A DNA stretch of 64,000 nucleotides from an uncultured virus (IMG/VR IMGVR_UViG_3300006925_000013). Lineage: Duplodnaviria; Heunggongvirae; Uroviricota; Caudoviricetes. Shown here one piece after another: positions 1 to 64,000 of this stretch (positions are counted from its first letter, which is position 1; every line of letters starts with the position of its first letter). The DNA is taken from IMG/VR virus record IMGVR_UViG_3300006925_000013, positions 1-64,000 of that record. One strand, given 5' to 3'. The notes beneath the pieces were generated by a model. The model was given only the letters and a program-made list of their open reading frames with translations, had not been told where the DNA came from and ran no database searches. The translations under genes and the position numbers were made by a program.

Positions 1-1
1 T

Positions 2-136
2 ATGAGTGTGGAAGATTATGAACTCATAGAACCAGTGGTTGAAAGAACTAATATGATGACAGGTAAGAAATTTACCGAGTCAATCAATACGCCTCATTAT
101 ATGAGTCCAAGTTCTGAAAGTTACTGGAGTGCATAA
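2..136 (+). CDS. hypothetical phage protein, probably the 3' end of a gene starting before the window
   Basis: Open frame MSVEDYELIEPVVERTNMMTGKKFTESINTPHYMSPSSESYWSA* ending just before the tRNA; below ORF-track cutoff. Confidence 0.55.
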   Translation: MSVEDYELIEPVVERTNMMTGKKFTESINTPHYMSPSSESYWSA

Positions 137-144
137 TAAAATGT

Positions 145-219
145 GCCCCGTTCGTCTAGTGGTTAGGACACCGGGTTTTCATCTCGGCAACAGGAGTTCG
201 ACTCTCCTACGGGGTACCA
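145..219 (+). tRNA. tRNA-Glu(TTC)
   Basis: Acceptor stem GCCCCGT/ACGGGGT, D arm, anticodon arm CCGGG-TTTTCAT-CTCGG, T loop GTTCGACT, encoded CCA. Confidence 0.95.
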
Positions 220-340
220 ACTAAATAGCGACAAGTAGAGGAGTGTCTTCCGGGTGCCCGGTGTTATACCTCCAAAATCACATAACATAATTTGCCAGTC
301 AATTTTATAATAGTTAAGTGACTTTAAATAAAAACTATAG

Positions 341-368
341 AAGGCGAGTTTTACATTCGCCTTTTTTT
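341..368 (+). terminator. intrinsic terminator
   Basis: AAGGCGA...TCGCCTT hairpin followed by a T run. Confidence 0.75.
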
Positions 369-376
369 ATGACAGC

Positions 377-383
377 ATAAATA
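377..383 (+). promoter_or_regulatory. T4-like late promoter ATAAATA (example; recurs near 1266, 4226, 6127, 6728, 7576, 11923, 18190, 22816, 29289, 29684, 35469, 40131, 61229 and on minus at 6719, 40117, 62513)
   Basis: (G/T)ATAAATA recurs in intergenic gaps just upstream of genes; resembles the T4 gp55 late promoter TATAAATA. Confidence 0.7.
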
Positions 384-388
384 CTAGC

Positions 389-625
389 ATGTCAGATAAG
401 TTGGAAAAGATAATTGGTAAGATTGTCATGGACCTAATGCTTGAAGCACATGCCAAAGGCATTGCATTAAGTTATGAAGACATTTGTAAAATGGTAGGCA
501 TACCTGAACAAGACATCACAGACAGTAACGCATATTTCACAATAAACGACGAGTTCATTGATGCCGTATCTGACAAAGATGTTAGGGAGGCTATGATAGA
601 AAGAGCCTTCTCTACTTTACACTAG
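389..625 (+). CDS. hypothetical protein
   Basis: ORF 5 nt after late promoter. Confidence 0.7.
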   Translation: MSDKLEKIIGKIVMDLMLEAHAKGIALSYEDICKMVGIPEQDITDSNAYFTINDEFIDAVSDKDVREAMIERAFSTLH

Positions 626-633
626 AGAAAATT

Positions 634-843
634 ATGCCAAAGAAAGAACAGAGTCTAGACTCTATACAAAAGCGACAACAAACATATGATGAAAAATGGG
701 GACCATATCAATTACATAAAAGGCATTGCAAAGCATGTAAAAAGACTTTTAAGTGGGCAGGCAGAGCCAAAACAAAAGGCTTCTTACGAGCAATGTTTAA
801 CAAAAACTGCGAAGCCTGTGTTAAAGAATCCCTCAGTATTTAA
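634..843 (+). CDS. small CxxC...CxxC zinc-ribbon-like protein
   Basis: CKAC and CEAC motifs; GAGA upstream. Confidence 0.55.
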   Translation: MPKKEQSLDSIQKRQQTYDEKWGPYQLHKRHCKACKKTFKWAGRAKTKGFLRAMFNKNCEACVKESLSI

Positions 844-1273
844 AGTTGGATTAATATTATTTGGTGCTTTGGTAGTGAGCAGACTTTTACCATTGCCACC
901 AAACAGCGAACCACTATTAGGTTTAGCAGTTCTAACACCTTACTTAACTAAAAACAACCTAGCATTCTTATTACCATTAGGTGTAATGTTTGTGAGTGAT
1001 TTGTTTATAGGTTTCCATAACAGTATGTTAATGACTTATTCAGCATTAGCATTAACACCCTTCATTAGCAAAATGCTAGACAGCAAGTATGTGTCATTAT
1101 TAAGCAGTTGGTTAGTATGGCATGTAATGGCAAACGCAGGCCAATGGTTCCCTCCATTTAGTCCAGAAGCATTGTTATTTGATATTAGATTTTTAATAAG
1201 TGGATTGTCTATTGTTGTACTTTTTGATGTAGTACAAAAAATGACTTCAACTAATTTACAGTATTATAAATAA
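818..1273 (+). CDS. DUF6580/BtuM-like membrane protein (solitary ECF S-component type, putative cobalamin transporter)
   Basis: SRLLPLPPNSEP...LLPLGVMFVSDLFIGF...Y pattern, several TM segments; likely GTG start at 818 rather than 686. Confidence 0.55.
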   Translation: MLKNPSVFKVGLILFGALVVSRLLPLPPNSEPLLGLAVLTPYLTKNNLAFLLPLGVMFVSDLFIGFHNSMLMTYSALALTPFISKMLDSKYVSLLSSWLVWHVMANAGQWFPPFSPEALLFDIRFLISGLSIVVLFDVVQKMTSTNLQYYK

Positions 1274-1282
1274 CACTACTAA

Positions 1283-1358
1283 GGGGCCATAGTTCAGTTG
1301 GGAGAACGTCTGGTTTGCAACCAGAAGGTCCGGGGTTCGAATCCCCGTGGCTCCACCA
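1283..1358 (+). tRNA. tRNA-Ala(TGC)
   Basis: GGGGCCA/TGGCTCC acceptor with G3:U70 Ala identity pair, anticodon arm TCTGG-TTTGCAA-CCAGA, GTTCGAAT, CCA. Confidence 0.95.
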
Positions 1359-1367
1359 GGTATTAAT

Positions 1368-1736
1368 ATGGAATTTAACATTTTATTTTGGCTTTTTACT
1401 AAACATATAATTGCAGATTATTATATGCAATATCCTTGGATGTTCAAGTACAAAGGTACATATGGACACATTGGTGGACTTGCTCATGCAAAACTACACG
1501 GCTTGTTTACTTTTATTGTACTACTAAATTTTGCAAACCCATTAACAGCATTTGTATTAGGTGCCATAGATGCAATATTACATTATCACATAGACTATGC
1601 AAAGAACAAATTATGGGAAAGATTTCCAACTAATCCTTCTGAACAAAAGTATTGGGTAATACACGGAACAGATCAATTAGCACATGGCATGACATATTTC
1701 TTATTAGTACATCTATTGGTCCATGGGCATGTTTGA
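1368..1736 (+). CDS. DUF3307-like membrane protein
   Basis: KHIIADYYMQ, HAKLHG, HYHIDYAK, DQLAH His pattern; start moved to ATG 1368 outside the tRNA. Confidence 0.7.
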   Translation: MEFNILFWLFTKHIIADYYMQYPWMFKYKGTYGHIGGLAHAKLHGLFTFIVLLNFANPLTAFVLGAIDAILHYHIDYAKNKLWERFPTNPSEQKYWVIHGTDQLAHGMTYFLLVHLLVHGHV

Positions 1737-2355
1737 AAAGTTAGTTGAATATATAGAAAACACAGACCTCACAGTTCTCGAAGGAGCAACTATAGAGTAT
1801 GAACCACATCAATATAAATTAATAGTGCTAGAAGATGTTCTTAGTGATGAAGAAATAGAATATGCTAAAGAAGTATACGATGCACCAACAACAAAAAGAT
1901 ACGATGTGTATGCACACCCACCTGAAACACATAAAATACACAGGCAAAGAGCAGACTTTTCTGATATACATGAAATCAGTTTAGAGTTACAAAAAACAAT
2001 AGACTCTATTAAAGCAAAGTTTGATTTAAATGGCTTGGGTATTCCTAGTACAAGCATGTGGCAAGACTCACCAGGCTTTGAATTGTTTCCGCATTGTGAT
2101 CAAAAAGTTTTAAATGTAACTATGCAAATATATTTAGATAATGATTGCGATGAAAGATGTGGCACAACATTTCTAAAGCCAGTATTCGAAAGTGAACACG
2201 GCGAAGAATTATTAACAACCTATTATGGAAAAGGTAACGGTTATATATTGTTAAACACAAATAAAGAAATGCATGGTATGATGACACCTGTTCCAGAAGG
2301 ACAAAAACGAACCAGTTTATACATTGTATTCGGCAAAAGCGAGGTAATTAACTAG
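1723..2355 (+). CDS. 2OG-Fe(II) oxygenase-like protein
   Basis: HxD (PHCD), MQIYL, GTTF, distal H (MHG), RxS. Confidence 0.65.
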   Translation: MGMFEKLVEYIENTDLTVLEGATIEYEPHQYKLIVLEDVLSDEEIEYAKEVYDAPTTKRYDVYAHPPETHKIHRQRADFSDIHEISLELQKTIDSIKAKFDLNGLGIPSTSMWQDSPGFELFPHCDQKVLNVTMQIYLDNDCDERCGTTFLKPVFESEHGEELLTTYYGKGNGYILLNTNKEMHGMMTPVPEGQKRTSLYIVFGKSEVIN

Positions 2356-2356
2356 T

Positions 2357-2575
2357 ATGACAAGCAAAACACAAATGACTAAAAAGCAATTGATTGATGC
2401 TTTGTCTTCTGCTGAGCAACGCATAGCAGAATTAGAAACACAGGTTGATGTATTAGAAAAAGAAAAAGTTCATATAGGTGCTAAATTATTAGACGATGAA
2501 CAATCAAATATGGTCAACATTCTTAAATCTAAAATAGAAGAGTTAGAGAAACAAAATAAGTTAGATGAAAAATAA
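2357..2575 (+). CDS. hypothetical coiled-coil protein
   Basis: Tiles operon; heptad-like. Confidence 0.65.
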   Translation: MTSKTQMTKKQLIDALSSAEQRIAELETQVDVLEKEKVHIGAKLLDDEQSNMVNILKSKIEELEKQNKLDEK

Positions 2576-2885
2576 CATAGTCGACTTGACTGCTTACAGA
2601 GAAAAACTTAAGGCGGCTGAACTCGGTAACGACACTCTATTTGAAGAAACAATAGATGATGTCACAAGAGATCTAACAAAGTTTATGGTTCACTTAGGCA
2701 TGGACTTGGATGTGGATATTACACATGAAAGTTTTGCTGTTTATTGTAGTACTGCCGTTGGCTATTACAAAAAAGCATTACGAGTAGCATATGGTTTAGA
2801 AGATTATAAATCAGAGTTGTCCAATTCAGATGCAACTATATGGGATTTAATAGAGGATATAAACAATAACAAAGATGATGAATAA
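2565..2885 (+). CDS. hypothetical protein
   Basis: Overlapping starts/stops with neighbours. Confidence 0.65.
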   Translation: MKNNIVDLTAYREKLKAAELGNDTLFEETIDDVTRDLTKFMVHLGMDLDVDITHESFAVYCSTAVGYYKKALRVAYGLEDYKSELSNSDATIWDLIEDINNNKDDE

Positions 2886-3864
2886 GAAAACTGAACAAGC
2901 AAATTTAAAAAAGTTAATACTTGATTATAACAGAAAGCCTGTGTTGTCTCCTGCATTTGAAAAACTGCTAGACAGTTACATCAAAAGCGGAAAGTACATG
3001 TCAGTTGAAAAACTGCAAGTGCTACGAAATGATATAGTACAGAACTTAGTTGAGTACGCCAACAAATACAAAATAAGCAACGTCTGTGTTGGACTCAGTG
3101 GAGGCATAGATAGTGCCTTAACTGCAAGTTTATTTAGAGATGCAGGCTATCATGTAATTGGTGTAACAATGCCTATTAATCAAATAGAAGATGAAACAGA
3201 CAGAGGCTTTGAAACAGCAAAGGCACTAGGCATAGACCACAGACATATTGATTTAACAGAAGCATACGAAAGTTTGCTTCAACAAGAATATAAAATTGAT
3301 GCTAGTTTAATCAGCAATGATCACTCTAGTAAGATTAGAAAAGGAAACATTCGAGCCAGATTGCGTATGATTACGTTGTACAATCTTGCTGGTGCGAGTC
3401 AAGGCTTTGTAGCAAGTACTGATAATTTTTCAGAACTAGCCGCAGGGTTTTGGACACTACACGGAGACGTGGGCGATGTATCGCCAATACAATCATTAAG
3501 TAAGAGTTGGGAAGTTCCTGCTCTTGCTGAAATGCAAGGTGTACCCGATAGTGTCGTGTTTGCTGTTCCAACAGATGGATTAGGAATATCTAGTTCAGAC
3601 GAGGATCAGTTTGGGTTCAGTTATCTTGAATTTGATTTAGCCTTATTCAAGTTACTGGAAAATGTAGACGGAGTGGAGTTCGAAAATACCATATCAGATA
3701 TTGCCGGATTCAAAGATGTAAAGGACAAATTAATAGTAGAAGAGGTCGCAAGTAGAATTAGAGGCACAACATACAAGAGATTCAATCCTTATAATCTTGC
3801 ACATACGTTTGAAAAAGATCGATATGATCTACTAGATAAACTAGATAACCAATTGAGGAGATAA
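2875..3864 (+). CDS. nadE: NH3-dependent NAD+ synthetase
   Basis: GLSGGIDS PP-loop, GNIRARLRM, TDNFSE...GFWTLHGD, PTDGL...DEDQFG. Confidence 0.9.
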   Translation: MMNKKTEQANLKKLILDYNRKPVLSPAFEKLLDSYIKSGKYMSVEKLQVLRNDIVQNLVEYANKYKISNVCVGLSGGIDSALTASLFRDAGYHVIGVTMPINQIEDETDRGFETAKALGIDHRHIDLTEAYESLLQQEYKIDASLISNDHSSKIRKGNIRARLRMITLYNLAGASQGFVASTDNFSELAAGFWTLHGDVGDVSPIQSLSKSWEVPALAEMQGVPDSVVFAVPTDGLGISSSDEDQFGFSYLEFDLALFKLLENVDGVEFENTISDIAGFKDVKDKLIVEEVASRIRGTTYKRFNPYNLAHTFEKDRYDLLDKLDNQLRR

Positions 3865-3867
3865 ACC

Positions 3868-4155
3868 ATGGAAAATTCAATCATAGGTATAGTTGTTGTA
3901 GTAGCGATTGTTGGATTTGTTGTTTACCAATCATTTTTTAAGAAAGATGATGTAGTAGAAAGCAAACCTACACCTGCTCCTGCACCGGCACCTGCACCAA
4001 AGGCTCCTGCTAAACCTAAAGTTCCTACTGCGGCAGAACTTAATAAAAAGACTAAAGCAGAATTAGAACTATTAGCAAGAGAAAATGGTGTTGAACTAGA
4101 TTTGCGTAAGAAAAAAGCAGACCTAGTGAAAGAAGCCAGAGCATCTTTCAAGTAA
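3868..4155 (+). CDS. membrane-anchored protein with Pro-Ala linker and Rho_N/HeH-like C-terminal domain
   Basis: N-terminal TM helix, PAPAPAP, ELNKKTKAELELLARENGVELDLRKKKADLV. Confidence 0.6.
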   Translation: MENSIIGIVVVVAIVGFVVYQSFFKKDDVVESKPTPAPAPAPAPKAPAKPKVPTAAELNKKTKAELELLARENGVELDLRKKKADLVKEARASFK

Positions 4156-4180
4156 GCAATACAAGGACCAAGTATTCAAT

Positions 4181-4207
4181 AAGCAGGCCTAGTGCCTGCT
4201 TTCCTTT
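4181..4207 (+). terminator. probable intrinsic terminator
   Basis: AAGCAGGC-CTAGT-GCCTGCTT then T-rich. Confidence 0.6.
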
Positions 4208-4237
4208 GGCTGTGATTTATACACGATAAATACTGCT

Positions 4238-6091
4238 ATGCTAAACTTATATCTGTGCCAACCTAACTTTAGATTTGGTATTGCAGGAAAAACTGGTTAC
4301 TGGATTCCTTACAGCATTGGCTGTTTATGGAGTTATGCTAGTCAGTTTGATGATATAAAAGAAAATGTAGATCTCAAAGACATAATATTCCGCAGAGAAA
4401 ATGTAGATACTCTAGTTGATAGACTAGAAGACCCAGACATAATAGCATTTAGTTGTTACATGTGGAACTGGGAATGGAGCAAAGCAGTTGCTCAAAAAGT
4501 CAAACAAAAATATCCTAAATGCAAAATAGTATTTGGTGGCCCACAAGTTACTGATAGACCAGATGAAGAAGAATTCTTTAAGCATCACAAGTATGTAGAC
4601 TCAATTAGTTTAGCAGAAGGCGAATTAAGTTTTACAGATATATTACGAAATCTAATCAACGGCAAACTAATAGAAAAAATATATAACTATCCAAGACTAA
4701 CAGAATTAGACATACCAAGTCCTTACTTAACAGGTGTGTTTGAAAAGATTATAGCAGACAATCCAGGCGTACTATGGAATGGCACATTAGAAACTAATCG
4801 TGGCTGTCCATTTGCTTGTACATTCTGTGACTGGGGTGGCTTAACATATAGTAAACTTAAAAAGTTTCCTGAAGAAAAAGTATTACAAGAACTACATTGG
4901 ATGGCACATAACAAAATGGATTATGTAACAATAGCAGACGCAAACTTTGGTGTGTTTACAGATAGAGATATGAAGTTTACAGAAGAACTTGTAGCATTAC
5001 AAAAAGAGTTTGGCTATCCACAGGTTGTTGATGCCACATGGTATAAGAACAGTTCAGAAGAGATAATGGAAATTGTTAAGAAGTTTATCAGCAGTGGCTT
5101 CAATAGAGGACTAACTTTAAGTGTACAAAGTATGGACATGGATGTACTAGAAGAAATTAAAAGACGTAACATGGAGTTTAGTAATCTCAAACACATATTT
5201 GATATATGTAATAGAGAACAGATACCTAGTTACACAGAACTTATACTAGGCTTACCCAAAGAAACATTTGAAAGTTGGAGTAAAGGTTTATGTGATGTAA
5301 TTGAAATGGGTCAACACAATGCTATTGAAAGTTGGTTAGCACAATTACTAGAGAACGCACACCTTAATACACCTGAGCAAAGAGCAGAACACGAAATAGA
5401 CACGATAGTTGTGAAAGATTATATATCAGGCTTTGAGGAAGAAGATGGCATCAGCGAAAGTGTCACGTTAGTCCGCGGAACTAAGGACATGCCGATGCCT
5501 AAGTTTATAGACAGTTGGATGTATGCTTGGATGATCAATAATTTTCACAACTACGGCTGGACACAGATCATCAGCAGGTTCCTACGCAAGTATAAAGATA
5601 TGAGTTACTTGGAGTTTTATAATAGACTGTGGACACTTATACAAGAAGACGATGGTTATGTTAAGCAGTTATTTGACACAGCAAAAGCACAACTCACAGA
5701 ATACTTAGAGACAGGTATTGCTGATGGCTTTAGTGGACATACACTTATGTGGTCAGCACAAAGCGACTTTCACAAGGAGCCACTAAAAATATTTCAGTTC
5801 ATTGATAAGCATTACAGTAGAGAATGGTTAGACTTGCCAGAGAAGTATTACCCACAACTTATGAAACTACAAACGTTTTATGTTAGCCACCTAACTGTAT
5901 CTTATCCAACACAAATGAATTTTGGATATAACTTTTTAGAATACATCAATGATGAGGACTCAGAATTATTAAAAGACAAAACAGAATACACCTTAGATTT
6001 AATCATGCCATGCGACAGTGAAGAAGAATACTTAGACAGAATGTATTACAAAAGAAGACAAGGTTGGGGCAAAGTTTTGTTTTCCACTTAA
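4238..6091 (+). CDS. B12-binding radical SAM protein
   Basis: N-terminal B12-binding-like domain (FSCYMWN, VFGGPQ, EGE); ETNRGCPFACTFCDW; ADANFG. Confidence 0.85.
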   Translation: MLNLYLCQPNFRFGIAGKTGYWIPYSIGCLWSYASQFDDIKENVDLKDIIFRRENVDTLVDRLEDPDIIAFSCYMWNWEWSKAVAQKVKQKYPKCKIVFGGPQVTDRPDEEEFFKHHKYVDSISLAEGELSFTDILRNLINGKLIEKIYNYPRLTELDIPSPYLTGVFEKIIADNPGVLWNGTLETNRGCPFACTFCDWGGLTYSKLKKFPEEKVLQELHWMAHNKMDYVTIADANFGVFTDRDMKFTEELVALQKEFGYPQVVDATWYKNSSEEIMEIVKKFISSGFNRGLTLSVQSMDMDVLEEIKRRNMEFSNLKHIFDICNREQIPSYTELILGLPKETFESWSKGLCDVIEMGQHNAIESWLAQLLENAHLNTPEQRAEHEIDTIVVKDYISGFEEEDGISESVTLVRGTKDMPMPKFIDSWMYAWMINNFHNYGWTQIISRFLRKYKDMSYLEFYNRLWTLIQEDDGYVKQLFDTAKAQLTEYLETGIADGFSGHTLMWSAQSDFHKEPLKIFQFIDKHYSREWLDLPEKYYPQLMKLQTFYVSHLTVSYPTQMNFGYNFLEYINDEDSELLKDKTEYTLDLIMPCDSEEEYLDRMYYKRRQGWGKVLFST

Positions 6092-6136
6092 AACACCATA
6101 AAACTTAACTGATGTGTTAATTAATGATAAATAATC

Positions 6137-6334
6137 GTTGGAAGATTATTGGTCTCTTCCGCAACAGGACGGTTGATTGATTGTCGGTTGTAGTGGTATG
6201 TATTCACTGTAGGTCTCATTAAGAAGATACAACAAAACGAAATCACAAAAGTTAAGGAACTTTAACCCCTGAGCATGGTTCGTAAGAACATGTGAACGAC
6301 TAGTGCTAATTGTTATTTAGACTAGGAGAAAAAT
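6137..6334 (+). ncRNA. candidate structured 5' leader or ncRNA
   Basis: About 200-nt non-coding tract between late promoter and ORF with about five stem-loops including a GTAA tetraloop and a stem reaching the SD. Confidence 0.4.
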
Positions 6335-6520
6335 ATGACAACAGATACAATTAAAAGTTTTGTTTCTGGAACCTTTACAAATTTACCAACATCCTTTGAA
6401 AACTTCAAAGAGAAGTATTGTCCAGACGGACAGACGTGCAATGATATTGCCACGTTTGGAGGCTTAGCCTTTATGGTCTGGTTTATGTACCTCGCTATGG
6501 AACCTATCATTAGATTCTAA
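6335..6520 (+). CDS. small membrane protein (CxxxxxC then TM helix)
   Basis: AGGAG SD, C-terminal hydrophobic helix. Confidence 0.7.
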   Translation: MTTDTIKSFVSGTFTNLPTSFENFKEKYCPDGQTCNDIATFGGLAFMVWFMYLAMEPIIRF

Positions 6521-6563
6521 GTAAATACTCTTGCCCAGAGCAAAGGTTTATTAACAGAGACAC

Positions 6564-6593
6564 AAGGCCTCACTTCATGTGGGGCCTTTCTTT
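6564..6593. terminator. terminator hairpin between convergent micro-ORFs
   Basis: AAGGCCTCAC-TTCAT-GTGGGGCCTT then TCTTT. Confidence 0.65.
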
Positions 6594-6693
6594 ATATAAG
6601 CAGAATGCCTATAATAAATCCTATGTTGAGTCCTATAGAACAGACCAACAACATATCTTTCTTAAAAGAATACGGAACTAATTCAGTTACCAT
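6592..6693 (-). CDS. 33-aa hydrophobic micro-protein MVTELVPYSFKKDMLLVCSIGLNIGFIIGILLI
   Basis: Minus-strand AGGAG SD and GATAAATA promoter upstream; not in ORF track. Confidence 0.6.
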   Translation of the reverse strand: MVTELVPYSFKKDMLLVCSIGLNIGFIIGILLI

Positions 6694-6718
6694 TAAATTA
6701 CTCCTACAGTAATATTCT

Positions 6719-6734
6719 TATTTATCGATAAATA
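6719..6734. promoter_or_regulatory. palindromic back-to-back late promoters TATTTATCGATAAATA
   Basis: Perfect 16-bp palindrome equal to GATAAATA on both strands, between divergent ORFs. Confidence 0.65.
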
Positions 6735-6759
6735 CTAGCATAATTAGGTAGGAGTAATT

Positions 6760-7575
6760 ATGACAGTAGAAAACAAACTTATTAGTGATAATCTGGAAGA
6801 GATATCACAAGCCAAAGTAATGGCACGTTTGGCAGGACGCAGTTACCTAGACCCCGATGACCCTGAAAGAAAAAAGAAAAGACCTCCTGGATTTGGCAAA
6901 AAGAATCCAGTGTTCGTTTCTGTAGAGAATGCCCAAGCATGGGTATACTATGGAGCAGGTAAAATAGTTGTAGCATGTAGAGGGACAGAGCCAACTCAGT
7001 TCGCTGATGTTCTAGCAGACTTAAAGACTATTCCTGTAAGACACGATAGAAATGGTATGGTTCATTCAGGATTTTGGGAAGAGGCTAACAAAGTCTACCC
7101 AGGCATTCTAGAGGCAGTAAAGGCCGGTAGAAAGAAAGACGAAAAAGTATATGTATGTGGGCACAGTTTAGGCGGTGCTATGGCAGTTTTAGTAGCAGAA
7201 ATGTTATGCCACGACAAGATACCTGTTGAAGAACTTAGAACTTTTGGACAACCAAGAGTAGGAACAAGGAAGTTTAGAAGACATTTAGAAGGTTGTAAAA
7301 TAGGTTCATACCACAGATATGTAAATAACAACGACATTGTGCCTAGAGTACCACCTGCATTGTTTGGATTTGTACATGGTGGCAAACTAATGTACATCAA
7401 TAGTTATGGTAATATTAGAAACTCGACTATATGGCAAAGAATCAAAGACGGTTGGAGAGGCTTTTGGGCCGCATGTAAACAGTTTAAGTTCTTTGATTTT
7501 GTAGCAGATCACGGTATGCCACATTATATTCAGCATGTAGATAACCTAGATGAAGAGTCTCCGCAAGGTAAGTAG
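6760..7575 (+). CDS. class 3 lipase (alpha/beta hydrolase)
   Basis: VACRGTE, VHSGF, GHSLGGA nucleophile elbow, TFGQPRVG, NNDIVPRVPP, DH. Confidence 0.9.
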   Translation: MTVENKLISDNLEEISQAKVMARLAGRSYLDPDDPERKKKRPPGFGKKNPVFVSVENAQAWVYYGAGKIVVACRGTEPTQFADVLADLKTIPVRHDRNGMVHSGFWEEANKVYPGILEAVKAGRKKDEKVYVCGHSLGGAMAVLVAEMLCHDKIPVEELRTFGQPRVGTRKFRRHLEGCKIGSYHRYVNNNDIVPRVPPALFGFVHGGKLMYINSYGNIRNSTIWQRIKDGWRGFWAACKQFKFFDFVADHGMPHYIQHVDNLDEESPQGK

Positions 7576-7604
7576 ATAAATACTATTACAAATAGGAGAT
7601 CAAA

Positions 7605-7769
7605 ATGGATAAACTTAAAGATTGGATATTTGACAGAACACAAGAGAGAACCAGTTGGGACGGTGCAGTCCTAATAGGTGGTGGTATTGTAATGATACTA
7701 ATACCAACAAGTTTAATAGGTTGGGGCATGATTGCATATGGTGCCTGGACAATTTATAAAGAGGAATAA
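7605..7769 (+). CDS. 54-aa two-TM membrane protein (ERTSWDG motif)
   Basis: AGGAG SD, late promoter at 7576; below ORF-track cutoff. Confidence 0.7.
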   Translation: MDKLKDWIFDRTQERTSWDGAVLIGGGIVMILIPTSLIGWGMIAYGAWTIYKEE

Positions 7770-7770
7770 G

Positions 7771-8082
7771 ATGAGTCACTATACATTAGCAACGCCATTA
7801 GATACATGGCAAAAGATTAGAGATGACATGGTTGCAAAAGGGGTAGACCCTGATGTAGCATTAGCGGCCGCTAAAGAAACACCAGCGGCAACTGGTAATA
7901 CACCCGTTGATGAAACAGAATACAAGTGTATTTTTTGCAGAGACGTTAGTGGTACTATTACACAGTACTTTGAGCATATTGAAAATGGAACATTGCACAA
8001 AGCAACTGGATACGATGCAAGTACTTTAGCAGATTCAGATCTAACTAGAGAAGAAATAGAAACCTTAGACGCAACATACTAA
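7771..8082 (+). CDS. hypothetical protein
   Basis: ATG right after previous stop, GAGG SD. Confidence 0.65.
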   Translation: MSHYTLATPLDTWQKIRDDMVAKGVDPDVALAAAKETPAATGNTPVDETEYKCIFCRDVSGTITQYFEHIENGTLHKATGYDASTLADSDLTREEIETLDATY

Positions 8083-8083
8083 G

Positions 8084-8983
8084 ATGAACTATAAAGAAGT
8101 CATAGAAGCCTTGCATAAAAAGAGGCTAGACGCAGAAGCCGGTGGCGGCGGAGGCGGTGCTGGAGCAGGCGGCGGAGCCGCAGGTGGTTCTGGTGGTGCA
8201 TCTGCTGGTGGTAGTGCAACAGGTTCAAGTGGAGACGGTGGGTCTGCAGACGGAGGTAGCACTGGCGACAGTGGCACAACTTCATCCGCTGACTCCACTT
8301 CTTCAGAGCCAACTACATCACGAGGCGGTTTCTTTGTAGGCTATGGCGGTTACTGGAGTCCTCCAGGCAAAAAGAAAAAGAAGAAGAAAAAGAAAGCAAA
8401 AGTAGGTTCAGTCAAAGACGGCATTTATGAAGGTGATATCATTGATGCTAGAGACAAGTTTGGTAAGCCAGCACCAGAAATCAAAGTAATGGCAAGAATT
8501 ACTTTACCTAATAAACAAACTGATTGGTTGCCAGCCTATTCAGGTAAGGATTTAGCATTTGCTAAAGACAAAGCAAAAAGATTAATAAATCCTGTACAAC
8601 AAGGTGTTAGTCCTCTTAAACCTGAAGATGTTAAGATTTCAGTTGATGGTGTATACATTGCTATACCTGAATTACAAATTACTGAAAGCCAGGAAGAAAT
8701 TAGCACACTAGAAGATAAACTTTATAAGTTAGAAGGTGCATTAGGTATGGCAAGAAACATTACTAGAGATATTAAGTATGTGGATACACACATTGAAATT
8801 ATATCTAAGTTGGCCGGTGTAGCAGAAGATGTAGGCTTAGAGTTAGACAAATACGATGAAAGCAAAGTATTAGAACTAAAGAATGATTTAGAGTCTGCTA
8901 TATATCAATTAGAAGAACCATTCGAAGACGCAATCCGCGACATTCAAAACAAAATTGACGAACTCGAATACGAGGACAATTAA
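8084..8983 (+). CDS. Gly/Ser-rich, poly-Lys protein, possibly virion-internal
   Basis: Low-complexity G/S tract, K9 run, acidic coiled-coil tail. Confidence 0.6.
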   Translation: MNYKEVIEALHKKRLDAEAGGGGGGAGAGGGAAGGSGGASAGGSATGSSGDGGSADGGSTGDSGTTSSADSTSSEPTTSRGGFFVGYGGYWSPPGKKKKKKKKKAKVGSVKDGIYEGDIIDARDKFGKPAPEIKVMARITLPNKQTDWLPAYSGKDLAFAKDKAKRLINPVQQGVSPLKPEDVKISVDGVYIAIPELQITESQEEISTLEDKLYKLEGALGMARNITRDIKYVDTHIEIISKLAGVAEDVGLELDKYDESKVLELKNDLESAIYQLEEPFEDAIRDIQNKIDELEYEDN

Positions 8984-9612
8984 TGTTTACCTCTAAAGAG
9001 GAATTTTTTAAACATAATCCTGAGCGTAGAGTTCTTAATAGAGTACAAGGTCAAATATTTACACCAGAAGAGTGTGATATTATCTATAATCAATTCCCTA
9101 AAGATCCATTTCATCAAGCAACTGTATTTAATATTGCTATGGAAGGCGATAAAATAGTTGATGTTGACGAAAAATATCGACCAGATATGAGCAAAAGAAC
9201 CGAAACTATAGTTGATCTTGGCGATACTCATTCAAATTCTTACTTTGGTGATACTGTTATTACTGGTAGGGACTTTTTAAAAAGTAAATTAGATCATTGG
9301 ATATGCGGTAATTTTGATCAGTGGGCAAAGGTTATTAGGTATGAAACAGGTGACTTCTTAAGGAACCACATTGATTCAGGAGATACCGAAATACTTAAAA
9401 AACGCCAATGGACATTGATTATTCAGTTGTCTGATGAAAGCGATTACACTGGTGGCGATGTTGTAATAGGTGATTGGATTATTCCTAAGCAAAAAGGTTT
9501 TGTGTGTTTATTTAATGGCGGTCATGTTCCACATGAAATTACTGAAGTCACTTCTGGCGAACGCAGATCATTTATCACTTGGTTAAGCGAAAAAGACTTG
9601 ACTTTTCTATAA
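8983..9612 (+). CDS. 2OG-Fe(II) oxygenase, prolyl-4-hydroxylase/PKHD-like
   Basis: RYETGD...HID, IQLSDESDYTGG, PHEITEVTSGERRS. Confidence 0.8.
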   Translation: MFTSKEEFFKHNPERRVLNRVQGQIFTPEECDIIYNQFPKDPFHQATVFNIAMEGDKIVDVDEKYRPDMSKRTETIVDLGDTHSNSYFGDTVITGRDFLKSKLDHWICGNFDQWAKVIRYETGDFLRNHIDSGDTEILKKRQWTLIIQLSDESDYTGGDVVIGDWIIPKQKGFVCLFNGGHVPHEITEVTSGERRSFITWLSEKDLTFL

Positions 9613-9626
9613 AAATTCCATATAAT
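9598..9626 (+). promoter_or_regulatory. sigma70-type promoter
   Basis: TTGACT-17-TATAAT. Confidence 0.7.
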
Positions 9627-9648
9627 ATTACTTTACTGGAGTAATCTT

Positions 9649-10188
9649 ATGGCCACACATGCGATGATAGATATAGAAACACTAGGCACTGAGCCTGATT
9701 GTGTTGTACTATCTGTGGGTGCAGTAAAATTTGATCCATATAAACTAACAGACCCACATGCTAAAACATTATGGCGTCCAAGTGCTGACGAACAGATGGA
9801 TGCTGATCGTAGTGTGTTAGACGACACACTCAAATGGTGGGCAGGACAACCGCAACACATTCAAGACGAAGCATTCACAGAAGACAACAGAATTACTTTA
9901 GATCAATTCTTTAAAGATCTCAATAAATATTTAGTGGGTGTTGATAAAATATGGTGTCAAGGCCCGCAGTTCGATATGGTAATATTAGAAAATTTGTACA
10001 AGCAGTTTGGTCATCACATGAATTGGGCCTTCTGGCAGGTAATGGATTGCAGAACTATATTTAATATGATGCCTGTTGATCCTCGTAAAGCCATACAACA
10101 AAATCTTCATAGTGCAGACGAAGACGCATATTATCAAGCAGTATGTGTGCAAGGTGTTTATCAACACTGGTCTATTGAGGGAAGATGA
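9649..10188 (+). CDS. DEDDh 3'-5' exonuclease (phage exoVIII/DexA-like)
   Basis: MIDIETL, WCQGPQFD, DCRT, HSADEDA. Confidence 0.85.
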   Translation: MATHAMIDIETLGTEPDCVVLSVGAVKFDPYKLTDPHAKTLWRPSADEQMDADRSVLDDTLKWWAGQPQHIQDEAFTEDNRITLDQFFKDLNKYLVGVDKIWCQGPQFDMVILENLYKQFGHHMNWAFWQVMDCRTIFNMMPVDPRKAIQQNLHSADEDAYYQAVCVQGVYQHWSIEGR

Positions 10189-11315
10189 TATTCTTACTTG
10201 CTAAAAAAGATTATCCTAAACCAAAATTCTTAACATGTCAGTATGAGAATGACGATATATGTTTGTATCTAGATGGTTACTGGGAGACTACTGACACAGG
10301 TTTTTACAAAGGTTTCAAGTATGAGTATGTAAAAATTGATATTGTAGATGGCTCAATAGATATATCTATGCCTTTATATCATCAAAGTAAAACATATTTT
10401 AATAATGACACAGGACTGTTATTAACTAATAATTATTGTTTCTATGACAATAACACACCTTGCAGTATAGATCATTTTAAATATGACGGCCAATCACATT
10501 TTACTGAATCAATTATTCCTGATTTTGGATTTGAAGATATTACATTTGAAACAGCCGCAAAAATTATAGAAGAAAAAATAGCAGAAAGAATTTCATCTGC
10601 CTGTTCTGAGTATAATAAATCTGCATTGTTTTTTAGTGGCGGACTAGATACAGCAGTAGTCCTAGCAATAATTAAAAAATATAAATTTCCTATATCAATA
10701 AATTATTCTACAAGTGGATTAGAAATACCCGACCTTGTTAAAATACACACAAAGAATTATAGAACACCATTATATAATGAATACTTAAACAGATATATTG
10801 CATACAAAGAATGTATAGTCAGTGAGCCTTTTACAGCAATGCTAACTGGATTCGTAGGAGGCATTGAAACATTAAGGTTTCCGCACCATGCTACTTCTAT
10901 AATGAATTGCTTTGGCTTAGATTATCATGAAGAATTAAATAAACACCCTAATTCTTATCTGTATAACTTTCATATTAGTGAAACTATACCAGACGACTTT
11001 CCTATATACGAAGGCACAGATATAACAGAAGCAAAGAAATTTGTACTAAATCAAATATTGCATAACAAAGAAATACTATCTATTGACTATCACAATATAA
11101 TATCGCCATGGCGAGTTCCTGAGATACCACAATTAATGTTGGGTTTGTCTATTGATGACTTGACGCAACAAACATTTTGTAGTACAATACACAAAGTTAT
11201 TATAGAAAACACTTTTCCTGATATCATCAAAATGGTACCAGATCAAAAATACGAATCTATAAATAATTACAAAGCATTTCCGCCTGACAAAAGAAGGTGG
11301 GGAGATATTAACTAG
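10185..11315 (+). CDS. asparagine-synthetase-like PP-loop ATPase domain protein
   Basis: Central [12 protein letters not shown]; degenerate N-terminal region. Confidence 0.55.
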
Positions 11316-11323
11316 GAGCAACA

Positions 11324-11914
11324 ATGAATTTTATACCTTATGTAGTAGAAAAAGTAGCAGGTGGCGAACGTAGTTACGACATCTACAGCAGATTATTAAA
11401 AGAAAGAATTGTATTTTTAAATGGCGAAGTAAACGATCAGGTATCAAATAGTATTTGTGCTCAGTTACTTTTCTTAGAAGCAGAAGACAGTACAGAAGAT
11501 ATTAATTTTTATATTAACTCACCAGGTGGCGTAGTTACTGCTGGTATGGCAATGTATGACACAATGCAATATATCAAACCAGATGTGTCAACTATTGTTA
11601 TGGGGCAGGCATGTAGTATGGGCAGTCTACTTGCAACAGCAGGAGCACCTGGTAAAAGATTTATGCTACCAAAAGCAAGACATATGATACACCAGCCAAG
11701 TGGTGGTGCAAGAGGACAGCAATCAGATATCGAAATTGCCGCACAAGAAATACGCAGAATGCGAACAGAATTAACTGAGATCTATGTAAAACATAACAGC
11801 AAAGGAAAAACCTTTGAAGAGGTTAATGCTGACATAGAACGTGATAATTTTATGACAGCCAATGAGGCGTTAGATTACGGGTTGATAGACGAGATTGTTG
11901 ATAAACGTCCATAG
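11324..11914 (+). CDS. clpP: ATP-dependent Clp protease proteolytic subunit
   Basis: [35 protein letters not shown]. Confidence 0.97.
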
Positions 11915-11934
11915 TAAAACAGATAAATATCTGT

Positions 11935-12099
11935 ATGGATCTATTAAAAGAATTTAAACCTCAAGTCTATACACCTAAAAAAGTAAACAAAGAAGGCTAC
12001 GACGAAGACGGGGTACTTCACGATAAGTGCGGTACACCTGATTGTTGCCAGTCTTGTGATACTGCTGAGGAGCAGGACAATGACAAAACCATCGATTGA
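11935..12099 (+). CDS. 54-aa Cys-rich protein (HDKCGTPDCCQSC)
   Basis: ATG 5 nt after late promoter; metal-binding-like motif; below ORF-track cutoff. Confidence 0.65.
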   Translation: MDLLKEFKPQVYTPKKVNKEGYDEDGVLHDKCGTPDCCQSCDTAEEQDNDKTID

Positions 12100-12910
12100 T
12101 TTAACATTTCTAAAGTATAAAAATTCTATACAAGATCCTGATATATTTGATAACTTTCTATCATTAGGATTCAGACAAGCAAACGAAAGCCTAGAAGATG
12201 TGTCTTCATGGCATACCGCCGGCGGTGTTATACTGCATGTAAAAACTGTAATTAACGAGAATAGCGGTGTATATGGATTAGGCTTTTTTAGTGATGAACC
12301 AGATGGGTTTCAAGAGTTAGAAGATCCTAATGGTTTCTCATTAACTGTGGCAGGCGAACATGCAATGGAGTCTTATTTAAATGATTCCTTTGATAGAAGA
12401 AACGTAACACGTGACCCCAGTGAGTTAATTAATTTTTATGGGTTAGTGTATCATACTAATAATATGCAAGAAACCATAGACTTTTATATGGCTAATTGGG
12501 AATGGCAAATACTAGAGCAAGAAGAAAAATACACTTTATTAACCAGTTCTAATAGCAGAAGTATTATAAAGTTCGTTGAAGCAGAAAACAATGCAATACA
12601 GACGGCGTATGTAGGCGTAAAAGACATTAAACACCTCAGGTCACAACTGTCTTTTGAGGACTATAACATTGTAAATCCAGGAAGATCTAAACTGAATAAT
12701 TACAAACTACCTGCAGGATTTAACGAAAGTATTATTAACAATTATCAACTATCAATTGGCGGTAGAAATCAAAACTTTGCTATTGAGTTTTGTGTAAAGA
12801 ATGCTTTACCAAACTTAGATATGATTTTTAGCCAACGTTTTGCATTTAATACATTAAGTCAAACAAACTATGACAAATTCTACGAAACCACTGAACCAAG
12901 TATACTCTGA
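12080..12910 (+). CDS. hypothetical, possibly VOC/glyoxalase-fold protein
   Basis: AGGAG/AGGA upstream of ATG 12080; ETIDFY...W pattern. Confidence 0.45.
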   Translation: MTKPSIDLTFLKYKNSIQDPDIFDNFLSLGFRQANESLEDVSSWHTAGGVILHVKTVINENSGVYGLGFFSDEPDGFQELEDPNGFSLTVAGEHAMESYLNDSFDRRNVTRDPSELINFYGLVYHTNNMQETIDFYMANWEWQILEQEEKYTLLTSSNSRSIIKFVEAENNAIQTAYVGVKDIKHLRSQLSFEDYNIVNPGRSKLNNYKLPAGFNESIINNYQLSIGGRNQNFAIEFCVKNALPNLDMIFSQRFAFNTLSQTNYDKFYETTEPSIL

Positions 12911-13160
12911 CGAAGAAAGCAATATAATCTTTGGTAAACTTGACCCTACATTAGAAGAAAGAACCTTTGGTATGAATTCACTATGGGAGTCCTTTAAGTA
13001 CAAGGCACCTATAAATAATAAGGCACATCATAAATTGTCTAGAGAGTTTTGTTTAAAAGAAAAATTAAAGATATATGATGTAATGATTAGGGGAAGACAG
13101 ATAGGTTTCAAAGATAAAATGGCTTACACTAAGTATCTTTTAAAAGTAAAAAATGTTTAA
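12870..13160 (+). CDS. hypothetical protein
   Basis: Tiles operon. Confidence 0.55.
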   Translation: MTNSTKPLNQVYSDEESNIIFGKLDPTLEERTFGMNSLWESFKYKAPINNKAHHKLSREFCLKEKLKIYDVMIRGRQIGFKDKMAYTKYLLKVKNV

Positions 13161-13482
13161 TGATTTTAGCAAATACAATGATGAGGAACTTCTTACTCAC
13201 ATAGACGATTTGTCTAAGAAGTTACTTACTGCTAATCCAAACTATCCTGCTTTCAGACAGTTAGAAGAGTATATTAACGAAGCAAGATTTGAATATAGAG
13301 AACGTATTCAATTGAACATGGCAAAAAAAGATATAGAAGAGGGTGTCGGTGTATACGAAATAGGCGAAGGTGAAATGGAAGTACAACCTGATCCTGTACC
13401 TGAGGAAGTTAAAGAAGAATTAAGACAAACAGCAATTACAAAATTACTAGCACAACATTATGTTTATAACAACAAGAAATAA
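13153..13482 (+). CDS. hypothetical protein
   Basis: Tiles operon. Confidence 0.65.
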   Translation: MFNDFSKYNDEELLTHIDDLSKKLLTANPNYPAFRQLEEYINEARFEYRERIQLNMAKKDIEEGVGVYEIGEGEMEVQPDPVPEEVKEELRQTAITKLLAQHYVYNNKK

Positions 13483-14200
13483 TTACACTAAAATAACAAA
13501 AGATATCTATATGATGAAAGTATTATCTAGTACAGAAGATACTATGTACTCTTTAGATATAATACCATACACAATCAATATTGAATTTACACTACTACCA
13601 GAAGATGGCTTTAAAGAAAAAGATGTTTCATACTATCATTCACTAAACTATCACAAAATGAATTTTATGCTAGAAGCAGTATTTGATAATTCATTAGTAT
13701 TTGATCCAGGAGGTGCTAATTTTGTTTTAAAGAATTGTATGGACTTAGATAATCCTTTAGTTTATGTTCCTAACACTGGCGATGCATGTTTAAATATAGT
13801 TTTACACTCTAAGTTTAATGCAATCACAGAGCATTGTTACATAGGTAATGTAGAAATCATTGACTTACGAACAAAAACCAGTTATACTTATACAGATGAT
13901 GAATTAAATTATGAGTATTTGCCTAGCATGGACACAATGATAGATGGTATAAAGTTCAATGAAATACCATGGTGGTTTAGAAATGACATATCCACATACG
14001 ATGGTAGTGCAAAAGATCAAGAAGAATATGATAACTTTATGGCAAACCATTTTGAAAACACGCAACATCATGTAACAGAACCGTTTGACACAATTGAAAA
14101 CAAAGTTAGAACAATACTTAATCCAGAATCAAAAGACACAGGCGAAATTATTAATTTAGATGAATACAAAAAGAAATCATGGAAACCAAAGATCGTTTAG
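13460..14200 (+). CDS. hypothetical protein
   Basis: Long ORF in operon. Confidence 0.7.
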   Translation: MFITTRNNYTKITKDIYMMKVLSSTEDTMYSLDIIPYTINIEFTLLPEDGFKEKDVSYYHSLNYHKMNFMLEAVFDNSLVFDPGGANFVLKNCMDLDNPLVYVPNTGDACLNIVLHSKFNAITEHCYIGNVEIIDLRTKTSYTYTDDELNYEYLPSMDTMIDGIKFNEIPWWFRNDISTYDGSAKDQEEYDNFMANHFENTQHHVTEPFDTIENKVRTILNPESKDTGEIINLDEYKKKSWKPKIV

Positions 14201-14715
14201 ATAAGTTCAGTAGAAGTCAAAACTGCGAAAACGTTGGCATTGAGTTGCTGTATAACAACAAAGTGCTAGAAGGCATTGACTTTATATCTACTGAAGACGT
14301 AAACACTTTTAATAGTAATTGCAATGAACTGGAAATAAATCCATTACAACTGTTAGCCAACATGGGCATCGACGTAGATACATATCATACCAGTATGCAA
14401 TCACAATGGATGATTCCAGATCACTATAAAGATATAGATATCGATCAATATGTTGTCCATAAACTACCACCCGAACCCACCCAAGATCAAATAAATAGAG
14501 TAGTAGATGAATTAGAACTGTATAGGGCCAGGAACCTATATCCTATTCTAAGGGCATTGATATATATTATTGATACCATGCGAAAACATGAGATTGTTTG
14601 GGGTGTTGGTAGAGGTAGTAGTGTTGCAAGTTATGTATTATACTTAATAGGCATACACAAAGTTGATAGCCTTAAATACAATTTAGACATTAAGGAATTT
14701 TTAAAAGATGAGTAA
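14179..14715 (+). CDS. DNA polymerase III alpha (DnaE)-like fragment
   Basis: ELEL...WGVGRGSSVASYVLYLIGIHKVDSLKYNL matches the DnaE GRGS region; ends before the catalytic PDIDxD. Confidence 0.8.
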   Translation: METKDRLDKFSRSQNCENVGIELLYNNKVLEGIDFISTEDVNTFNSNCNELEINPLQLLANMGIDVDTYHTSMQSQWMIPDHYKDIDIDQYVVHKLPPEPTQDQINRVVDELELYRARNLYPILRALIYIIDTMRKHEIVWGVGRGSSVASYVLYLIGIHKVDSLKYNLDIKEFLKDE

Positions 14716-15229
14716 ACATTTAACAAGCAAAGGCAAAGTCATAGATATGGAATCTATTATTGCTCAGCAAGGCGATGCTCCTGCTATTGGCAACATGCCC
14801 GTAAATGGTAAAGGTGACCTCATCGGACCAGGTGGCCAAATTATCAAAACAGCAGATCAAAGAGCAAGAGATCATTATAAGAATGTTGATGGTTCTGAGT
14901 CTGGTCAAGTTAGTATTAAAAATGCACAACCATCCTTTAGTGGTGTAAATGCAGAACCTTCTGATTTATCACCAGAAGTCAAAACTGCCGCAACAGGCAA
15001 GTCAGAGGCTAAAATAAAGCCAGACCCAGTAGTTAAACAAGAACCTGTAAAACAAGAAGTTAAAATGCAAGAAGAAAAAGATGTAGAAGAACTTACTAAA
15101 ACACAGGTTGCAAAATCAAAAGCACAGGCACAAAGCAAAGAACCAATAGGGTATAAGGAGGTGGAACTGCCCAATGGAGATATAGAAATGGTGCCAATAT
15201 TTGAGGACGACTGGGAAGACGATGCATAG
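14708..15229 (+). CDS. hypothetical protein
   Basis: AIGNMPVNGKGDLIGPGG N-terminus, low-complexity middle. Confidence 0.7.
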   Translation: MSKHLTSKGKVIDMESIIAQQGDAPAIGNMPVNGKGDLIGPGGQIIKTADQRARDHYKNVDGSESGQVSIKNAQPSFSGVNAEPSDLSPEVKTAATGKSEAKIKPDPVVKQEPVKQEVKMQEEKDVEELTKTQVAKSKAQAQSKEPIGYKEVELPNGDIEMVPIFEDDWEDDA

Positions 15230-15740
15230 ATTAAAAGCAATAGGTGACAACCTTTTATGTATAAATGGCGACTTCGGTGAGAAGAAATTAGCCAGTGGTA
15301 TTATTATACCAAACGATGACAGCAAGGAATCAGGTGTTAGAAGCAGATGGTTCCAAGTTTTTAGTGTAGGTCCAACTATCAGAGAAAAGTTTGGCGACGA
15401 ACTTAAACCAGGCTACTGGGTAGTAGTTAAACACGGTAGATGGACTCCTAATATACAATTACCAATTGATGAATACAGAGAGCAACTCTCAGAAACGATT
15501 GGTGTGATGCCTGAAGATGTAGACAAACATGTTTCTTCAGGAGCCAGATACAATGATAAATTTATGTTTTGGAAAGTAGACTATCATGACGGTGTACTAG
15601 GGTATTTCCCAGGAAGTGTACTGCCAACAGAATACTATGAAAGCCAGCAAGTCACATCTTCACTAAGAGATGATCAAAGAGTTTATACTGCTAAACAGAC
15701 TGCTAAACAAGAAATTTATACTGAATCTGGTGAAGTGTGA
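15222..15740 (+). CDS. groES: GroES-like co-chaperonin with extension
   Basis: LKAIGD, EKKLASGIIIP mobile loop, VFSVGP, LKPG..V. Confidence 0.65.
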   Translation: MHRLKAIGDNLLCINGDFGEKKLASGIIIPNDDSKESGVRSRWFQVFSVGPTIREKFGDELKPGYWVVVKHGRWTPNIQLPIDEYREQLSETIGVMPEDVDKHVSSGARYNDKFMFWKVDYHDGVLGYFPGSVLPTEYYESQQVTSSLRDDQRVYTAKQTAKQEIYTESGEV

Positions 15741-15997
15741 GTATAGATACACAGTCCTTAAAAGAATCACTAGGCGATACAGCATTAGCATTAGTTATTA
15801 ACTTTCCGCTGAACATGTTGCTATTGTACATTGCCAATAGAACATTCATACCTAATTTAGATAGCGAAGGAGATATAATCTTTTGGACTTCGGTATTCCT
15901 AACATTTTGGTTTACTTTAGTTGCCATTACAAGAAAATATTTTGTAAGGGTTTGGTTTAAGAATAAAGAATTGAGGAAAGCACATGCCGTACATTGA
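15737..15997 (+). CDS. small two-TM membrane protein
   Basis: Hydrophobic helices, RKYFVRVWF. Confidence 0.65.
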   Translation: MSIDTQSLKESLGDTALALVINFPLNMLLLYIANRTFIPNLDSEGDIIFWTSVFLTFWFTLVAITRKYFVRVWFKNKELRKAHAVH

Positions 15998-16226
15998 AAA
16001 GACAGGTAACAGAGCAATAGCAGAACAACTATGGCAATGGGAAGGAGTAATGCACGACCCAAACATAGATGGCTTTAATGGTTGGGGTTGTAAGAAAAAG
16101 ATTTATGAAGTTTACTTCCAAGCCAAAAAGGCATTAGACAATGCACCTACTTATGTAGATGAAGATATATTCTTACACGAGCATAGAAAAAAAGAAATAG
16201 AACATCAACTTAAAAGAAAAAGATAG
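15984..16226 (+). CDS. hypothetical protein
   Basis: GAGG SD, tiles operon. Confidence 0.65.
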   Translation: MPYIEKTGNRAIAEQLWQWEGVMHDPNIDGFNGWGCKKKIYEVYFQAKKALDNAPTYVDEDIFLHEHRKKEIEHQLKRKR

Positions 16227-16984
16227 TGGAAATCCTGATTGGCAAAAAACAAGCATACCCTTTTGTGTTTGTTAAAGGTAGACGTTGCGGTTCAAACTCA
16301 TTAAATGTCTGGCTTGAAGCATACATTGGTAGAGAAAATTATTTAGACTTGTCAGGCGACAACTGGTCTATTAATTATGATTTATTTGATGTAGTAGAAA
16401 ACGATATACTAGCCGCACCTAAAGTAACTTTTTGCCGTAATCCATATTCAAGAGTAGTAGCAGGTTATCTAGCAGACATTTGGCATTATGCTCCTTACTT
16501 TCCTGTAAACATAAGTGACCCTGATCACCCTAACCAACCACCACCCAATGCAGACCATTCTACACAAATTGATATGTCTCTATATAAAATGACTGATGAT
16601 ATGGACAAGCACATAGAAGCATTTACATATTTCTTAGATGAGATGTGCGATTACATGAGCGGCAATGAAGCAAGGCATTGGTGGCAAGTTACATTGGTAA
16701 ACGAACCTTTGATACATACAATACTAGACAATGAACCATCCAATATAGAATTTTTTGATTTTGTTTTAAAACAAGAAGAACTACAAGAACGTTGGCCTGA
16801 AGTGTCTAAATTAATCATAGGCAAGGAAACAAAAATACATAAAGCAAATAATTTTCATGCTAGACACCCAAGCGATAATAGAACAACATCAGACTTTATG
16901 CAATTATTAGATCACAACAACAATAGAGACAAAATTGCAGAATACTGGAAAGAAGATTTTGAATGTTTTGGCTACGAAAAATAG
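16226..16984 (+). CDS. sulfotransferase family protein
   Basis: RRCGSNS 5'-PSB-like loop, RNPYSRVVAGY, YWKEDFECFGY. Confidence 0.65.
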   Translation: MEILIGKKQAYPFVFVKGRRCGSNSLNVWLEAYIGRENYLDLSGDNWSINYDLFDVVENDILAAPKVTFCRNPYSRVVAGYLADIWHYAPYFPVNISDPDHPNQPPPNADHSTQIDMSLYKMTDDMDKHIEAFTYFLDEMCDYMSGNEARHWWQVTLVNEPLIHTILDNEPSNIEFFDFVLKQEELQERWPEVSKLIIGKETKIHKANNFHARHPSDNRTTSDFMQLLDHNNNRDKIAEYWKEDFECFGYEK

Positions 16985-17013
16985 TTGACTTTTATCTACA
17001 TTTAGTTTATAAT
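16985..17013 (+). promoter_or_regulatory. sigma70-type promoter
   Basis: TTGACT-17-TATAAT. Confidence 0.7.
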
Positions 17014-17030
17014 ACACAAAAGGAATATAT

Positions 17031-17267
17031 ATGAAACAAGGTAACTTATTTGATGAACTGTATGATGCACAGGAAACTGACGATTATACAGATGATACTA
17101 ATCATGCAAATGCAAATGGTTTGTATCCAATAGCAAGTGAAGATGTTATTAAGCAAGAACTAGTTACATATTATAGAGTTGCAGGTGCTGTTAAGAAAGT
17201 AACAAAGTCTAGAAACTTTCTTTTTAATGAACATAACGACACAACAACTATTGAGGTTTTTAAATGA
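17031..17267 (+). CDS. hypothetical protein
   Basis: AAGGA SD after promoter. Confidence 0.65.
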   Translation: MKQGNLFDELYDAQETDDYTDDTNHANANGLYPIASEDVIKQELVTYYRVAGAVKKVTKSRNFLFNEHNDTTTIEVFK

Positions 17268-18190
17268 AAGAATTATGGGTAGAAAAATACAGACCTAACA
17301 CAGTAGATGGATATGTATTTAGAGATATCAATCAACGTAAGCAGATAGAAGGCTGGATTAATGATGGTGCATTGCCACACTTACTGTTTAGTGGTGCTCC
17401 AGGTACAGGTAAAACTACATTAGCAAAGGTATTGCTACACAGTTTAGAAGTAGATCAATTTGATATACTTGAAATTAATGCTAGTAACGAAAATGGTATT
17501 GACGTTATTAGAGATAGAATCACAAACTTTGTGAGTACTATGCCGTTTGGAGAGTTTAAGTATGTATTGCTAGATGAAGCAGATTACATTACTCCTAATG
17601 GGCAGGCGGCGTTACGTGGTATGATGGAAATGTATCATACAACTGCTAGGTTCATATTAACCTGTAACTACCCACAAAGAATTATCCCGGCTCTTCATTC
17701 TAGGTCCCAAGGTTTCCATATTGAGAAACTAGACATAAATGAATTTACAGCCAGGATAGCAACTATCTGTGTTGAAGAGGGCGTACAGATAGATTTAGAA
17801 ACCCTTGACACTTATGTACAAGCAAGTTATCCAGATCTTCGTAAGAGCATCAACTTGGTACAACAAAATGTAGTCGACGGTGTATTACAAAGTCCTCAAG
17901 ATGGCGATGCCGCACAAAGCGACTGGATGCTATCTATGGTAGAGTTATTCAAAGCAGGCAAATACAAAGAAGCAAGAACACTTATTTGTGACCAAGCAAG
18001 GCCCGAAGAATACGAAGATGTGTTTAAGTTTTTATACAGGAACTTAGATTTATGGGGAGCAGAGCCACTGAAGCAAGACCAAAGCATTGTTATCATAAGA
18101 GACGGTATGGTGAAGAGTGTGTCTTGTGCAGACCCAGAGATTAACCTTAGTGCAACTCTAGTAGAACTAGAGATGAATGCTATGGGTTAA
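17264..18190 (+). CDS. clamp loader AAA+ subunit (T4 gp44/RFC-small-like)
   Basis: LWVEKYRP, GAPGTGKTT, EINAS, LDEAD, FILTCNY. Confidence 0.93.
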   Translation: MKELWVEKYRPNTVDGYVFRDINQRKQIEGWINDGALPHLLFSGAPGTGKTTLAKVLLHSLEVDQFDILEINASNENGIDVIRDRITNFVSTMPFGEFKYVLLDEADYITPNGQAALRGMMEMYHTTARFILTCNYPQRIIPALHSRSQGFHIEKLDINEFTARIATICVEEGVQIDLETLDTYVQASYPDLRKSINLVQQNVVDGVLQSPQDGDAAQSDWMLSMVELFKAGKYKEARTLICDQARPEEYEDVFKFLYRNLDLWGAEPLKQDQSIVIIRDGMVKSVSCADPEINLSATLVELEMNAMG

Positions 18191-18201
18191 TAAATATTAG
18201 C

Positions 18202-19743
18202 ATGAAAAAGAAAGCAGTTGTTATATCTGAATCTAACAAACAAAAGCCAAGAATATCTAAAGAAATAATTCGTTCTACTTTTCCAGCAAACTACAGATCT
18301 TTAGGTGCTCATGTTATCAAACACGAGTTTGAAAAGTTAGGTGTAGAATCAACTGTTATAGATTTTTGTTTTCATTTTGACGAAGAAGACTTAATCAAAG
18401 GTGTAATAAATTTTTTACGCAATTCAGATGTACAGTTTATATGTATAAGTGCCACTCTATCTATGGGACTAGAGCAAGAGTATATTGCACTTGCTCGTAA
18501 AATTAAAAGTAAATTGCCTAATGCAAAAATATTATATGGAGGCAATAGAAGAGTACAACGTAACGACATGGAATACATGAAACATTGCGATGGTATTTTC
18601 TTAGGTAGATGTGCAGAAATGCTAACAGATTTTGTTGCTGGTAAAGACATGTCAAAGTTTATACAAAATCCAGAGTTTACAAATATTTTTGCTAACCATA
18701 ATTATAATTATGACATTGAAAAACCTATTACATACGGTTTATTTAAAGATGATGACTTTTTAGAATCTACTGACGTAATAGGATTTGAAGTTGCATTAGG
18801 CTGTAAATTTAATTGTAGTTTTTGCAATTATCCATTACGAGCGTCTAAGACTTTATATATGAATTGCGAAGAGCAACTTTATTACACAATGCAACACGCA
18901 TATGATACATACGGTATTACACACTTTTACGCCGCAGACGATACAATTAATGAGTCAGATGAAAAACTTGAATTACTTGCTAAAGTTGTTAATAAATTAA
19001 GTTTCAAACCCAGAATAACATCTTTTGCTAGACTTGATGTTATGGCAAAAAGACCTCACCAGATTGATTTGTATAAAGAAATTGGAATGAATGGTGCTAA
19101 CTTTGGTATAGAAAGTTTTGGTAATGCCGCAATAAAAGCCACAAGAAAGAAAAGCACAATAGAAGATCTTGTGTATGTTTCTCAAAGGTTAAGAAAAGAA
19201 ATAGATGACTTTTGGATTAGTTCAGGTTTTATATTTGGATTAGCAAACGACAGTTACGAAGAGTTTGAAAAAAATTTAAGATACTGTGAAGACAATTTAC
19301 TTGTTGATAATGCTGGTACTATAACATTAATCATTGAGCCTAAAAAGAATCATCCTGGCTACAAAGACTTTGGAGGAGAATGGTTAGCATGGGACGAAGG
19401 CGCCTTTGCTGATATAGATATATACCCAGAAAGATTTGGTTACACCATAGACGAAAATACATTAGAATGGTCAAACGAATACACTAATAAATCAGAAGCA
19501 AAAGAACGTACTGACATAGCCTCGAAAGCAATACAAAAAAGAAATGTCATAACAAATCATATTGAAGCATTTACTTGGCAAAGTGTCATGGCACAAGGCA
19601 TAGCATCATCAAGAAACGACTGGTATGAACAAAAAGAAACCTTGTCAGGATTAGGTCTTGTTCAAAAAGCAACTTATATTACAGATCAAACAGTAAATAG
19701 GTATGTAAATAAAAAATTAAATTGGTTACTTAATGAAGTATAA
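18202..19743 (+). CDS. radical SAM protein with B12-binding-like N-terminus
   Basis: GCKFNCSFC, ADDTIN, FGIES, GFIFGL. Confidence 0.8.
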   Translation: MKKKAVVISESNKQKPRISKEIIRSTFPANYRSLGAHVIKHEFEKLGVESTVIDFCFHFDEEDLIKGVINFLRNSDVQFICISATLSMGLEQEYIALARKIKSKLPNAKILYGGNRRVQRNDMEYMKHCDGIFLGRCAEMLTDFVAGKDMSKFIQNPEFTNIFANHNYNYDIEKPITYGLFKDDDFLESTDVIGFEVALGCKFNCSFCNYPLRASKTLYMNCEEQLYYTMQHAYDTYGITHFYAADDTINESDEKLELLAKVVNKLSFKPRITSFARLDVMAKRPHQIDLYKEIGMNGANFGIESFGNAAIKATRKKSTIEDLVYVSQRLRKEIDDFWISSGFIFGLANDSYEEFEKNLRYCEDNLLVDNAGTITLIIEPKKNHPGYKDFGGEWLAWDEGAFADIDIYPERFGYTIDENTLEWSNEYTNKSEAKERTDIASKAIQKRNVITNHIEAFTWQSVMAQGIASSRNDWYEQKETLSGLGLVQKATYITDQTVNRYVNKKLNWLLNEV

Positions 19744-20530
19744 AATAGGAATTATAGGTAAAGGTTTTGTAGGAAGTGCTGTCAGTGATGGCTTTTCTAA
19801 TATAGAACAGTACGTGGTGGATCCTAAAATTTCAGAGGACAACACAATTGATAAACTTGTCAATGACTTTGATCCACCACTTACTTTCGTTTGTGTTCCG
19901 ACACCACCTAATGAAGACGGTAGTGTTAATGTAGACATTGTTACTGAAGTTCTACAAGAATTAAACGATTGTGAGTATAAAGGTATAGTTGTTGTTAAAA
20001 GCACAATTATACCTGACTACTTACATATATTTAAAAAATCCTACAAATTAAAAATAGTTTATAATCCAGAGTTTCTCACTGAAGCAAATGCTTCACAGGA
20101 CTTTGTTAATCCAAACATGCAAGTACTCGGAGGGAAATGGAAAGACTGCGACACAGTTGAAAAAGCATACAATAGGTATAGCAATGTGAGAGTAGTTCCG
20201 ACATTCAAAGTAGACTTGAGTACTGCAAGTTTGATTAAGTATACTATTAATAGTTGGTTAGCAACTAAAGTTGTTTTCTTTAATGAACTATACAACCTAC
20301 AACAAGCAAGTAGCAGTATGGTTAGTTGGGATCAGTTTACAGATATGCTAACAAGAGATCCACGCATGGGCAATAGTCATATGAAAGTGCCCGGGACTGA
20401 TGGCGAGTTTGGCTTTGGTGGACATTGTTTTCCTAAGGACACAGAAGCATTAATCAATTATGCTCAAAGTAAAAACATTAAATTATCACTGCTAGAAAAA
20501 GCAGTTAGTAAAAACAAGAAGATAAGATGA
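19733..20530 (+). CDS. UDP-glucose/GDP-mannose 6-dehydrogenase family (short, no C-terminal domain)
   Basis: GKGFVG, CVPTP, VKST, NPEFL, GFGGHCFPKD. Confidence 0.9.
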   Translation: MKYKIGIIGKGFVGSAVSDGFSNIEQYVVDPKISEDNTIDKLVNDFDPPLTFVCVPTPPNEDGSVNVDIVTEVLQELNDCEYKGIVVVKSTIIPDYLHIFKKSYKLKIVYNPEFLTEANASQDFVNPNMQVLGGKWKDCDTVEKAYNRYSNVRVVPTFKVDLSTASLIKYTINSWLATKVVFFNELYNLQQASSSMVSWDQFTDMLTRDPRMGNSHMKVPGTDGEFGFGGHCFPKDTEALINYAQSKNIKLSLLEKAVSKNKKIR

Positions 20531-20946
20531 TAGCAACTATAGAACCCATAGTAGAAACACTAGAAGCATTAGAAACTGATTTAGACCGTTATGAATACTT
20601 AATTGAATTAGGCGACAGTCTTGCAGGTATTGGTGTTACAGAAATGATTAATGACGAAAACTATGTTGCAGGATGTCAAAGCGATGTGTGGTTAACACAC
20701 ATACTAGACGAAAACAATACATTGCAATTCTATGCACATTCAGACAGTAAACTTGTTAAAGGTTTATTACATATTTTAGTAGAGGCATTCAGTGGTTACC
20801 AACCAAATGATATGCTTAATTTTAACATGTCTTCCGTACAAAAGATACCATTAGGTGCTCAACTTAGTATGCAAAGACAAATTGGTATGATGAGTGTGTT
20901 TAGGAAAATGCAATACATATCAAAACAATATACAGCATCAGCATGA
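20527..20946 (+). CDS. sufE: SufE/CsdE Fe-S sulfur-acceptor protein
   Basis: YEYLIELG, VAGCQSDVW, SDSKLVKGL, LSMQR. Confidence 0.88.
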   Translation: MIATIEPIVETLEALETDLDRYEYLIELGDSLAGIGVTEMINDENYVAGCQSDVWLTHILDENNTLQFYAHSDSKLVKGLLHILVEAFSGYQPNDMLNFNMSSVQKIPLGAQLSMQRQIGMMSVFRKMQYISKQYTASA

Positions 20947-21191
20947 TTACAATACCCGATATAATAGGATTCACAGGTGTGGCATTACTTATAGTCACAT
21001 ACGCATTATTACAATTAGAACGCATAGACCCTAAGGGTTTTTGGTACAGTTTCAATAACTTAATTGTAGCAATACTTGTAACAGTTAGTCTAGTTTACAC
21101 ACCTAACCTAGCAAGTTTGGTAATAGAATTCTTTTGGTTTATAATCAGTGCCTATGGAATCTACATGTACTTTAAAAGGAAAAACAGTTGA
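20943..21191 (+). CDS. small membrane protein (CBU_0592-like)
   Basis: IGFTGV...YALLQ...N...EFFW, three TM helices. Confidence 0.6.
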   Translation: MITIPDIIGFTGVALLIVTYALLQLERIDPKGFWYSFNNLIVAILVTVSLVYTPNLASLVIEFFWFIISAYGIYMYFKRKNS

Positions 21192-21727
21192 AAATAGCAA
21201 TTACAGGACATAGCAAAGGCATTGGTAAAGCATGTTTTGATTTACTAAGCAAAGAGCATGATGTAATTGGTATGAGTAGAAGCAATGGCTTTGATATAAA
21301 TGAAATTAAACCTATCATAATGACAGCCAACTCCTGTGATGTGTTTATTAATAATGCATACAGTGGCACTAAACAATCTGAACTTTTTGATCAATTGTTC
21401 AACTTGTGGAGAACAGACGATACTAAAACTATTGTAAATATTAATAGTAGAAGCAAGTATGACGGTGTTAGGACATCATTGTATGGAGCAGATAAAAAGC
21501 ATTTAGATCATATAGCACAATCTAATGTATTCAGCGATATGAATAAAAGAGTCAGAGTAATTAATATTAATCCAGGCTATGTAGATACTGATATGATACC
21601 GCCACGTGCTAAAGATTACAATAAACTTTCACCTGAAACAGTAGCAGAAGCAATTAAGTGGTGCATTGATAAACCACAAGAAATAGAAATCAACGAGTTA
21701 TCATTATGGTCGACCTGGTTACAGTAG
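21188..21727 (+). CDS. short-chain dehydrogenase/reductase
   Basis: ITGHSKGIG, INNA, YxxxK (YGADK), INPGYVDT. Confidence 0.85.
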   Translation: MKIAITGHSKGIGKACFDLLSKEHDVIGMSRSNGFDINEIKPIIMTANSCDVFINNAYSGTKQSELFDQLFNLWRTDDTKTIVNINSRSKYDGVRTSLYGADKKHLDHIAQSNVFSDMNKRVRVININPGYVDTDMIPPRAKDYNKLSPETVAEAIKWCIDKPQEIEINELSLWSTWLQ

Positions 21728-21915
21728 CAGAAGAAATGATTAAGTACGAGCCTGAATTTAGAGAAGGTGGGTTTGTCTACACGCATATTAAACAAAACAA
21801 AAGCGACCCTCTGGTTGCTATTAAAAGTGCAGTTGATAGGATGACCGACTTGTATGATTTAGAGCATAACCAAGTCGGCCAAGTTAGCGAAATTATCTTA
21901 CAAAGATTAGTTTAA
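21706..21915 (+). CDS. hypothetical protein
   Basis: Fills gap before convergent phoH. Confidence 0.5.
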   Translation: MVDLVTVAEEMIKYEPEFREGGFVYTHIKQNKSDPLVAIKSAVDRMTDLYDLEHNQVGQVSEIILQRLV

Positions 21916-22656
21916 ATCATTATAGACACTTAGTATTTCTGCAACAGCAGGGTGCCTTTCTATATCTTTGCTAGTAAATTCTATTGTTCTAATGAATTCG
22001 TAATCCTTTTCTTCTAGTCTTTCTAAGAAATCCTTTAATCCATTGTCACCAAAGCCTCTATCATGTTGACGTAAGTCACCGGTAATAACCATTTTACTGC
22101 CTACGCCTATTCTAGTTAAAAGCATTTTCATCTGTTCAATAGTTGCATTTTGCATTTCATCTGCAATAACAAATGAGTTTTTAAATGTTCTACCTCTCAT
22201 ATATGCCAGTGGTGCAATCTCAATAATGTTTGCGTCTATCATATTTTCTATGTGACTGGGTGTAAAGTGTTCCTCAAAAATATCTATAATTGGCCTAGTC
22301 CATGGAGCCATCTTATCCTGTAATGTACCAGGTAAGAAGCCGTGTTGCTCATCAACACTTATTGCTGGCCTTGTAATAACTATTTTGGACACCATTCCAG
22401 ACATTAACGACTGTACGGCCTTCTTTGTAGCAATATATGTTTTACCCGTACCTGCTGGTCCTACAGCAAATGTAATAGACGTATTTGTATGCTCTAGTGA
22501 TGCAAGTAAATTGTCTTGGGTTATGTTTCTAGGTACTACTGTACAATTAGCCGTCTTCGTATTATATCTGTTATCAAGTTTCAATATTAATTCCTCCGTT
22601 TGTAGTTGGCGTATTTTCGCCTTGAATTCTCGTTCTTTGCGTTTTTTTCTTGACAT
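21907..22656 (-). CDS. phoH: PhoH-family ATPase
   Basis: GPAGTGKT, RPA, GFLPG, YMRGRTF, DEMQN, GDLRQHD. Confidence 0.95.
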   Translation of the reverse strand: MSRKKRKEREFKAKIRQLQTEELILKLDNRYNTKTANCTVVPRNITQDNLLASLEHTNTSITFAVGPAGTGKTYIATKKAVQSLMSGMVSKIVITRPAISVDEQHGFLPGTLQDKMAPWTRPIIDIFEEHFTPSHIENMIDANIIEIAPLAYMRGRTFKNSFVIADEMQNATIEQMKMLLTRIGVGSKMVITGDLRQHDRGFGDNGLKDFLERLEEKDYEFIRTIEFTSKDIERHPAVAEILSVYNDLN

Positions 22657-22679
22657 GGTTGTCTCCTTATTAGAGCCAT

Positions 22680-22710
22680 AAAAAAACCGTGCATGGGTTC
22701 CATGAACGGT
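22680..22710 (-). terminator. terminator-like hairpin in the phoH leader
   Basis: Minus strand ACCGTTCATGG-AAC-CCATGCACGGT then T run, about 25 nt before the phoH ATG. Confidence 0.5.
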
Positions 22711-22827
22711 GGGGTTCTGTATGTATTTCTACAACTTTTTAAATGGTTGTTAATCATCATGTAATATTATTTAGTATTTGACGTCAATGTTAAAACAACT
22801 CATTTAATAACTTTGATAAATACTTGT

Positions 22828-23379
22828 ATGTCAAAATATACATCTGAAGATATAAACAACACTATTAAAGCAATCAACCAAGATCGTACACTTCTTGATA
22901 TGCTATTAGAACTAGATGGTCTGTTTGAGCACCTAGGTATTTATGCATTTAAGAACTGGAAGAAGGGCAAGATAGTCGAAGTAGGACGTCCTAGTAAATA
23001 CTGGATTGACCTAACATTGATGTATGATAAAAACGATATGCCAGACCCAGAAGGAGCATTACGTTTAACTAACAAAGATTGCAAAGTTAAATTTAATGAA
23101 GATGTATTTGAATATCCTAAAAAGATAATGGGTCCAGATGATATAGAAGTCGAAATCAAACGTAATAGAGTGTACAGAAAAACTAAAACAGAATCAGATC
23201 CTGTATGGTTAGTCGAATTAAGAATACCAAGAAAGTATTTAGAACATTATGATGAAGCAGAAACTAAAATAAATGACGATGTTATATCTACACAGGATGC
23301 AGACGAAGGTGCAATGTTACAACAAGGAGTTGATCCATCAGCACCTGCACCAGCAGATCCACTAGGAGGCGGCATATAA
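22828..23379 (+). CDS. hypothetical phage protein
   Basis: ATG 5 nt after late promoter; YAFKNW...MPDPEGALRL. Confidence 0.75.
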   Translation: MSKYTSEDINNTIKAINQDRTLLDMLLELDGLFEHLGIYAFKNWKKGKIVEVGRPSKYWIDLTLMYDKNDMPDPEGALRLTNKDCKVKFNEDVFEYPKKIMGPDDIEVEIKRNRVYRKTKTESDPVWLVELRIPRKYLEHYDEAETKINDDVISTQDADEGAMLQQGVDPSAPAPADPLGGGI

Positions 23380-24134
23380 TGAAGCACGAAGATTTAGTAG
23401 ACTTAGTTATACCTAAAGTAAGCCTAGACGAATTTGCACCTAAAACAGGTGACAACAAAGACGTTATTGTTATAGGCTTTTATGTAGATGATCTTGATCC
23501 TGCTAAAGACTTATCAAACTTTATTGAGGCCGGAGCATACGAAACATTAGATTGTGAGGCATCACCTGCCTCAAATGAAGACGGACACTACATGGTGTTT
23601 GTTGAAGTAGACAGAGACGATAAAGTCTTTGAGAAATTAGATAAAATTTTACATGATGTAGAGAACTTGTCTGGTAAATTAGCATGGACTGTAAAGCCTT
23701 ACTATGCAGAACAAGATTTCAAACTACACGAAGATACATGGAAAGATTTTGTAATAGTGGACCCAGATATGTATGTAGATAAAAAAACATTCCAACAAAA
23801 CAAAGTACAAGCAGAAGAATCTGCTTACAAAGAAAACTTAGGTAACTTTTTAATTGACAGTTTAATGTCAAACGTAAGTTTAGATAAAGACACAGAAAGA
23901 GATACAATACAATTTCAAAGAGGTAAAAGAGTATTTGAATTTGAATTAGTCAACTTTGGTCAAAAAGATATACTAGAAGACATTTCATCAGAACCTATTA
24001 GAAGTATGTTAAGCGATGACTTGGCATTTGCTGATGCAATTGGTAAAACATACGCAATTAATAACTTTAGCGATGGTAGGTTTACAATTTCTAGAGAAGG
24101 CAGTGACGATGTTATGTTATTGAGAAAAATATGA
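23379..24134 (+). CDS. hypothetical phage protein
   Basis: Coupled ORF. Confidence 0.75.
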   Translation: MKHEDLVDLVIPKVSLDEFAPKTGDNKDVIVIGFYVDDLDPAKDLSNFIEAGAYETLDCEASPASNEDGHYMVFVEVDRDDKVFEKLDKILHDVENLSGKLAWTVKPYYAEQDFKLHEDTWKDFVIVDPDMYVDKKTFQQNKVQAEESAYKENLGNFLIDSLMSNVSLDKDTERDTIQFQRGKRVFEFELVNFGQKDILEDISSEPIRSMLSDDLAFADAIGKTYAINNFSDGRFTISREGSDDVMLLRKI

Positions 24135-24361
24135 GAGTAGAAATTTTAGAAGTCCTAGAAGGACATTTTGGCAAAGATAAAGATATTACTGTAGACAGTC
24201 ATATAATGGACGACTTAGGCGGTGATGAATTTGACATAGTTGATGTATTTGTTCAGATAGAATCCAAACTAGGTATATCCATACCAGAAGAAGAAACATT
24301 TGATATAATGACTGTGTCTGCACTATGTGAAGTAGTAGAGAGACATGTTGGGTCAAATTAA
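24131..24361 (+). CDS. acyl-carrier-protein-like protein lacking the phosphopantetheine Ser
   Basis: DDLGGDEFDIVDVFVQIESKLGISIPEEE...TV aligns with ACP DLGADSLD.VELVM.LEEEFG..IP; DSL becomes DEF. Confidence 0.75.
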   Translation: MRVEILEVLEGHFGKDKDITVDSHIMDDLGGDEFDIVDVFVQIESKLGISIPEEETFDIMTVSALCEVVERHVGSN

Positions 24362-24830
24362 ACTAGTTTTCTTTTTTCTAATGTTGTCCGGGGCCGCAGG
24401 AGGCTTATGGTATGTACAACATCTAAAAGCAGAAAACGAAATCCTTACACTAAACAATGAAAAACTTAATAATGCTGTTGAGCAACAACAAGCAGTTATT
24501 GAGCAACAGTTACGTGATATAGAAACTAAGACCGCACTCAATAACCAGTTAAATGAAAACAATGCTAAACTTACAGCAGATTTAAATCTTGCAAATGAAA
24601 AGTTTAACAAAGTAAATGCATCAGGCGAAAGAAGAGATGTTGGTGCATTAGCAGTAGCAAAGCCTAAAAGTATACAAAGAATAGAAGGCAAAAGAGAAAA
24701 ACAAAGAGCAAGGTGTTTTGAAATAGCACAAGGCTCACCACTAACAGAGGAGGAGTTAAATGCAACTAAGAAATCGCAGATTAATGCAGAATGCACTAAT
24801 ATTGCCAATCCTAATTACGTTCCTTATTAG
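24345..24830 (+). CDS. i-spanin (Rz-like)
   Basis: N-terminal TM anchor, long coiled coil, overlaps a lipoprotein gene. Confidence 0.65.
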   Translation: MLGQIKLVFFFLMLSGAAGGLWYVQHLKAENEILTLNNEKLNNAVEQQQAVIEQQLRDIETKTALNNQLNENNAKLTADLNLANEKFNKVNASGERRDVGALAVAKPKSIQRIEGKREKQRARCFEIAQGSPLTEEELNATKKSQINAECTNIANPNYVPY

Positions 24831-25206
24831 TGGTTGTGCATCTACAAAGTCTTTAGAAATCTTTACTAAAGAAGTAGAACGTATGCCCTTAGACTTAGAT
24901 ATGCCTCCAGTTGTAGCATTGGAGCAAATTAATTGGAAGATTATAAACGAAGGCAACCAAGAAGAAGTATTTGCTGAACTTAAAAAAGCAAACATAGATG
25001 CTGTATTATTTGGTCTTACTGACGAAGATTACGAACTATTACAAAAAAACAATGTGCAAATGAGAAATCAAATCATAAAGTACAGAGCAATCATAGAAGC
25101 ATATAAACAATACTATGAGCCAGAAGAACAGCAAGGCAAAGAAGACAGTAGCAGTATTATTAAGTCTAGTGACTTTGAGCCAAAAAAACTCACAAAAGAC
25201 GATTAA
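24784..25206 (+). CDS. o-spanin (Rz1-like lipoprotein)
   Basis: Signal peptide with lipobox LISGC, Pro-rich segment, overlaps i-spanin 3' end. Confidence 0.65.
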   Translation: MQNALILPILITFLISGCASTKSLEIFTKEVERMPLDLDMPPVVALEQINWKIINEGNQEEVFAELKKANIDAVLFGLTDEDYELLQKNNVQMRNQIIKYRAIIEAYKQYYEPEEQQGKEDSSSIIKSSDFEPKKLTKDD

Positions 25207-25209
25207 CAC

Positions 25210-25238
25210 TTGACATTTCTGTCAAAGAACATTATAAT
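25210..25238 (+). promoter_or_regulatory. sigma70-type promoter
   Basis: TTGACA-17-TATAAT (consensus). Confidence 0.8.
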
Positions 25239-25246
25239 AAGTTAAT

Positions 25247-26056
25247 ATGGATCACTACCAAACATTGGGGGTTAGCCGCGATGCTGATGCCTCCGCTATC
25301 AAAAAAGCATATCGCAAATTAGCGAGTAAGCATCATCCTGACAAAGGCGGTAACCCTGAAGAATTCAAAAGAGTGCAAGAAGCATACGACACACTAAGTG
25401 ATCCACAAAAACGTAGTCAGTATGATAATCCTAATCCTTTTGAAGGCTTTGGTGGTGGTGATCCTTTTAGTGGCGCCAATCCGTTTGGAGATATATTTAG
25501 AGATATATTTGGACAAAGAGGTCAACGTCGTAGAGAACAAAACTTTGATGCTCAAACAGATATACTATTATCATTGGAAGATGTGTTTTTTGGTGTAACA
25601 AAAAGAATAGATGTTGGTACAGGTGTTATAGATCTCAATATACCAAAAGGCACAGAAGAAGGTACTCGTTTCACTTTACATGGCAAAGGCCCACAGCAAG
25701 ATCCTAACTTACCGCCAGGTAATTTATTTGTAAGAGTCAGATATCAGCCACATAGAGAATTTGCTAAAAATGGTAACGACCTTATTGGTATTGTAGAAAT
25801 TGATTATCTAGAAGCCATTGTTGGTACCACTATTGAAGTTAGGCATGTTAATGGCAGGATGTTATCAGTAAACATTCCGGCACTAACACAACCTAACTCT
25901 AGACTTAAATTAAGAGGAGAGGGTTTTACAAATCCACGTAGCAGTATAGTAGGAGACTTCCTTTTACAAGTGTCTGTTACTGCACCCGAATCCATAGATC
26001 ATGATCATGTTAACCTTATACGAAGAATTAATCAAGAACGTAGGAGAAATAATTAA
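25247..26056 (+). CDS. dnaJ: DnaJ-class chaperone (class B/CbpA-like, no Zn finger)
   Basis: J domain with HPD, G/F region, C-terminal substrate domains. Confidence 0.92.
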
Positions 26057-26064
26057 ATACTATT

Positions 26065-28242
26065 ATGAATGTTGAAGGAATTATAGAAAAAGCATACGAA
26101 ATATCTAATCAATTTAGTCATGAGTATATGACTCTAGAGCATGTTGCTCTGGCTCTTATTAAAGATAAAGAGATTAAAAAAGTATTAGGTGAATGTAATG
26201 TTGAAATTAAACAATTAGAAGCAGACATTGTGACTTATCTTAATGACGATGAGTACAACAATCTTAAATCAGAAGGCGGTAGCACAGGCAAGCCTAAGAA
26301 AACTGTAGCAGTTGAACGTGTCTTTCAAAGAGCATTTGCACAAAGTATCTTTAATGGTAGAGATAAAATATCTGCAATTGATTTGCTAGTTAGTATTACA
26401 AATGAAGAAAATTCACATAGTGCATATTTTTTAGCAGTTAATGGTTGCCATAGAGAAAATTTAATTGAAATATTAGGCGATGTCGTTGAAGGCGAACTAG
26501 TAGAAGAAACACAAGACTACATTAAAAACTTAAACGAAGAAGCAATGAACGGAAGTATTGATCCTCTCATTGGTAGAAGCGAAGAAGTAAATGATGTTGT
26601 TGAAATACTTGCTAGACGTAAAAAGAATAACGTATGCTTAGTTGGTGAACCCGGAGTAGGTAAAACTGCTATTGCAGAAGGTATGGCATGGAAAATTATC
26701 AACAAGCAAGTTCCTAAAACACTAGAAGATAAAACTGTTTATCAAATAGATGTTGGTACAATGTTAGCAGGTACAAAGTTTAGAGGTGACTTTGAAGAAA
26801 GACTAAAAACAGTTTTAGAACAGATAGAAAAGAACGAAAATGCTATTCTGTTTATTGACGAAATACATATGATTATGGGTGCCGGTAGTGCTGGTAGCAG
26901 TCAAGTAGATGCGGCAAACATGTTAAAGCCATTGTTAGGCAAAGGTAAACTATTGTGTATTGGTGCAACAACACCAGATGAATTTGCAAGTACATTTGAA
27001 AAAGACAGAGCATTAATGCGTAGGTTTGCAAGACTAGACGTAGAAGAAACAACACTTAAAGATACTATTAAAATATGCCAAGGCTTACAGCCATACTACG
27101 AAGAGTTTCACAAAGTCAAGTATGAAGAAGGTGCTATAGAAAAAGCATGTGAATTGGCAGACAGATATATTAAGAATAAGTACTTTCCAGACAAAGCATT
27201 AGACATTGTAGATGCCGCAGGTGCAGTCACTAAAGTATTAGAAAAGAAAGTTGTAAATCTTGACTCAGTAGTAGCACAGGTATCAAAGATTGCTAAAATT
27301 AAACAAGAAGTAGTAGATGTTAAAGACACAAAAGGCTTCAGCAAGTTAGATAAAAAGATTAAAAAGAAAGTGTTTGGACAAGACGAAGCAGTCGATAAAC
27401 TAGTAGAAAGTATACTTGTTAGTAAAGCAGGCCTAAGAGAACCAAACAAACCAATTGGTAGTTTCCTATTTGTAGGACCGACTGGTGTAGGTAAAACAGA
27501 AACAGCAAGAGCATTAGCAGACGAATTAGATATTAAACTTGTTAAGTTTGACATGTCAGAGTATATGGAAAGACATAGTGTAAGTAAACTAATTGGTGCT
27601 CCTCCAGGTTATGTAGGACACGCAGAAGGCGAACTAGGACAAGGCATGTTGCTTTCTGAAATTGATAAGAATCCTAATTGTGTGTTGCTACTAGATGAAG
27701 TAGAGAAAGCCGCACCAGAAGTATTACAAGTGTTACTACAAGTAATGGACGATGGTAGACTTACAGGTGCAACAGGCAAGCAAGTAGACTTCAGTAATGT
27801 TACACTTATAATGACAAGTAACTTAGGTGCCGCCAAGGCAGAAACAAGCAAGATTGGATTTGGTGAAACATCACATACAGACACAGATATAAAAGCAGTC
27901 AAAAGTTTCTTCACACCAGAGTTTAGAAACAGGATAGACTCTTATGTTAAGTTTAACAAACTAGGAATGAAAGAAGTTAATCTTATTATTGATAAAATTG
28001 TTAGAGAAACAAACGAATTACTTGCTAGTAATGACAGTAAAGTTAGTATTGAACTTACCAAAGCGGCTAAGAAATATATTGCAGATAACGGATTTGAACC
28101 TAGCATGGGTGCAAGGCCTTTAAAAAGATTGTTCGAAGATGTTGTCAAGAAGCCAATTAGTAAAAAAATATTGTTTGATAAAATAGAGGAAGGCGTAGTA
28201 CTTGTAGATTATATTGAGCAGTTTGAATTCACTGTCAAATGA
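26065..28242 (+). CDS. clpA: ATP-dependent Clp protease ATP-binding subunit
   Basis: Clp N domain, two AAA+ modules ([16 protein letters not shown]), no ClpB middle domain, IGF loop. Confidence 0.93.
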
Positions 28243-28787
28243 ATTTAGGCAATACTGTTTCCGGTATAGATATCCGGCCATCATTTAAATTATGGTGGAA
28301 TAAGTATCATATCAAAGCAGAAGTAAAAGGCAATTGGCTTATACACGATCCTATGGTATTAGAAGAAATATACAAATTTCAAAATCAGTACTGCTGGGAC
28401 ACAATGAAATTTGCATGGCACAAAAATTATTCAGTGTATTTTTCAGATAGCAAAGTTGCTAAAAAATTTATTAGAAAATTTAAAGATAGTATAATTAGTG
28501 TACAAGGTATACGTTCGCAAGAAGAATATGATGTTATTACATCAAATAATCAAATACTTAGAAGACAACTGTTTTTTAATAAATATAGATATGTAGCATA
28601 CAAGTATTGGCCAAATATTGATTGGGTTAAAAAAGTTAGCAAACTTAGTATGGATGCAAAAGTAACACACACTGGTGATGGTTGGAAATCAACAGTTTAC
28701 ATGACCAATAAAAAAGATGTTGCTAAATTACAATTAACAGTAGGTAATAGCGAAATATATAAAGTTGTTACCACAGAGGAATTATAA
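28239..28787 (+). CDS. hypothetical protein
   Basis: Coupled ORF. Confidence 0.7.
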   Translation: MNLGNTVSGIDIRPSFKLWWNKYHIKAEVKGNWLIHDPMVLEEIYKFQNQYCWDTMKFAWHKNYSVYFSDSKVAKKFIRKFKDSIISVQGIRSQEEYDVITSNNQILRRQLFFNKYRYVAYKYWPNIDWVKKVSKLSMDAKVTHTGDGWKSTVYMTNKKDVAKLQLTVGNSEIYKVVTTEEL

Positions 28788-29261
28788 ATGGGATTATTTG
28801 GAAGAGACACAAAATTAGATAGAGAAGCAGTTTTTGAGCAACTTAAAATAGATGAAGGAGTAGTCAATGAGATCTACCTCGACCACTTGGGATACCCGAC
28901 TTTTGGAGTGGGGCATTTGGTCCTCGACACCGATCCAGAGCATGGAGCAGAAGTTGGAACACCAGTATCAGAAGAACGTGTTAAAGAATGTTTTGAAAGA
29001 GACCTTGACACAGCAATATCTGAGTGTGAGTTATTATACGAAGAAGGGGTGTTTGGAGACTTACCAGACGAGGTCCAGCAAATCTTGGTTAATATGATGT
29101 TTAACATGGGTCGTACAAGACTTAGTAAGTTTAAGAAAATGCATGCCGCAATTCTAAAAGAAGATTGGAAAGAAGCCGCAAAGGAAGGTAGAGATTCAAG
29201 ATGGCACAAACAAGTAACTAACCGTGCTGAAAGACTGATGACTCGACTCGAACAAGTTTAA
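28788..29261 (+). CDS. T4-type lysozyme (GH24) endolysin
   Basis: LKIDEG...YLDHLGYPTFGVGHL, NMMFNMG, DSRWHKQVTNRAERL. Confidence 0.92.
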   Translation: MGLFGRDTKLDREAVFEQLKIDEGVVNEIYLDHLGYPTFGVGHLVLDTDPEHGAEVGTPVSEERVKECFERDLDTAISECELLYEEGVFGDLPDEVQQILVNMMFNMGRTRLSKFKKMHAAILKEDWKEAAKEGRDSRWHKQVTNRAERLMTRLEQV

Positions 29262-29310
29262 CAACATTCTCATAAGTGCCTTATTGAGATAAATACAATT
29301 GAGGCTACTT

Positions 29311-29670
29311 ATGAGAAGAACATTAGAAATGCTAGGAAACTCAAGCGATAACATGAGTTTAACCGGCGACAAAATCAAAGCAGATAGTTATTTCGGTTAT
29401 ACGGACGGAATTCACTCCGTTAGTGTAAAGTTAAATGCTTTTGTAGGCAAGATTAAACTGCAAGGCACACTATCATTAACCCCTGAATCAGCCGATTGGG
29501 GAGATATTAAACTAATTGAAAAAGCATCTGCAACTACAGGCACAGAAATTCACACATTTAAGGGTAATTATGTATACCTAAGAGCCGTTCTAGATAGAAC
29601 AGGAGTCGGCGATGGTAGTACATACGAGTCATCTTACGGTAGTATCTCACAAATTTTATTAAGCAATTAA
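29311..29670 (+). CDS. hypothetical, probably structural protein
   Basis: Late promoter and GAGG SD; beta-rich. Confidence 0.65.
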   Translation: MRRTLEMLGNSSDNMSLTGDKIKADSYFGYTDGIHSVSVKLNAFVGKIKLQGTLSLTPESADWGDIKLIEKASATTGTEIHTFKGNYVYLRAVLDRTGVGDGSTYESSYGSISQILLSN

Positions 29671-29721
29671 ATCAACTTAGTTGATAAATACATTATAATT
29701 GCAAATTAGAATAGGAATACT

Positions 29722-32700
29722 ATGCCAAATGTAACAGGAGATAATTTAACTTTTAATATAGACGGGATCACCGATAATCAGATCCTAGTTTACGATTCTG
29801 CACAAGGAATTTTTGTAGCACAAGATAGTTTGTCTTCAGATGCCAATGCCGCCGTTACTGGTGGTGCTAATGTTGGTGCTTCAGGCATTGGACTATTCTC
29901 AGCAAAAGACGGTTCACAATTAAACTTTAAAAAGATACAAGGCTCAGGTGCAACAACTGTAACTGAATCTGCAAACGTTATTACTGTTTCCTCAACAGCA
30001 TATACACTACCAACACCATTAAGCATTCACAATGTGAATGGCAATACAAATATCTTCTCAGGTAGAAACTTTGGTGATAATGCTAATATCACAGCATACG
30101 CAGGTATATTAAATAACGCAAACTATCCTACTAACAGTCAAAGTGCAGGATTTGATGCTAAAACAAGATTTGTTATTAGTTCAAACGATGCCGCAGATGT
30201 AGAACTTAGTTCACAACATAGTTTAATATTAGGAACAAAAAGCACAGATGGTCATATTGAAGTTAGAAGTGCAAACAGTACTGTATTTTATGTAGGTAGT
30301 GCAAGTAGTACAACACCAGCATTAAAAATAAATTCTAATAGAAGTACAACATTTGCTAACGCATTTACATTACCAACATCAGATGGTACTAACGGACAAG
30401 TACTTGTAACAAATGGTTCAGGTGGTGTTAGTTGGACAACATTACAAACTGGTGGTTTAACTGCTAGTCAACTAACTGCCAACTTAGCAAATTATATTCC
30501 TAAGAGTGCCACAAGTGCACCAGATACAACAATGTCATATGACATTGGTAACAGCAATTACAAATATTTAAATATATTTGCAAACAGATTTAGAGGAACA
30601 GCAGACTCGGCCATTAGATTAGAAGATGGCTCAACTATTATTACAGCGGCAACATTAGCAAACGCAGTCAACAAAACAAATAATTTAAGTGACTTACCAG
30701 ATGCCGCAACAGCAAGAACAAATTTAGGTGTTTACAGCAAAGCAGAAGTTGATGCCAATATTGCATCAGCACAATTACAAAATGCTATAAGCACAGTTAC
30801 TAGTGTTGGCTCAGCAAATACAATCAGTGCCACAAGTGCCACCCACGCAATTAGATTTGAGGGCGGAACAGGTATTGATGTAAATCAATATACAGCCAAC
30901 AATACTATACAGATTTCAAAAACAGATGCTATCACAGGCGTATTTAAAAACGTCGATGTAGATGGCACACTTCTTATTGCAGATAACAATAATGATACAT
31001 TAAATTTAGTTAGCGGTAGTAATGTAAGTTTTACTGCTAATCCAGGAACAGATTCAATTATAATTGATGCTACATTAAATGATAGTAGTATTGACAAGTA
31101 CACTAAAGCAGAAGTTAATACAGCAATTACCTCTAATGTATCTGCATTAAGATATTATAAGAGTTTTACAGGCGATTCAGGTTCAACAGATGCTAGTGCC
31201 AAAGACGATACATTTAATATTGTTGGTGGTACAGGTATAACAACATCAGTTACAGGCGATACAGTAACAATTAATAATACCCAACTAAATGATGGTATAT
31301 TTAAAAATATTAGTGTTGCTGGACAAGACTTAATTATTGCAGAAAATAATCAAGATACATTAAATTTTGTAGCAGGTAGCGGTATTTCGATTACTGCTGA
31401 TGCAAGTACTGATACTATTACAATTAATAACACAGGCAGTGGCGGAGGCGGTGGAGCCGGCGAAGCATTTAAAACTGTAAGTGTACAAGGTGGTAATAGT
31501 GTAGTAGCAAATGTAGCCGCAGACCAATTAACATTTATAGCAGGTGCTAATGCAACAATATCAGCAGATAGCAATGCTCAAACAATTACAATCGATGCTA
31601 CCGGTTCAGGTTCAGGAGTCAAAGGTGATACTGGAGCAACTGGCCCAGCAGGTAGTGATGGGGCAAAAGGACAAAAGGGTGAAGTAGGAGAGACTGGCGC
31701 AACAGGAGCCACAGGTCCACAAGGAAATGTAGGTAATACAGGACCTGCAGGAGCCAATGGAGACAAAGGTTCAAAAGGAGATCAAGGTGCCCAGGGAACA
31801 ACTGGTGCAACTGGAGATAAAGGTGCACAAGGAGATGTTGGACCAACAGGACCAGCAGGTGCAACTGGACCAGCAGGAAACGATGGAGCAAAAGGCGAAG
31901 TTGGCCCACAAGGACCACAAGGAACTGCCGGAGATAAAGGAGCCACTGGAGCAACAGGACCTCAAGGAGATGCAGGACCAACAGGACCACAAGGAACTGC
32001 TGGAGATAAAGGTGAAGTTGGAGCAACTGGACCACAAGGACAAAAAGGTGAAATAGGTGCTGGTACTAACCAAACACTAAGTATGACAGGTAATGTCATT
32101 TCAATTAGTGGCGGTAGTAGTAATGTTGATATAAGTTCAGCATTAGATAGTGTTGATGCCTCAGTTGCCGTTGCAAATGTTTCCCCAAGTGGTGGCTCTG
32201 AAGGCGACTTATGGTGGGCAAGTGATGACGGTGATCTATACATTTATTATGATAGTTCATGGGTAGCGGCCTCATCAGCAGGAGATAAAGGACAAAAAGG
32301 TGATACTGGACAAAAAGGTGAAACTGGAGCCACAGGTGCTCAAGGTACAACTGGTGCTCAAGGTGTAGCAGGTCCAACAGGTCCACAAGGATCAAAAGGT
32401 GATATAGGTCCACAAGGTTCAACTGGTGCTCAAGGTGCCACAGGACCTCAAGGTGCTCAAGGACAGAAGGGAGCCACAGGTGCTGATAGTACAGTAGCAG
32501 GTCCAACAGGACCAGCAGGAGCAACAGGACCAGCAGGTCCAACAGGTCCTCAGGGAGATGCTGGTAACGATGGAGCCAAAGGACAAAAAGGAGAATTAGG
32601 ACCACAAGGTGCAACTGGACCACAGGGTGGACAGGGTACTAAAGGTGAAGTAGGTCCACAGGGTTCAGCAGGTGCTACAGGACCAACAGGACCTCAAGGT

Positions 32701-33399
32701 AACGTAGGACCAGTAGGTCCAACAGGAAGTAAGGGTGACAAAGGTGAATTAGGTGGCCCAACTGGACCGACAGGTGATAAAGGACAAAAAGGTGACACTG
32801 GACCACAGGGTACAGCAGGTAGTGACGGTAATGCAGGTCCAACAGGTCCACAAGGACCAACAGGTGCTAAGGGTGAACCAAGTACAGTAGCAGGTCCACA
32901 AGGACCAGCAGGATCAGATGGAGCAGATGGATCAGATGGTGCGGCTGGAGATAAAGGACAAAAAGGTGAGCCAGGTGGCGGCGGAGGCGGCGGTTCCGTA
33001 ACACGTGGTAACACTTATGAAAGAATGAAACTCAATTACAGTACGTCAGGCGCACTATCAAGTATATCAGATACTACAGCAGGCATTAATGCTACAACAA
33101 TTACCAGCGATACAGGTGCTGAGATTGAAGTACAGTTTACAGGATTTGATTATCCACCAGTAGCAATTATGGCCCATGGTTATCAATATGCGTCAAACAA
33201 ATACAGCATGAATGCTGTTAGTGGTGACTGGACAACAAGAACAGTAGACGGCGGCGGAAGCAGTGGATCTCCAACAGCATTTGGAAGTTTCTCAAGTGAT
33301 GCTAACGTAGACTTGAAAGTCACAGAAGCGATAACAGGAGCAAGTAGATCGTTTGGAACAAGCACCCATGCTTGGATTACGTTTGTGATGGCGGAGTAA
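29722..33399 (+). CDS. collagen-repeat tail fibre/virion surface protein
   Basis: Repeated FKxxxVxG...DTLN.V.G units and two long Gly-X-Y tracts. Confidence 0.85.
31615..32975 (+). repeat. Gly-X-Y collagen codon repeats (two tracts, about 31615-32060 and 32281-32975)
   Basis: GPTGPQG/GDKGQKG units with 9-nt periodicity. Confidence 0.9.
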
Positions 33400-33403
33400 T
33401 ACT

Positions 33404-35416
33404 ATGTCTTATAAGACTAGTCAAATAGAACTCAATGTACCAAATAAAGTTTTAGGTGTTAATGTAACTAGCATTACTGGTAAAACTGTATGGCCACATG
33501 CTAACGGTTCAGCAGACAGATGGTACTCAGGTGGTAGTTCCCCAAAAAATTATCAATGGACTATTGTGTTTTCAGTTACATCTCAATCACATGGTTCTCA
33601 CTTAACAAGAAAAGACAGAGAGTTTAACGGACTTGATGTAGCAGTTGGCGACTGGGTAGCAGGAGCAACTGACGGTAAGTGTTTAAAAATTATTTCAGTT
33701 GACAGCAAAAGTGCTAGTTCAGTAACATGTGTTGTTGAAGACGTAGCACGTTACAATACATTTAAAAGTAATACAGGACTTGGTATATTCAATAGTGGTA
33801 GTGCTGTAGTGTTCACACTAAACGAAAGTGGACACCCAATGTTAGATCCACTTCCAACTGGTATTGTTAGTTCGGACTTTTACGCAAACGTAAACAGTAG
33901 ATTTCAATACTTAAATCCACAATTAAATTACTTATTAGAAAAGACAGCACACGGTTTTAGTGTAGGTGATGTTATAGCAGTCAGTGATACAGGAGATTTT
34001 GTTAAGGCAAATGCCGCTCTAGTAAGTAAGAGTTTTGGTGTTGTAGTAGAGAATGGCCCAGGACCTAACGCATTTATGGTGTCACCTAATAACAGAATTA
34101 TAGACTTTGTACCAGCAATACCAGGTTCAGCAGGAGATTTTATTTACGCAGATACAGATGGAGACTTAACTACATCTGATACAGGTAAAATAATGTTCTT
34201 AAAGATTGCTAATGCTGTAGAAACAAGCACAACTGGTTCAGCAATAAACCCAACAATACCAGATGGTACAGTTGTTAAATTTAATGGTGTAAGTCACACA
34301 TTTAATGGAGCAGGCTTTAGTAGTACATTATCAGAAACTGTAAGTCAAATAAATGGACTTAGTGGTACAAGTATAACAGCAGATACATCACCGGCACCAA
34401 CAACTGTGACTTCAAGTGCTAGTGGAACAGCATACGGACTAGTTGGCGGTTATACAACATTTAGTGCTATTTTTAATGGCGGTAGTGGTAATACAACAGT
34501 AAACTTTACTACTAATGCCGCAGGACAAAGTGCATACGGTATAGCAGTTGCTATTCCAGAAGACATGGCAACAGATATTAATGCCGCAAGTATTCCTAAT
34601 TTGACTGCTACATTTACTAGTAGTGCATTAACACTCACAGAAGCAAACGGTAATGCTATAAACATCTTTAATAATTCTAATGATACTAACGGTAATCCAT
34701 TTGTAGGTAGTAGTAATGTTTCTGGGTTACCTTCTTTTACATCAGCAAGTACAGGTAGTAAACTAAAACTTACTAGAACTGATGGTGGGCCAATTGATAT
34801 TTACGATAGCACAGGTAACTTTGAAAACAACGCAGGTATTTTCAGTGTACACAATGGAATGTTCCCATTAGCAATGAATGTAGAACAAGGTATTAGAAGT
34901 GCTAGTGTAACAGTAGTATCAGATATAAGTGCTAGAAATTCACTATCACCTACAACAGGTGACCAAGCATACGTTATAGATAACGGTGTTGGTGAGTGGG
35001 CATTATACTTATATGATGGTAGTAGTTGGACTAAGGTAAGTGACCAGGATAGTGCTAATACCGACGCACAGACGCTCACATACAACGTAACAGCACCAGT
35101 AGGAGGCTTTGGTAACAGTCAAAATTATGACTTAGGTAATGTATCGCCAGGTGGTAAAATACAAAGTGTTAGTGTCGAAGTACACACAGCATTCACAGGT
35201 GGTTCACAAGAAGCCACAATGGAAGTTGGTACCACAGTAGATACAGATTTCTTACATGGACAGGACGATAACGATCCTGGCTCAGCAGGCGGATACATAA
35301 CAAATCCAGAGTATGTATGGCCTTCTTCTAATACAGATGAATTAGAAGTAAACTTCAGAATCAATCATTACGGCGCAACAGCCGGTAATGCCACTGTTAA
35401 AGTCACATACGTTTAA
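33404..35416 (+). CDS. putative virion structural protein
   Basis: S/T/G-rich, follows fibre gene. Confidence 0.7.
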   Translation: MSYKTSQIELNVPNKVLGVNVTSITGKTVWPHANGSADRWYSGGSSPKNYQWTIVFSVTSQSHGSHLTRKDREFNGLDVAVGDWVAGATDGKCLKIISVDSKSASSVTCVVEDVARYNTFKSNTGLGIFNSGSAVVFTLNESGHPMLDPLPTGIVSSDFYANVNSRFQYLNPQLNYLLEKTAHGFSVGDVIAVSDTGDFVKANAALVSKSFGVVVENGPGPNAFMVSPNNRIIDFVPAIPGSAGDFIYADTDGDLTTSDTGKIMFLKIANAVETSTTGSAINPTIPDGTVVKFNGVSHTFNGAGFSSTLSETVSQINGLSGTSITADTSPAPTTVTSSASGTAYGLVGGYTTFSAIFNGGSGNTTVNFTTNAAGQSAYGIAVAIPEDMATDINAASIPNLTATFTSSALTLTEANGNAINIFNNSNDTNGNPFVGSSNVSGLPSFTSASTGSKLKLTRTDGGPIDIYDSTGNFENNAGIFSVHNGMFPLAMNVEQGIRSASVTVVSDISARNSLSPTTGDQAYVIDNGVGEWALYLYDGSSWTKVSDQDSANTDAQTLTYNVTAPVGGFGNSQNYDLGNVSPGGKIQSVSVEVHTAFTGGSQEATMEVGTTVDTDFLHGQDDNDPGSAGGYITNPEYVWPSSNTDELEVNFRINHYGATAGNATVKVTYV

Positions 35417-35571
35417 AAAAAGCACAGAAATTTTAAGGTATTTAAAGGCCAGTTTTTCTGGTTCAAAGATAAATAGTAGTACACAATACATCAACACACA
35501 TTATTCCGGAACAATGTAAAAATTGAAAGAGGGAGTTGAATACCCTCAAAAACTCCAAGGAGAAAATCAAA

Positions 35572-37320
35572 ATGGCAGATGTAAAGAATTTTGGTCTAAA
35601 AGGTATATCCAACGATGTACAACTTGGCAAAGGTGGTGGACGATTTAAGTGGGTAAGTGCTAATGATAGATACGAATTCACAGGGTCAGATGGTTCAACA
35701 CTTAAGGCTATTAGAGCCGCCAACGTTGACGTTCAAGGATCATTACTTTCAGACGATATAACATCAAGTAGTGTTACTGTTAACGGTGACGCAGTCATTA
35801 CAGGTGACTTAACGGTTAATGGTGCAACCACAACTGTTAGTTCAACTAATACAACAATCAGTGATGCCTTACTAGAATTAGGAACAGGCACAACTGGTAC
35901 ACCTTCAAACGACGTCGGTCTTGTTATCGAAAGAGGCGACAGCGACAACGTATTTTTAGGTTGGGACGAATCAGCAGATAAAGTAGTATTTGGAACAGGA
36001 TCTTTCACAGGTTCTTCAACAGGTGCTTTAACTTATACTGCGGCTGACATGCAGGCGGCTGGAATCACAGGTTCTAGTTTTACTGGTGCCAGTGGTGCGT
36101 CAATCACAGCATTCCTAGATGAAGATAATATGTCTTCAGATAGTGCTACTGCTGTACCAACTCAACAAAGTGTGAAGGCTTATGTTGATGGCGAAGTTAC
36201 TACTTTAAACAGTACTATTACAACAGCAAACAGTAACATGCTCACGTATGTAAATACTGCTAACACTGAAATGAAAGCATACGTCGATGGCTTAGACAGA
36301 GACGATGACTTAGCATTTACTGGTGACGACGGTACAGGAAGAACTCTAGACTTAGATACTGGTACATTAACTATCGCAGGTGGAACTGGAATAACTTCAG
36401 CCTCCGGCGCAAGTAGTGTAACATTAGGTTTAGATAATACAGCCGTTACAGCAGGTGATTACGGTGATGCTTCTAATGTAGCAACTTTTACAGTTGATGC
36501 ACAAGGTCGTATAACAGCGGCGGCAGAAGTATCAATTGCAACATCATTGACTATCCAGTCAGATGATGCGGCTGATAACGTAGTTGCATTAGCAAGTGAC
36601 AAGTTAAAACTATTAGGTGGAAGAAACATTACTTCAAGTAACACAAATGATGACGTTACTTTTGCAATGGATCAAACATTATCAGATATGACAGCAGGTA
36701 CATTTAGTGGATCACTACAAGGTGGTACATTAACAGACGGAACTGCTTCTATTAATTCTGGTAGTGCTACTGGACTAGTAAACGTAACTGCTTCAGGAAT
36801 TGTATCTTTTGGTACATTAACTGACAGTGGTGAAAGTATTGCAGTAACTAAGTTCGTTGATGAAGCAGACGGAATTAGTAGTAACGATAACGATACTACT
36901 TTACCAACATCAGCGGCAGTTAAAGACTATGTTGATAACAACGGTGGTGACGGTCTTACATTAAGAGCAAGTTTCACAGCAAACAGCAGTGACTCTTCTT
37001 TTGATATAGGTACTGTACCTAACGTATCAGGAAGAACATATTACGCAAGTAGAGTGATTCTTAATGTTACAACATTGATAGCAGGTGGTTCAGTTGACGG
37101 TATGTTAGTTAAAGATAACGCAGGTGCAGGTAATGTACTAGCGGCTCATACAACTAACGACGTTGCAGTTGGAACTTATGTTATTGACTTACCTTTTGCA
37201 AGTTCGCTAACTAAAAATGCGGCAGTACAACTTGAGTTCGTTCAAAGTGACGGATCAACAAGTGCTACACCTACAGCAGGTGTTGTAACAGGTGTTGTTG
37301 AATACAAGTATGTTGTTTAA
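35572..37320 (+). CDS. putative tail fibre/virion structural protein
   Basis: AAGGAG SD at ATG 35572; GDLTVNG.TT, IERG...WDES, VPTQQSVKAYVD, VDAQGRIT motifs. Confidence 0.75.
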   Translation: MADVKNFGLKGISNDVQLGKGGGRFKWVSANDRYEFTGSDGSTLKAIRAANVDVQGSLLSDDITSSSVTVNGDAVITGDLTVNGATTTVSSTNTTISDALLELGTGTTGTPSNDVGLVIERGDSDNVFLGWDESADKVVFGTGSFTGSSTGALTYTAADMQAAGITGSSFTGASGASITAFLDEDNMSSDSATAVPTQQSVKAYVDGEVTTLNSTITTANSNMLTYVNTANTEMKAYVDGLDRDDDLAFTGDDGTGRTLDLDTGTLTIAGGTGITSASGASSVTLGLDNTAVTAGDYGDASNVATFTVDAQGRITAAAEVSIATSLTIQSDDAADNVVALASDKLKLLGGRNITSSNTNDDVTFAMDQTLSDMTAGTFSGSLQGGTLTDGTASINSGSATGLVNVTASGIVSFGTLTDSGESIAVTKFVDEADGISSNDNDTTLPTSAAVKDYVDNNGGDGLTLRASFTANSSDSSFDIGTVPNVSGRTYYASRVILNVTTLIAGGSVDGMLVKDNAGAGNVLAAHTTNDVAVGTYVIDLPFASSLTKNAAVQLEFVQSDGSTSATPTAGVVTGVVEYKYVV

Positions 37321-37353
37321 TCGTTTAGTTTAGACTAATCAAAATAAACATTG

Positions 37354-37381
37354 GAAAAGCGGCTTCGGTCGCTTTTCTTTT
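37354..37381 (+). terminator. intrinsic terminator with TTCG loop
   Basis: GAAAAGCGGC-TTCG-GTCGCTTTTC-TTTT. Confidence 0.85.
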
Positions 37382-37384
37382 GAC

Positions 37385-37413
37385 TTGACACAGAGGATAA
37401 AAGAATGTATAAT
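37385..37413 (+). promoter_or_regulatory. sigma70-type promoter
   Basis: TTGACA-17-TATAAT. Confidence 0.8.
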
Positions 37414-37419
37414 ACATGT

Positions 37420-38016
37420 ATGAAAAATAAAGTTATATTAACAGACTGCGACGGTGTGGTATTAGATTGGGAGTTTGCATTCCATAATTGGATGGAACAC
37501 AGAGGACACTTCCCAGTAGAAAATCACAGATTACATTACAGCATTAGAGAAAAGTTTGATCTTAGAAACGACTCTACTGGTGATCAAGTAATTAAAAATT
37601 TTAATGAAAGTGCGGCAATTGGATTTTTGCCTCCACTTAGAGATGCTCAATACTTTGTTAAAAAGTTACATGAGCAACATCAATATCAATTTGTAGCAAT
37701 TACAAGTTTGAGTTTAGACCCTTATGCACAAGAACTTAGAACTAAGAACTTGAATAAACTGTTTGGTGACGACTGTTTTAAAGAAGTTATTTGTTTAGAT
37801 ACAGGTGCAGACAAGGATGAAATATTACTAGAGTTTGGTAAAAAATATCCTGGAGCATACTGGATTGAAGACAAGCCACAGAATGTTGATTGGGGCATAG
37901 ATGCTGGTCTAAAAGGTATCTTAGTTGAACATGGACACAATATGCATTACAAAGGTGATGCAAGTGTATGTAAAAACTGGGAAGAAATATACAATTTAAT
38001 TGTAAAAACCGGTTGA
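37420..38016 (+). CDS. HAD-superfamily hydrolase (5'-nucleotidase-like)
   Basis: DCDGVVLD motif I, ITS, WIEDK. Confidence 0.8.
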   Translation: MKNKVILTDCDGVVLDWEFAFHNWMEHRGHFPVENHRLHYSIREKFDLRNDSTGDQVIKNFNESAAIGFLPPLRDAQYFVKKLHEQHQYQFVAITSLSLDPYAQELRTKNLNKLFGDDCFKEVICLDTGADKDEILLEFGKKYPGAYWIEDKPQNVDWGIDAGLKGILVEHGHNMHYKGDASVCKNWEEIYNLIVKTG

Positions 38017-38054
38017 CCTCGACCCTAGAATTTGCTATAATATATACATAATTT
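38011..38054 (+). promoter_or_regulatory. early-type promoter GGTTGAC-N-TATAATATATACATA
   Basis: TTGACC-17-TATAAT with extended tail shared with 62557 and 63282. Confidence 0.75.
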
Positions 38055-38081
38055 AGCAAAAACAGACGGTAGGAGGTCTTT

Positions 38082-38456
38082 ATGCAAAACTTAAATACAA
38101 CAAATCAAAGCAAAGATAAAATTACAGCACCACTAGGTTACTGGATTAGTTCGCTTACTTTGATTGACAAGGCATTGCCTAGTTACAATATCCAACTTAC
38201 TGGATTAGAAAGCATGTGGTACAATCACGAAGAAAACATTGATCACCCAGAAGGTAGCGAATATCCAACTGGTGTCAATACTGCTCACAGAAATGTGATG
38301 GTGAAAAGAGTATGTGATAGTGTTTATGCTAGAACAGGTATCAACCCTGCAGATTATTCAAATGTTATTCATGCAAGTACATCACCTGGTAGAAACAAAG
38401 ATGGCAGTTTCAGAGATGATGTTGTTGAAGGTAGATATGTTTTGAGGAATGTGTAA
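38082..38456 (+). CDS. hypothetical early protein
   Basis: AGGAGG SD. Confidence 0.7.
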   Translation: MQNLNTTNQSKDKITAPLGYWISSLTLIDKALPSYNIQLTGLESMWYNHEENIDHPEGSEYPTGVNTAHRNVMVKRVCDSVYARTGINPADYSNVIHASTSPGRNKDGSFRDDVVEGRYVLRNV

Positions 38457-38713
38457 TGGAACTTTTAGAAATTAAACAAGCAATTAAAAACGGTAACTTT
38501 AGTTTGTCAGAACTTAACGAACTAAGTGCATTTACCAATTCTGTTAAAACACTTAATGCTAAAGCAAGTCTAAGTGTCGGCGACAATGTATTTGTTGTTC
38601 AAAAAACAAAACGCACACCTGGTGTTATTACCAAAGTGAATGTTAAGAAGGCTATTGTAGATATGCGAGGCCGTTCATATAGTGTTCCACTTTCAATGAT
38701 AGAGGCCGCTTAA
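38456..38713 (+). CDS. hypothetical protein, SH3/KOW-like C-terminus
   Basis: LSVGDNV...GVITKVNVKKAIV. Confidence 0.65.
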   Translation: MELLEIKQAIKNGNFSLSELNELSAFTNSVKTLNAKASLSVGDNVFVVQKTKRTPGVITKVNVKKAIVDMRGRSYSVPLSMIEAA

Positions 38714-39462
38714 TGAATATTAAGAAAGCAAGAACAGGTAAATGGTTTGAGGATCAGTATAGTCTTACTGATCTTCTTTCATTGTCAGTAGCAGTAAACA
38801 GAGTAAATGGTGGTTACATCAAAAAGGATGCCAACATCGAAGAAGATGAAAACGGTTATCAAAAGAAATTGCCTAACCTGTTTATTATCAATAACCACTT
38901 AGGTATTGAAAAATTCAAAACATCTCGTATTGATAAAACACTAGATACCTATTACAATGATATCTCAGTTGTTGAAAGCGATAGCGAAAATGTTGAGCAT
39001 ATGATTAAATATTTCAAAGGCCTAAGTCTAAAAGCAATCAAACGTGACATCAGTGACTTTGAAAAATCGATCCTAGGACTTATTAATAAGGAATTTGTTC
39101 AATACAAGGACATTGGTATTATTGCAAGTTTGCCTAGTGTATATGAAAACGGACAAAAGCAACGTGCATTTAACAAAATGGAAAAAGAACTTGCACAACA
39201 AAGTCAGCATGTTGGAAGACTACATGAACGTGAAACATTTAATGTTGAAATACTTCACAAGAAATTTATTTGGAGAAGTAACAGTTATTTGTATGTTGCC
39301 AAAGAAGGCAACTCCAATATTGTAAAATTCTTTTCACAAAAGTCTAATGCTGACGTAGGTGATAGCATTACTATTACTGCATTTGTCAAAGATCATACAA
39401 GTGGCAAAATGTCACGTGGTGCTGAAACTTACTTGAACAGAGTTAAGTTTTCTGAAGAGTAG
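38713..39462 (+). CDS. hypothetical protein with possible OB-fold C-terminus
   Basis: HVG...ITAFVKDH...TYLNRVK. Confidence 0.65.
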   Translation: MNIKKARTGKWFEDQYSLTDLLSLSVAVNRVNGGYIKKDANIEEDENGYQKKLPNLFIINNHLGIEKFKTSRIDKTLDTYYNDISVVESDSENVEHMIKYFKGLSLKAIKRDISDFEKSILGLINKEFVQYKDIGIIASLPSVYENGQKQRAFNKMEKELAQQSQHVGRLHERETFNVEILHKKFIWRSNSYLYVAKEGNSNIVKFFSQKSNADVGDSITITAFVKDHTSGKMSRGAETYLNRVKFSEE

Positions 39463-40111
39463 CAATTAAATAAACCATAACCCTTTGCATAGTGTCCGGT
39501 TCTACAGTAAGGTCCGGGCAACTATGCCAACCTTTACTGCTTCTTGGTAATATGTATGCCCTATTAGGAACATAAGGCATTTGGTGTCCCATTCGTACTA
39601 ATTTACTATCTTCGCCAAATGTAGGATCTAGTCCTTCGTCTATGGCTTGATCATAAGCACAATCAACCTCCCAAAACATAGTACCTGTGTGTGCAAATTC
39701 ATCTGTATCTGCTAATGAATGCTGAACTGTATAATAGTAAGAAGGGTGATCTACGTGAACATCATGTACTGAATTTTTGTTTGTGTCCATCCACATAAAC
39801 GGTTGATTGATGTTTACATTACTTGACATATTCATTACATTACCTATTGCATCTAAAACCTCTTGGTTTCTATACACATATTCTGTGGCTATTTGCAATG
39901 CTTCTTGTGGGTCGTCTGGACCTATATGATACCCATGTCTACCTGGTAGTTCCTCGTTTTGCCATTGATTCCATGGTATACAATTTTGTACCTGTGCGTA
40001 CAAATCAGGGTGCATAAAATTTTCTACATCCATAACGTGTAGTTTATCTGTTTCAATTGGTGCTGTATCTAATATTCTATCTACAGTCCATTTAGTGTAT
40101 TCTGTACTCAT
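39443..40111 (-). CDS. 2OG-Fe(II) oxygenase-like protein
   Basis: HVD, GTMFW, PYVPNRAY, WHS, R; minus-strand late promoter 5 nt upstream. Confidence 0.65.
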   Translation of the reverse strand: MSTEYTKWTVDRILDTAPIETDKLHVMDVENFMHPDLYAQVQNCIPWNQWQNEELPGRHGYHIGPDDPQEALQIATEYVYRNQEVLDAIGNVMNMSSNVNINQPFMWMDTNKNSVHDVHVDHPSYYYTVQHSLADTDEFAHTGTMFWEVDCAYDQAIDEGLDPTFGEDSKLVRMGHQMPYVPNRAYILPRSSKGWHSCPDLTVEPDTMQRVMVYLIATLQKT

Positions 40112-40223
40112 ACATATATTTATAAAAAAGATAAATATAGTTAAGTCCTAATAGGATTTGACTACATGTTTACATGTAGACTAGCAGTATGCTAGACAAG
40201 TACATATTGGAGAGACGTAACTA

Positions 40224-41336
40224 ATGGCAATCATAATGAACGCCAAAGGTACCTCGCAAAGTAGTTTTAGAATTGGAAAACGCGGTTCTAGAATTTACGG
40301 GACATCTGACGCACCTAGTGACGTTAGTAATATCTCGACAGGTGATCTTTGGTTCGATTCAAGCAATACACTATTAAAAATTGCAACTGTATCAGGTGGT
40401 TCTGTAACATGGAATAAACTGACGGTAGGCGATGCTGACACATTAGATAGCATTAATAGTACAAGTTTTGCTAGAATTGATACAGACAATACCTTTGCAA
40501 ATGATATTACTATAACAGGTAATCTTACTGTAAACGGTACACAGTCTATCATTAATACAGAAACTCTCAATATTGCTGACAATGAAATAGTTTTAAACAG
40601 CGACCTTCCATCAAACCAACCCGCAACTGCTAACGCAGGAATATTAGTAAACAGAGGTAACGAAAGTAATGTTTATATTCGCTGGGACGAAGAAGAAGGC
40701 GAATGGACCGTAAATGGTCAAACGTTTAGTGCTGGTGCTTTTGTTGGTAACCTAAGTGGTAATGTAACAGGAAGTATAGCACCCAATGGAGCACCTAACG
40801 TTGTAAGAGCAAATACACTTATTGTAAACGGCACTTACACTATGCCAACAGCAGATGGTAGTGCTAATCAAGTATTAACTACAGATGGTAGTGGTACAGT
40901 AAGTTTTGCTAATGTAGATGCTACACCAGGCGGCAGTAACACGCAAATTCAATATAACGATGAAGGTACATTCAATGGTTCATCAGCATTTACATATGAT
41001 GAGTCAGAAGCAAAACTATCAGTAGGTGGTTCTGTTTCATCAATATTATTTGAAACTGTAAGCGATTACGGTGCAATTACAGCCTCAGTAACAGACAGTT
41101 TAGACTATGGTAATTTAACAGATTCAGTAGTTGCCCTAGTCAACAGTGACTATGGCGTTGTTGAAACAAGTGGAGGACCAGTTGAGTTTCCACGATATGC
41201 AGTATTATCAGTACCTGATGCATCTGCATACATTGGGCATATGATATATGTAACCAATGAAACAGGAGGTCCAGTAATGGCATTTAGCGATGGCACTAAC
41301 TGGAGAAGAGTAACAGACAGAGCAGTCATAAGTTAG
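40224..41336 (+). CDS. putative tail fibre/structural protein
   Basis: GDLWFD, GNLTVNG, PTADGSANQVLTTDGSG, AFSDGTNWRRVTDR. Confidence 0.75.
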   Translation: MAIIMNAKGTSQSSFRIGKRGSRIYGTSDAPSDVSNISTGDLWFDSSNTLLKIATVSGGSVTWNKLTVGDADTLDSINSTSFARIDTDNTFANDITITGNLTVNGTQSIINTETLNIADNEIVLNSDLPSNQPATANAGILVNRGNESNVYIRWDEEEGEWTVNGQTFSAGAFVGNLSGNVTGSIAPNGAPNVVRANTLIVNGTYTMPTADGSANQVLTTDGSGTVSFANVDATPGGSNTQIQYNDEGTFNGSSAFTYDESEAKLSVGGSVSSILFETVSDYGAITASVTDSLDYGNLTDSVVALVNSDYGVVETSGGPVEFPRYAVLSVPDASAYIGHMIYVTNETGGPVMAFSDGTNWRRVTDRAVIS

Positions 41337-41348
41337 TAGGAGAACATA

Positions 41349-41675
41349 ATGGCAGAAGAAACAACAACAGCAGTACACCATCCGGCTGATACAAATGGAG
41401 ATGGGAAAGTTTCAAAAGCAGAAGAGCAAATGTACTTAGAGTTCAAAAGAAAAGAACTTGAAGATCTAGATGCAATGAGAGATGCTCAACGTAGCATGGC
41501 TTGGTTTGCACTAAGTGGTATGTTACTGTATCCTTTTGCAGTAGTAATAGCAGTATTGGCTGGCTTAAATCAAGCAAGTGAAATACTAGGTGACATGGCC
41601 GCTACATACTTTGTAGCAGTTGCCGGTATCGTTGCCGCCTTCTTTGGTGCTCAAGCATTTAGTAAAGGTAAGTAA
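41349..41675 (+). CDS. EF-hand plus two-TM membrane protein (holin-like)
   Basis: DTNGDGKVSKAE loop; two TM helices; basic C-terminus. Confidence 0.6.
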   Translation: MAEETTTAVHHPADTNGDGKVSKAEEQMYLEFKRKELEDLDAMRDAQRSMAWFALSGMLLYPFAVVIAVLAGLNQASEILGDMAATYFVAVAGIVAAFFGAQAFSKGK

Positions 41676-41680
41676 TTACT

Positions 41681-41986
41681 ATGGTAGATAAGGTAAGAAA
41701 ACATTTTGTAAGGATTGTAGTTGAAAAGGAAATATCACGTGATGATATTGTTGACTTTTTTGACATAGTTCAAAGTGTTGTTCCTACCAAAGTATTTTCA
41801 TCATTTGATGGTAGTGGCAATAAAGTTAAAGCAGAAGTAGTCCATTACGAATCAGATGATGTACAAGTGTACGAAGTATTAACTGAAGAAGATATTAGTG
41901 CTGAGGAAGGCACTAAAATTGCAGATATACTTGCAGAAGAATTAGATGTGGTCGATTGGGACTTTGAGGCCAGTACTGAATATTAG
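41681..41986 (+). CDS. hypothetical acidic protein
   Basis: ORF in operon. Confidence 0.65.
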   Translation: MVDKVRKHFVRIVVEKEISRDDIVDFFDIVQSVVPTKVFSSFDGSGNKVKAEVVHYESDDVQVYEVLTEEDISAEEGTKIADILAEELDVVDWDFEASTEY

Positions 41987-41989
41987 TAC

Positions 41990-42018
41990 TTGACCACAAT
42001 CTACTTTTTTAGTATAAT
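41990..42018 (+). promoter_or_regulatory. sigma70-type promoter
   Basis: TTGACC-17-TATAAT. Confidence 0.7.
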
Positions 42019-42053
42019 ACTTAGATAATTAATTACATACACACAGGATTATT

Positions 42054-42320
42054 ATGGCGTTCAATAAAACATTCAATCAAGAAGAAGTCGCAAGACTTAA
42101 AAAACTAGTTCAAGAAGGAGACCAAGTCCTTTACGAAGTAGAATCACTCCAAGTAGGTTTAAGAGAAACTGTTAAAGCAATAGCAGAAGAAATGGATATT
42201 AAACCTGCAATCCTTATGAAAGCAGTTAAAGTTGCTCATAAGGCATCATTTACTGACGAAACAGACAAGTTTGATGCACTAGAAACTATTCTAGCCGCAG
42301 TCGGTAAAGATCACTTATAA
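42054..42320 (+). CDS. putative dsDNA-binding protein (T4 DsbA/GapR-like)
   Basis: Helical; LRETVKAIAEEMDIKPAILMKAVKVAHK. Confidence 0.5.
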   Translation: MAFNKTFNQEEVARLKKLVQEGDQVLYEVESLQVGLRETVKAIAEEMDIKPAILMKAVKVAHKASFTDETDKFDALETILAAVGKDHL

Positions 42321-42380
42321 AACAGGACCAATAAACTAAAAACAGGTTGACAATATAGTTCTATCTGTTATACTACTAAT

Positions 42381-42641
42381 ATGAGTCTGACTGTAGAAAA
42401 GGTATATTTATTTGACATGCAATGGACAGATGATGCTGACTATGAGCACATCTTCGAAGATCGCCTGCATGACACAATGATTCCTTTCTTTGCATTTGGT
42501 GAAGAAGCAACCTTTTCTAGAGAAGTAGACTATACAAGCAGTTATAAACCAGTAGCAAAAATATATGCAAAGTTTATAACAGAGGCAAGCAAATATAAAT
42601 TTATGTTAAAATATTCGGACAAATTAAATGAGTTACGTTGA
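42381..42641 (+). CDS. hypothetical protein
   Basis: ATG 6 nt after TTGACA-16-TATACT (42347-42374). Confidence 0.6.
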   Translation: MSLTVEKVYLFDMQWTDDADYEHIFEDRLHDTMIPFFAFGEEATFSREVDYTSSYKPVAKIYAKFITEASKYKFMLKYSDKLNELR

Positions 42642-45333
42642 CGCAGTTTTTGAACAGAACAAAGGCATAGTAAGAGTCGTTGAACGTACTAAAGAGGGCG
42701 AACGCAAGATTATTGATCACCCTATGCGATACTACTTTTATGTAGATGATCCTAAAGGCAAACAGCATAGTGTGTATGGCGACCCAGTAAGTAAGATTAC
42801 AGCAAACAATTGGAAAGACTTTAAACGTAATGTTGCATTGTATCAAAACAAACGCACATATGAAAGTGATCTAAAACCTGTAAACAGAGTATTAGCAGAT
42901 CATTACTTGGGCATGGATGCACCAGACTTACACAAATGCTTTTTTGATATCGAGGTAGACTTTGATCCAGATAGAGGTTATAGTTCTCCTGAAGATGCAT
43001 TTATGCCTATTACCAGTATCAGTGTTTACTTAGACTGGATGGATAAGATTGTTTGTTTAGCAGTTCCGCCTAAGACACTTAATTGGGAACAAGCACAAAA
43101 GATAGCAGATAATGTAGGCGACACTATATTGTTTGGTAATGAAAAAGCAATGTTAGATGCTTTTCTTAGTCTCATAGATGATGCAGATATATTGAGTGGT
43201 TGGAACAGTGAAGGTTATGATATTCCTTATACTGTAAACAGAATTATCAAAGTGTTAGGTAAAAGCGAAACAAGACGTCTGTGTTTACTAGACAAAAACG
43301 TGATTAAAAGAGAATATGTTAATCACGGTAGAGAAACACAAACATATGACTTAGTAGGTCGTGTACACTTAGACTATATGCAACTGTACAGAAAGTATAA
43401 CTATGAAGAGCGTCATAGTTACAGACTAGACTACATTGGTGAAATGGAAGTAGGTGAAAAGAAAGTTGTGTATGATGGTAGTTTAGACAGACTATACAAT
43501 CACGACTTTGAACTGTTCTTAGAGTATAACATACAAGACACAATGCTACTTAAGAAACTAGATGATAAGTTGCAGTTTATAAGTCTTGCCAGTGAGATTG
43601 CACATCAAAATACAGTATTACTTCCAGTAACAATGGGTGCGGTACAGACTATTGACCAAGCAATAGTTAATGAAGCACACAGACGTGGCATGGTTGTTCC
43701 TGATAGAAATAGAACTAAAGATTCAGATAACCCATGGGGGCATACAGTAGCAGGTGCCTATGTGGCATTTCCTAAGAAAGGTATGCATGAATGGGTAGGG
43801 TCGATGGACATAAACAGTCTGTATCCTAGTGTCATTAGAGCATTGAATATGGCTCCTGAAACTATTGTAGGACAACTAAGGCAAGAGTACACAGATAAAG
43901 AAATTACAGAAAAAATGCAAATAGAAAAGAAATCATTTGCAGATGCATGGGCAGGTAAGTTTGGTACTAATGAATATGAAATGGTTATGGCTAAAGATGT
44001 TGACAAGCCACTTATATTAGACTTAGAAGACAAAAGAGAAATTAGTGTTAAAGGTGCTGACGTGTATAACATGCTGTTTAATAGCGAGGAGCCATGGTGC
44101 ATTAGTGCAAATGGTACTGTATATAGAACAGACGTACAAGGTATTATACCCGGTCTATTAGAGAAATGGTATTCAGAGAGACAAGAATTACAGGCTAAAA
44201 AGAAACAAGCAACAACACCAGAGGACATAGCATTCTGGGATAAGAGACAGTTAGTTAGAAAAATTTTACTTAACAGTACATATGGTGCTATTTGTAATCC
44301 AGGTAGTAGGTTCTTTGACCATAGAATAGGACAAAGTACAACACTCACTGGTAGAGCAATTACTAGACACATGGGAGCAGAAACAAACAAAATGTTGACT
44401 GGCGAATATGATCACACAGGCGATACTATTGTTTATGGTGATACTGACTCTGTATATTTTAGTGCTCATGAAATTAGTAAAAAGCAAGATATTGAGTTAG
44501 ACATGGATAGTGCTATTGCATTATATGATAATATTTCAGATACAGTTAGTGACTCTTTCCCTTCATTTGCTAAACAGGCCTTTAACATTTCTACTAGTCA
44601 AGGTAATATACTTAAAGCAGGTAGAGAAGTTGTTGGTAGAGCAGGTATCTTTATTACTAAGAAAAGGTATGCTATCAATGTATTAGACTTAGAAGGTTGG
44701 CAACCAGAAGGCGGAAAACTTAAAGTAATGGGCCTAGATCTTAAGAGATCAGACACACCTGAGTTTGTGCAAGACTTCTTAAGTGACATACTAGGGCAGA
44801 CACTAAACGGTGACGGTGAAACAAAAGTACTTGCAAGTGTAAGAGAGTTTAAGAAGGAGTTCAAAGCAATGGACTCTTGGAAGAAAGGTATGCCTAAAAG
44901 GGTAAACAACTTAACATATTACACAGAAGCATACAATAAAGCATTCAGTATGAACAAGAGTGCTAGTCTTTACAAGTTAGAAAAACTCAAAGACGAAAAG
45001 AAAGTAATGATTCCTGGGCATGTTAGAGCAAGTATTAACTGGAATAACATGTTAAAAGCAAACAGTGATCAATACAGTATGCAAATAACAGATGGTATGA
45101 AAGTAATTGTGTGCAGGTTAAAGAGTAATGCAATGGGTTATACAAGTATTGCATACCCAACAGATGAAATGCATATACCAGATTGGTTTAAACAACTGCC
45201 TTTTGATGACGATGCAATGGAAGAGGCAGTAGTTGATAAGAAAGTAGAAAACTTATTGAATGTACTAAAATGGGATTTGTCGCAGACAGATACTAGTAAT
45301 ACATTCCATAGTTTATTTGATTTTGATGATTAA
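42628..45333 (+). CDS. family B DNA polymerase
   Basis: Exo I FDIE, Exo II GWNSEGYD, YNIQD; DINSLYPS, KILLNSTYG, YGDTDS, KKRY. Confidence 0.97.
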   Translation: MSYVDAVFEQNKGIVRVVERTKEGERKIIDHPMRYYFYVDDPKGKQHSVYGDPVSKITANNWKDFKRNVALYQNKRTYESDLKPVNRVLADHYLGMDAPDLHKCFFDIEVDFDPDRGYSSPEDAFMPITSISVYLDWMDKIVCLAVPPKTLNWEQAQKIADNVGDTILFGNEKAMLDAFLSLIDDADILSGWNSEGYDIPYTVNRIIKVLGKSETRRLCLLDKNVIKREYVNHGRETQTYDLVGRVHLDYMQLYRKYNYEERHSYRLDYIGEMEVGEKKVVYDGSLDRLYNHDFELFLEYNIQDTMLLKKLDDKLQFISLASEIAHQNTVLLPVTMGAVQTIDQAIVNEAHRRGMVVPDRNRTKDSDNPWGHTVAGAYVAFPKKGMHEWVGSMDINSLYPSVIRALNMAPETIVGQLRQEYTDKEITEKMQIEKKSFADAWAGKFGTNEYEMVMAKDVDKPLILDLEDKREISVKGADVYNMLFNSEEPWCISANGTVYRTDVQGIIPGLLEKWYSERQELQAKKKQATTPEDIAFWDKRQLVRKILLNSTYGAICNPGSRFFDHRIGQSTTLTGRAITRHMGAETNKMLTGEYDHTGDTIVYGDTDSVYFSAHEISKKQDIELDMDSAIALYDNISDTVSDSFPSFAKQAFNISTSQGNILKAGREVVGRAGIFITKKRYAINVLDLEGWQPEGGKLKVMGLDLKRSDTPEFVQDFLSDILGQTLNGDGETKVLASVREFKKEFKAMDSWKKGMPKRVNNLTYYTEAYNKAFSMNKSASLYKLEKLKDEKKVMIPGHVRASINWNNMLKANSDQYSMQITDGMKVIVCRLKSNAMGYTSIAYPTDEMHIPDWFKQLPFDDDAMEEAVVDKKVENLLNVLKWDLSQTDTSNTFHSLFDFDD

Positions 45334-45423
45334 CTTGGTCGTTAGGTATCAAACGGCCAGGATTTATAAACTTTTTAGGTGTAAAGGCCTAAATAATAAC
45401 TTTAATATAAGAGGTGACAACAT

Positions 45424-46167
45424 ATGATAAAAGATATATTTAAAGACATACTAAGGCATACTCACGCCTTAGGTTTTATTGAAATGGTTAAGATTAGTGG
45501 CGATGAGTCGTCTACTACAATTGAAGCCATGGATGCAGACAAAACTGTTATCCTGCAAGGTAAACTACATAATCCTGTAGCAGACTTTGTAGATCAAACA
45601 GTAGGTCTTAGCAGAATGAGTGTACTAGATGGATATTTAAAATTTCCAGGTTTTGTAGACGAAGGTTCTGAAGTAAGTGTAGAAACACAGAGCAGAAACG
45701 GAGATGACATACCTGTACAAATTAGTTTTAAAAGTGCAGAAGGACACACTGGTAGTTACAGATTTATGTTAGCAGATGTAATTAATCAGCAACTAAAATC
45801 TGTTACAATGAAAGAGATCCCATGGGACGTTACTATTGTGCCATCACAGAAGAACTTAAAAGACTTAGGTTACTTCAATGGTGTGTTAGGTGGTTTTGAA
45901 CCTGTGTTCTCTCCAAGTACAGAAGATGGTGCATTATATTTTAGCATTGGCGAAGGTGCCGGTGATAAAGGTAAATTACCAATCAACAACAATGTCGATG
46001 GCGAACTATCCGGTAACTGGAAATGGGAAATTGATAAAGCACTAAGCATTCTAAGACTAAGCGATAGTGCTAATTGTACTGTTAGTTTTGCTAATGCAGG
46101 TGCAATGCAAATTGTTATTGACAGTGGTTTAGGCGAATACAAATACATATTACCTGCTAAGAGTTAA
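45424..46167 (+). CDS. putative sliding clamp (gp45/PCNA-like)
   Basis: About 250 aa, follows polB, ends in DSGLGEYKYILPA. Confidence 0.6.
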   Translation: MIKDIFKDILRHTHALGFIEMVKISGDESSTTIEAMDADKTVILQGKLHNPVADFVDQTVGLSRMSVLDGYLKFPGFVDEGSEVSVETQSRNGDDIPVQISFKSAEGHTGSYRFMLADVINQQLKSVTMKEIPWDVTIVPSQKNLKDLGYFNGVLGGFEPVFSPSTEDGALYFSIGEGAGDKGKLPINNNVDGELSGNWKWEIDKALSILRLSDSANCTVSFANAGAMQIVIDSGLGEYKYILPAKS

Positions 46168-46169
46168 AC

Positions 46170-47711
46170 ATGACAGAAGACTTAGGAAAGAAGCACCAGG
46201 ATTGGGCAGTTTACCTGCCTGCTATTAGTGGCTTCTATGTAACACAATTACAAAAGATGAATGCTAATCCAAGTGAATGGAGATGTCCTGAAGGCTTTGA
46301 AAAAGGCACACAAGGCATGAACTTCCTTGATCCTGAGAATAGTTATTATCATTATCCATGGGGTCTATACTCCGGTGGACACGCACACTTAGATCCTGTA
46401 AAAAGTGACGAACGTGAACCAATGATACAAGGCAGAGACCGTAGCAAAACAATGATACTAGGAGACTCAGGTGGTTTCCAACTTGCTACTGGTGTTATTA
46501 AAATGGATTGGAGTAATGCAAAAGATCCCAATGACCCTGCTAGAACAGAGTTTTGTAATAAGATACTTACGTGGTTAGAGCATACAGCAGACTGGAGTAT
46601 GACATTAGATGTTCCTGCTTTTGCGGCAGTTGGTAAACTAAGTGAAAGAACAGGACTTACAGAATTTCAAGACACACTAGATATTAGTCTACTTAATTTA
46701 GACTATTTTATGAGGAACAGAACACCAGGTGCTACCAAGTTCTTAAATGTGTTAAGTGGTAGTAACGAAGAAAATAGCAAACAATGGTATGATGCTGTAA
46801 AGCATTTTTCCAATAAAAGTTTTGTGCAAGAAGCATACGGTGATGAGAATAGAACCTTAGAAGGTTACGCATTCGCTGGTATCAATATGAAACACATGTA
46901 TAGTGTGTTAAGTAGACTATTGGATCTTAGAGAAGATGGTTTACTTGAAGGTAAGGATTGGATACACTTCTTGGGTACTGGACGCCTTAATTGGGCATGT
47001 CACCTTACTAGTATCCAAAGACAGTTGAGAAAATATGACAATCCTAATATTACACTATCATTTGATGCGGCATCACCTTTTGTTAATACAGCATATGGCC
47101 AAACCTACACACATAATGAGTTTAGAGCCAAGCGATTCGGATACTTTATGGATAGAGCATTCGATAACAAAGATCTCAAAGGATCAAAGATGCCTATGCC
47201 TTTTGCACATTCCCCTATAATGAGTAGACTTACAGTTGGTGACATCTGTGTTTTAGGACATGGTGATGTTAATAGGAATGGTAAAGAGACTACAACTAGT
47301 TGGGACACACTAAGTTATGCACTTTATATGGGTCATAGTGTTTACAATCACATTACAGCAACGCAAGAAGCAAACAGACTTGCTGATATGGAAAAACACA
47401 GAACACCTACACATTGGAAGAACTGGAAGAAGGTAAAAGGCAGTAGTGTGAGCAATGAAACTTCTCCTTATGTACCAGGTACTATTTTGATGTTCGATAG
47501 TTTTGCAGAAGAAGTGTTAGATCCAAATAACACCAATGCAAGACAAATGTTAGAAGATAACAAAGAATTTTTAAAAGAGATTAGTTTCTCAGACGGTAGT
47601 GCTGAGCAAACTACATTTGGTTCGTTATTCGAAACAGAAGAATACGAGTCAGGTGACAGTGAAGCAGACATGCAAGAAGATATAATGAGGGCCGATTATG
47701 ACGGAGAATAA
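46170..47711 (+). CDS. dpdA: TGT/DpdA-family guanine transglycosylase
   Basis: GDSGGFQ, MTLDVP, LNVLSG, YAFAG, IHFLG, SFDAAS catalytic motifs. Confidence 0.8.
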   Translation: MTEDLGKKHQDWAVYLPAISGFYVTQLQKMNANPSEWRCPEGFEKGTQGMNFLDPENSYYHYPWGLYSGGHAHLDPVKSDEREPMIQGRDRSKTMILGDSGGFQLATGVIKMDWSNAKDPNDPARTEFCNKILTWLEHTADWSMTLDVPAFAAVGKLSERTGLTEFQDTLDISLLNLDYFMRNRTPGATKFLNVLSGSNEENSKQWYDAVKHFSNKSFVQEAYGDENRTLEGYAFAGINMKHMYSVLSRLLDLREDGLLEGKDWIHFLGTGRLNWACHLTSIQRQLRKYDNPNITLSFDAASPFVNTAYGQTYTHNEFRAKRFGYFMDRAFDNKDLKGSKMPMPFAHSPIMSRLTVGDICVLGHGDVNRNGKETTTSWDTLSYALYMGHSVYNHITATQEANRLADMEKHRTPTHWKNWKKVKGSSVSNETSPYVPGTILMFDSFAEEVLDPNNTNARQMLEDNKEFLKEISFSDGSAEQTTFGSLFETEEYESGDSEADMQEDIMRADYDGE

Positions 47712-47895
47712 AGCATACAGTGGTACATACACATTCGAAGGGCATGACGTACAATTTCATGTGTTGGAGAATGGTGCAACAATGGAAATAGTAGAAACTA
47801 AAGACGGTAAAACAATGCCTGTTAGACTTGTAGACCTTGAAGAAGGTGTAGACTTTCAGGATAAGTTAATTAAATGGGGGTACACTAGTTACTAA
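47698..47895 (+). CDS. hypothetical protein
   Basis: Coupled ORF. Confidence 0.6.
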   Translation: MTENKAYSGTYTFEGHDVQFHVLENGATMEIVETKDGKTMPVRLVDLEEGVDFQDKLIKWGYTSY

Positions 47896-48401
47896 TGGAT
47901 AGAGAAGGACACGAAGACGTAAAGTTTTTTGTTGGTACTGAGGTAGAGCAATCTCCTGCATACGGACAAAAAACATTATTTGTAGTTGGTTATCAGCCTA
48001 AGGAAGAAATACTTGCTAGGGCATTAAACAGCGGGTGTCCACATATCTATTTGGGTGCCAACCAAAGTTTCAACCCTCCAACTGATAAGGATTGGCAGGG
48101 TTGGGACGAACTTATTACTGGACTTTTAAAAGATGATATTTGGATTACGTTAGACTTTGATGTTAGTTTAGCAGAAAGAGTATTAGAATGTGGCTGGACT
48201 GAGTATAGTACATTTATACCAATGATTAGTGTTAAGTTACCTTACATTAATCAATTTAACTACAATGCTACACTTAAACTAGATGACAAAGACTTTAAAG
48301 CAACTAATCCAGGTGTTTGGTGTCATAGTTTACATGAACTACAAAATAGAAAAGGATTTACAGACTGGACAAAATATACCAAAGACGAGGTTATTGATTA
48401 A
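47895..48401 (+). CDS. hypothetical protein neighbouring dpdA
   Basis: FVGTEVE, HIYLGANQSF, DDKDFKATNPGVWCH. Confidence 0.75.
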   Translation: MDREGHEDVKFFVGTEVEQSPAYGQKTLFVVGYQPKEEILARALNSGCPHIYLGANQSFNPPTDKDWQGWDELITGLLKDDIWITLDFDVSLAERVLECGWTEYSTFIPMISVKLPYINQFNYNATLKLDDKDFKATNPGVWCHSLHELQNRKGFTDWTKYTKDEVID

Positions 48402-48994
48402 TGCGAGACAAGTTAGCAATGAGCATGACAAAGTTTTTTCGCTTTATAGCAGATACATTCTTTGCTAAACGTTATGGTCATAGAGCAGTTGTATTAGAAA
48501 CAGTAGCAGGTGTTCCTGGCATGGTTGCTGGTATGTGGTTACACATGAAAAGCCTGCGTAAGATGAAAGTTGGGTATGGGCCTGACATAAGAGAGATGTT
48601 AGCAGAAGCAGAGAATGAAAGAATGCACTTAATGTTCTTTATTGAGATAGCACAACCTAATTGGTTTGAAAGGTATTTGGTTTTGTTTGCTCAATTTATT
48701 TTTATGTTATTTTACTCTGTATTGTATATAATAGATTACAAAACAGCACACAGAATGATTGCTTACTTTGAAGAAGAGGCAGTAAGAAGTTATACTAGTT
48801 ATTTAGAATTAGTTGAAAGTGGTGAAGTGCCAAATGTACCTGCACCTAAACTTGCTATCAAATATTATAAAATGAAGGATGATGCTAAGTTAAGTGATTT
48901 GATTAAAAAAGTTAGAGCAGATGAACAACATCACAGCAAAATTAATCACAAGTACGCAGATGGCGATACATCATTTAAAAGGAAAAACGGTTGA
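48401..48994 (+). CDS. aox: alternative oxidase (di-iron ubiquinol oxidase)
   Basis: LETVAGVPGM, EAENERMHL, FEEEAVRSY, RADEQHH. Confidence 0.93.
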   Translation: MRDKLAMSMTKFFRFIADTFFAKRYGHRAVVLETVAGVPGMVAGMWLHMKSLRKMKVGYGPDIREMLAEAENERMHLMFFIEIAQPNWFERYLVLFAQFIFMLFYSVLYIIDYKTAHRMIAYFEEEAVRSYTSYLELVESGEVPNVPAPKLAIKYYKMKDDAKLSDLIKKVRADEQHHSKINHKYADGDTSFKRKNG

Positions 48995-49020
48995 CATTGG
49001 CCACAAAAAATGATATAATA
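48989..49020 (+). promoter_or_regulatory. sigma70-type promoter, copy 1 of a duplicated 32-mer
   Basis: GGTTGACATTGGCCACAAAAAATGATATAATA. Confidence 0.85.
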
Positions 49021-49039
49021 ACTAATATGGAGAATCTAT

Positions 49040-50266
49040 ATGGAGGAAGGTAATTTGTACAAAATGAAAATGCGTAAATTGTTCTACATGGGTCTTGAGT
49101 CTTATGAAGCAAGATACACATTACAATTACAAGACTGGAACGAGCGAGAGTTTAAAAAGCATGATATTGATTATGAAATAATCAAAGGTGAAGAACTTGA
49201 TAACAGTAAAGCAATCGTTACAGGTAGTGTACTTGATGCACATGGAAGAAGTTATTACAGTCTAAGTCAAACAATGAACTTAGTACAGAAAATGAAGAAC
49301 GGTGAAATCACAAGCGATGACGTAATCTTCTATGAAGATATGTTTACACCAGGCTTAGAATGTTTACCTTACATAATGGACCAGTCTCCAGAAGAATACA
49401 GACCTAAAGTATTCCTAAGGTTCTTAGCACAAACAACAGACCCAGATGACTTCCTTATTAGAGAAGGTATGTTTGACTGGATGCGTAGATATGAACAAAT
49501 GGTAGATGAGTTTGTTACAGGTATTATTGTAGCAAGTGAAGAATTTGTAGCACACTTAAGAACAGCAGGATTTAAGAAGCCTATATATGTAACAGGCTTA
49601 CCGTTTGGTAAGGAAGAAGTGCAAGAACGTGTTCCTAATCCTAAGCCACTTAATGAAAGAAGTAACAGAGTAGGCTTTGCGGCACGTTGGGACGATGAGA
49701 AGCAACCACACTTTTATATGGACTTAGCAGAGGAGTATTACAAAATAGATCCTACTGTTGAGTTTGCAATCTTTTGTGGACACCCAGAACTTAAAAGTTC
49801 AGATCAAGAGTATGTTGATAGAGCATTAGCATTACAAGAAGGTGATACTGCAAACTTTAAAATTTACACAGGCTTAAAGAAAAACGATTACTATAATTTG
49901 TTAGCAGACAGTAAAGTGTTATTCAATTGTGCATTGCAAGATTGGGTAAGCAATACTGTTAGTGAAGCCGATACATTTGGTACACTTACACTATATCCAG
50001 CATATAGAAGTTTCCCAGAAGTATTTGCTAACAACGGTAGACACTTATACGTTCCATGGAGTATGGAAGATTGTGTAAGCAAACTGTCTAATATGTTTGA
50101 TGACATTAAAACAGATAACCTAAGCGAATACAATATCGGTAAGATTAGTGACTATCAGAATGGCACTATCGAAAGAACATTAAAAGTACTTTCTGGATTA
50201 GGTCTTGAACAACAAAGAGACAGACAGCATTACAGAAGAAAGGTAGCAAAGGCAAAATATGATTGA
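49040..50266 (+). CDS. GT-B fold glycosyltransferase (GT4-like)
   Basis: FAARWDDEKQP, YYNLLADSKVLFNCALQD...VSEA, YRSFPE. Confidence 0.75.
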   Translation: MEEGNLYKMKMRKLFYMGLESYEARYTLQLQDWNEREFKKHDIDYEIIKGEELDNSKAIVTGSVLDAHGRSYYSLSQTMNLVQKMKNGEITSDDVIFYEDMFTPGLECLPYIMDQSPEEYRPKVFLRFLAQTTDPDDFLIREGMFDWMRRYEQMVDEFVTGIIVASEEFVAHLRTAGFKKPIYVTGLPFGKEEVQERVPNPKPLNERSNRVGFAARWDDEKQPHFYMDLAEEYYKIDPTVEFAIFCGHPELKSSDQEYVDRALALQEGDTANFKIYTGLKKNDYYNLLADSKVLFNCALQDWVSNTVSEADTFGTLTLYPAYRSFPEVFANNGRHLYVPWSMEDCVSKLSNMFDDIKTDNLSEYNIGKISDYQNGTIERTLKVLSGLGLEQQRDRQHYRRKVAKAKYD

Positions 50267-50435
50267 AGCATTAATGACAGTTGTTAATTTTTTTATAGGT
50301 ATAGTGTTTGTTATAGTAGCGGCATACTTTGCCTATATGAGTAGTGTACTTGTTTCTGAAAGGAAAGCAAGGTATAGAGCAGGTACACATGATTATTACG
50401 ATAATCCAATAGAGGAGAACGATGAGCAGAATTAA
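50259..50435 (+). CDS. 58-aa single-TM protein
   Basis: MIEALMTVVNFFIGIVFVIVAAYFAY...; overlaps both neighbours; below cutoff. Confidence 0.6.
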   Translation: MIEALMTVVNFFIGIVFVIVAAYFAYMSSVLVSERKARYRAGTHDYYDNPIEENDEQN

Positions 50436-51084
50436 AAAAGCAGTATTGTTTATTTTAGTTATAGTAGGATTAGTATTAATTACTATGCCTGCTAATGCAA
50501 CAGGCAATGCTAAATTTGGATGGACCCAAATTAATAGCGACACAACTACATTAAAGTTAAGTCTAGACCATGAATGGGATAATCCACTTATTGACTATGT
50601 TGTAGAAACAGACTATGTTTACAAGGAACAAGAAGACGTAGTCAAAATGGATAAGTTTAGTATTATAGGCAAAGCAAATAAAGATATTACACCTAAGTAT
50701 TATGCATTTAGTGTTTCAAGTTATGATAGAGATAAATTGAGATTGTCAGGTGATAGAATAGTTACTGGTGGCGGCATTGGTATAAAAGTTTTTAGAAATG
50801 ATAATTGGAAAATAAGTCATGAGGCTTCAGTTGCATACTTAACCACAGATGAAGTAGACGAAGCAATACTTAGAAACAGTTTATGGGTATTTTATAAACT
50901 AAATGACAGTCTTAATATTACTAACAAGTTGTTAAATGAAACAGGCACAGATACATATTTGCGTAATGAAACAGCAATTAATTATAGTTTAAATGAAAAG
51001 GTATCATTAGGTTTTAGTAACACTTACACAGAAGATCCGATTGACAATAATGTTTTAAGTGTTACAATAGGAGTTAAGTGGTAA
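50422..51084 (+). CDS. outer-membrane beta-barrel protein (DUF481-like)
   Basis: Signal peptide ending ANA, amphipathic strands, C-terminal VTIGVKW beta-signal. Confidence 0.7.
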   Translation: MSRIKKAVLFILVIVGLVLITMPANATGNAKFGWTQINSDTTTLKLSLDHEWDNPLIDYVVETDYVYKEQEDVVKMDKFSIIGKANKDITPKYYAFSVSSYDRDKLRLSGDRIVTGGGIGIKVFRNDNWKISHEASVAYLTTDEVDEAILRNSLWVFYKLNDSLNITNKLLNETGTDTYLRNETAINYSLNEKVSLGFSNTYTEDPIDNNVLSVTIGVKW

Positions 51085-51302
51085 TGGGTCATCCTACTAA
51101 TACACAGATTAAAAAAGCAATAGACGAAGGTGTTGCTAAAATACTCCGTGAGTTAGAAGTGATCAAACAACAAGGTCGCCCAGCAGGATTACACATTGAA
51201 AGCGGTTGGAAAGATAAAGAAAAAGAGGGCAGTTGGTACGAAGGCGGTAACCCGCATAAAGACGATAGCCAAGAAACATATGATCCTGAAGTAGATGATT
51301 GA
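51078..51302 (+). CDS. hypothetical protein
   Basis: AGGAG SD. Confidence 0.6.
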   Translation: MVMGHPTNTQIKKAIDEGVAKILRELEVIKQQGRPAGLHIESGWKDKEKEGSWYEGGNPHKDDSQETYDPEVDD

Positions 51303-51390
51303 GATACTGATATGGAGTTTAATAGTAATTACATGGGCATCAGTAGGATTACATGTAATAAAAGAGTTTGTGAGAAATCACATAGAATAG
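51295..51390 (+). CDS. 31-aa hydrophobic micro-protein
   Basis: MIEILIWSLIVITWASVGLHVIKEFVRNHIE fills the gap. Confidence 0.45.
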   Translation: MIEILIWSLIVITWASVGLHVIKEFVRNHIE

Positions 51391-51399
51391 GAGAATGAA

Positions 51400-51810
51400 A
51401 TGATAGAACCTAGTGTAAAGAGACCTAGTTTATTTAGAAGAACTGTAATGGGACTTGTAAAAGGCTGGAGACGTGTAATGGATGTGAGATACAATCCATT
51501 AAGAGTAATTAAAGACCCAAGTTTACAAACATACTTTATGTTGGTATTGTTTACTGTATGGAGTGTGTTCTTTGGCTTCTTAGCCGCAAACTACTTAGGA
51601 TTCTTTGATTATAATACTGTTACTAGTATTATTATACATATTTCTATTTTACTACCATTAGCATTTACTAATGCAATCTTTGTTGATGCAGAACGTGATG
51701 GACACAAATGGTTAAAGGAATGGAAGGAAGAGCAAAATAGATATACCATAATAACTAATAGGTTGAAAAAGAAAAACCTAGTTATGTGGGATCCAGGCAA
51801 GGAGGCGTAA
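51400..51810 (+). CDS. two-TM membrane protein
   Basis: AGGAG SD; VMDVRYNPL...DPSLQTYFML. Confidence 0.7.
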   Translation: MIEPSVKRPSLFRRTVMGLVKGWRRVMDVRYNPLRVIKDPSLQTYFMLVLFTVWSVFFGFLAANYLGFFDYNTVTSIIIHISILLPLAFTNAIFVDAERDGHKWLKEWKEEQNRYTIITNRLKKKNLVMWDPGKEA

Positions 51811-51992
51811 TGGCAATATCAGATGAGATGAGAGAACAACTAGAACAGATTGTTCAGTATGGTGATCAAATAAAAGCAATGTTCAAAGAACAAGATGACG
51901 TTGACTATGAGATTGGTGACTACGATGAACCTATCACACAACTGTTAGGTCATATGAATGAAGTAATGGAAACAATTGACGGAGGTTGGTAG
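51810..51992 (+). CDS. hypothetical acidic protein
   Basis: AGGAGG SD before ATG 51810. Confidence 0.6.
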   Translation: MAISDEMREQLEQIVQYGDQIKAMFKEQDDVDYEIGDYDEPITQLLGHMNEVMETIDGGW

Positions 51993-52417
51993 TGAGAAGT
52001 ATTTGGGTAACATTCAGTAAAGAGGGTATTCACAAGTACCCTGCCGCCTTGGAAGATCCTAATTTAGCAACAGGCGATTGGGACGATGTATCCTTTTTAG
52101 GATATCCACACAGACACATCTTTCACTTTAAGGTATGGCTTGAAGTGTTTCATGATGACAGAGACGTAGAATTTATACAGTTCAAGAGATGGATGGAAAG
52201 ACTGTATGCACATGACACATTGCAATTAGATTACAAGAGTTGTGAAATGATTGCAGACGATTTAGCGAGTGAGATACAAGCAATGTATCCTGATCGCTAC
52301 ATAAAGATTTCGGTAGCCGAGGATAACGAGAACGGTTGCGAAATGGAATACTTTGTTGAGGATCATGAGGAAGGCCCAGATCAAGACTTAGTTGATGTAT
52401 TTGAGAGTTTAAAGTGA
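51986..52417 (+). CDS. QueD-like T-fold protein with LxxxHRHxF motif (DpdL-type)
   Basis: LGYPHRHIF replaces QueD CxxxHGH; SCEMIA, VAEDNENG. Confidence 0.7.
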   Translation: MVVRSIWVTFSKEGIHKYPAALEDPNLATGDWDDVSFLGYPHRHIFHFKVWLEVFHDDRDVEFIQFKRWMERLYAHDTLQLDYKSCEMIADDLASEIQAMYPDRYIKISVAEDNENGCEMEYFVEDHEEGPDQDLVDVFESLK

Positions 52418-52989
52418 ACAATGTAATTGGTATTAATGGTTCTATACATCCGCTATACAGCGGTGCTTATATAGAAAAAAGTAATCTTGGTATTTTACAT
52501 TTACCAAAGAATGCTTCTTCGTCAATAAAACGTGCATTAAAACCAATTACTGATAAAACCGAAATAATTTTAAAAGATCTTACTATAGATAAATTTTGTG
52601 TAATATTAAGAGATCCAGTAGAACGATTTATAAGTGCTGTAAATATGTATTTGCACCCTAGAAAGATTACATCTAATTATGTAGACATTAGGAAAGAGGA
52701 TAACAAATACGGTATATTTAAAAGCAACGATGCACACTTTTTTTCGCAAAATACTTTTATTGAGGGTTTGGACAAAAGTAAAATTGATTTCTTTTGGTTA
52801 AACAATAATATAATTGATGATTTAAATAATTTTTATAATTTAAATATGGAACAAAATTATATAAATCGATTTAGTAAAATAGTAAAAAGTGTTGATATTG
52901 ACATTATTAAAGATGTTTATGTAAAAGACTATGAGTTAATTGACTCTGTTAAGTTCGTTAATAAGGTAGACAATGGAAACATCAATTGA
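52414..52989 (+). CDS. sulfotransferase family protein
   Basis: HLPKNASSS, LRDPVERFIS, DAHF, YVKDY. Confidence 0.65.
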   Translation: MNNVIGINGSIHPLYSGAYIEKSNLGILHLPKNASSSIKRALKPITDKTEIILKDLTIDKFCVILRDPVERFISAVNMYLHPRKITSNYVDIRKEDNKYGIFKSNDAHFFSQNTFIEGLDKSKIDFFWLNNNIIDDLNNFYNLNMEQNYINRFSKIVKSVDIDIIKDVYVKDYELIDSVKFVNKVDNGNIN

Positions 52990-53563
52990 TAACAAATATA
53001 CAAATTGTATGCCAGGTGATTGTGTATACAACAAAAAAGAGGACATTGCATTCTTGTTAGTACCTAAATGTGCTACAAGTGTAATTAGAGATTTTGAAAA
53101 AACAAATAACGATTGGAAAAGAATTACATTATGGGAAGAAGAAAAATGCCCAAGTAGGTTTATTGTGATATTAAGAGATCCAGTAGAACGATTTATCAGT
53201 ACTATTAATATGTACTTAGGTTGGAGAGAAGTAGAACCTCATACAAACTATGTTACTTTTAATTTTAGTGATGAAGGATTTTATTTAGAATCTAACGATG
53301 CACATTTTAAGCCACAAAAAAGTTTCTTAATTGATATGTTTGATATTATAAAAAAATATAATGCCAACCCTATCATAGATTATTTTTATTATAACAAAAA
53401 TATTTATAATCAAATCAATGATGAATATGGTTTCAACATTGACGCAACAAAACGTTTGATGCAATCAATAGACATTGTTAATGACGTTAATAAATCAGTA
53501 GTCAGACAGGCTTATAGAGCCGATTACGATTTAATTAAATCTGTACAATTTAAAAACACATAG
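52973..53563 (+). CDS. sulfotransferase family protein (paralogue of previous)
   Basis: VPKCATS, LRDPVERFIS, DAHFKPQ, YRADY. Confidence 0.65.
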   Translation: METSIDNKYTNCMPGDCVYNKKEDIAFLLVPKCATSVIRDFEKTNNDWKRITLWEEEKCPSRFIVILRDPVERFISTINMYLGWREVEPHTNYVTFNFSDEGFYLESNDAHFKPQKSFLIDMFDIIKKYNANPIIDYFYYNKNIYNQINDEYGFNIDATKRLMQSIDIVNDVNKSVVRQAYRADYDLIKSVQFKNT

Positions 53564-53572
53564 GAGATAATT

Positions 53573-53755
53573 ATGACAGAGACACATTTAAAAATTAAAG
53601 CACTTTTCGAAGAGTATGTAAGTGAAAACGAAAAATTTAAAGAAGGCCAAGGCGTAAAAGCATCGGCAACAAGAGCAAGGAAGGCATTAATGGAAATTAC
53701 TAAACTAGCGAAAGTTAGAAGAGGTGAGATTCAAGACGCAAAAAATAATGCCTAA
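53573..53755 (+). CDS. histone H1-like (Hc1-type) small basic protein
   Basis: KF...GVKASATRARKALMEITKLAKVRRGEIQDAKN. Confidence 0.65.
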   Translation: MTETHLKIKALFEEYVSENEKFKEGQGVKASATRARKALMEITKLAKVRRGEIQDAKNNA

Positions 53756-53912
53756 CATTAAACGTATTCCTTTCACTGAAAAGAAAGGAAACAAGGAGAC
53801 AGTAGTCCAACCTACTAAATCTAAACCAGCAGGATCTCTTACAGATGTTGTTGATGAAGTTGAGGATTGGGGCGGACTTTTAGATCCAAAGGAGGAAAAT
53901 AAAGATGAGTGA
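53748..53912 (+). CDS. hypothetical protein
   Basis: Likely ATG 53748; tiles operon. Confidence 0.5.
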   Translation: MPNIKRIPFTEKKGNKETVVQPTKSKPAGSLTDVVDEVEDWGGLLDPKEENKDE

Positions 53913-54900
53913 TAAACCAACAGTAGTTATTACAGGCGGACTTGGTTTTATTGGTGCACAGGTAAGTAAAACTTTTGCAGGTGCTGGATATGACGTAATT
54001 GTTATAGATTCTAACACGAGCAGAAAGTGGACACTACCAGAAGGTGCTACTTTATTTCCACATGAATTTCAGGCTACAACTACAGCAGGTATACTCGAAA
54101 TGTTTAAACCACAAGCGGTTATACATTTAGCGGCCAGTCATGTTGTTCCTGATAGTATTATTGACCCTGGCAAGTATTATAAAAATAATGTGTCGGGTAC
54201 TCAAGCACTATTAGATATGTGTGTTAAAGCAGGAGTTAAAAACTTTATCTTTAGCGGTTCTAGTAGTGTATATGGTGAAAGAGATAGCAGAGAACCATTT
54301 GCAGAAACTCTTACACCAACACCAATGAGTCCGTATGCAATGAGTAAGCACATGACAGAACTTATGTTAGAAGATTACAGCAAAGCATATGGGTTAAATT
54401 ATATTAGTACAAGATATTTTAATGCCGCTGGTGCAGACCCAGAAGGTAAAAATGGTTATACACAAGAACCAGCAACTCATGTAATGCCTATCATTATTGA
54501 TAAAATTACAAATGACGAGGTATTTAATATTTGTGGCGATGATTACGATACTAAAGACGGTACTTGCATTAGAGATTACTGTCATATACAAGACATAGCA
54601 AATGCTAAACTAAAAGCAGTAGAGCATTTAAGCAATGACGGTGAAAGTGGTATTGTAAACTTAGGCTCTGGTACAGGATTTAGTATTCATGATTTAATAA
54701 TTTCAGCACAAAACGTTGTTGGAAAAAGTTTAAAATATGAAGTAGGTCCTAGAAGAGCAGGAGATCCATCGTACTTATGTGGAGATATATCTAAAGCCAA
54801 AACTTTATTAGATTGGGAACCAACATATTCATTAGATGATATGTTTGCACATTCTAAGTTTTGGGTAGACAATAAAAACAAGGTAATTAAAAATAAATGA
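53905..54900 (+). CDS. galE: UDP-glucose 4-epimerase
   Basis: TGGLGFIG, IHLAA, YAMSK, RYFNAAGA, DGTCIRDY, RRAGD. Confidence 0.9.
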   Translation: MSDKPTVVITGGLGFIGAQVSKTFAGAGYDVIVIDSNTSRKWTLPEGATLFPHEFQATTTAGILEMFKPQAVIHLAASHVVPDSIIDPGKYYKNNVSGTQALLDMCVKAGVKNFIFSGSSSVYGERDSREPFAETLTPTPMSPYAMSKHMTELMLEDYSKAYGLNYISTRYFNAAGADPEGKNGYTQEPATHVMPIIIDKITNDEVFNICGDDYDTKDGTCIRDYCHIQDIANAKLKAVEHLSNDGESGIVNLGSGTGFSIHDLIISAQNVVGKSLKYEVGPRRAGDPSYLCGDISKAKTLLDWEPTYSLDDMFAHSKFWVDNKNKVIKNK

Positions 54901-55469
54901 TAGGAAGACGTAAATCAGTAAACGTTATTAATAGAACAGGTACACCTGTTATGTCAGTTGTCGGTGCAATAGGCAAAGGAGATGATTTAAGTTTAATCAA
55001 AAAGAAATTTCCTGTAACTGATAAAGAAATAATAGATGTTATACATTTCTTTTGTAATAATGTAGATTTTGATCAAAGTCATTTGTCTGTGTTTAAAGCA
55101 GTTGAATTTGATGATAATAAAATATCAGTACAACTTGACGAAATATCTGCAGAATTCTACTTAAGAATGTTAAACAGATATATCTTTAAATATAAAAAAA
55201 TAACTGATTTTGATGATATGCTATCAGAAGGTCTTAAAATGACATTTGGTGTTGTTTTAAACCTTAGTAGCAAGATTCTTGACGACACATATAATATATC
55301 AGGAGATAGCGAAGTGTTAAATCCTGTTTTAGATGCTGGATTTTATAAAGAACTTAAATTGTTTTTAGAATTTACTGGCAGAGATATTGTAGAGGAGGCA
55401 TCTAAAATAAACTTAGATGATTTTGATAAAGTGGACTTTGTTTTATTAGAAAACGACTTTGAAAGATAG
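54897..55469 (+). CDS. hypothetical protein, possible DUF433-like N-terminus
   Basis: TGTPV...IKKKFPVTDKEI. Confidence 0.55.
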   Translation: MIGRRKSVNVINRTGTPVMSVVGAIGKGDDLSLIKKKFPVTDKEIIDVIHFFCNNVDFDQSHLSVFKAVEFDDNKISVQLDEISAEFYLRMLNRYIFKYKKITDFDDMLSEGLKMTFGVVLNLSSKILDDTYNISGDSEVLNPVLDAGFYKELKLFLEFTGRDIVEEASKINLDDFDKVDFVLLENDFER

Positions 55470-55500
55470 GTTGACATTGGCCACAAAAAATGGTATAATA
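55469..55500 (+). promoter_or_regulatory. sigma70-type promoter, copy 2 of a duplicated 32-mer
   Basis: GGTTGACATTGGCCACAAAAAATGGTATAATA, 31/32 identical to 48989-49020. Confidence 0.85.
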
Positions 55501-55505
55501 AGAAC

Positions 55506-55994
55506 ATGGATAAACTATATTATAGTTGGGACGACTTAAACAGAGATTGTAGAATTATTGTGCGAGAAATGGCACATGAAAGTTACAAGCCTGAAGTTAT
55601 AATTGGTCCTGGAAGAGGTGCGTATGCCTTTGGTGTAATGATGAGTCATTACTATGAAGTGCCATTTGAAGCATTTAGATGGCAAACTAGAGACGCACAT
55701 ATCGAAGATTCGGAGACTCTAAGACATATTTTATCTAAATACAATGATAAAACAGTTTTAGTTGTTGACGATATTAATGATACTGGAACAACATTACAAG
55801 GTATTGATAAGGTAATCACAGACTATGTAGATAGCACAACTAATAAGATGGCTTATGCACATCAGGATATTAGATATGCTACATTGTTTGATAAAGAGTC
55901 TAGCAGTTTTGACAAAGTTGAATTTACTGCTAACAATGTATTACCCGATCAAGAACGTTGGATAGTGTTTCCGTATGAGGAGTGGTGGAGATGA
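55506..55994 (+). CDS. type I phosphoribosyltransferase (Gpt/XGPRT-like)
   Basis: YSWDD, GRG, VLVVDDINDTGTT, WIVFPYE. Confidence 0.85.
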   Translation: MDKLYYSWDDLNRDCRIIVREMAHESYKPEVIIGPGRGAYAFGVMMSHYYEVPFEAFRWQTRDAHIEDSETLRHILSKYNDKTVLVVDDINDTGTTLQGIDKVITDYVDSTTNKMAYAHQDIRYATLFDKESSSFDKVEFTANNVLPDQERWIVFPYEEWWR

Positions 55995-56185
55995 GAACAG
56001 CAGAAATAGTAAATGTAGATGGTACTGGTTACATAGTACATCTATTAAAAGACGGTGATGCTTTTGGTAAAATTGACGTTAGAGATAAGTCGATACACTA
56101 TGCACAGGATGTTGCAGAGAATTGGGAAAATGGTATCTTAAGGGAAGACAATGAGTACATCAAGAAGTTTGAAAAATCATCTTAG
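55982..56185 (+). CDS. hypothetical protein
   Basis: KSIHYAQDVAENW. Confidence 0.6.
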   Translation: MVEMRTAEIVNVDGTGYIVHLLKDGDAFGKIDVRDKSIHYAQDVAENWENGILREDNEYIKKFEKSS

Positions 56186-56363
56186 TGTCTTAGAAGCAAG
56201 GCACAGAGAGTTAGATAAAGCAATTAACGAGGAGTATGATCATTATGATAATGATGAAATTGTTAAAAAGCACAAATTTCAGAAACTTAAACTCAAGCAA
56301 GACATCGAACAACTTAAACATGAAATTTCTATAAAGGAGAAAGAAGAACATGGAAACAAGTAA
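56151..56363 (+). CDS. DUF465/YdcH-like coiled-coil protein
   Basis: HRELDKAI...KFQKLKLKQDI. Confidence 0.65.
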   Translation: MSTSRSLKNHLSVLEARHRELDKAINEEYDHYDNDEIVKKHKFQKLKLKQDIEQLKHEISIKEKEEHGNK

Positions 56364-57039
56364 AAAAATTAAACAAAGATTAGTTGAGGCAGGCAAAAGA
56401 CATTGGGCCGGCGACAATATCTCTGACTTTATTGAAGACGGAGAGAAGCAACAACTGATTGACGAACTTGCGGTTAAGTTCGAGGATGTATTACAAGGCT
56501 TGGTTATTGATACTGAAAATGATCCTAACAGTAATGATACTGGTAGGCGTCTTGCTAAAATGTATATTAATGAACTAATGGCTGGTAGATACGAAAACAT
56601 GCCTAATGCAACTGCTTTCCCTAACGACAGCGAAGATAGATATGAAGGTATGCTGGTTGTAAGAAGTGAACTCACAAGTATGTGTTCACATCACCATCAG
56701 ATTGTTAGAGGTGTGGCATACATTGGTATCATTGCCGCAGACAAACTAATTGGTTTGAGTAAGTACACTAGGATTGCACAATGGTGTGCGGCTAGAGGTA
56801 CATTACAAGAAGAACTTGCTAACGACATTGTTAGAGAGATTCAAAAAGCAACAGGGGCCGAGCACTTAGGTGTGTATGTACAAGCCACACATGGTTGCGT
56901 AGAGAACAGAGGTGTTAAGGCACATAGTAGTCTTACACAAACAACTGTATTAAAAGGCGCATTTAAAAATGACGCAGGTACAAAGAAAGAGTTTATGGAT
57001 AACATTAAACTACAACAACAATATTCTTGCGATAAGTAA
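56350..57039 (+). CDS. folE: GTP cyclohydrolase I
   Basis: DPNSNDTGRRLAKMY, SMCSHH, GLSK, QE, ATHGCVENRGV. Confidence 0.93.
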   Translation: METSKKIKQRLVEAGKRHWAGDNISDFIEDGEKQQLIDELAVKFEDVLQGLVIDTENDPNSNDTGRRLAKMYINELMAGRYENMPNATAFPNDSEDRYEGMLVVRSELTSMCSHHHQIVRGVAYIGIIAADKLIGLSKYTRIAQWCAARGTLQEELANDIVREIQKATGAEHLGVYVQATHGCVENRGVKAHSSLTQTTVLKGAFKNDAGTKKEFMDNIKLQQQYSCDK

Positions 57040-57926
57040 TGACATTAAAGTATAGCGAAACATTTTATTCAGCACAAGGGGAAGGCCAGTATGTAGGTAT
57101 CCCTAGTCTGTGGATGAGATTCTTCCTATGCAATTTACAATGTAATGGCTTTGGACAAAAAGACCCAACAGACCCTAGCACATATGATTTACCATATGAA
57201 AAATTAGATATCACAGACATCACTAATGTATTTGATTTACCTGTGTTTGAAAAAGGTTGTGATAGCAGTTACACTTGGAGTAAGAAATATAAACATCTTA
57301 TCACTGATAAAACTGTAGATGAAGCCGTAGACGAACTTACAGCACTTCTACCGCACGGTAAGTTTGTACACCCAGTTACACAACAAAACGCACACATGGT
57401 CTTTACAGGCGGCGAGCCAATGCTTAAAAACACACAGCCTGGCATGATGAACATTATAGAAGAGTTCAAACGCAGAGATAATATGCCAATGAACGTTACT
57501 GTGGAAACTAACGGCACCAAGCCTATCACAGATGAATTTGCTGATTGGGTACATCGTAATTATACAGGTTGGATAGGCAGAGAATGGTATTGGAGTTTAT
57601 CGCCTAAGTTATGGAGTACTGCTGGTGAGAAGCCTAAGAAAGCAATACAGCCAGAAGTAATTGGTAGATATGCTGAAGTAAGTCCTAAAGGACAATTGAA
57701 GTTTGTTGTTAATGGCTCAGAAGCAAGTTGGCAAGAAGTGGAAGACAATGTAAAACTGTTTAGAGATGCTGGCTGTAATTTCCCTGTATGGATTATGGGA
57801 GTTGGCGGCACATTTGAAGGCTTAGTACAAACTGAAGCCACCATTGCCGATGAGGCTATACAACGTGGATACAATTATACAAGCAGAGTCCACGTTCATA
57901 TATACGGAAATGCAATAGGAAAATAA
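57039..57926 (+). CDS. queE: 7-carboxy-7-deazaguanine synthase (radical SAM)
   Basis: ETFYSAQGEG, CNLQC...CDS with insertion, TGGEP, VETNG, SPK. Confidence 0.85.
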   Translation: MTLKYSETFYSAQGEGQYVGIPSLWMRFFLCNLQCNGFGQKDPTDPSTYDLPYEKLDITDITNVFDLPVFEKGCDSSYTWSKKYKHLITDKTVDEAVDELTALLPHGKFVHPVTQQNAHMVFTGGEPMLKNTQPGMMNIIEEFKRRDNMPMNVTVETNGTKPITDEFADWVHRNYTGWIGREWYWSLSPKLWSTAGEKPKKAIQPEVIGRYAEVSPKGQLKFVVNGSEASWQEVEDNVKLFRDAGCNFPVWIMGVGGTFEGLVQTEATIADEAIQRGYNYTSRVHVHIYGNAIGK

Positions 57927-57927
57927 A

Positions 57928-58341
57928 ATGGAAGAGTTTTTTCACAAACATATTATTAAATTTACAATTATAGTCACATTACCTTTATGGGTAGCATGGG
58001 CATTTGCAGATGACAAAGTTATAGGGTATACTGAACACGGTATTCCTGTTACTAAAGATGCTTTAGAAATTAACACATTTAATTACACAAGAGTTAGAGG
58101 TTGGGAATGGAATGATGAGGAAAATATACTAACTCTAAGATTTACAAATAAGAAAAAAATAGATGTAGAGTTTTATAATAGATGCTGGGACATACAGTAT
58201 GCTTCAGCCTTGCAATTCAACTCATGGGCAGGAACTACTTTTATTGGTAAGGGAGACAACATCACGCCTATAGGTTGGACAAATAAAGGAAAATATCCTT
58301 GTACAATAAAAAGTATGTATTTGGCGGTTGAGGAAGAATAA
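57928..58341 (+). CDS. exported hypothetical protein
   Basis: Signal peptide ending AFA; two Cys. Confidence 0.6.
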   Translation: MEEFFHKHIIKFTIIVTLPLWVAWAFADDKVIGYTEHGIPVTKDALEINTFNYTRVRGWEWNDEENILTLRFTNKKKIDVEFYNRCWDIQYASALQFNSWAGTTFIGKGDNITPIGWTNKGKYPCTIKSMYLAVEEE

Positions 58342-58346
58342 AATTT

Positions 58347-58499
58347 ATGTATAAGTGTTTTATCTGTAGCAAGGCCGTAAATTATTTAGATATAAAATAT
58401 CATACAGCAGATAAAACTAAAATATTTTGTGGTGCTAGTTGTAGCCTAACATACTATCAACAATTAAAGGAGAAAGAAGATGGCAAAGATGAAGTTTAA
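58347..58499 (+). CDS. 50-aa CxxC...FCxxxC zinc-finger protein (TRASH-like)
   Basis: MYKCFICSK...FCGASCS; below cutoff. Confidence 0.55.
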   Translation: MYKCFICSKAVNYLDIKYHTADKTKIFCGASCSLTYYQQLKEKEDGKDEV

Positions 58500-58893
58500 A
58501 GATATGATGGACCCTAAATTATGGTTCAAAAGCGAAAAGGATAGACGTATTGCTATTGCTAATAGAGATTTAACTGGCGGCGAGTTAGAAAAAGAACTTG
58601 CTACTATTGAAGATAAGCCTTATGTAAACGTATTGCAAATGGATGTTGATCCAATAAATCCTAAAAAAGGCTTTGTTGAACTTGACTTTAACGAGCAATT
58701 TGTTACAATGTTACAGACAAACGGTTACAGTGGCAAAAGCGATGACGACATTGTAAATGCATGGTTTAACGATTTGTGCAGAACTATACTGCAACAAGAA
58801 ATGGCTGACATGGACTTTGGTATGCAGGATATGGCACCTAACAGTAATGATGTCATAACAGTAACAGACGAAGACAAAGAAGCGAAGGAATAA
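58480..58893 (+). CDS. hypothetical phage protein
   Basis: AAGGAG SD. Confidence 0.7.
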   Translation: MAKMKFKDMMDPKLWFKSEKDRRIAIANRDLTGGELEKELATIEDKPYVNVLQMDVDPINPKKGFVELDFNEQFVTMLQTNGYSGKSDDDIVNAWFNDLCRTILQQEMADMDFGMQDMAPNSNDVITVTDEDKEAKE

Positions 58894-59885
58894 TGAAATA
58901 CATTTTAGTTGACACACTTAACATGTTCTTTAGAGCAAAACATGTGACTGCTCGTACTAGCGATATTGATATGAAAGTTGGTATGGCAATGCACATCATG
59001 TTTAATAGTGTAAAGAAAGTGTGGAGAGAGTTTGATGGTGATCATGTAATATTCTGTTTAGAAGGACGTTCATGGCGTAAAGACTTTTACGAACCTTACA
59101 AGAAGAATAGAAAGGTCACAATGGATCAAAGGTCTCCTAGTCAACAAGAAGAAGATGAAATATTTTTTGAAGCATACGATCACTTTGTTGATTACTTAAA
59201 GACTAAGACTAATTGTACTGTATTACATCAACCACAATCTGAAGCAGATGATTTAATTGCTATGTGGACACAAGAACACCCAAATGACGAACACGTTATT
59301 GTTAGCACAGACAGTGACTTTTATCAACTTATAAGCAATAACATCAGTCAGTATAATGGTGTAACAGACCAAATAGTAAAGATAGATGGCATATACGAAG
59401 CAAAGACTATGAAACGTGCTATTGATAAAAAGACACAAGAGCCTAAAGCAGTACCAGACCCTAAATGGTTACTGTTTGAAAAGTGTGTAAGAGGTGATAC
59501 ATCAGATAACATCTTCTCTGCTTTTCCAGGTGCTAGAAAGAAAGGCAGTAAAAACAAAACAGGTATGCTAGAAGCCTATGCTGATATGGAACGTGGAGGC
59601 TTTGACTACAATAACTTTATGTTACAACGTTGGGTAGATCACAATGAGCAAGAGCACAGAGTAATAGATGACTTTGAACGTAATAAAATACTTATTGATC
59701 TTACACAACAACCAGATGAAATTAAAACTGCTATTAGAGAAGTATTTAACGAATCATCTAACAAAGACAAAGTGCAAAATGTAGGAATACATTTTATGAA
59801 ATTCTGTAACAAGTGGAATATGCCTAAACTTACAGATGCCGCAACAGAATTTGGAGAAATACTTAACGCATGTCAGAAACAATAA
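58893..59885 (+). CDS. rnh: RNase H/5'-3' flap exonuclease (T4 rnh-like)
   Basis: ILVD, SWRK.FY.PYK.NR, EADD, STDSD, GDTSDNI. Confidence 0.88.
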   Translation: MKYILVDTLNMFFRAKHVTARTSDIDMKVGMAMHIMFNSVKKVWREFDGDHVIFCLEGRSWRKDFYEPYKKNRKVTMDQRSPSQQEEDEIFFEAYDHFVDYLKTKTNCTVLHQPQSEADDLIAMWTQEHPNDEHVIVSTDSDFYQLISNNISQYNGVTDQIVKIDGIYEAKTMKRAIDKKTQEPKAVPDPKWLLFEKCVRGDTSDNIFSAFPGARKKGSKNKTGMLEAYADMERGGFDYNNFMLQRWVDHNEQEHRVIDDFERNKILIDLTQQPDEIKTAIREVFNESSNKDKVQNVGIHFMKFCNKWNMPKLTDAATEFGEILNACQKQ

Positions 59886-60049
59886 GAAAAATATGGGATG
59901 CCATTAAGTATGGTCCAGAGGAAACGTTGGTTACATTTGAATCACCTGATAAAGGTAAAACAGTATTTCAATGTACATCAACAACAAATAAAAGAACAGG
60001 ACAAATAACAAGACAACGAGAGTTGATTAAGGAGAATAATGATGAGTAA
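59870..60049 (+). CDS. 59-aa hypothetical protein (ESPDKGKTV motif)
   Basis: GGAG SD; fills the gap; below cutoff. Confidence 0.55.
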   Translation: MSETIRKIWDAIKYGPEETLVTFESPDKGKTVFQCTSTTNKRTGQITRQRELIKENNDE

Positions 60050-60563
60050 AAAAGCAACAATTAAGAAGGTTGATGATGCAAGTTGGCTAGTAATAGATCA
60101 ACATCGTGGGAACGTAGGTGTCTTATATCAAAATGTCCAAGGTGATTATGAATACTTGGCAAGTGATATTAAGGAAAAATTTAAAAGCGATCGAGCAGTA
60201 GAAAAGTACTTTGGTGCTAGAGTATTCCAGCAACAAACTGTTGAAAGTGCAATACAACCAGATAAAATGTTTATTGCAGGATTTGAAATACCTTTTCCAT
60301 CACCTGAACTTATTACACCTGACCACCCTGAGTACACAAAAGATGTACCACTATTCAGTAAAACTGCAAACAGCGATGTATTGTATGCGGCAGGTTGGTA
60401 TGCTATTAACTTTGAGAAAGGTTGGAAACATGGTTACTGTCCTAAAGCAAGTACACTATTCCAATATGGCTACGAAGGCCCTTTTAAAACCAAGGATGAA
60501 TTAAGATTCAGACTTAAAGAACTTAATAAGATCAAAAGAAATGAAATTAAAAACTCTGATTGA
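60039..60563 (+). CDS. hypothetical phage protein
   Basis: AAGGAG SD. Confidence 0.7.
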   Translation: MMSKKATIKKVDDASWLVIDQHRGNVGVLYQNVQGDYEYLASDIKEKFKSDRAVEKYFGARVFQQQTVESAIQPDKMFIAGFEIPFPSPELITPDHPEYTKDVPLFSKTANSDVLYAAGWYAINFEKGWKHGYCPKASTLFQYGYEGPFKTKDELRFRLKELNKIKRNEIKNSD

Positions 60564-60711
60564 GAATCTTAAATACTATAAGTCTATCGGAAGTTCTGAA
60601 GTAACATTGGACATTAACGATTTACTTGAAGCATTACAAGACGTATCAAAAGTCGATGAGATAAAACCAAAGAAAAGCCTAACGTTGAATGCCGATGGCG
60701 GCAAGTTCTAG
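60541..60711 (+). CDS. 56-aa hypothetical protein ending DGGKF
   Basis: Fills the gap; below cutoff. Confidence 0.5.
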   Translation: MKLKTLIENLKYYKSIGSSEVTLDINDLLEALQDVSKVDEIKPKKSLTLNADGGKF

Positions 60712-60985
60712 TTTTTTAACAAGGCAACATGGTTTCGTGAGTTTTAACAAAGGTACATACAACGCCAAATATAAATACAATTACAAAATGCCTAGTTATG
60801 GTATTAATCATCATTACTTAAAATGGTGCGAAGATAATATAACAAATGGATTTGGTTGGTGGTTTAAAAGAACTGAGCCTTATATTACCGAACCACACAA
60901 AGACGATAGGGCATTTGTAAGTTTTAAAACAAAAGAAGACCATGCTAAATTTACTTGGTATATGTTAAAGCAAAATGAAAATTGA
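60689..60985 (+). CDS. hypothetical protein
   Basis: Tiles operon. Confidence 0.6.
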   Translation: MPMAASSSFLTRQHGFVSFNKGTYNAKYKYNYKMPSYGINHHYLKWCEDNITNGFGWWFKRTEPYITEPHKDDRAFVSFKTKEDHAKFTWYMLKQNEN

Positions 60986-61205
60986 AATATATACAAAAAC
61001 TACATGTCCTTATAGCACTATGGCAAAACAAGTGTTAGATCTTAATGGATATGAATTCACAGAAACAGTATTAGATGATGACGATAAACGCACACAATTC
61101 TACGAAAGTTGCGGAGATAACGTTAATACTGTACCACAAATATTCGTAGATGGAGAAAGAATAGGAGGTTTTCAACATCTTCTTAGGTCAAAACTAATTA
61201 ATTAA
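60975..61205 (+). CDS. glutaredoxin (monothiol CPYS)
   Basis: IYTKTTCPYS, TVPQIF, IGGF. Confidence 0.88.
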   Translation: MKIEIYTKTTCPYSTMAKQVLDLNGYEFTETVLDDDDKRTQFYESCGDNVNTVPQIFVDGERIGGFQHLLRSKLIN

Positions 61206-61253
61206 AGTATGTTTTAACTGTATTTTAGATAAATAAAAGTACAGGAGACATAC

Positions 61254-61568
61254 ATGAGTAGACCAAAACCAACAGTAATTTTAGAGCATCACGATACTAC
61301 AAATTATAAAACAGAGCAGGTACTAGCGGCTGGAAACGTTTTTAGTGTGTTCTTTCAAGGTTCGCCAATTAATCTAAGAACTATGCATTCTTACTTAGAT
61401 TATCCTGGACCAAAGTATAAGAAAACTAGTTTTTCTAATCCTGGACATGCATTTAACTTAGCAGAGCGGCTAAACAAACAATTTAACACAGAAGAATTTT
61501 GTGTAGTTAAATTAGAAAGTGGGCCTGTTGTAAGTGAAGATGAAGTCAAAAATGGCAATTCAAAATAG
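61254..61568 (+). CDS. hypothetical phage protein
   Basis: Late promoter and AGGAG SD. Confidence 0.75.
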   Translation: MSRPKPTVILEHHDTTNYKTEQVLAAGNVFSVFFQGSPINLRTMHSYLDYPGPKYKKTSFSNPGHAFNLAERLNKQFNTEEFCVVKLESGPVVSEDEVKNGNSK

Positions 61569-61956
61569 TTTACAATATAAAATAGTAGATAAAATCAAAC
61601 AAGAATTAGATATTAGTCAGTATTCTGTACTTGACATTATGCCTTTGTTTTTTAAAAATCACAGGATTAGAGGTAACAAGGTTATAGGAGTTAGACTCAC
61701 CAAGTACGGTTTAACACTTATGGAAAAGAGTTTTACTTGCTATAATTTTAAACTAGATAACTTTAAATTATCAAACAAAGCAGTAGTTAAACTAGATCAA
61801 ACTATGCAATGGCCTTACTTTGTAGACAATAAAAAGTTAGTGCTATTCAGCGAAAAGGATTCTGTTATACTTAAACTGAAAGGTCAGAACTTGGAGAAAT
61901 GGTTACAAGGTCTCCGCAAACCAAAAAATCCTACCAAAGACGATCTCTCTGAGTAA
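61534..61956 (+). CDS. hypothetical protein
   Basis: Overlapping ORF; start uncertain. Confidence 0.6.
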   Translation: MKMKSKMAIQNSLQYKIVDKIKQELDISQYSVLDIMPLFFKNHRIRGNKVIGVRLTKYGLTLMEKSFTCYNFKLDNFKLSNKAVVKLDQTMQWPYFVDNKKLVLFSEKDSVILKLKGQNLEKWLQGLRKPKNPTKDDLSE

Positions 61957-62006
61957 ATATTAATGTACATTAACGTACATACACACTGACACACAAGGAG
62001 AAAATT

Positions 62007-62219
62007 ATGTCACAAGGAAAAAGTGGGTTCGAACTACGAACCGATATCTTAGGAATGGCAATGGGCATGTTAGAAAATAACAGAGACCAGGAAGTACATT
62101 CATTTTACAGTATCCCAGAAGATCACAGAGAAGGTAAATCAGCACCGGTTATCTGGATCTCTCCGGAGGAAGTAATCAATACAGCCAAAGAACTTTACGC
62201 ATTCGTTAACGAAAAGTAA
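62007..62219 (+). CDS. hypothetical protein
   Basis: AAGGAG SD after AC-rich leader. Confidence 0.75.
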   Translation: MSQGKSGFELRTDILGMAMGMLENNRDQEVHSFYSIPEDHREGKSAPVIWISPEEVINTAKELYAFVNEK

Positions 62220-62236
62220 GTATTTAGGTACTGTAT

Positions 62237-62263
62237 AAAAAAAGGGTCCTAGGACCCTTTTTT
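62237..62263. terminator. bidirectional terminator
   Basis: A7-GGGTCCTAGGACCC-T6 palindrome between convergent ORFs. Confidence 0.85.
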
Positions 62264-62274
62264 AGTGGTTGTGT

Positions 62275-62400
62275 CTACGATGCAATTATATCTTGCACGT
62301 TTTCCATACGACCTGATTTCATCAGTGTATCTAATTTTTTCCAAGTGACCAATGCGAAACGATGAGTTGCACTGGCTACTATTCCTAAGGACTTCGCCAT
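62275..62400 (-). CDS. 41-aa micro-protein MAKSLGIVASATHRFALVTWKKLDTLMKSGRMENVQDIIAS
   Basis: Minus-strand AGGAG SD, late promoter at 62513-62519, ends at terminator. Confidence 0.65.
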   Translation of the reverse strand: MAKSLGIVASATHRFALVTWKKLDTLMKSGRMENVQDIIAS

Positions 62401-62556
62401 GTTATTCTCCTGTGATATTCTAACATAACTGCTAGTAGGTTTGCAGTAACTTCATCCCTATTGGGCTCTGTTACAGAATACCAAACTCTATGTTACAATT
62501 ATGTTACAAAAGTATTTATCATTTGTACGAAAATCATACAATTTTTACTGAAAATA

Positions 62557-62600
62557 GGTTGACCAGTACCCCAAAATTTAGTATAATATATGCATAATTT
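62557..62600 (+). promoter_or_regulatory. early-type promoter
   Basis: GGTTGACC-17-TATAATATATGCATAATTT. Confidence 0.75.
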
Positions 62601-62620
62601 GTAAAAAGGTAGGAGTTTTT

Positions 62621-63091
62621 ATGTACAAAGTATTTCAAATCAAGTTAAGTGACGAAGTTACAGATTTCGTTAATTCTAACGACAGAGGACACACAGGTGC
62701 CGCTGAAAAATATCCTGAGTATAACGCACACATGGAAGTGATGCGAGGTGCTGAAGGTTTCAAGGGAGAAATGTTTAATCATTATACCCAAGTTTGTGAA
62801 GTTGCTCACTTTGAAGACAGCAACTTAGAAGAAGTATTCAAAATTTTGAATGGTTACTACTATGATGACGACACTGGTTTAGATCAGTGGTTCGACACAT
62901 TCGTAAGTGGTTTCAAAATGAAGACGTTCACTAGGAAAGATGGTGAGGTTGTTACATATCGTGACATGCATTCTCTTTCAGTTGGCGACATTGTATTTGA
63001 TTCAGTTGATGATTCATATCACATTGTTGATAGTTGGGGTTTTAAGGACATCACTTCTGATGTTCTTTCAGGAGTTCAACAAGTAGCATAA
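62621..63091 (+). CDS. YodL-like domain protein
   Basis: LEEVFKILN...HSLSVGDIV...VDSWGF. Confidence 0.6.
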   Translation: MYKVFQIKLSDEVTDFVNSNDRGHTGAAEKYPEYNAHMEVMRGAEGFKGEMFNHYTQVCEVAHFEDSNLEEVFKILNGYYYDDDTGLDQWFDTFVSGFKMKTFTRKDGEVVTYRDMHSLSVGDIVFDSVDDSYHIVDSWGFKDITSDVLSGVQQVA

Positions 63092-63306
63092 TGGAATACG
63101 TCGAATCTTTGGATTATAAAATCCGTTACTTAGATAAATTTAGTGCTAGGGCAGGTAAACATAATTGGATATCTGACCCTAAAACTTATTCTGATAGTGA
63201 CGTTTTCCTTAGGTTAGATGAGTTACAAGCATTAGGCTACTTGGTTGAATTAACTTTTAATTTAAAAAATAAGAAAGAAAAGGTTGACCTAGGTCAGGTT
63301 TTTTAG
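63091..63306 (+). CDS. hypothetical protein
   Basis: Coupled start; 3' end overlaps next promoter. Confidence 0.5.
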   Translation: MEYVESLDYKIRYLDKFSARAGKHNWISDPKTYSDSDVFLRLDELQALGYLVELTFNLKNKKEKVDLGQVF

Positions 63307-63322
63307 TATAATATATACATAT
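63282..63322 (+). promoter_or_regulatory. early-type promoter
   Basis: GGTTGACC-17-TATAATATATACATA. Confidence 0.75.
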
Positions 63323-63347
63323 TAAATAATTTCGTAGGAGTAATTAT

Positions 63348-64000
63348 ATGTCAGATAACATTCGAACAGTAAAACTAAGCAGGGCAAAGAACCACATCAA
63401 ACGTGCTTTCTCTAAAAAACGTCCTGTATTCATTTGGGGTCCTCCAGGAGTTGGTAAGTCCGACGTACTGGCTCAGATCGCTGAAGAAGGTAACAACCTT
63501 TTAATTGATTTGAGAATGGCTTTGCTAGACCCAACAGATATCAAAGGGTATCCTTACAGAGATGAGGACACTAACAAAATGATGTGGGCGGCACCTGCCG
63601 AACTACCATCAGAAGAACTTGCTAGTCAGTATGAAACTGTCTTCTTGTTCTTAGACGAACTTAACTCTGCACCTCCAAGTGTGCAGGCAACTGCTTACCA
63701 GTTGATCCTTAACCGTAGGGTTGGACAATATGTATTACCAGATAACGTGGTAATTGCGGCGGCTGGTAATAGAGACACTGATAAAGGTGTTACTTACAGG
63801 ATGCCAAGTCCTTTAGCAAACAGATTCCTTCACTTAGAAGTTGAAGTTAATCATGACGATTGGCAGTCTTGGGCAGTTGATAATGACATCAACCCAGATG
63901 TTGTTGGTTACTTGGCTTTTGCTAAACAAGACCTTTTTGACTTTGATCCAAAGAGTTCAAGCAGGAGTTTTGCTACTCCTAGGTCTTGGGCATTCGTTAG
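63348..64000 (+). CDS. MoxR-like AAA+ ATPase (truncated by window end)
   Basis: WGPPGVGKS, LFLDELNSA, AAGNR, LANRF. Confidence 0.85.
   Translation, partial: MSDNIRTVKLSRAKNHIKRAFSKKRPVFIWGPPGVGKSDVLAQIAEEGNNLLIDLRMALLDPTDIKGYPYRDEDTNKMMWAAPAELPSEELASQYETVFLFLDELNSAPPSVQATAYQLILNRRVGQYVLPDNVVIAAAGNRDTDKGVTYRMPSPLANRFLHLEVEVNHDDWQSWAVDNDINPDVVGYLAFAKQDLFDFDPKSSSRSFATPRSWAFV

Follow-up and report, generated by a model that had tools for sequence, protein, structure and literature searches.

The 64,000-base stretch of DNA analysed here (the window) contains not a single AGCT or GCWGC (GCAGC/GCTGC), and we consider it likely that the AGCT loss protects the phage from a predicted, methylase-free restriction enzyme of its own rather than being a fingerprint of its host. 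AGCT is the AluI site. When phages lack a restriction site, this is usually put down to host defence and taken as a clue to the host; here, the AGCT footprint tracks a gene of the phage itself, which reverses that reading. An earlier note on this DNA had proposed strong selection by a sequence-specific nuclease, which stands, and had sought that nuclease in the host; because the source of the AGCT avoidance is more likely a phage endonuclease, AGCT is a poor host marker.

Exact counting gave zero AGCT, GCAGC, and GCTGC in the window, as had been noticed by eye, and also in the 71,186-base contig that holds it. A maximal-order Markov model predicts 160 AGCT and 57 GCWGC in the window, and a shuffle of synonymous codons (102 ORFs, 200 shuffles) predicts 194.8±10.7 AGCT (lowest 165) and 69.3±4.2 GCWGC (lowest 58). 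The k-mer comparison with Markov and codon-shuffled nulls that the earlier note had suggested thus bears out the avoidance. Two codon-preserving nulls led us to reject codon or amino-acid bias as the cause. AGCT is likewise absent from the 4,654 non-coding bases of the window. The two alanine patterns described previously hold throughout: all 70 Ala-Ala pairs begin with GCC (37) or GCG (33), and the 477 Ala codons that follow an A-ending codon are GCA (397), GCC (58), or GCG (22) and never GCT; the six Ala-Ala places quoted exist, the last lying at 63756/63759. Even the D-stem of the tRNA-Ala(TGC) departs from the AGCT of the Rfam tRNA consensus and has AGTT, with the base pair retained. AGCT is also missing from the tRNA-Met of two records, namely G001, a contig 99.9-100% identical to the entire 71-kb contig, and its relative G002, while it is retained in that of the AGCT-tolerant G003. 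The AGCT purge is ongoing: in a comparison with G002, an 87% relative, the one base by which a site differs from AGCT was changed in 258 cases, without AGCT arising once.

Table 1 Features of the window and of the linked locus (coordinates are window positions).
Feature	Position	Strand	Remarks
Total absence of AGCT	1..64000	both	coding and non-coding; 0 vs 195±11
Total absence of GCWGC (GCAGC/GCTGC)	1..64000		0 vs 69±4; Ala-Ala pairs
Second-tier depleted words	1..64000		AGCGC, AGCGT, AGCCC, GCGC, CGCG, TACGTA, GTTAAC, GCAN5TGC
tRNA-Ala(TGC), altered D-stem	1283..1358	+	AGTT in place of Rfam consensus AGCT
Family B DNA polymerase	42628..45333	+	used for phage placement
FolE and QueE, 7-deazaguanine precursor genes	56350..57926	+	no link to motif loss found
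Putative AGCT restriction endonuclease P0001, 187 aa	outside window, about 13.8-14.4 kb left of position 1	+ (window orientation)	

A second tier of words, missed by the earlier note, is also depleted in the window: AGCGC (0 vs 30 expected), AGCGT (4 vs 52), AGCCC (1 vs 29), CGCG (4 vs 21), TACGTA (0 vs 18), and GTTAAC (4 vs 18). GATC, GGCC, GTAC, TGCA, and CCGG, which had been listed as present, occur at 0.81-0.98 of expectation, whereas GCGC, listed with them, is present yet strongly depleted (7 vs 56 expected). Across the clade, the ACGCT survivors stand nearly all in an ACGCTC context. A scan for bipartite Type I motifs gave none that was convincing except GCAN5TGC (2 vs 14). We rejected an RGCY (CviJI-type) target because GGCC and AGCC are near expectation, and GANTC, considered with regard to CcrM hosts, is not avoided (122 vs 135).

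The window represents about 19% of an uncultured marine jumbo phage of ~365 kb, which, judged from its DNA polymerase, appears to be a distant relative of Phosso, Atu_ph07, and the Rak2-like phages (identity of 48% to Sinorhizobium phage Phosso, 43.5% to Atu_ph07, and about 41% to Rak2-like phages). Searches via ClpP, cluster names, and the provirus-flagged record G055 gave no host. The word counts of G055 are phage-like throughout.

The candidate AGCT endonuclease, P0001, is encoded at G001:C1:91421-91981 on the minus strand of G001, which corresponds to the plus orientation of the window; it is linked to the window through this near-identical contig and does not lie inside it. P0001 matches no Pfam or NCBIfam family, and its structure model (pLDDT 92) predicts a restriction-enzyme fold of the PD-(D/E)xK type in which the catalytic residues are intact. 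The top structural matches of the model are NaeI (Z 10.3, rmsd 3.5, 140 aligned) and 3ndh (Z 9.4, rmsd 4.0, 165 aligned), with further matches to NhoI (Z 8.2), DpnI (8.1), and PvuII (6.2); in a Foldseek search with the model, no PDB entry reached E<=0.001. D64, E75, and K77 of the D..ExK site are invariant among 34 homologues, and a dN/dS of 0.05-0.13 among eight close variants documents purifying selection. The family comprises 344 representatives at 50% identity, and tblastn against cultured phages and plasmids gave no match. Contigs of one RNA-library sample overlap parts of the P0001 gene; such contigs cannot demonstrate transcription. The locus lacks the adjacent cognate methylase of a complete Type II restriction-modification pair: none was found in the 4.2 kb upstream, as covered by the 99.98% identical L138, nor in the 13.8 kb downstream and the window. 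C5 methylases (PF00145) were found in 0/50 records, and no N6/N4 methylase was found in the closest records (G001, G002, G004, G005, G023-G027, and G042-G045), which cover about 200 kb non-redundant of about 365 kb and leave about 45% of the genome unseen.

Elsewhere, P0001 homologues adjoin DNA methylases; this arrangement occurs in Haloarcula regularis, in three giant-virus-type contigs, and in jumbo phages, and one paired methylase is encoded at L100:10633-11499. Of 31 homologue clusters, 16 are methylase-paired and three are mixed. Zero versus partial AGCT loss tracks methylase absence versus presence: with clusters dereplicated at 80% identity, AGCT is at zero in all nine methylase-free clusters (0/465) as opposed to two of 14 methylase-paired ones (72/474; Fisher p=7e-5). 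A 32-tip tree, many nodes of which have low support, shows no fewer than 10 switches of the methylase state, and sisters differ accordingly in AGCT (0 in L214 vs 28 in L198 and 7 in L110). Among long records, those without a methylase have AGCT at 0/371, 0/360, 0/378, and 0/373, those with a paired methylase at 19/784, 99/934, 45/406, and 41/312, and those with no visible P0001 homologue at 375/720 and 679/688. In control loci of relatives with no visible enzyme, AGCT is zero in 11/80 and <=0.15 in 34/80; the enzyme was found in 0/50 of the longest such records, which are 4-28% complete. G003 has AGCT at 22% and no P0001 homologue in the visible 32% of its genome. Little or no AGCT loss accompanies divergent or partial homologues (L134 57/89, L135 21/32, and L136 26/25) and haloarchaeal loci (7/18 and 26/27), and three short unclassified loci still have AGCT (L191, 8/9; L192, 3/6; L206, 2/6). 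AGCT is the putative target of P0001 as deduced from site loss in its carriers; the names and structures of the partner methylases are uninformative as to specificity and lend this target no independent support. We discarded the idea that star activity of P0001 depleted the second-tier words because L098, which is without AGCT, keeps ACGCT (17/25), GGGCT (15/16), and GCGCT (15/17).

As far as gene content and site counts indicate, the same pattern is repeated for GTAC by a second, named enzyme. G075 has GTAC at 0/202 and a solitary 153-aa RsaI-like gene. A 57% homologue of this gene occurs in a T4-like phage that is unrelated and has GTAC at 0/51; in the cyanophages Syn19 and ACG-2014j, the homologues are annotated as R.RsaI and adjoin a methylase, and GTAC is retained (20/32 and 19/37). 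The single-sequence fold of the RsaI-like protein has a pLDDT of 37, and a four-protein comparison gave a weak sequence link between it and P0001 (E 4e-5). The lineage-specific zeros in this phage family comprise AGCT, GCWGC, GTAC, CATG, CTAG, and GATC. No enzyme was recognised among the unique ORFs of the CATG-zero and CTAG-zero lineages, and a TGCA-linked cassette is accompanied by depletion in just two of four carriers.

Our working model is that P0001, as a small Type IIP-like restriction endonuclease predicted to cut AGCT, derives from a two-gene restriction-modification cassette whose methylase has since gone from its side. AGCT would have been lost in part under the methylase, and the methylase lost thereafter. 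If P0001 is expressed, it would cleave the phage DNA during infection wherever AGCT newly arose, and the site would be kept at exactly zero, while unprotected DNA of the host or of a co-infecting phage would be attacked. Nucleotide salvage, host shut-off, and competition are possible gains.

It seems unlikely that avoidance was instead imposed by a host population with AluI-like and TseI/BbvI-like systems, others being rarer, with P0001 as a passenger whose methylase became dispensable only because host pressure had removed AGCT beforehand. Restriction-site avoidance is well documented in the available text of PMC6286503, PMC7230728, and PMC12707154; the near-total loss of Type II palindromes that host-driven avoidance entails is found here, and the graded second-tier palindromes (GCGC, CGCG, TACGTA, and GTTAAC) resemble exposure to many systems. 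AGCT is also low in many relatives with no visible enzyme, and methylase-free P0001 carriers are poor in GCWGC too (19/119 vs 180/165), which a shared host could explain. However, under host-driven avoidance, there is no reason to expect either that a phage methylase decides between zero and partial loss over ~10 switches or the RsaI/GTAC replicate, and an enzyme against a host-methylated site would be useless on that host, yet P0001 is under purifying selection. Moreover, the accessible parts of PMC6329791 and PMC8919816 place AGCT methylation in Thaumarchaeota and GCWGC methylation in Chloroflexi, with no single host having both.

For GCWGC, the balance differs. Its zero extends over a wide marine clade, beyond the AGCT-zero lineage, and no nuclease was found by gene-presence association, motif scan, or a wider profile, which favours a host origin. 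The loss probably reflects a second, so far unseen nuclease, with roughly even chances that it is the phage's own and slightly lower ones that it is the host's. Host restriction, as originally proposed, may account for GCWGC and for the weaker motifs, to none of which a phage enzyme could be assigned; it is less likely for AGCT.

It is very improbable that P0001 is modification-dependent and cuts methylated host AGCT, the phage having dropped AGCT to escape marking by a host methylase: the best structural matches of P0001 include DpnI, NhoI, and Eco15I, which score nearly equal to classical enzymes, and m4C methylation of AGCT is described for aquatic microbes in the available portions of PMC6329791 and PMC8919816, but the P0001 family is repeatedly methylase-paired, and paired carriers tolerate AGCT, which argues for protection by methylation, the opposite of what such an enzyme requires. 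Least probable of all is a clash of the sites with a 7-deazaguanine base modification, or a codon, tRNA, or mutational bias, since, despite FolE and QueE in the window, a QueD-like gene in the relative G003, and a CG dinucleotide that is low overall in the window, the codon-preserving null still predicts 195 and 69 sites, the loss reaches non-coding DNA and a tRNA stem, the TGT family PF01702 is found in 0/30 partial records, GATC, GGCC, and CCGG are near expectation, and G029, with FolE and QueE as well, additionally loses TGCA; the guanine modification invoked by the earlier note therefore lacks support.

Returning to self-protection by site erasure, PMC4176335 reports, in the part available, few solitary restriction enzymes in phages (12 among 831 genomes); because P0001 has no Pfam/NCBIfam match, such enzymes may be undercounted. 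We tentatively suggest, with rather less than even confidence, that marine lytic phages repeatedly convert restriction-modification cassettes into methylase-free weapons guarded solely by target deletion. If so, each lineage would hold at least one small unannotated restriction enzyme, each of the lineage-specific zeros listed above would flag such an enzyme, and the specificities of new restriction enzymes would be predictable from absent k-mers. The analysis yields a candidate 187-aa AGCT cutter and a route from missing words to specificity, and S-SM1 gene 72, with GTAC or CCGG as its candidate target, provides a cultured test case.

A literature search of titles and abstract openings, covering few subscription journals, found no methylase-free phage restriction enzymes guarded by site loss. 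P0001 resembles the NaeI catalytic domain, 3ndh, PvuII, and RsaI-type enzymes in fold (Z 6-10), D..ExK site, and small size, and differs from them in its identity of about 10-14%, its lack of a Pfam/NCBIfam family, and its putative AGCT target. Chloroviruses and marseilleviruses encode Type II restriction-modification pairs, as stated in the available text of PMC7253447, and Syn19 and ACG-2014j have an annotated R.RsaI with a methylase; these share with our case a virus with a 4-base restriction enzyme, and many P0001 homologues stand in such two-gene pairs, whereas in the window lineage, no methylase was found next to the gene or elsewhere in the about 200 kb covered, and all sites have been eliminated instead. 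In site avoidance by prokaryotic viruses (Rusinov 2018, PMC6286503) and by the HF1-group haloviruses (PMC7230728), 4-5-base palindromes are fully lost, as here; HRTV-7 is without AGCT, and the effect is linked to Type II sites. In the portions available, those papers credit host enzymes, whereas here the AGCT zero tracks a phage-carried gene. Finally, the accessible part of bioRxiv 10.1101/712018 leaves unexplained why A-clade pandoraviruses have lost AGCT and five Rak2-like jumbo phages GCGC; these large virus genomes are fully without one 4-mer, like that of our phage, to which the Rak2-like phages are distantly related. GCGC is at 0/38 in 80 kb of 121Q; no P0001-family gene was found in 121Q, a HinP1I-type gene was found in 0/3 of 121Q, Phosso, and Atu_ph07, and no pandoravirus homologue of P0001 was among the 50 listed viral structure matches or the 10 long homologues checked. 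A tie to the P0001 mechanism is at this stage purely hypothetical; if the broader proposal is true, it could explain both losses. Our analysis also makes the published question of why some viruses are fully without one 4-mer accessible to a concrete test.

Exact counting gave no AGCT, GCAGC or GCTGC in the window or in the entire 71,186-base contig to which it belongs, and the absence of these words, which an earlier note had reported from reading by eye, is real: shuffling synonymous codons in 102 ORFs (200 shuffles) predicted 194.8±10.7 AGCT sites (lowest shuffle, 165) and 69.3±4.2 GCWGC sites (lowest shuffle, 58). The codon choices described in the note also hold, with GCC or GCG first in 70/70 Ala-Ala pairs and GCT in none of the 477 Ala codons preceded by A. 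Non-coding DNA is likewise without AGCT (0 in 4,654 bases), and the D-stem of the tRNA-Ala reads AGTT where the Rfam consensus has AGCT, with base pairing retained. Of six words that the note listed as present, GATC, GGCC, GTAC, TGCA and CCGG occur in the window at 0.81-0.98 of expectation but GCGC is depleted (7 vs 56 expected), and a second, weaker tier of depleted words comprises AGCGC, AGCGT, AGCCC, CGCG, TACGTA and GTTAAC. The second-tier words ACGCT, GCGCT and GGGCT are close to absent window-wide, and 23 of the 25 distinct ACGCT contexts surviving in the clade are ACGCTC.

The window is a fragment (19% complete by CheckV) of an uncultured jumbo phage with a genome of probably about 365 kb, judging from completeness values, and a DNA polymerase 48% identical to that of Sinorhizobium phage Phosso, 43.5% to Atu_ph07 and ~41% to Rak2-like phages. 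The sequencing runs in which the nuclease region of the phage's close relatives occurs carry marine labels; most marine jumbo phages have no assigned host (PMC9123017). Close records (~200 kb non-redundant) contain neither AGCT nor GCWGC, and among 23 polymerase-matched loci at 85-100% identity GCWGC is absent from all 23 and AGCT from 22, with one site in the remaining locus. Because 258 changes relative to the 87% relative G002 at the single base separating a site from AGCT created AGCT 0 times, the purge of AGCT is ongoing. The window also carries host-like genes, and the related record G003 carries a Suf-type Fe-S assembly cluster adjoining ClpS with peroxiredoxin close by, identified by reading the sequence, the Pfam scan covering peroxiredoxin only (see table).

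Record G001 matches the whole contig at 99.9-100% identity and extends further left; there, 13.8 kb outside window position 1, lies the gene for P0001, a candidate AGCT endonuclease of 187 aa. P0001 had no match in Pfam or NCBIfam and none in Foldseek at E<=0.001; among 48,161 chains compared with its structure model (pLDDT 92), the top matches were restriction enzymes, namely NaeI (Z 10.3, rmsd 3.5, 140 aligned), 3ndh (Z 9.4, rmsd 4.0, 165 aligned), NhoI (Z 8.2), DpnI (Z 8.1), SwaI (Z 7.0) and PvuII (Z 6.2). Residues D64, E75 and K77 are invariant across 34 homologues, and dN/dS is 0.05-0.13 among 8 close variants. In jumbo phages a beta-class N6/N4 methylase often lies next downstream of the homologue, a C5 methylase adjoins it in three giant-virus-type contigs, and in Haloarcula regularis it follows two methylases. 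In the window's lineage, no methylase was found up to 4.2 kb upstream of P0001 or downstream as far as the window's end, nor in the closest records except G029, where it belongs to an unrelated cassette. Two further small PD-(D/E)xK-like ORFs, one of them in G008, have no Pfam match or visible partner methylase.

We compared P0001 homologues without (methylase-free) and with (paired) an adjoining methylase gene, drawing on 41 viral loci and on the 80 best out of 238 loci from metagenomes. A cut-off of at least 150 bits removed L097 (partial) and L134, L135 and L136 (divergent or partial; AGCT little or not reduced at 57/89, 21/32 and 26/25 observed/expected). At 80% identity the loci kept fell into 31 clusters, of which 9 were methylase-free, 16 paired, 3 mixed and 3 of unknown state; three clusters with <10 expected sites were dropped. 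AGCT is absent from 9/9 methylase-free clusters (0/465 sites) vs 2/14 paired clusters (72/474 sites; Fisher p=7e-5). The state switches at least 10 times on a tree of 32 tips, many of whose nodes are weak, and AGCT counts differ between sisters (L214 0 vs L198 28 and L110 7; L125 0 vs L167 2; L118 0 vs L159 10). Long records, with dinucleotide-based expectations, gave zero when methylase-free (G001 0/371, G002 0/360, G007 0/378, G008 0/373, G015 0/138, G016 0/135), 19/784, 99/934, 45/406 and 41/312 when paired (G006, G009, G010, G011), and 375/720, 679/688 and 109/493 where no homologue was seen (G017, G018, G003). Counted against the association are 80 ATPase-neighbour control loci, with AGCT=0 in 11 and <=0.15 in 34, and the short loci L191, L192 and L206, which retain AGCT. 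The P0001 gene was found in 0/50 of the longest control records, which are 4-28% complete; polymerase-picked loci (L024-L075) have AGCT=0 in 3/52 (median 0.56).

The note had ascribed both losses to host restriction or methylation, or to sequence contexts incompatible with the phage's own modification. For AGCT, host-driven avoidance with the phage nuclease gene as a passenger would accommodate these control loci, yet we regard it as unlikely given the split between methylase-free and paired clusters; that the nuclease is a methylation-dependent enzyme is very improbable, and base modification or bias behind the word loss deserves hardly any credence. The likeliest reading is that the phage makes an AGCT endonuclease, putatively P0001, during infection; we infer that it would cut host or competitor DNA to the phage's benefit, the phage surviving since its own DNA lacks the target. 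A plausible path would be gain of a nuclease-methylase cassette, then the disappearance of part of the sites while methylation was imperfect (2-13% of sites remain in paired long records) and, probably last, methylase loss fixing AGCT at zero.

Because GCWGC is also zero in AGCT-tolerant members of the wider marine clade (G003, 0/123; G052, G055, G072), its loss has a separate cause. GCWGC stands at 13-19% in G007, G008, G015 and G016, is normal in G006, G009, G017 and G018, and is scarce in methylase-free P0001 carriers too (19/119 vs 180/165). Gene-presence association, a motif scan and a wider profile found no candidate enzyme. The source may be either a second phage nuclease, encoded outside the genome part examined, or a host system of the TseI/BbvI type; the note had proposed a TseI/ApeKI-like one.

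Positions of host-like genes, nuclease genes and related features
Feature	Sequence	Position
Alternative oxidase	window	48401-48994
ClpP	window	11324-11914
DnaJ + ClpA/B	window	25247-28242
SufE	window	20527-20946
NAD synthetase	window	2875-3864
B12 radical-SAM gene	window	4238-6091
B12 radical-SAM gene	window	18202-19743
Suf-type cluster (G003)	L090	10862-16177
PD-(D/E)xK-like ORF (G008)	L231	4108-4551
PD-(D/E)xK-like ORF	L130	8976-9764
RsaI-like gene (G075)	L387	2943-3404
RsaI-like homologue, T4-like phage	L433	9983-10447
S-SM1 gene 72	GU071094.1	43522-44034
S-SM1 gene 72	L442	3023-3535
Nuclease + methylase cassette (G029)	L238	10368-12127

Other words are completely lost by lineage inside the same phage family: CATG, CTAG, GTAC and GATC. 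Loss is complete or near-complete for CATG in L279-L283, L363-L365 and L402-L404, for CTAG in L284-L290, L304 and L394-L401, and for GATC in G007, G008, G015, G016 and L433; no enzyme was recognised for these words. GTAC is 0/202 in G075 vs 77/140 in its relative G079, and G075 has a unique solitary 153-aa gene resembling RsaI, whose target is GTAC; an unrelated T4-like phage with a 57% homologue, likewise solitary, has GTAC 0/51 and AGCT 50/81. In the cyanophages Syn19 and ACG-2014j the homologues carry the annotation R.RsaI, adjoin a methylase and coexist with GTAC (20/32 and 19/37). This annotation, found after the inference, checks the word-loss method against a named enzyme. In cultured cyanophage S-SM1, gene 72 is a distant P0001 homologue (E 4e-8, TM 0.68); the 23 features around it include no methylase, and GTAC (0/423) and CCGG (0/163) are absent from the 156 kb examined. 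The additional cassette of G029, an 85% relative, pairs a nuclease with an alpha-class methylase, and TGCA is low there (21/92); this is a weaker replicate, with TGCA depleted in only 2/4 carriers. The jumbo phages G017, G018, G009 and G006, from the same family, are missing several 6-base palindromes, ACGCGT and AGCGCT among them.

Host-driven restriction-site avoidance is well known (PMC6286503, PMC7230728, PMC12707154), as are restriction-modification pairs carried by viruses (PMC7253447), and 12 solitary restriction enzymes were counted in 831 phages (PMC4176335). Methylation has been reported at AGCT in Thaumarchaeota and at GCWGC in Chloroflexi (PMC6329791, PMC8919816, PMC11033074). Our literature search found nothing on methylase-free phage restriction enzymes with protection by site loss. 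One preprint offers no explanation for the loss of AGCT from A-clade pandoraviruses and points out that five Rak2-like phages have lost GCGC (bioRxiv 10.1101/712018); in 121Q (NC_025447.1), where no P0001 or HinP1I-family gene was found, we counted GCGC at 0/38 in four 20-kb regions (80 kb), in agreement with the published loss.
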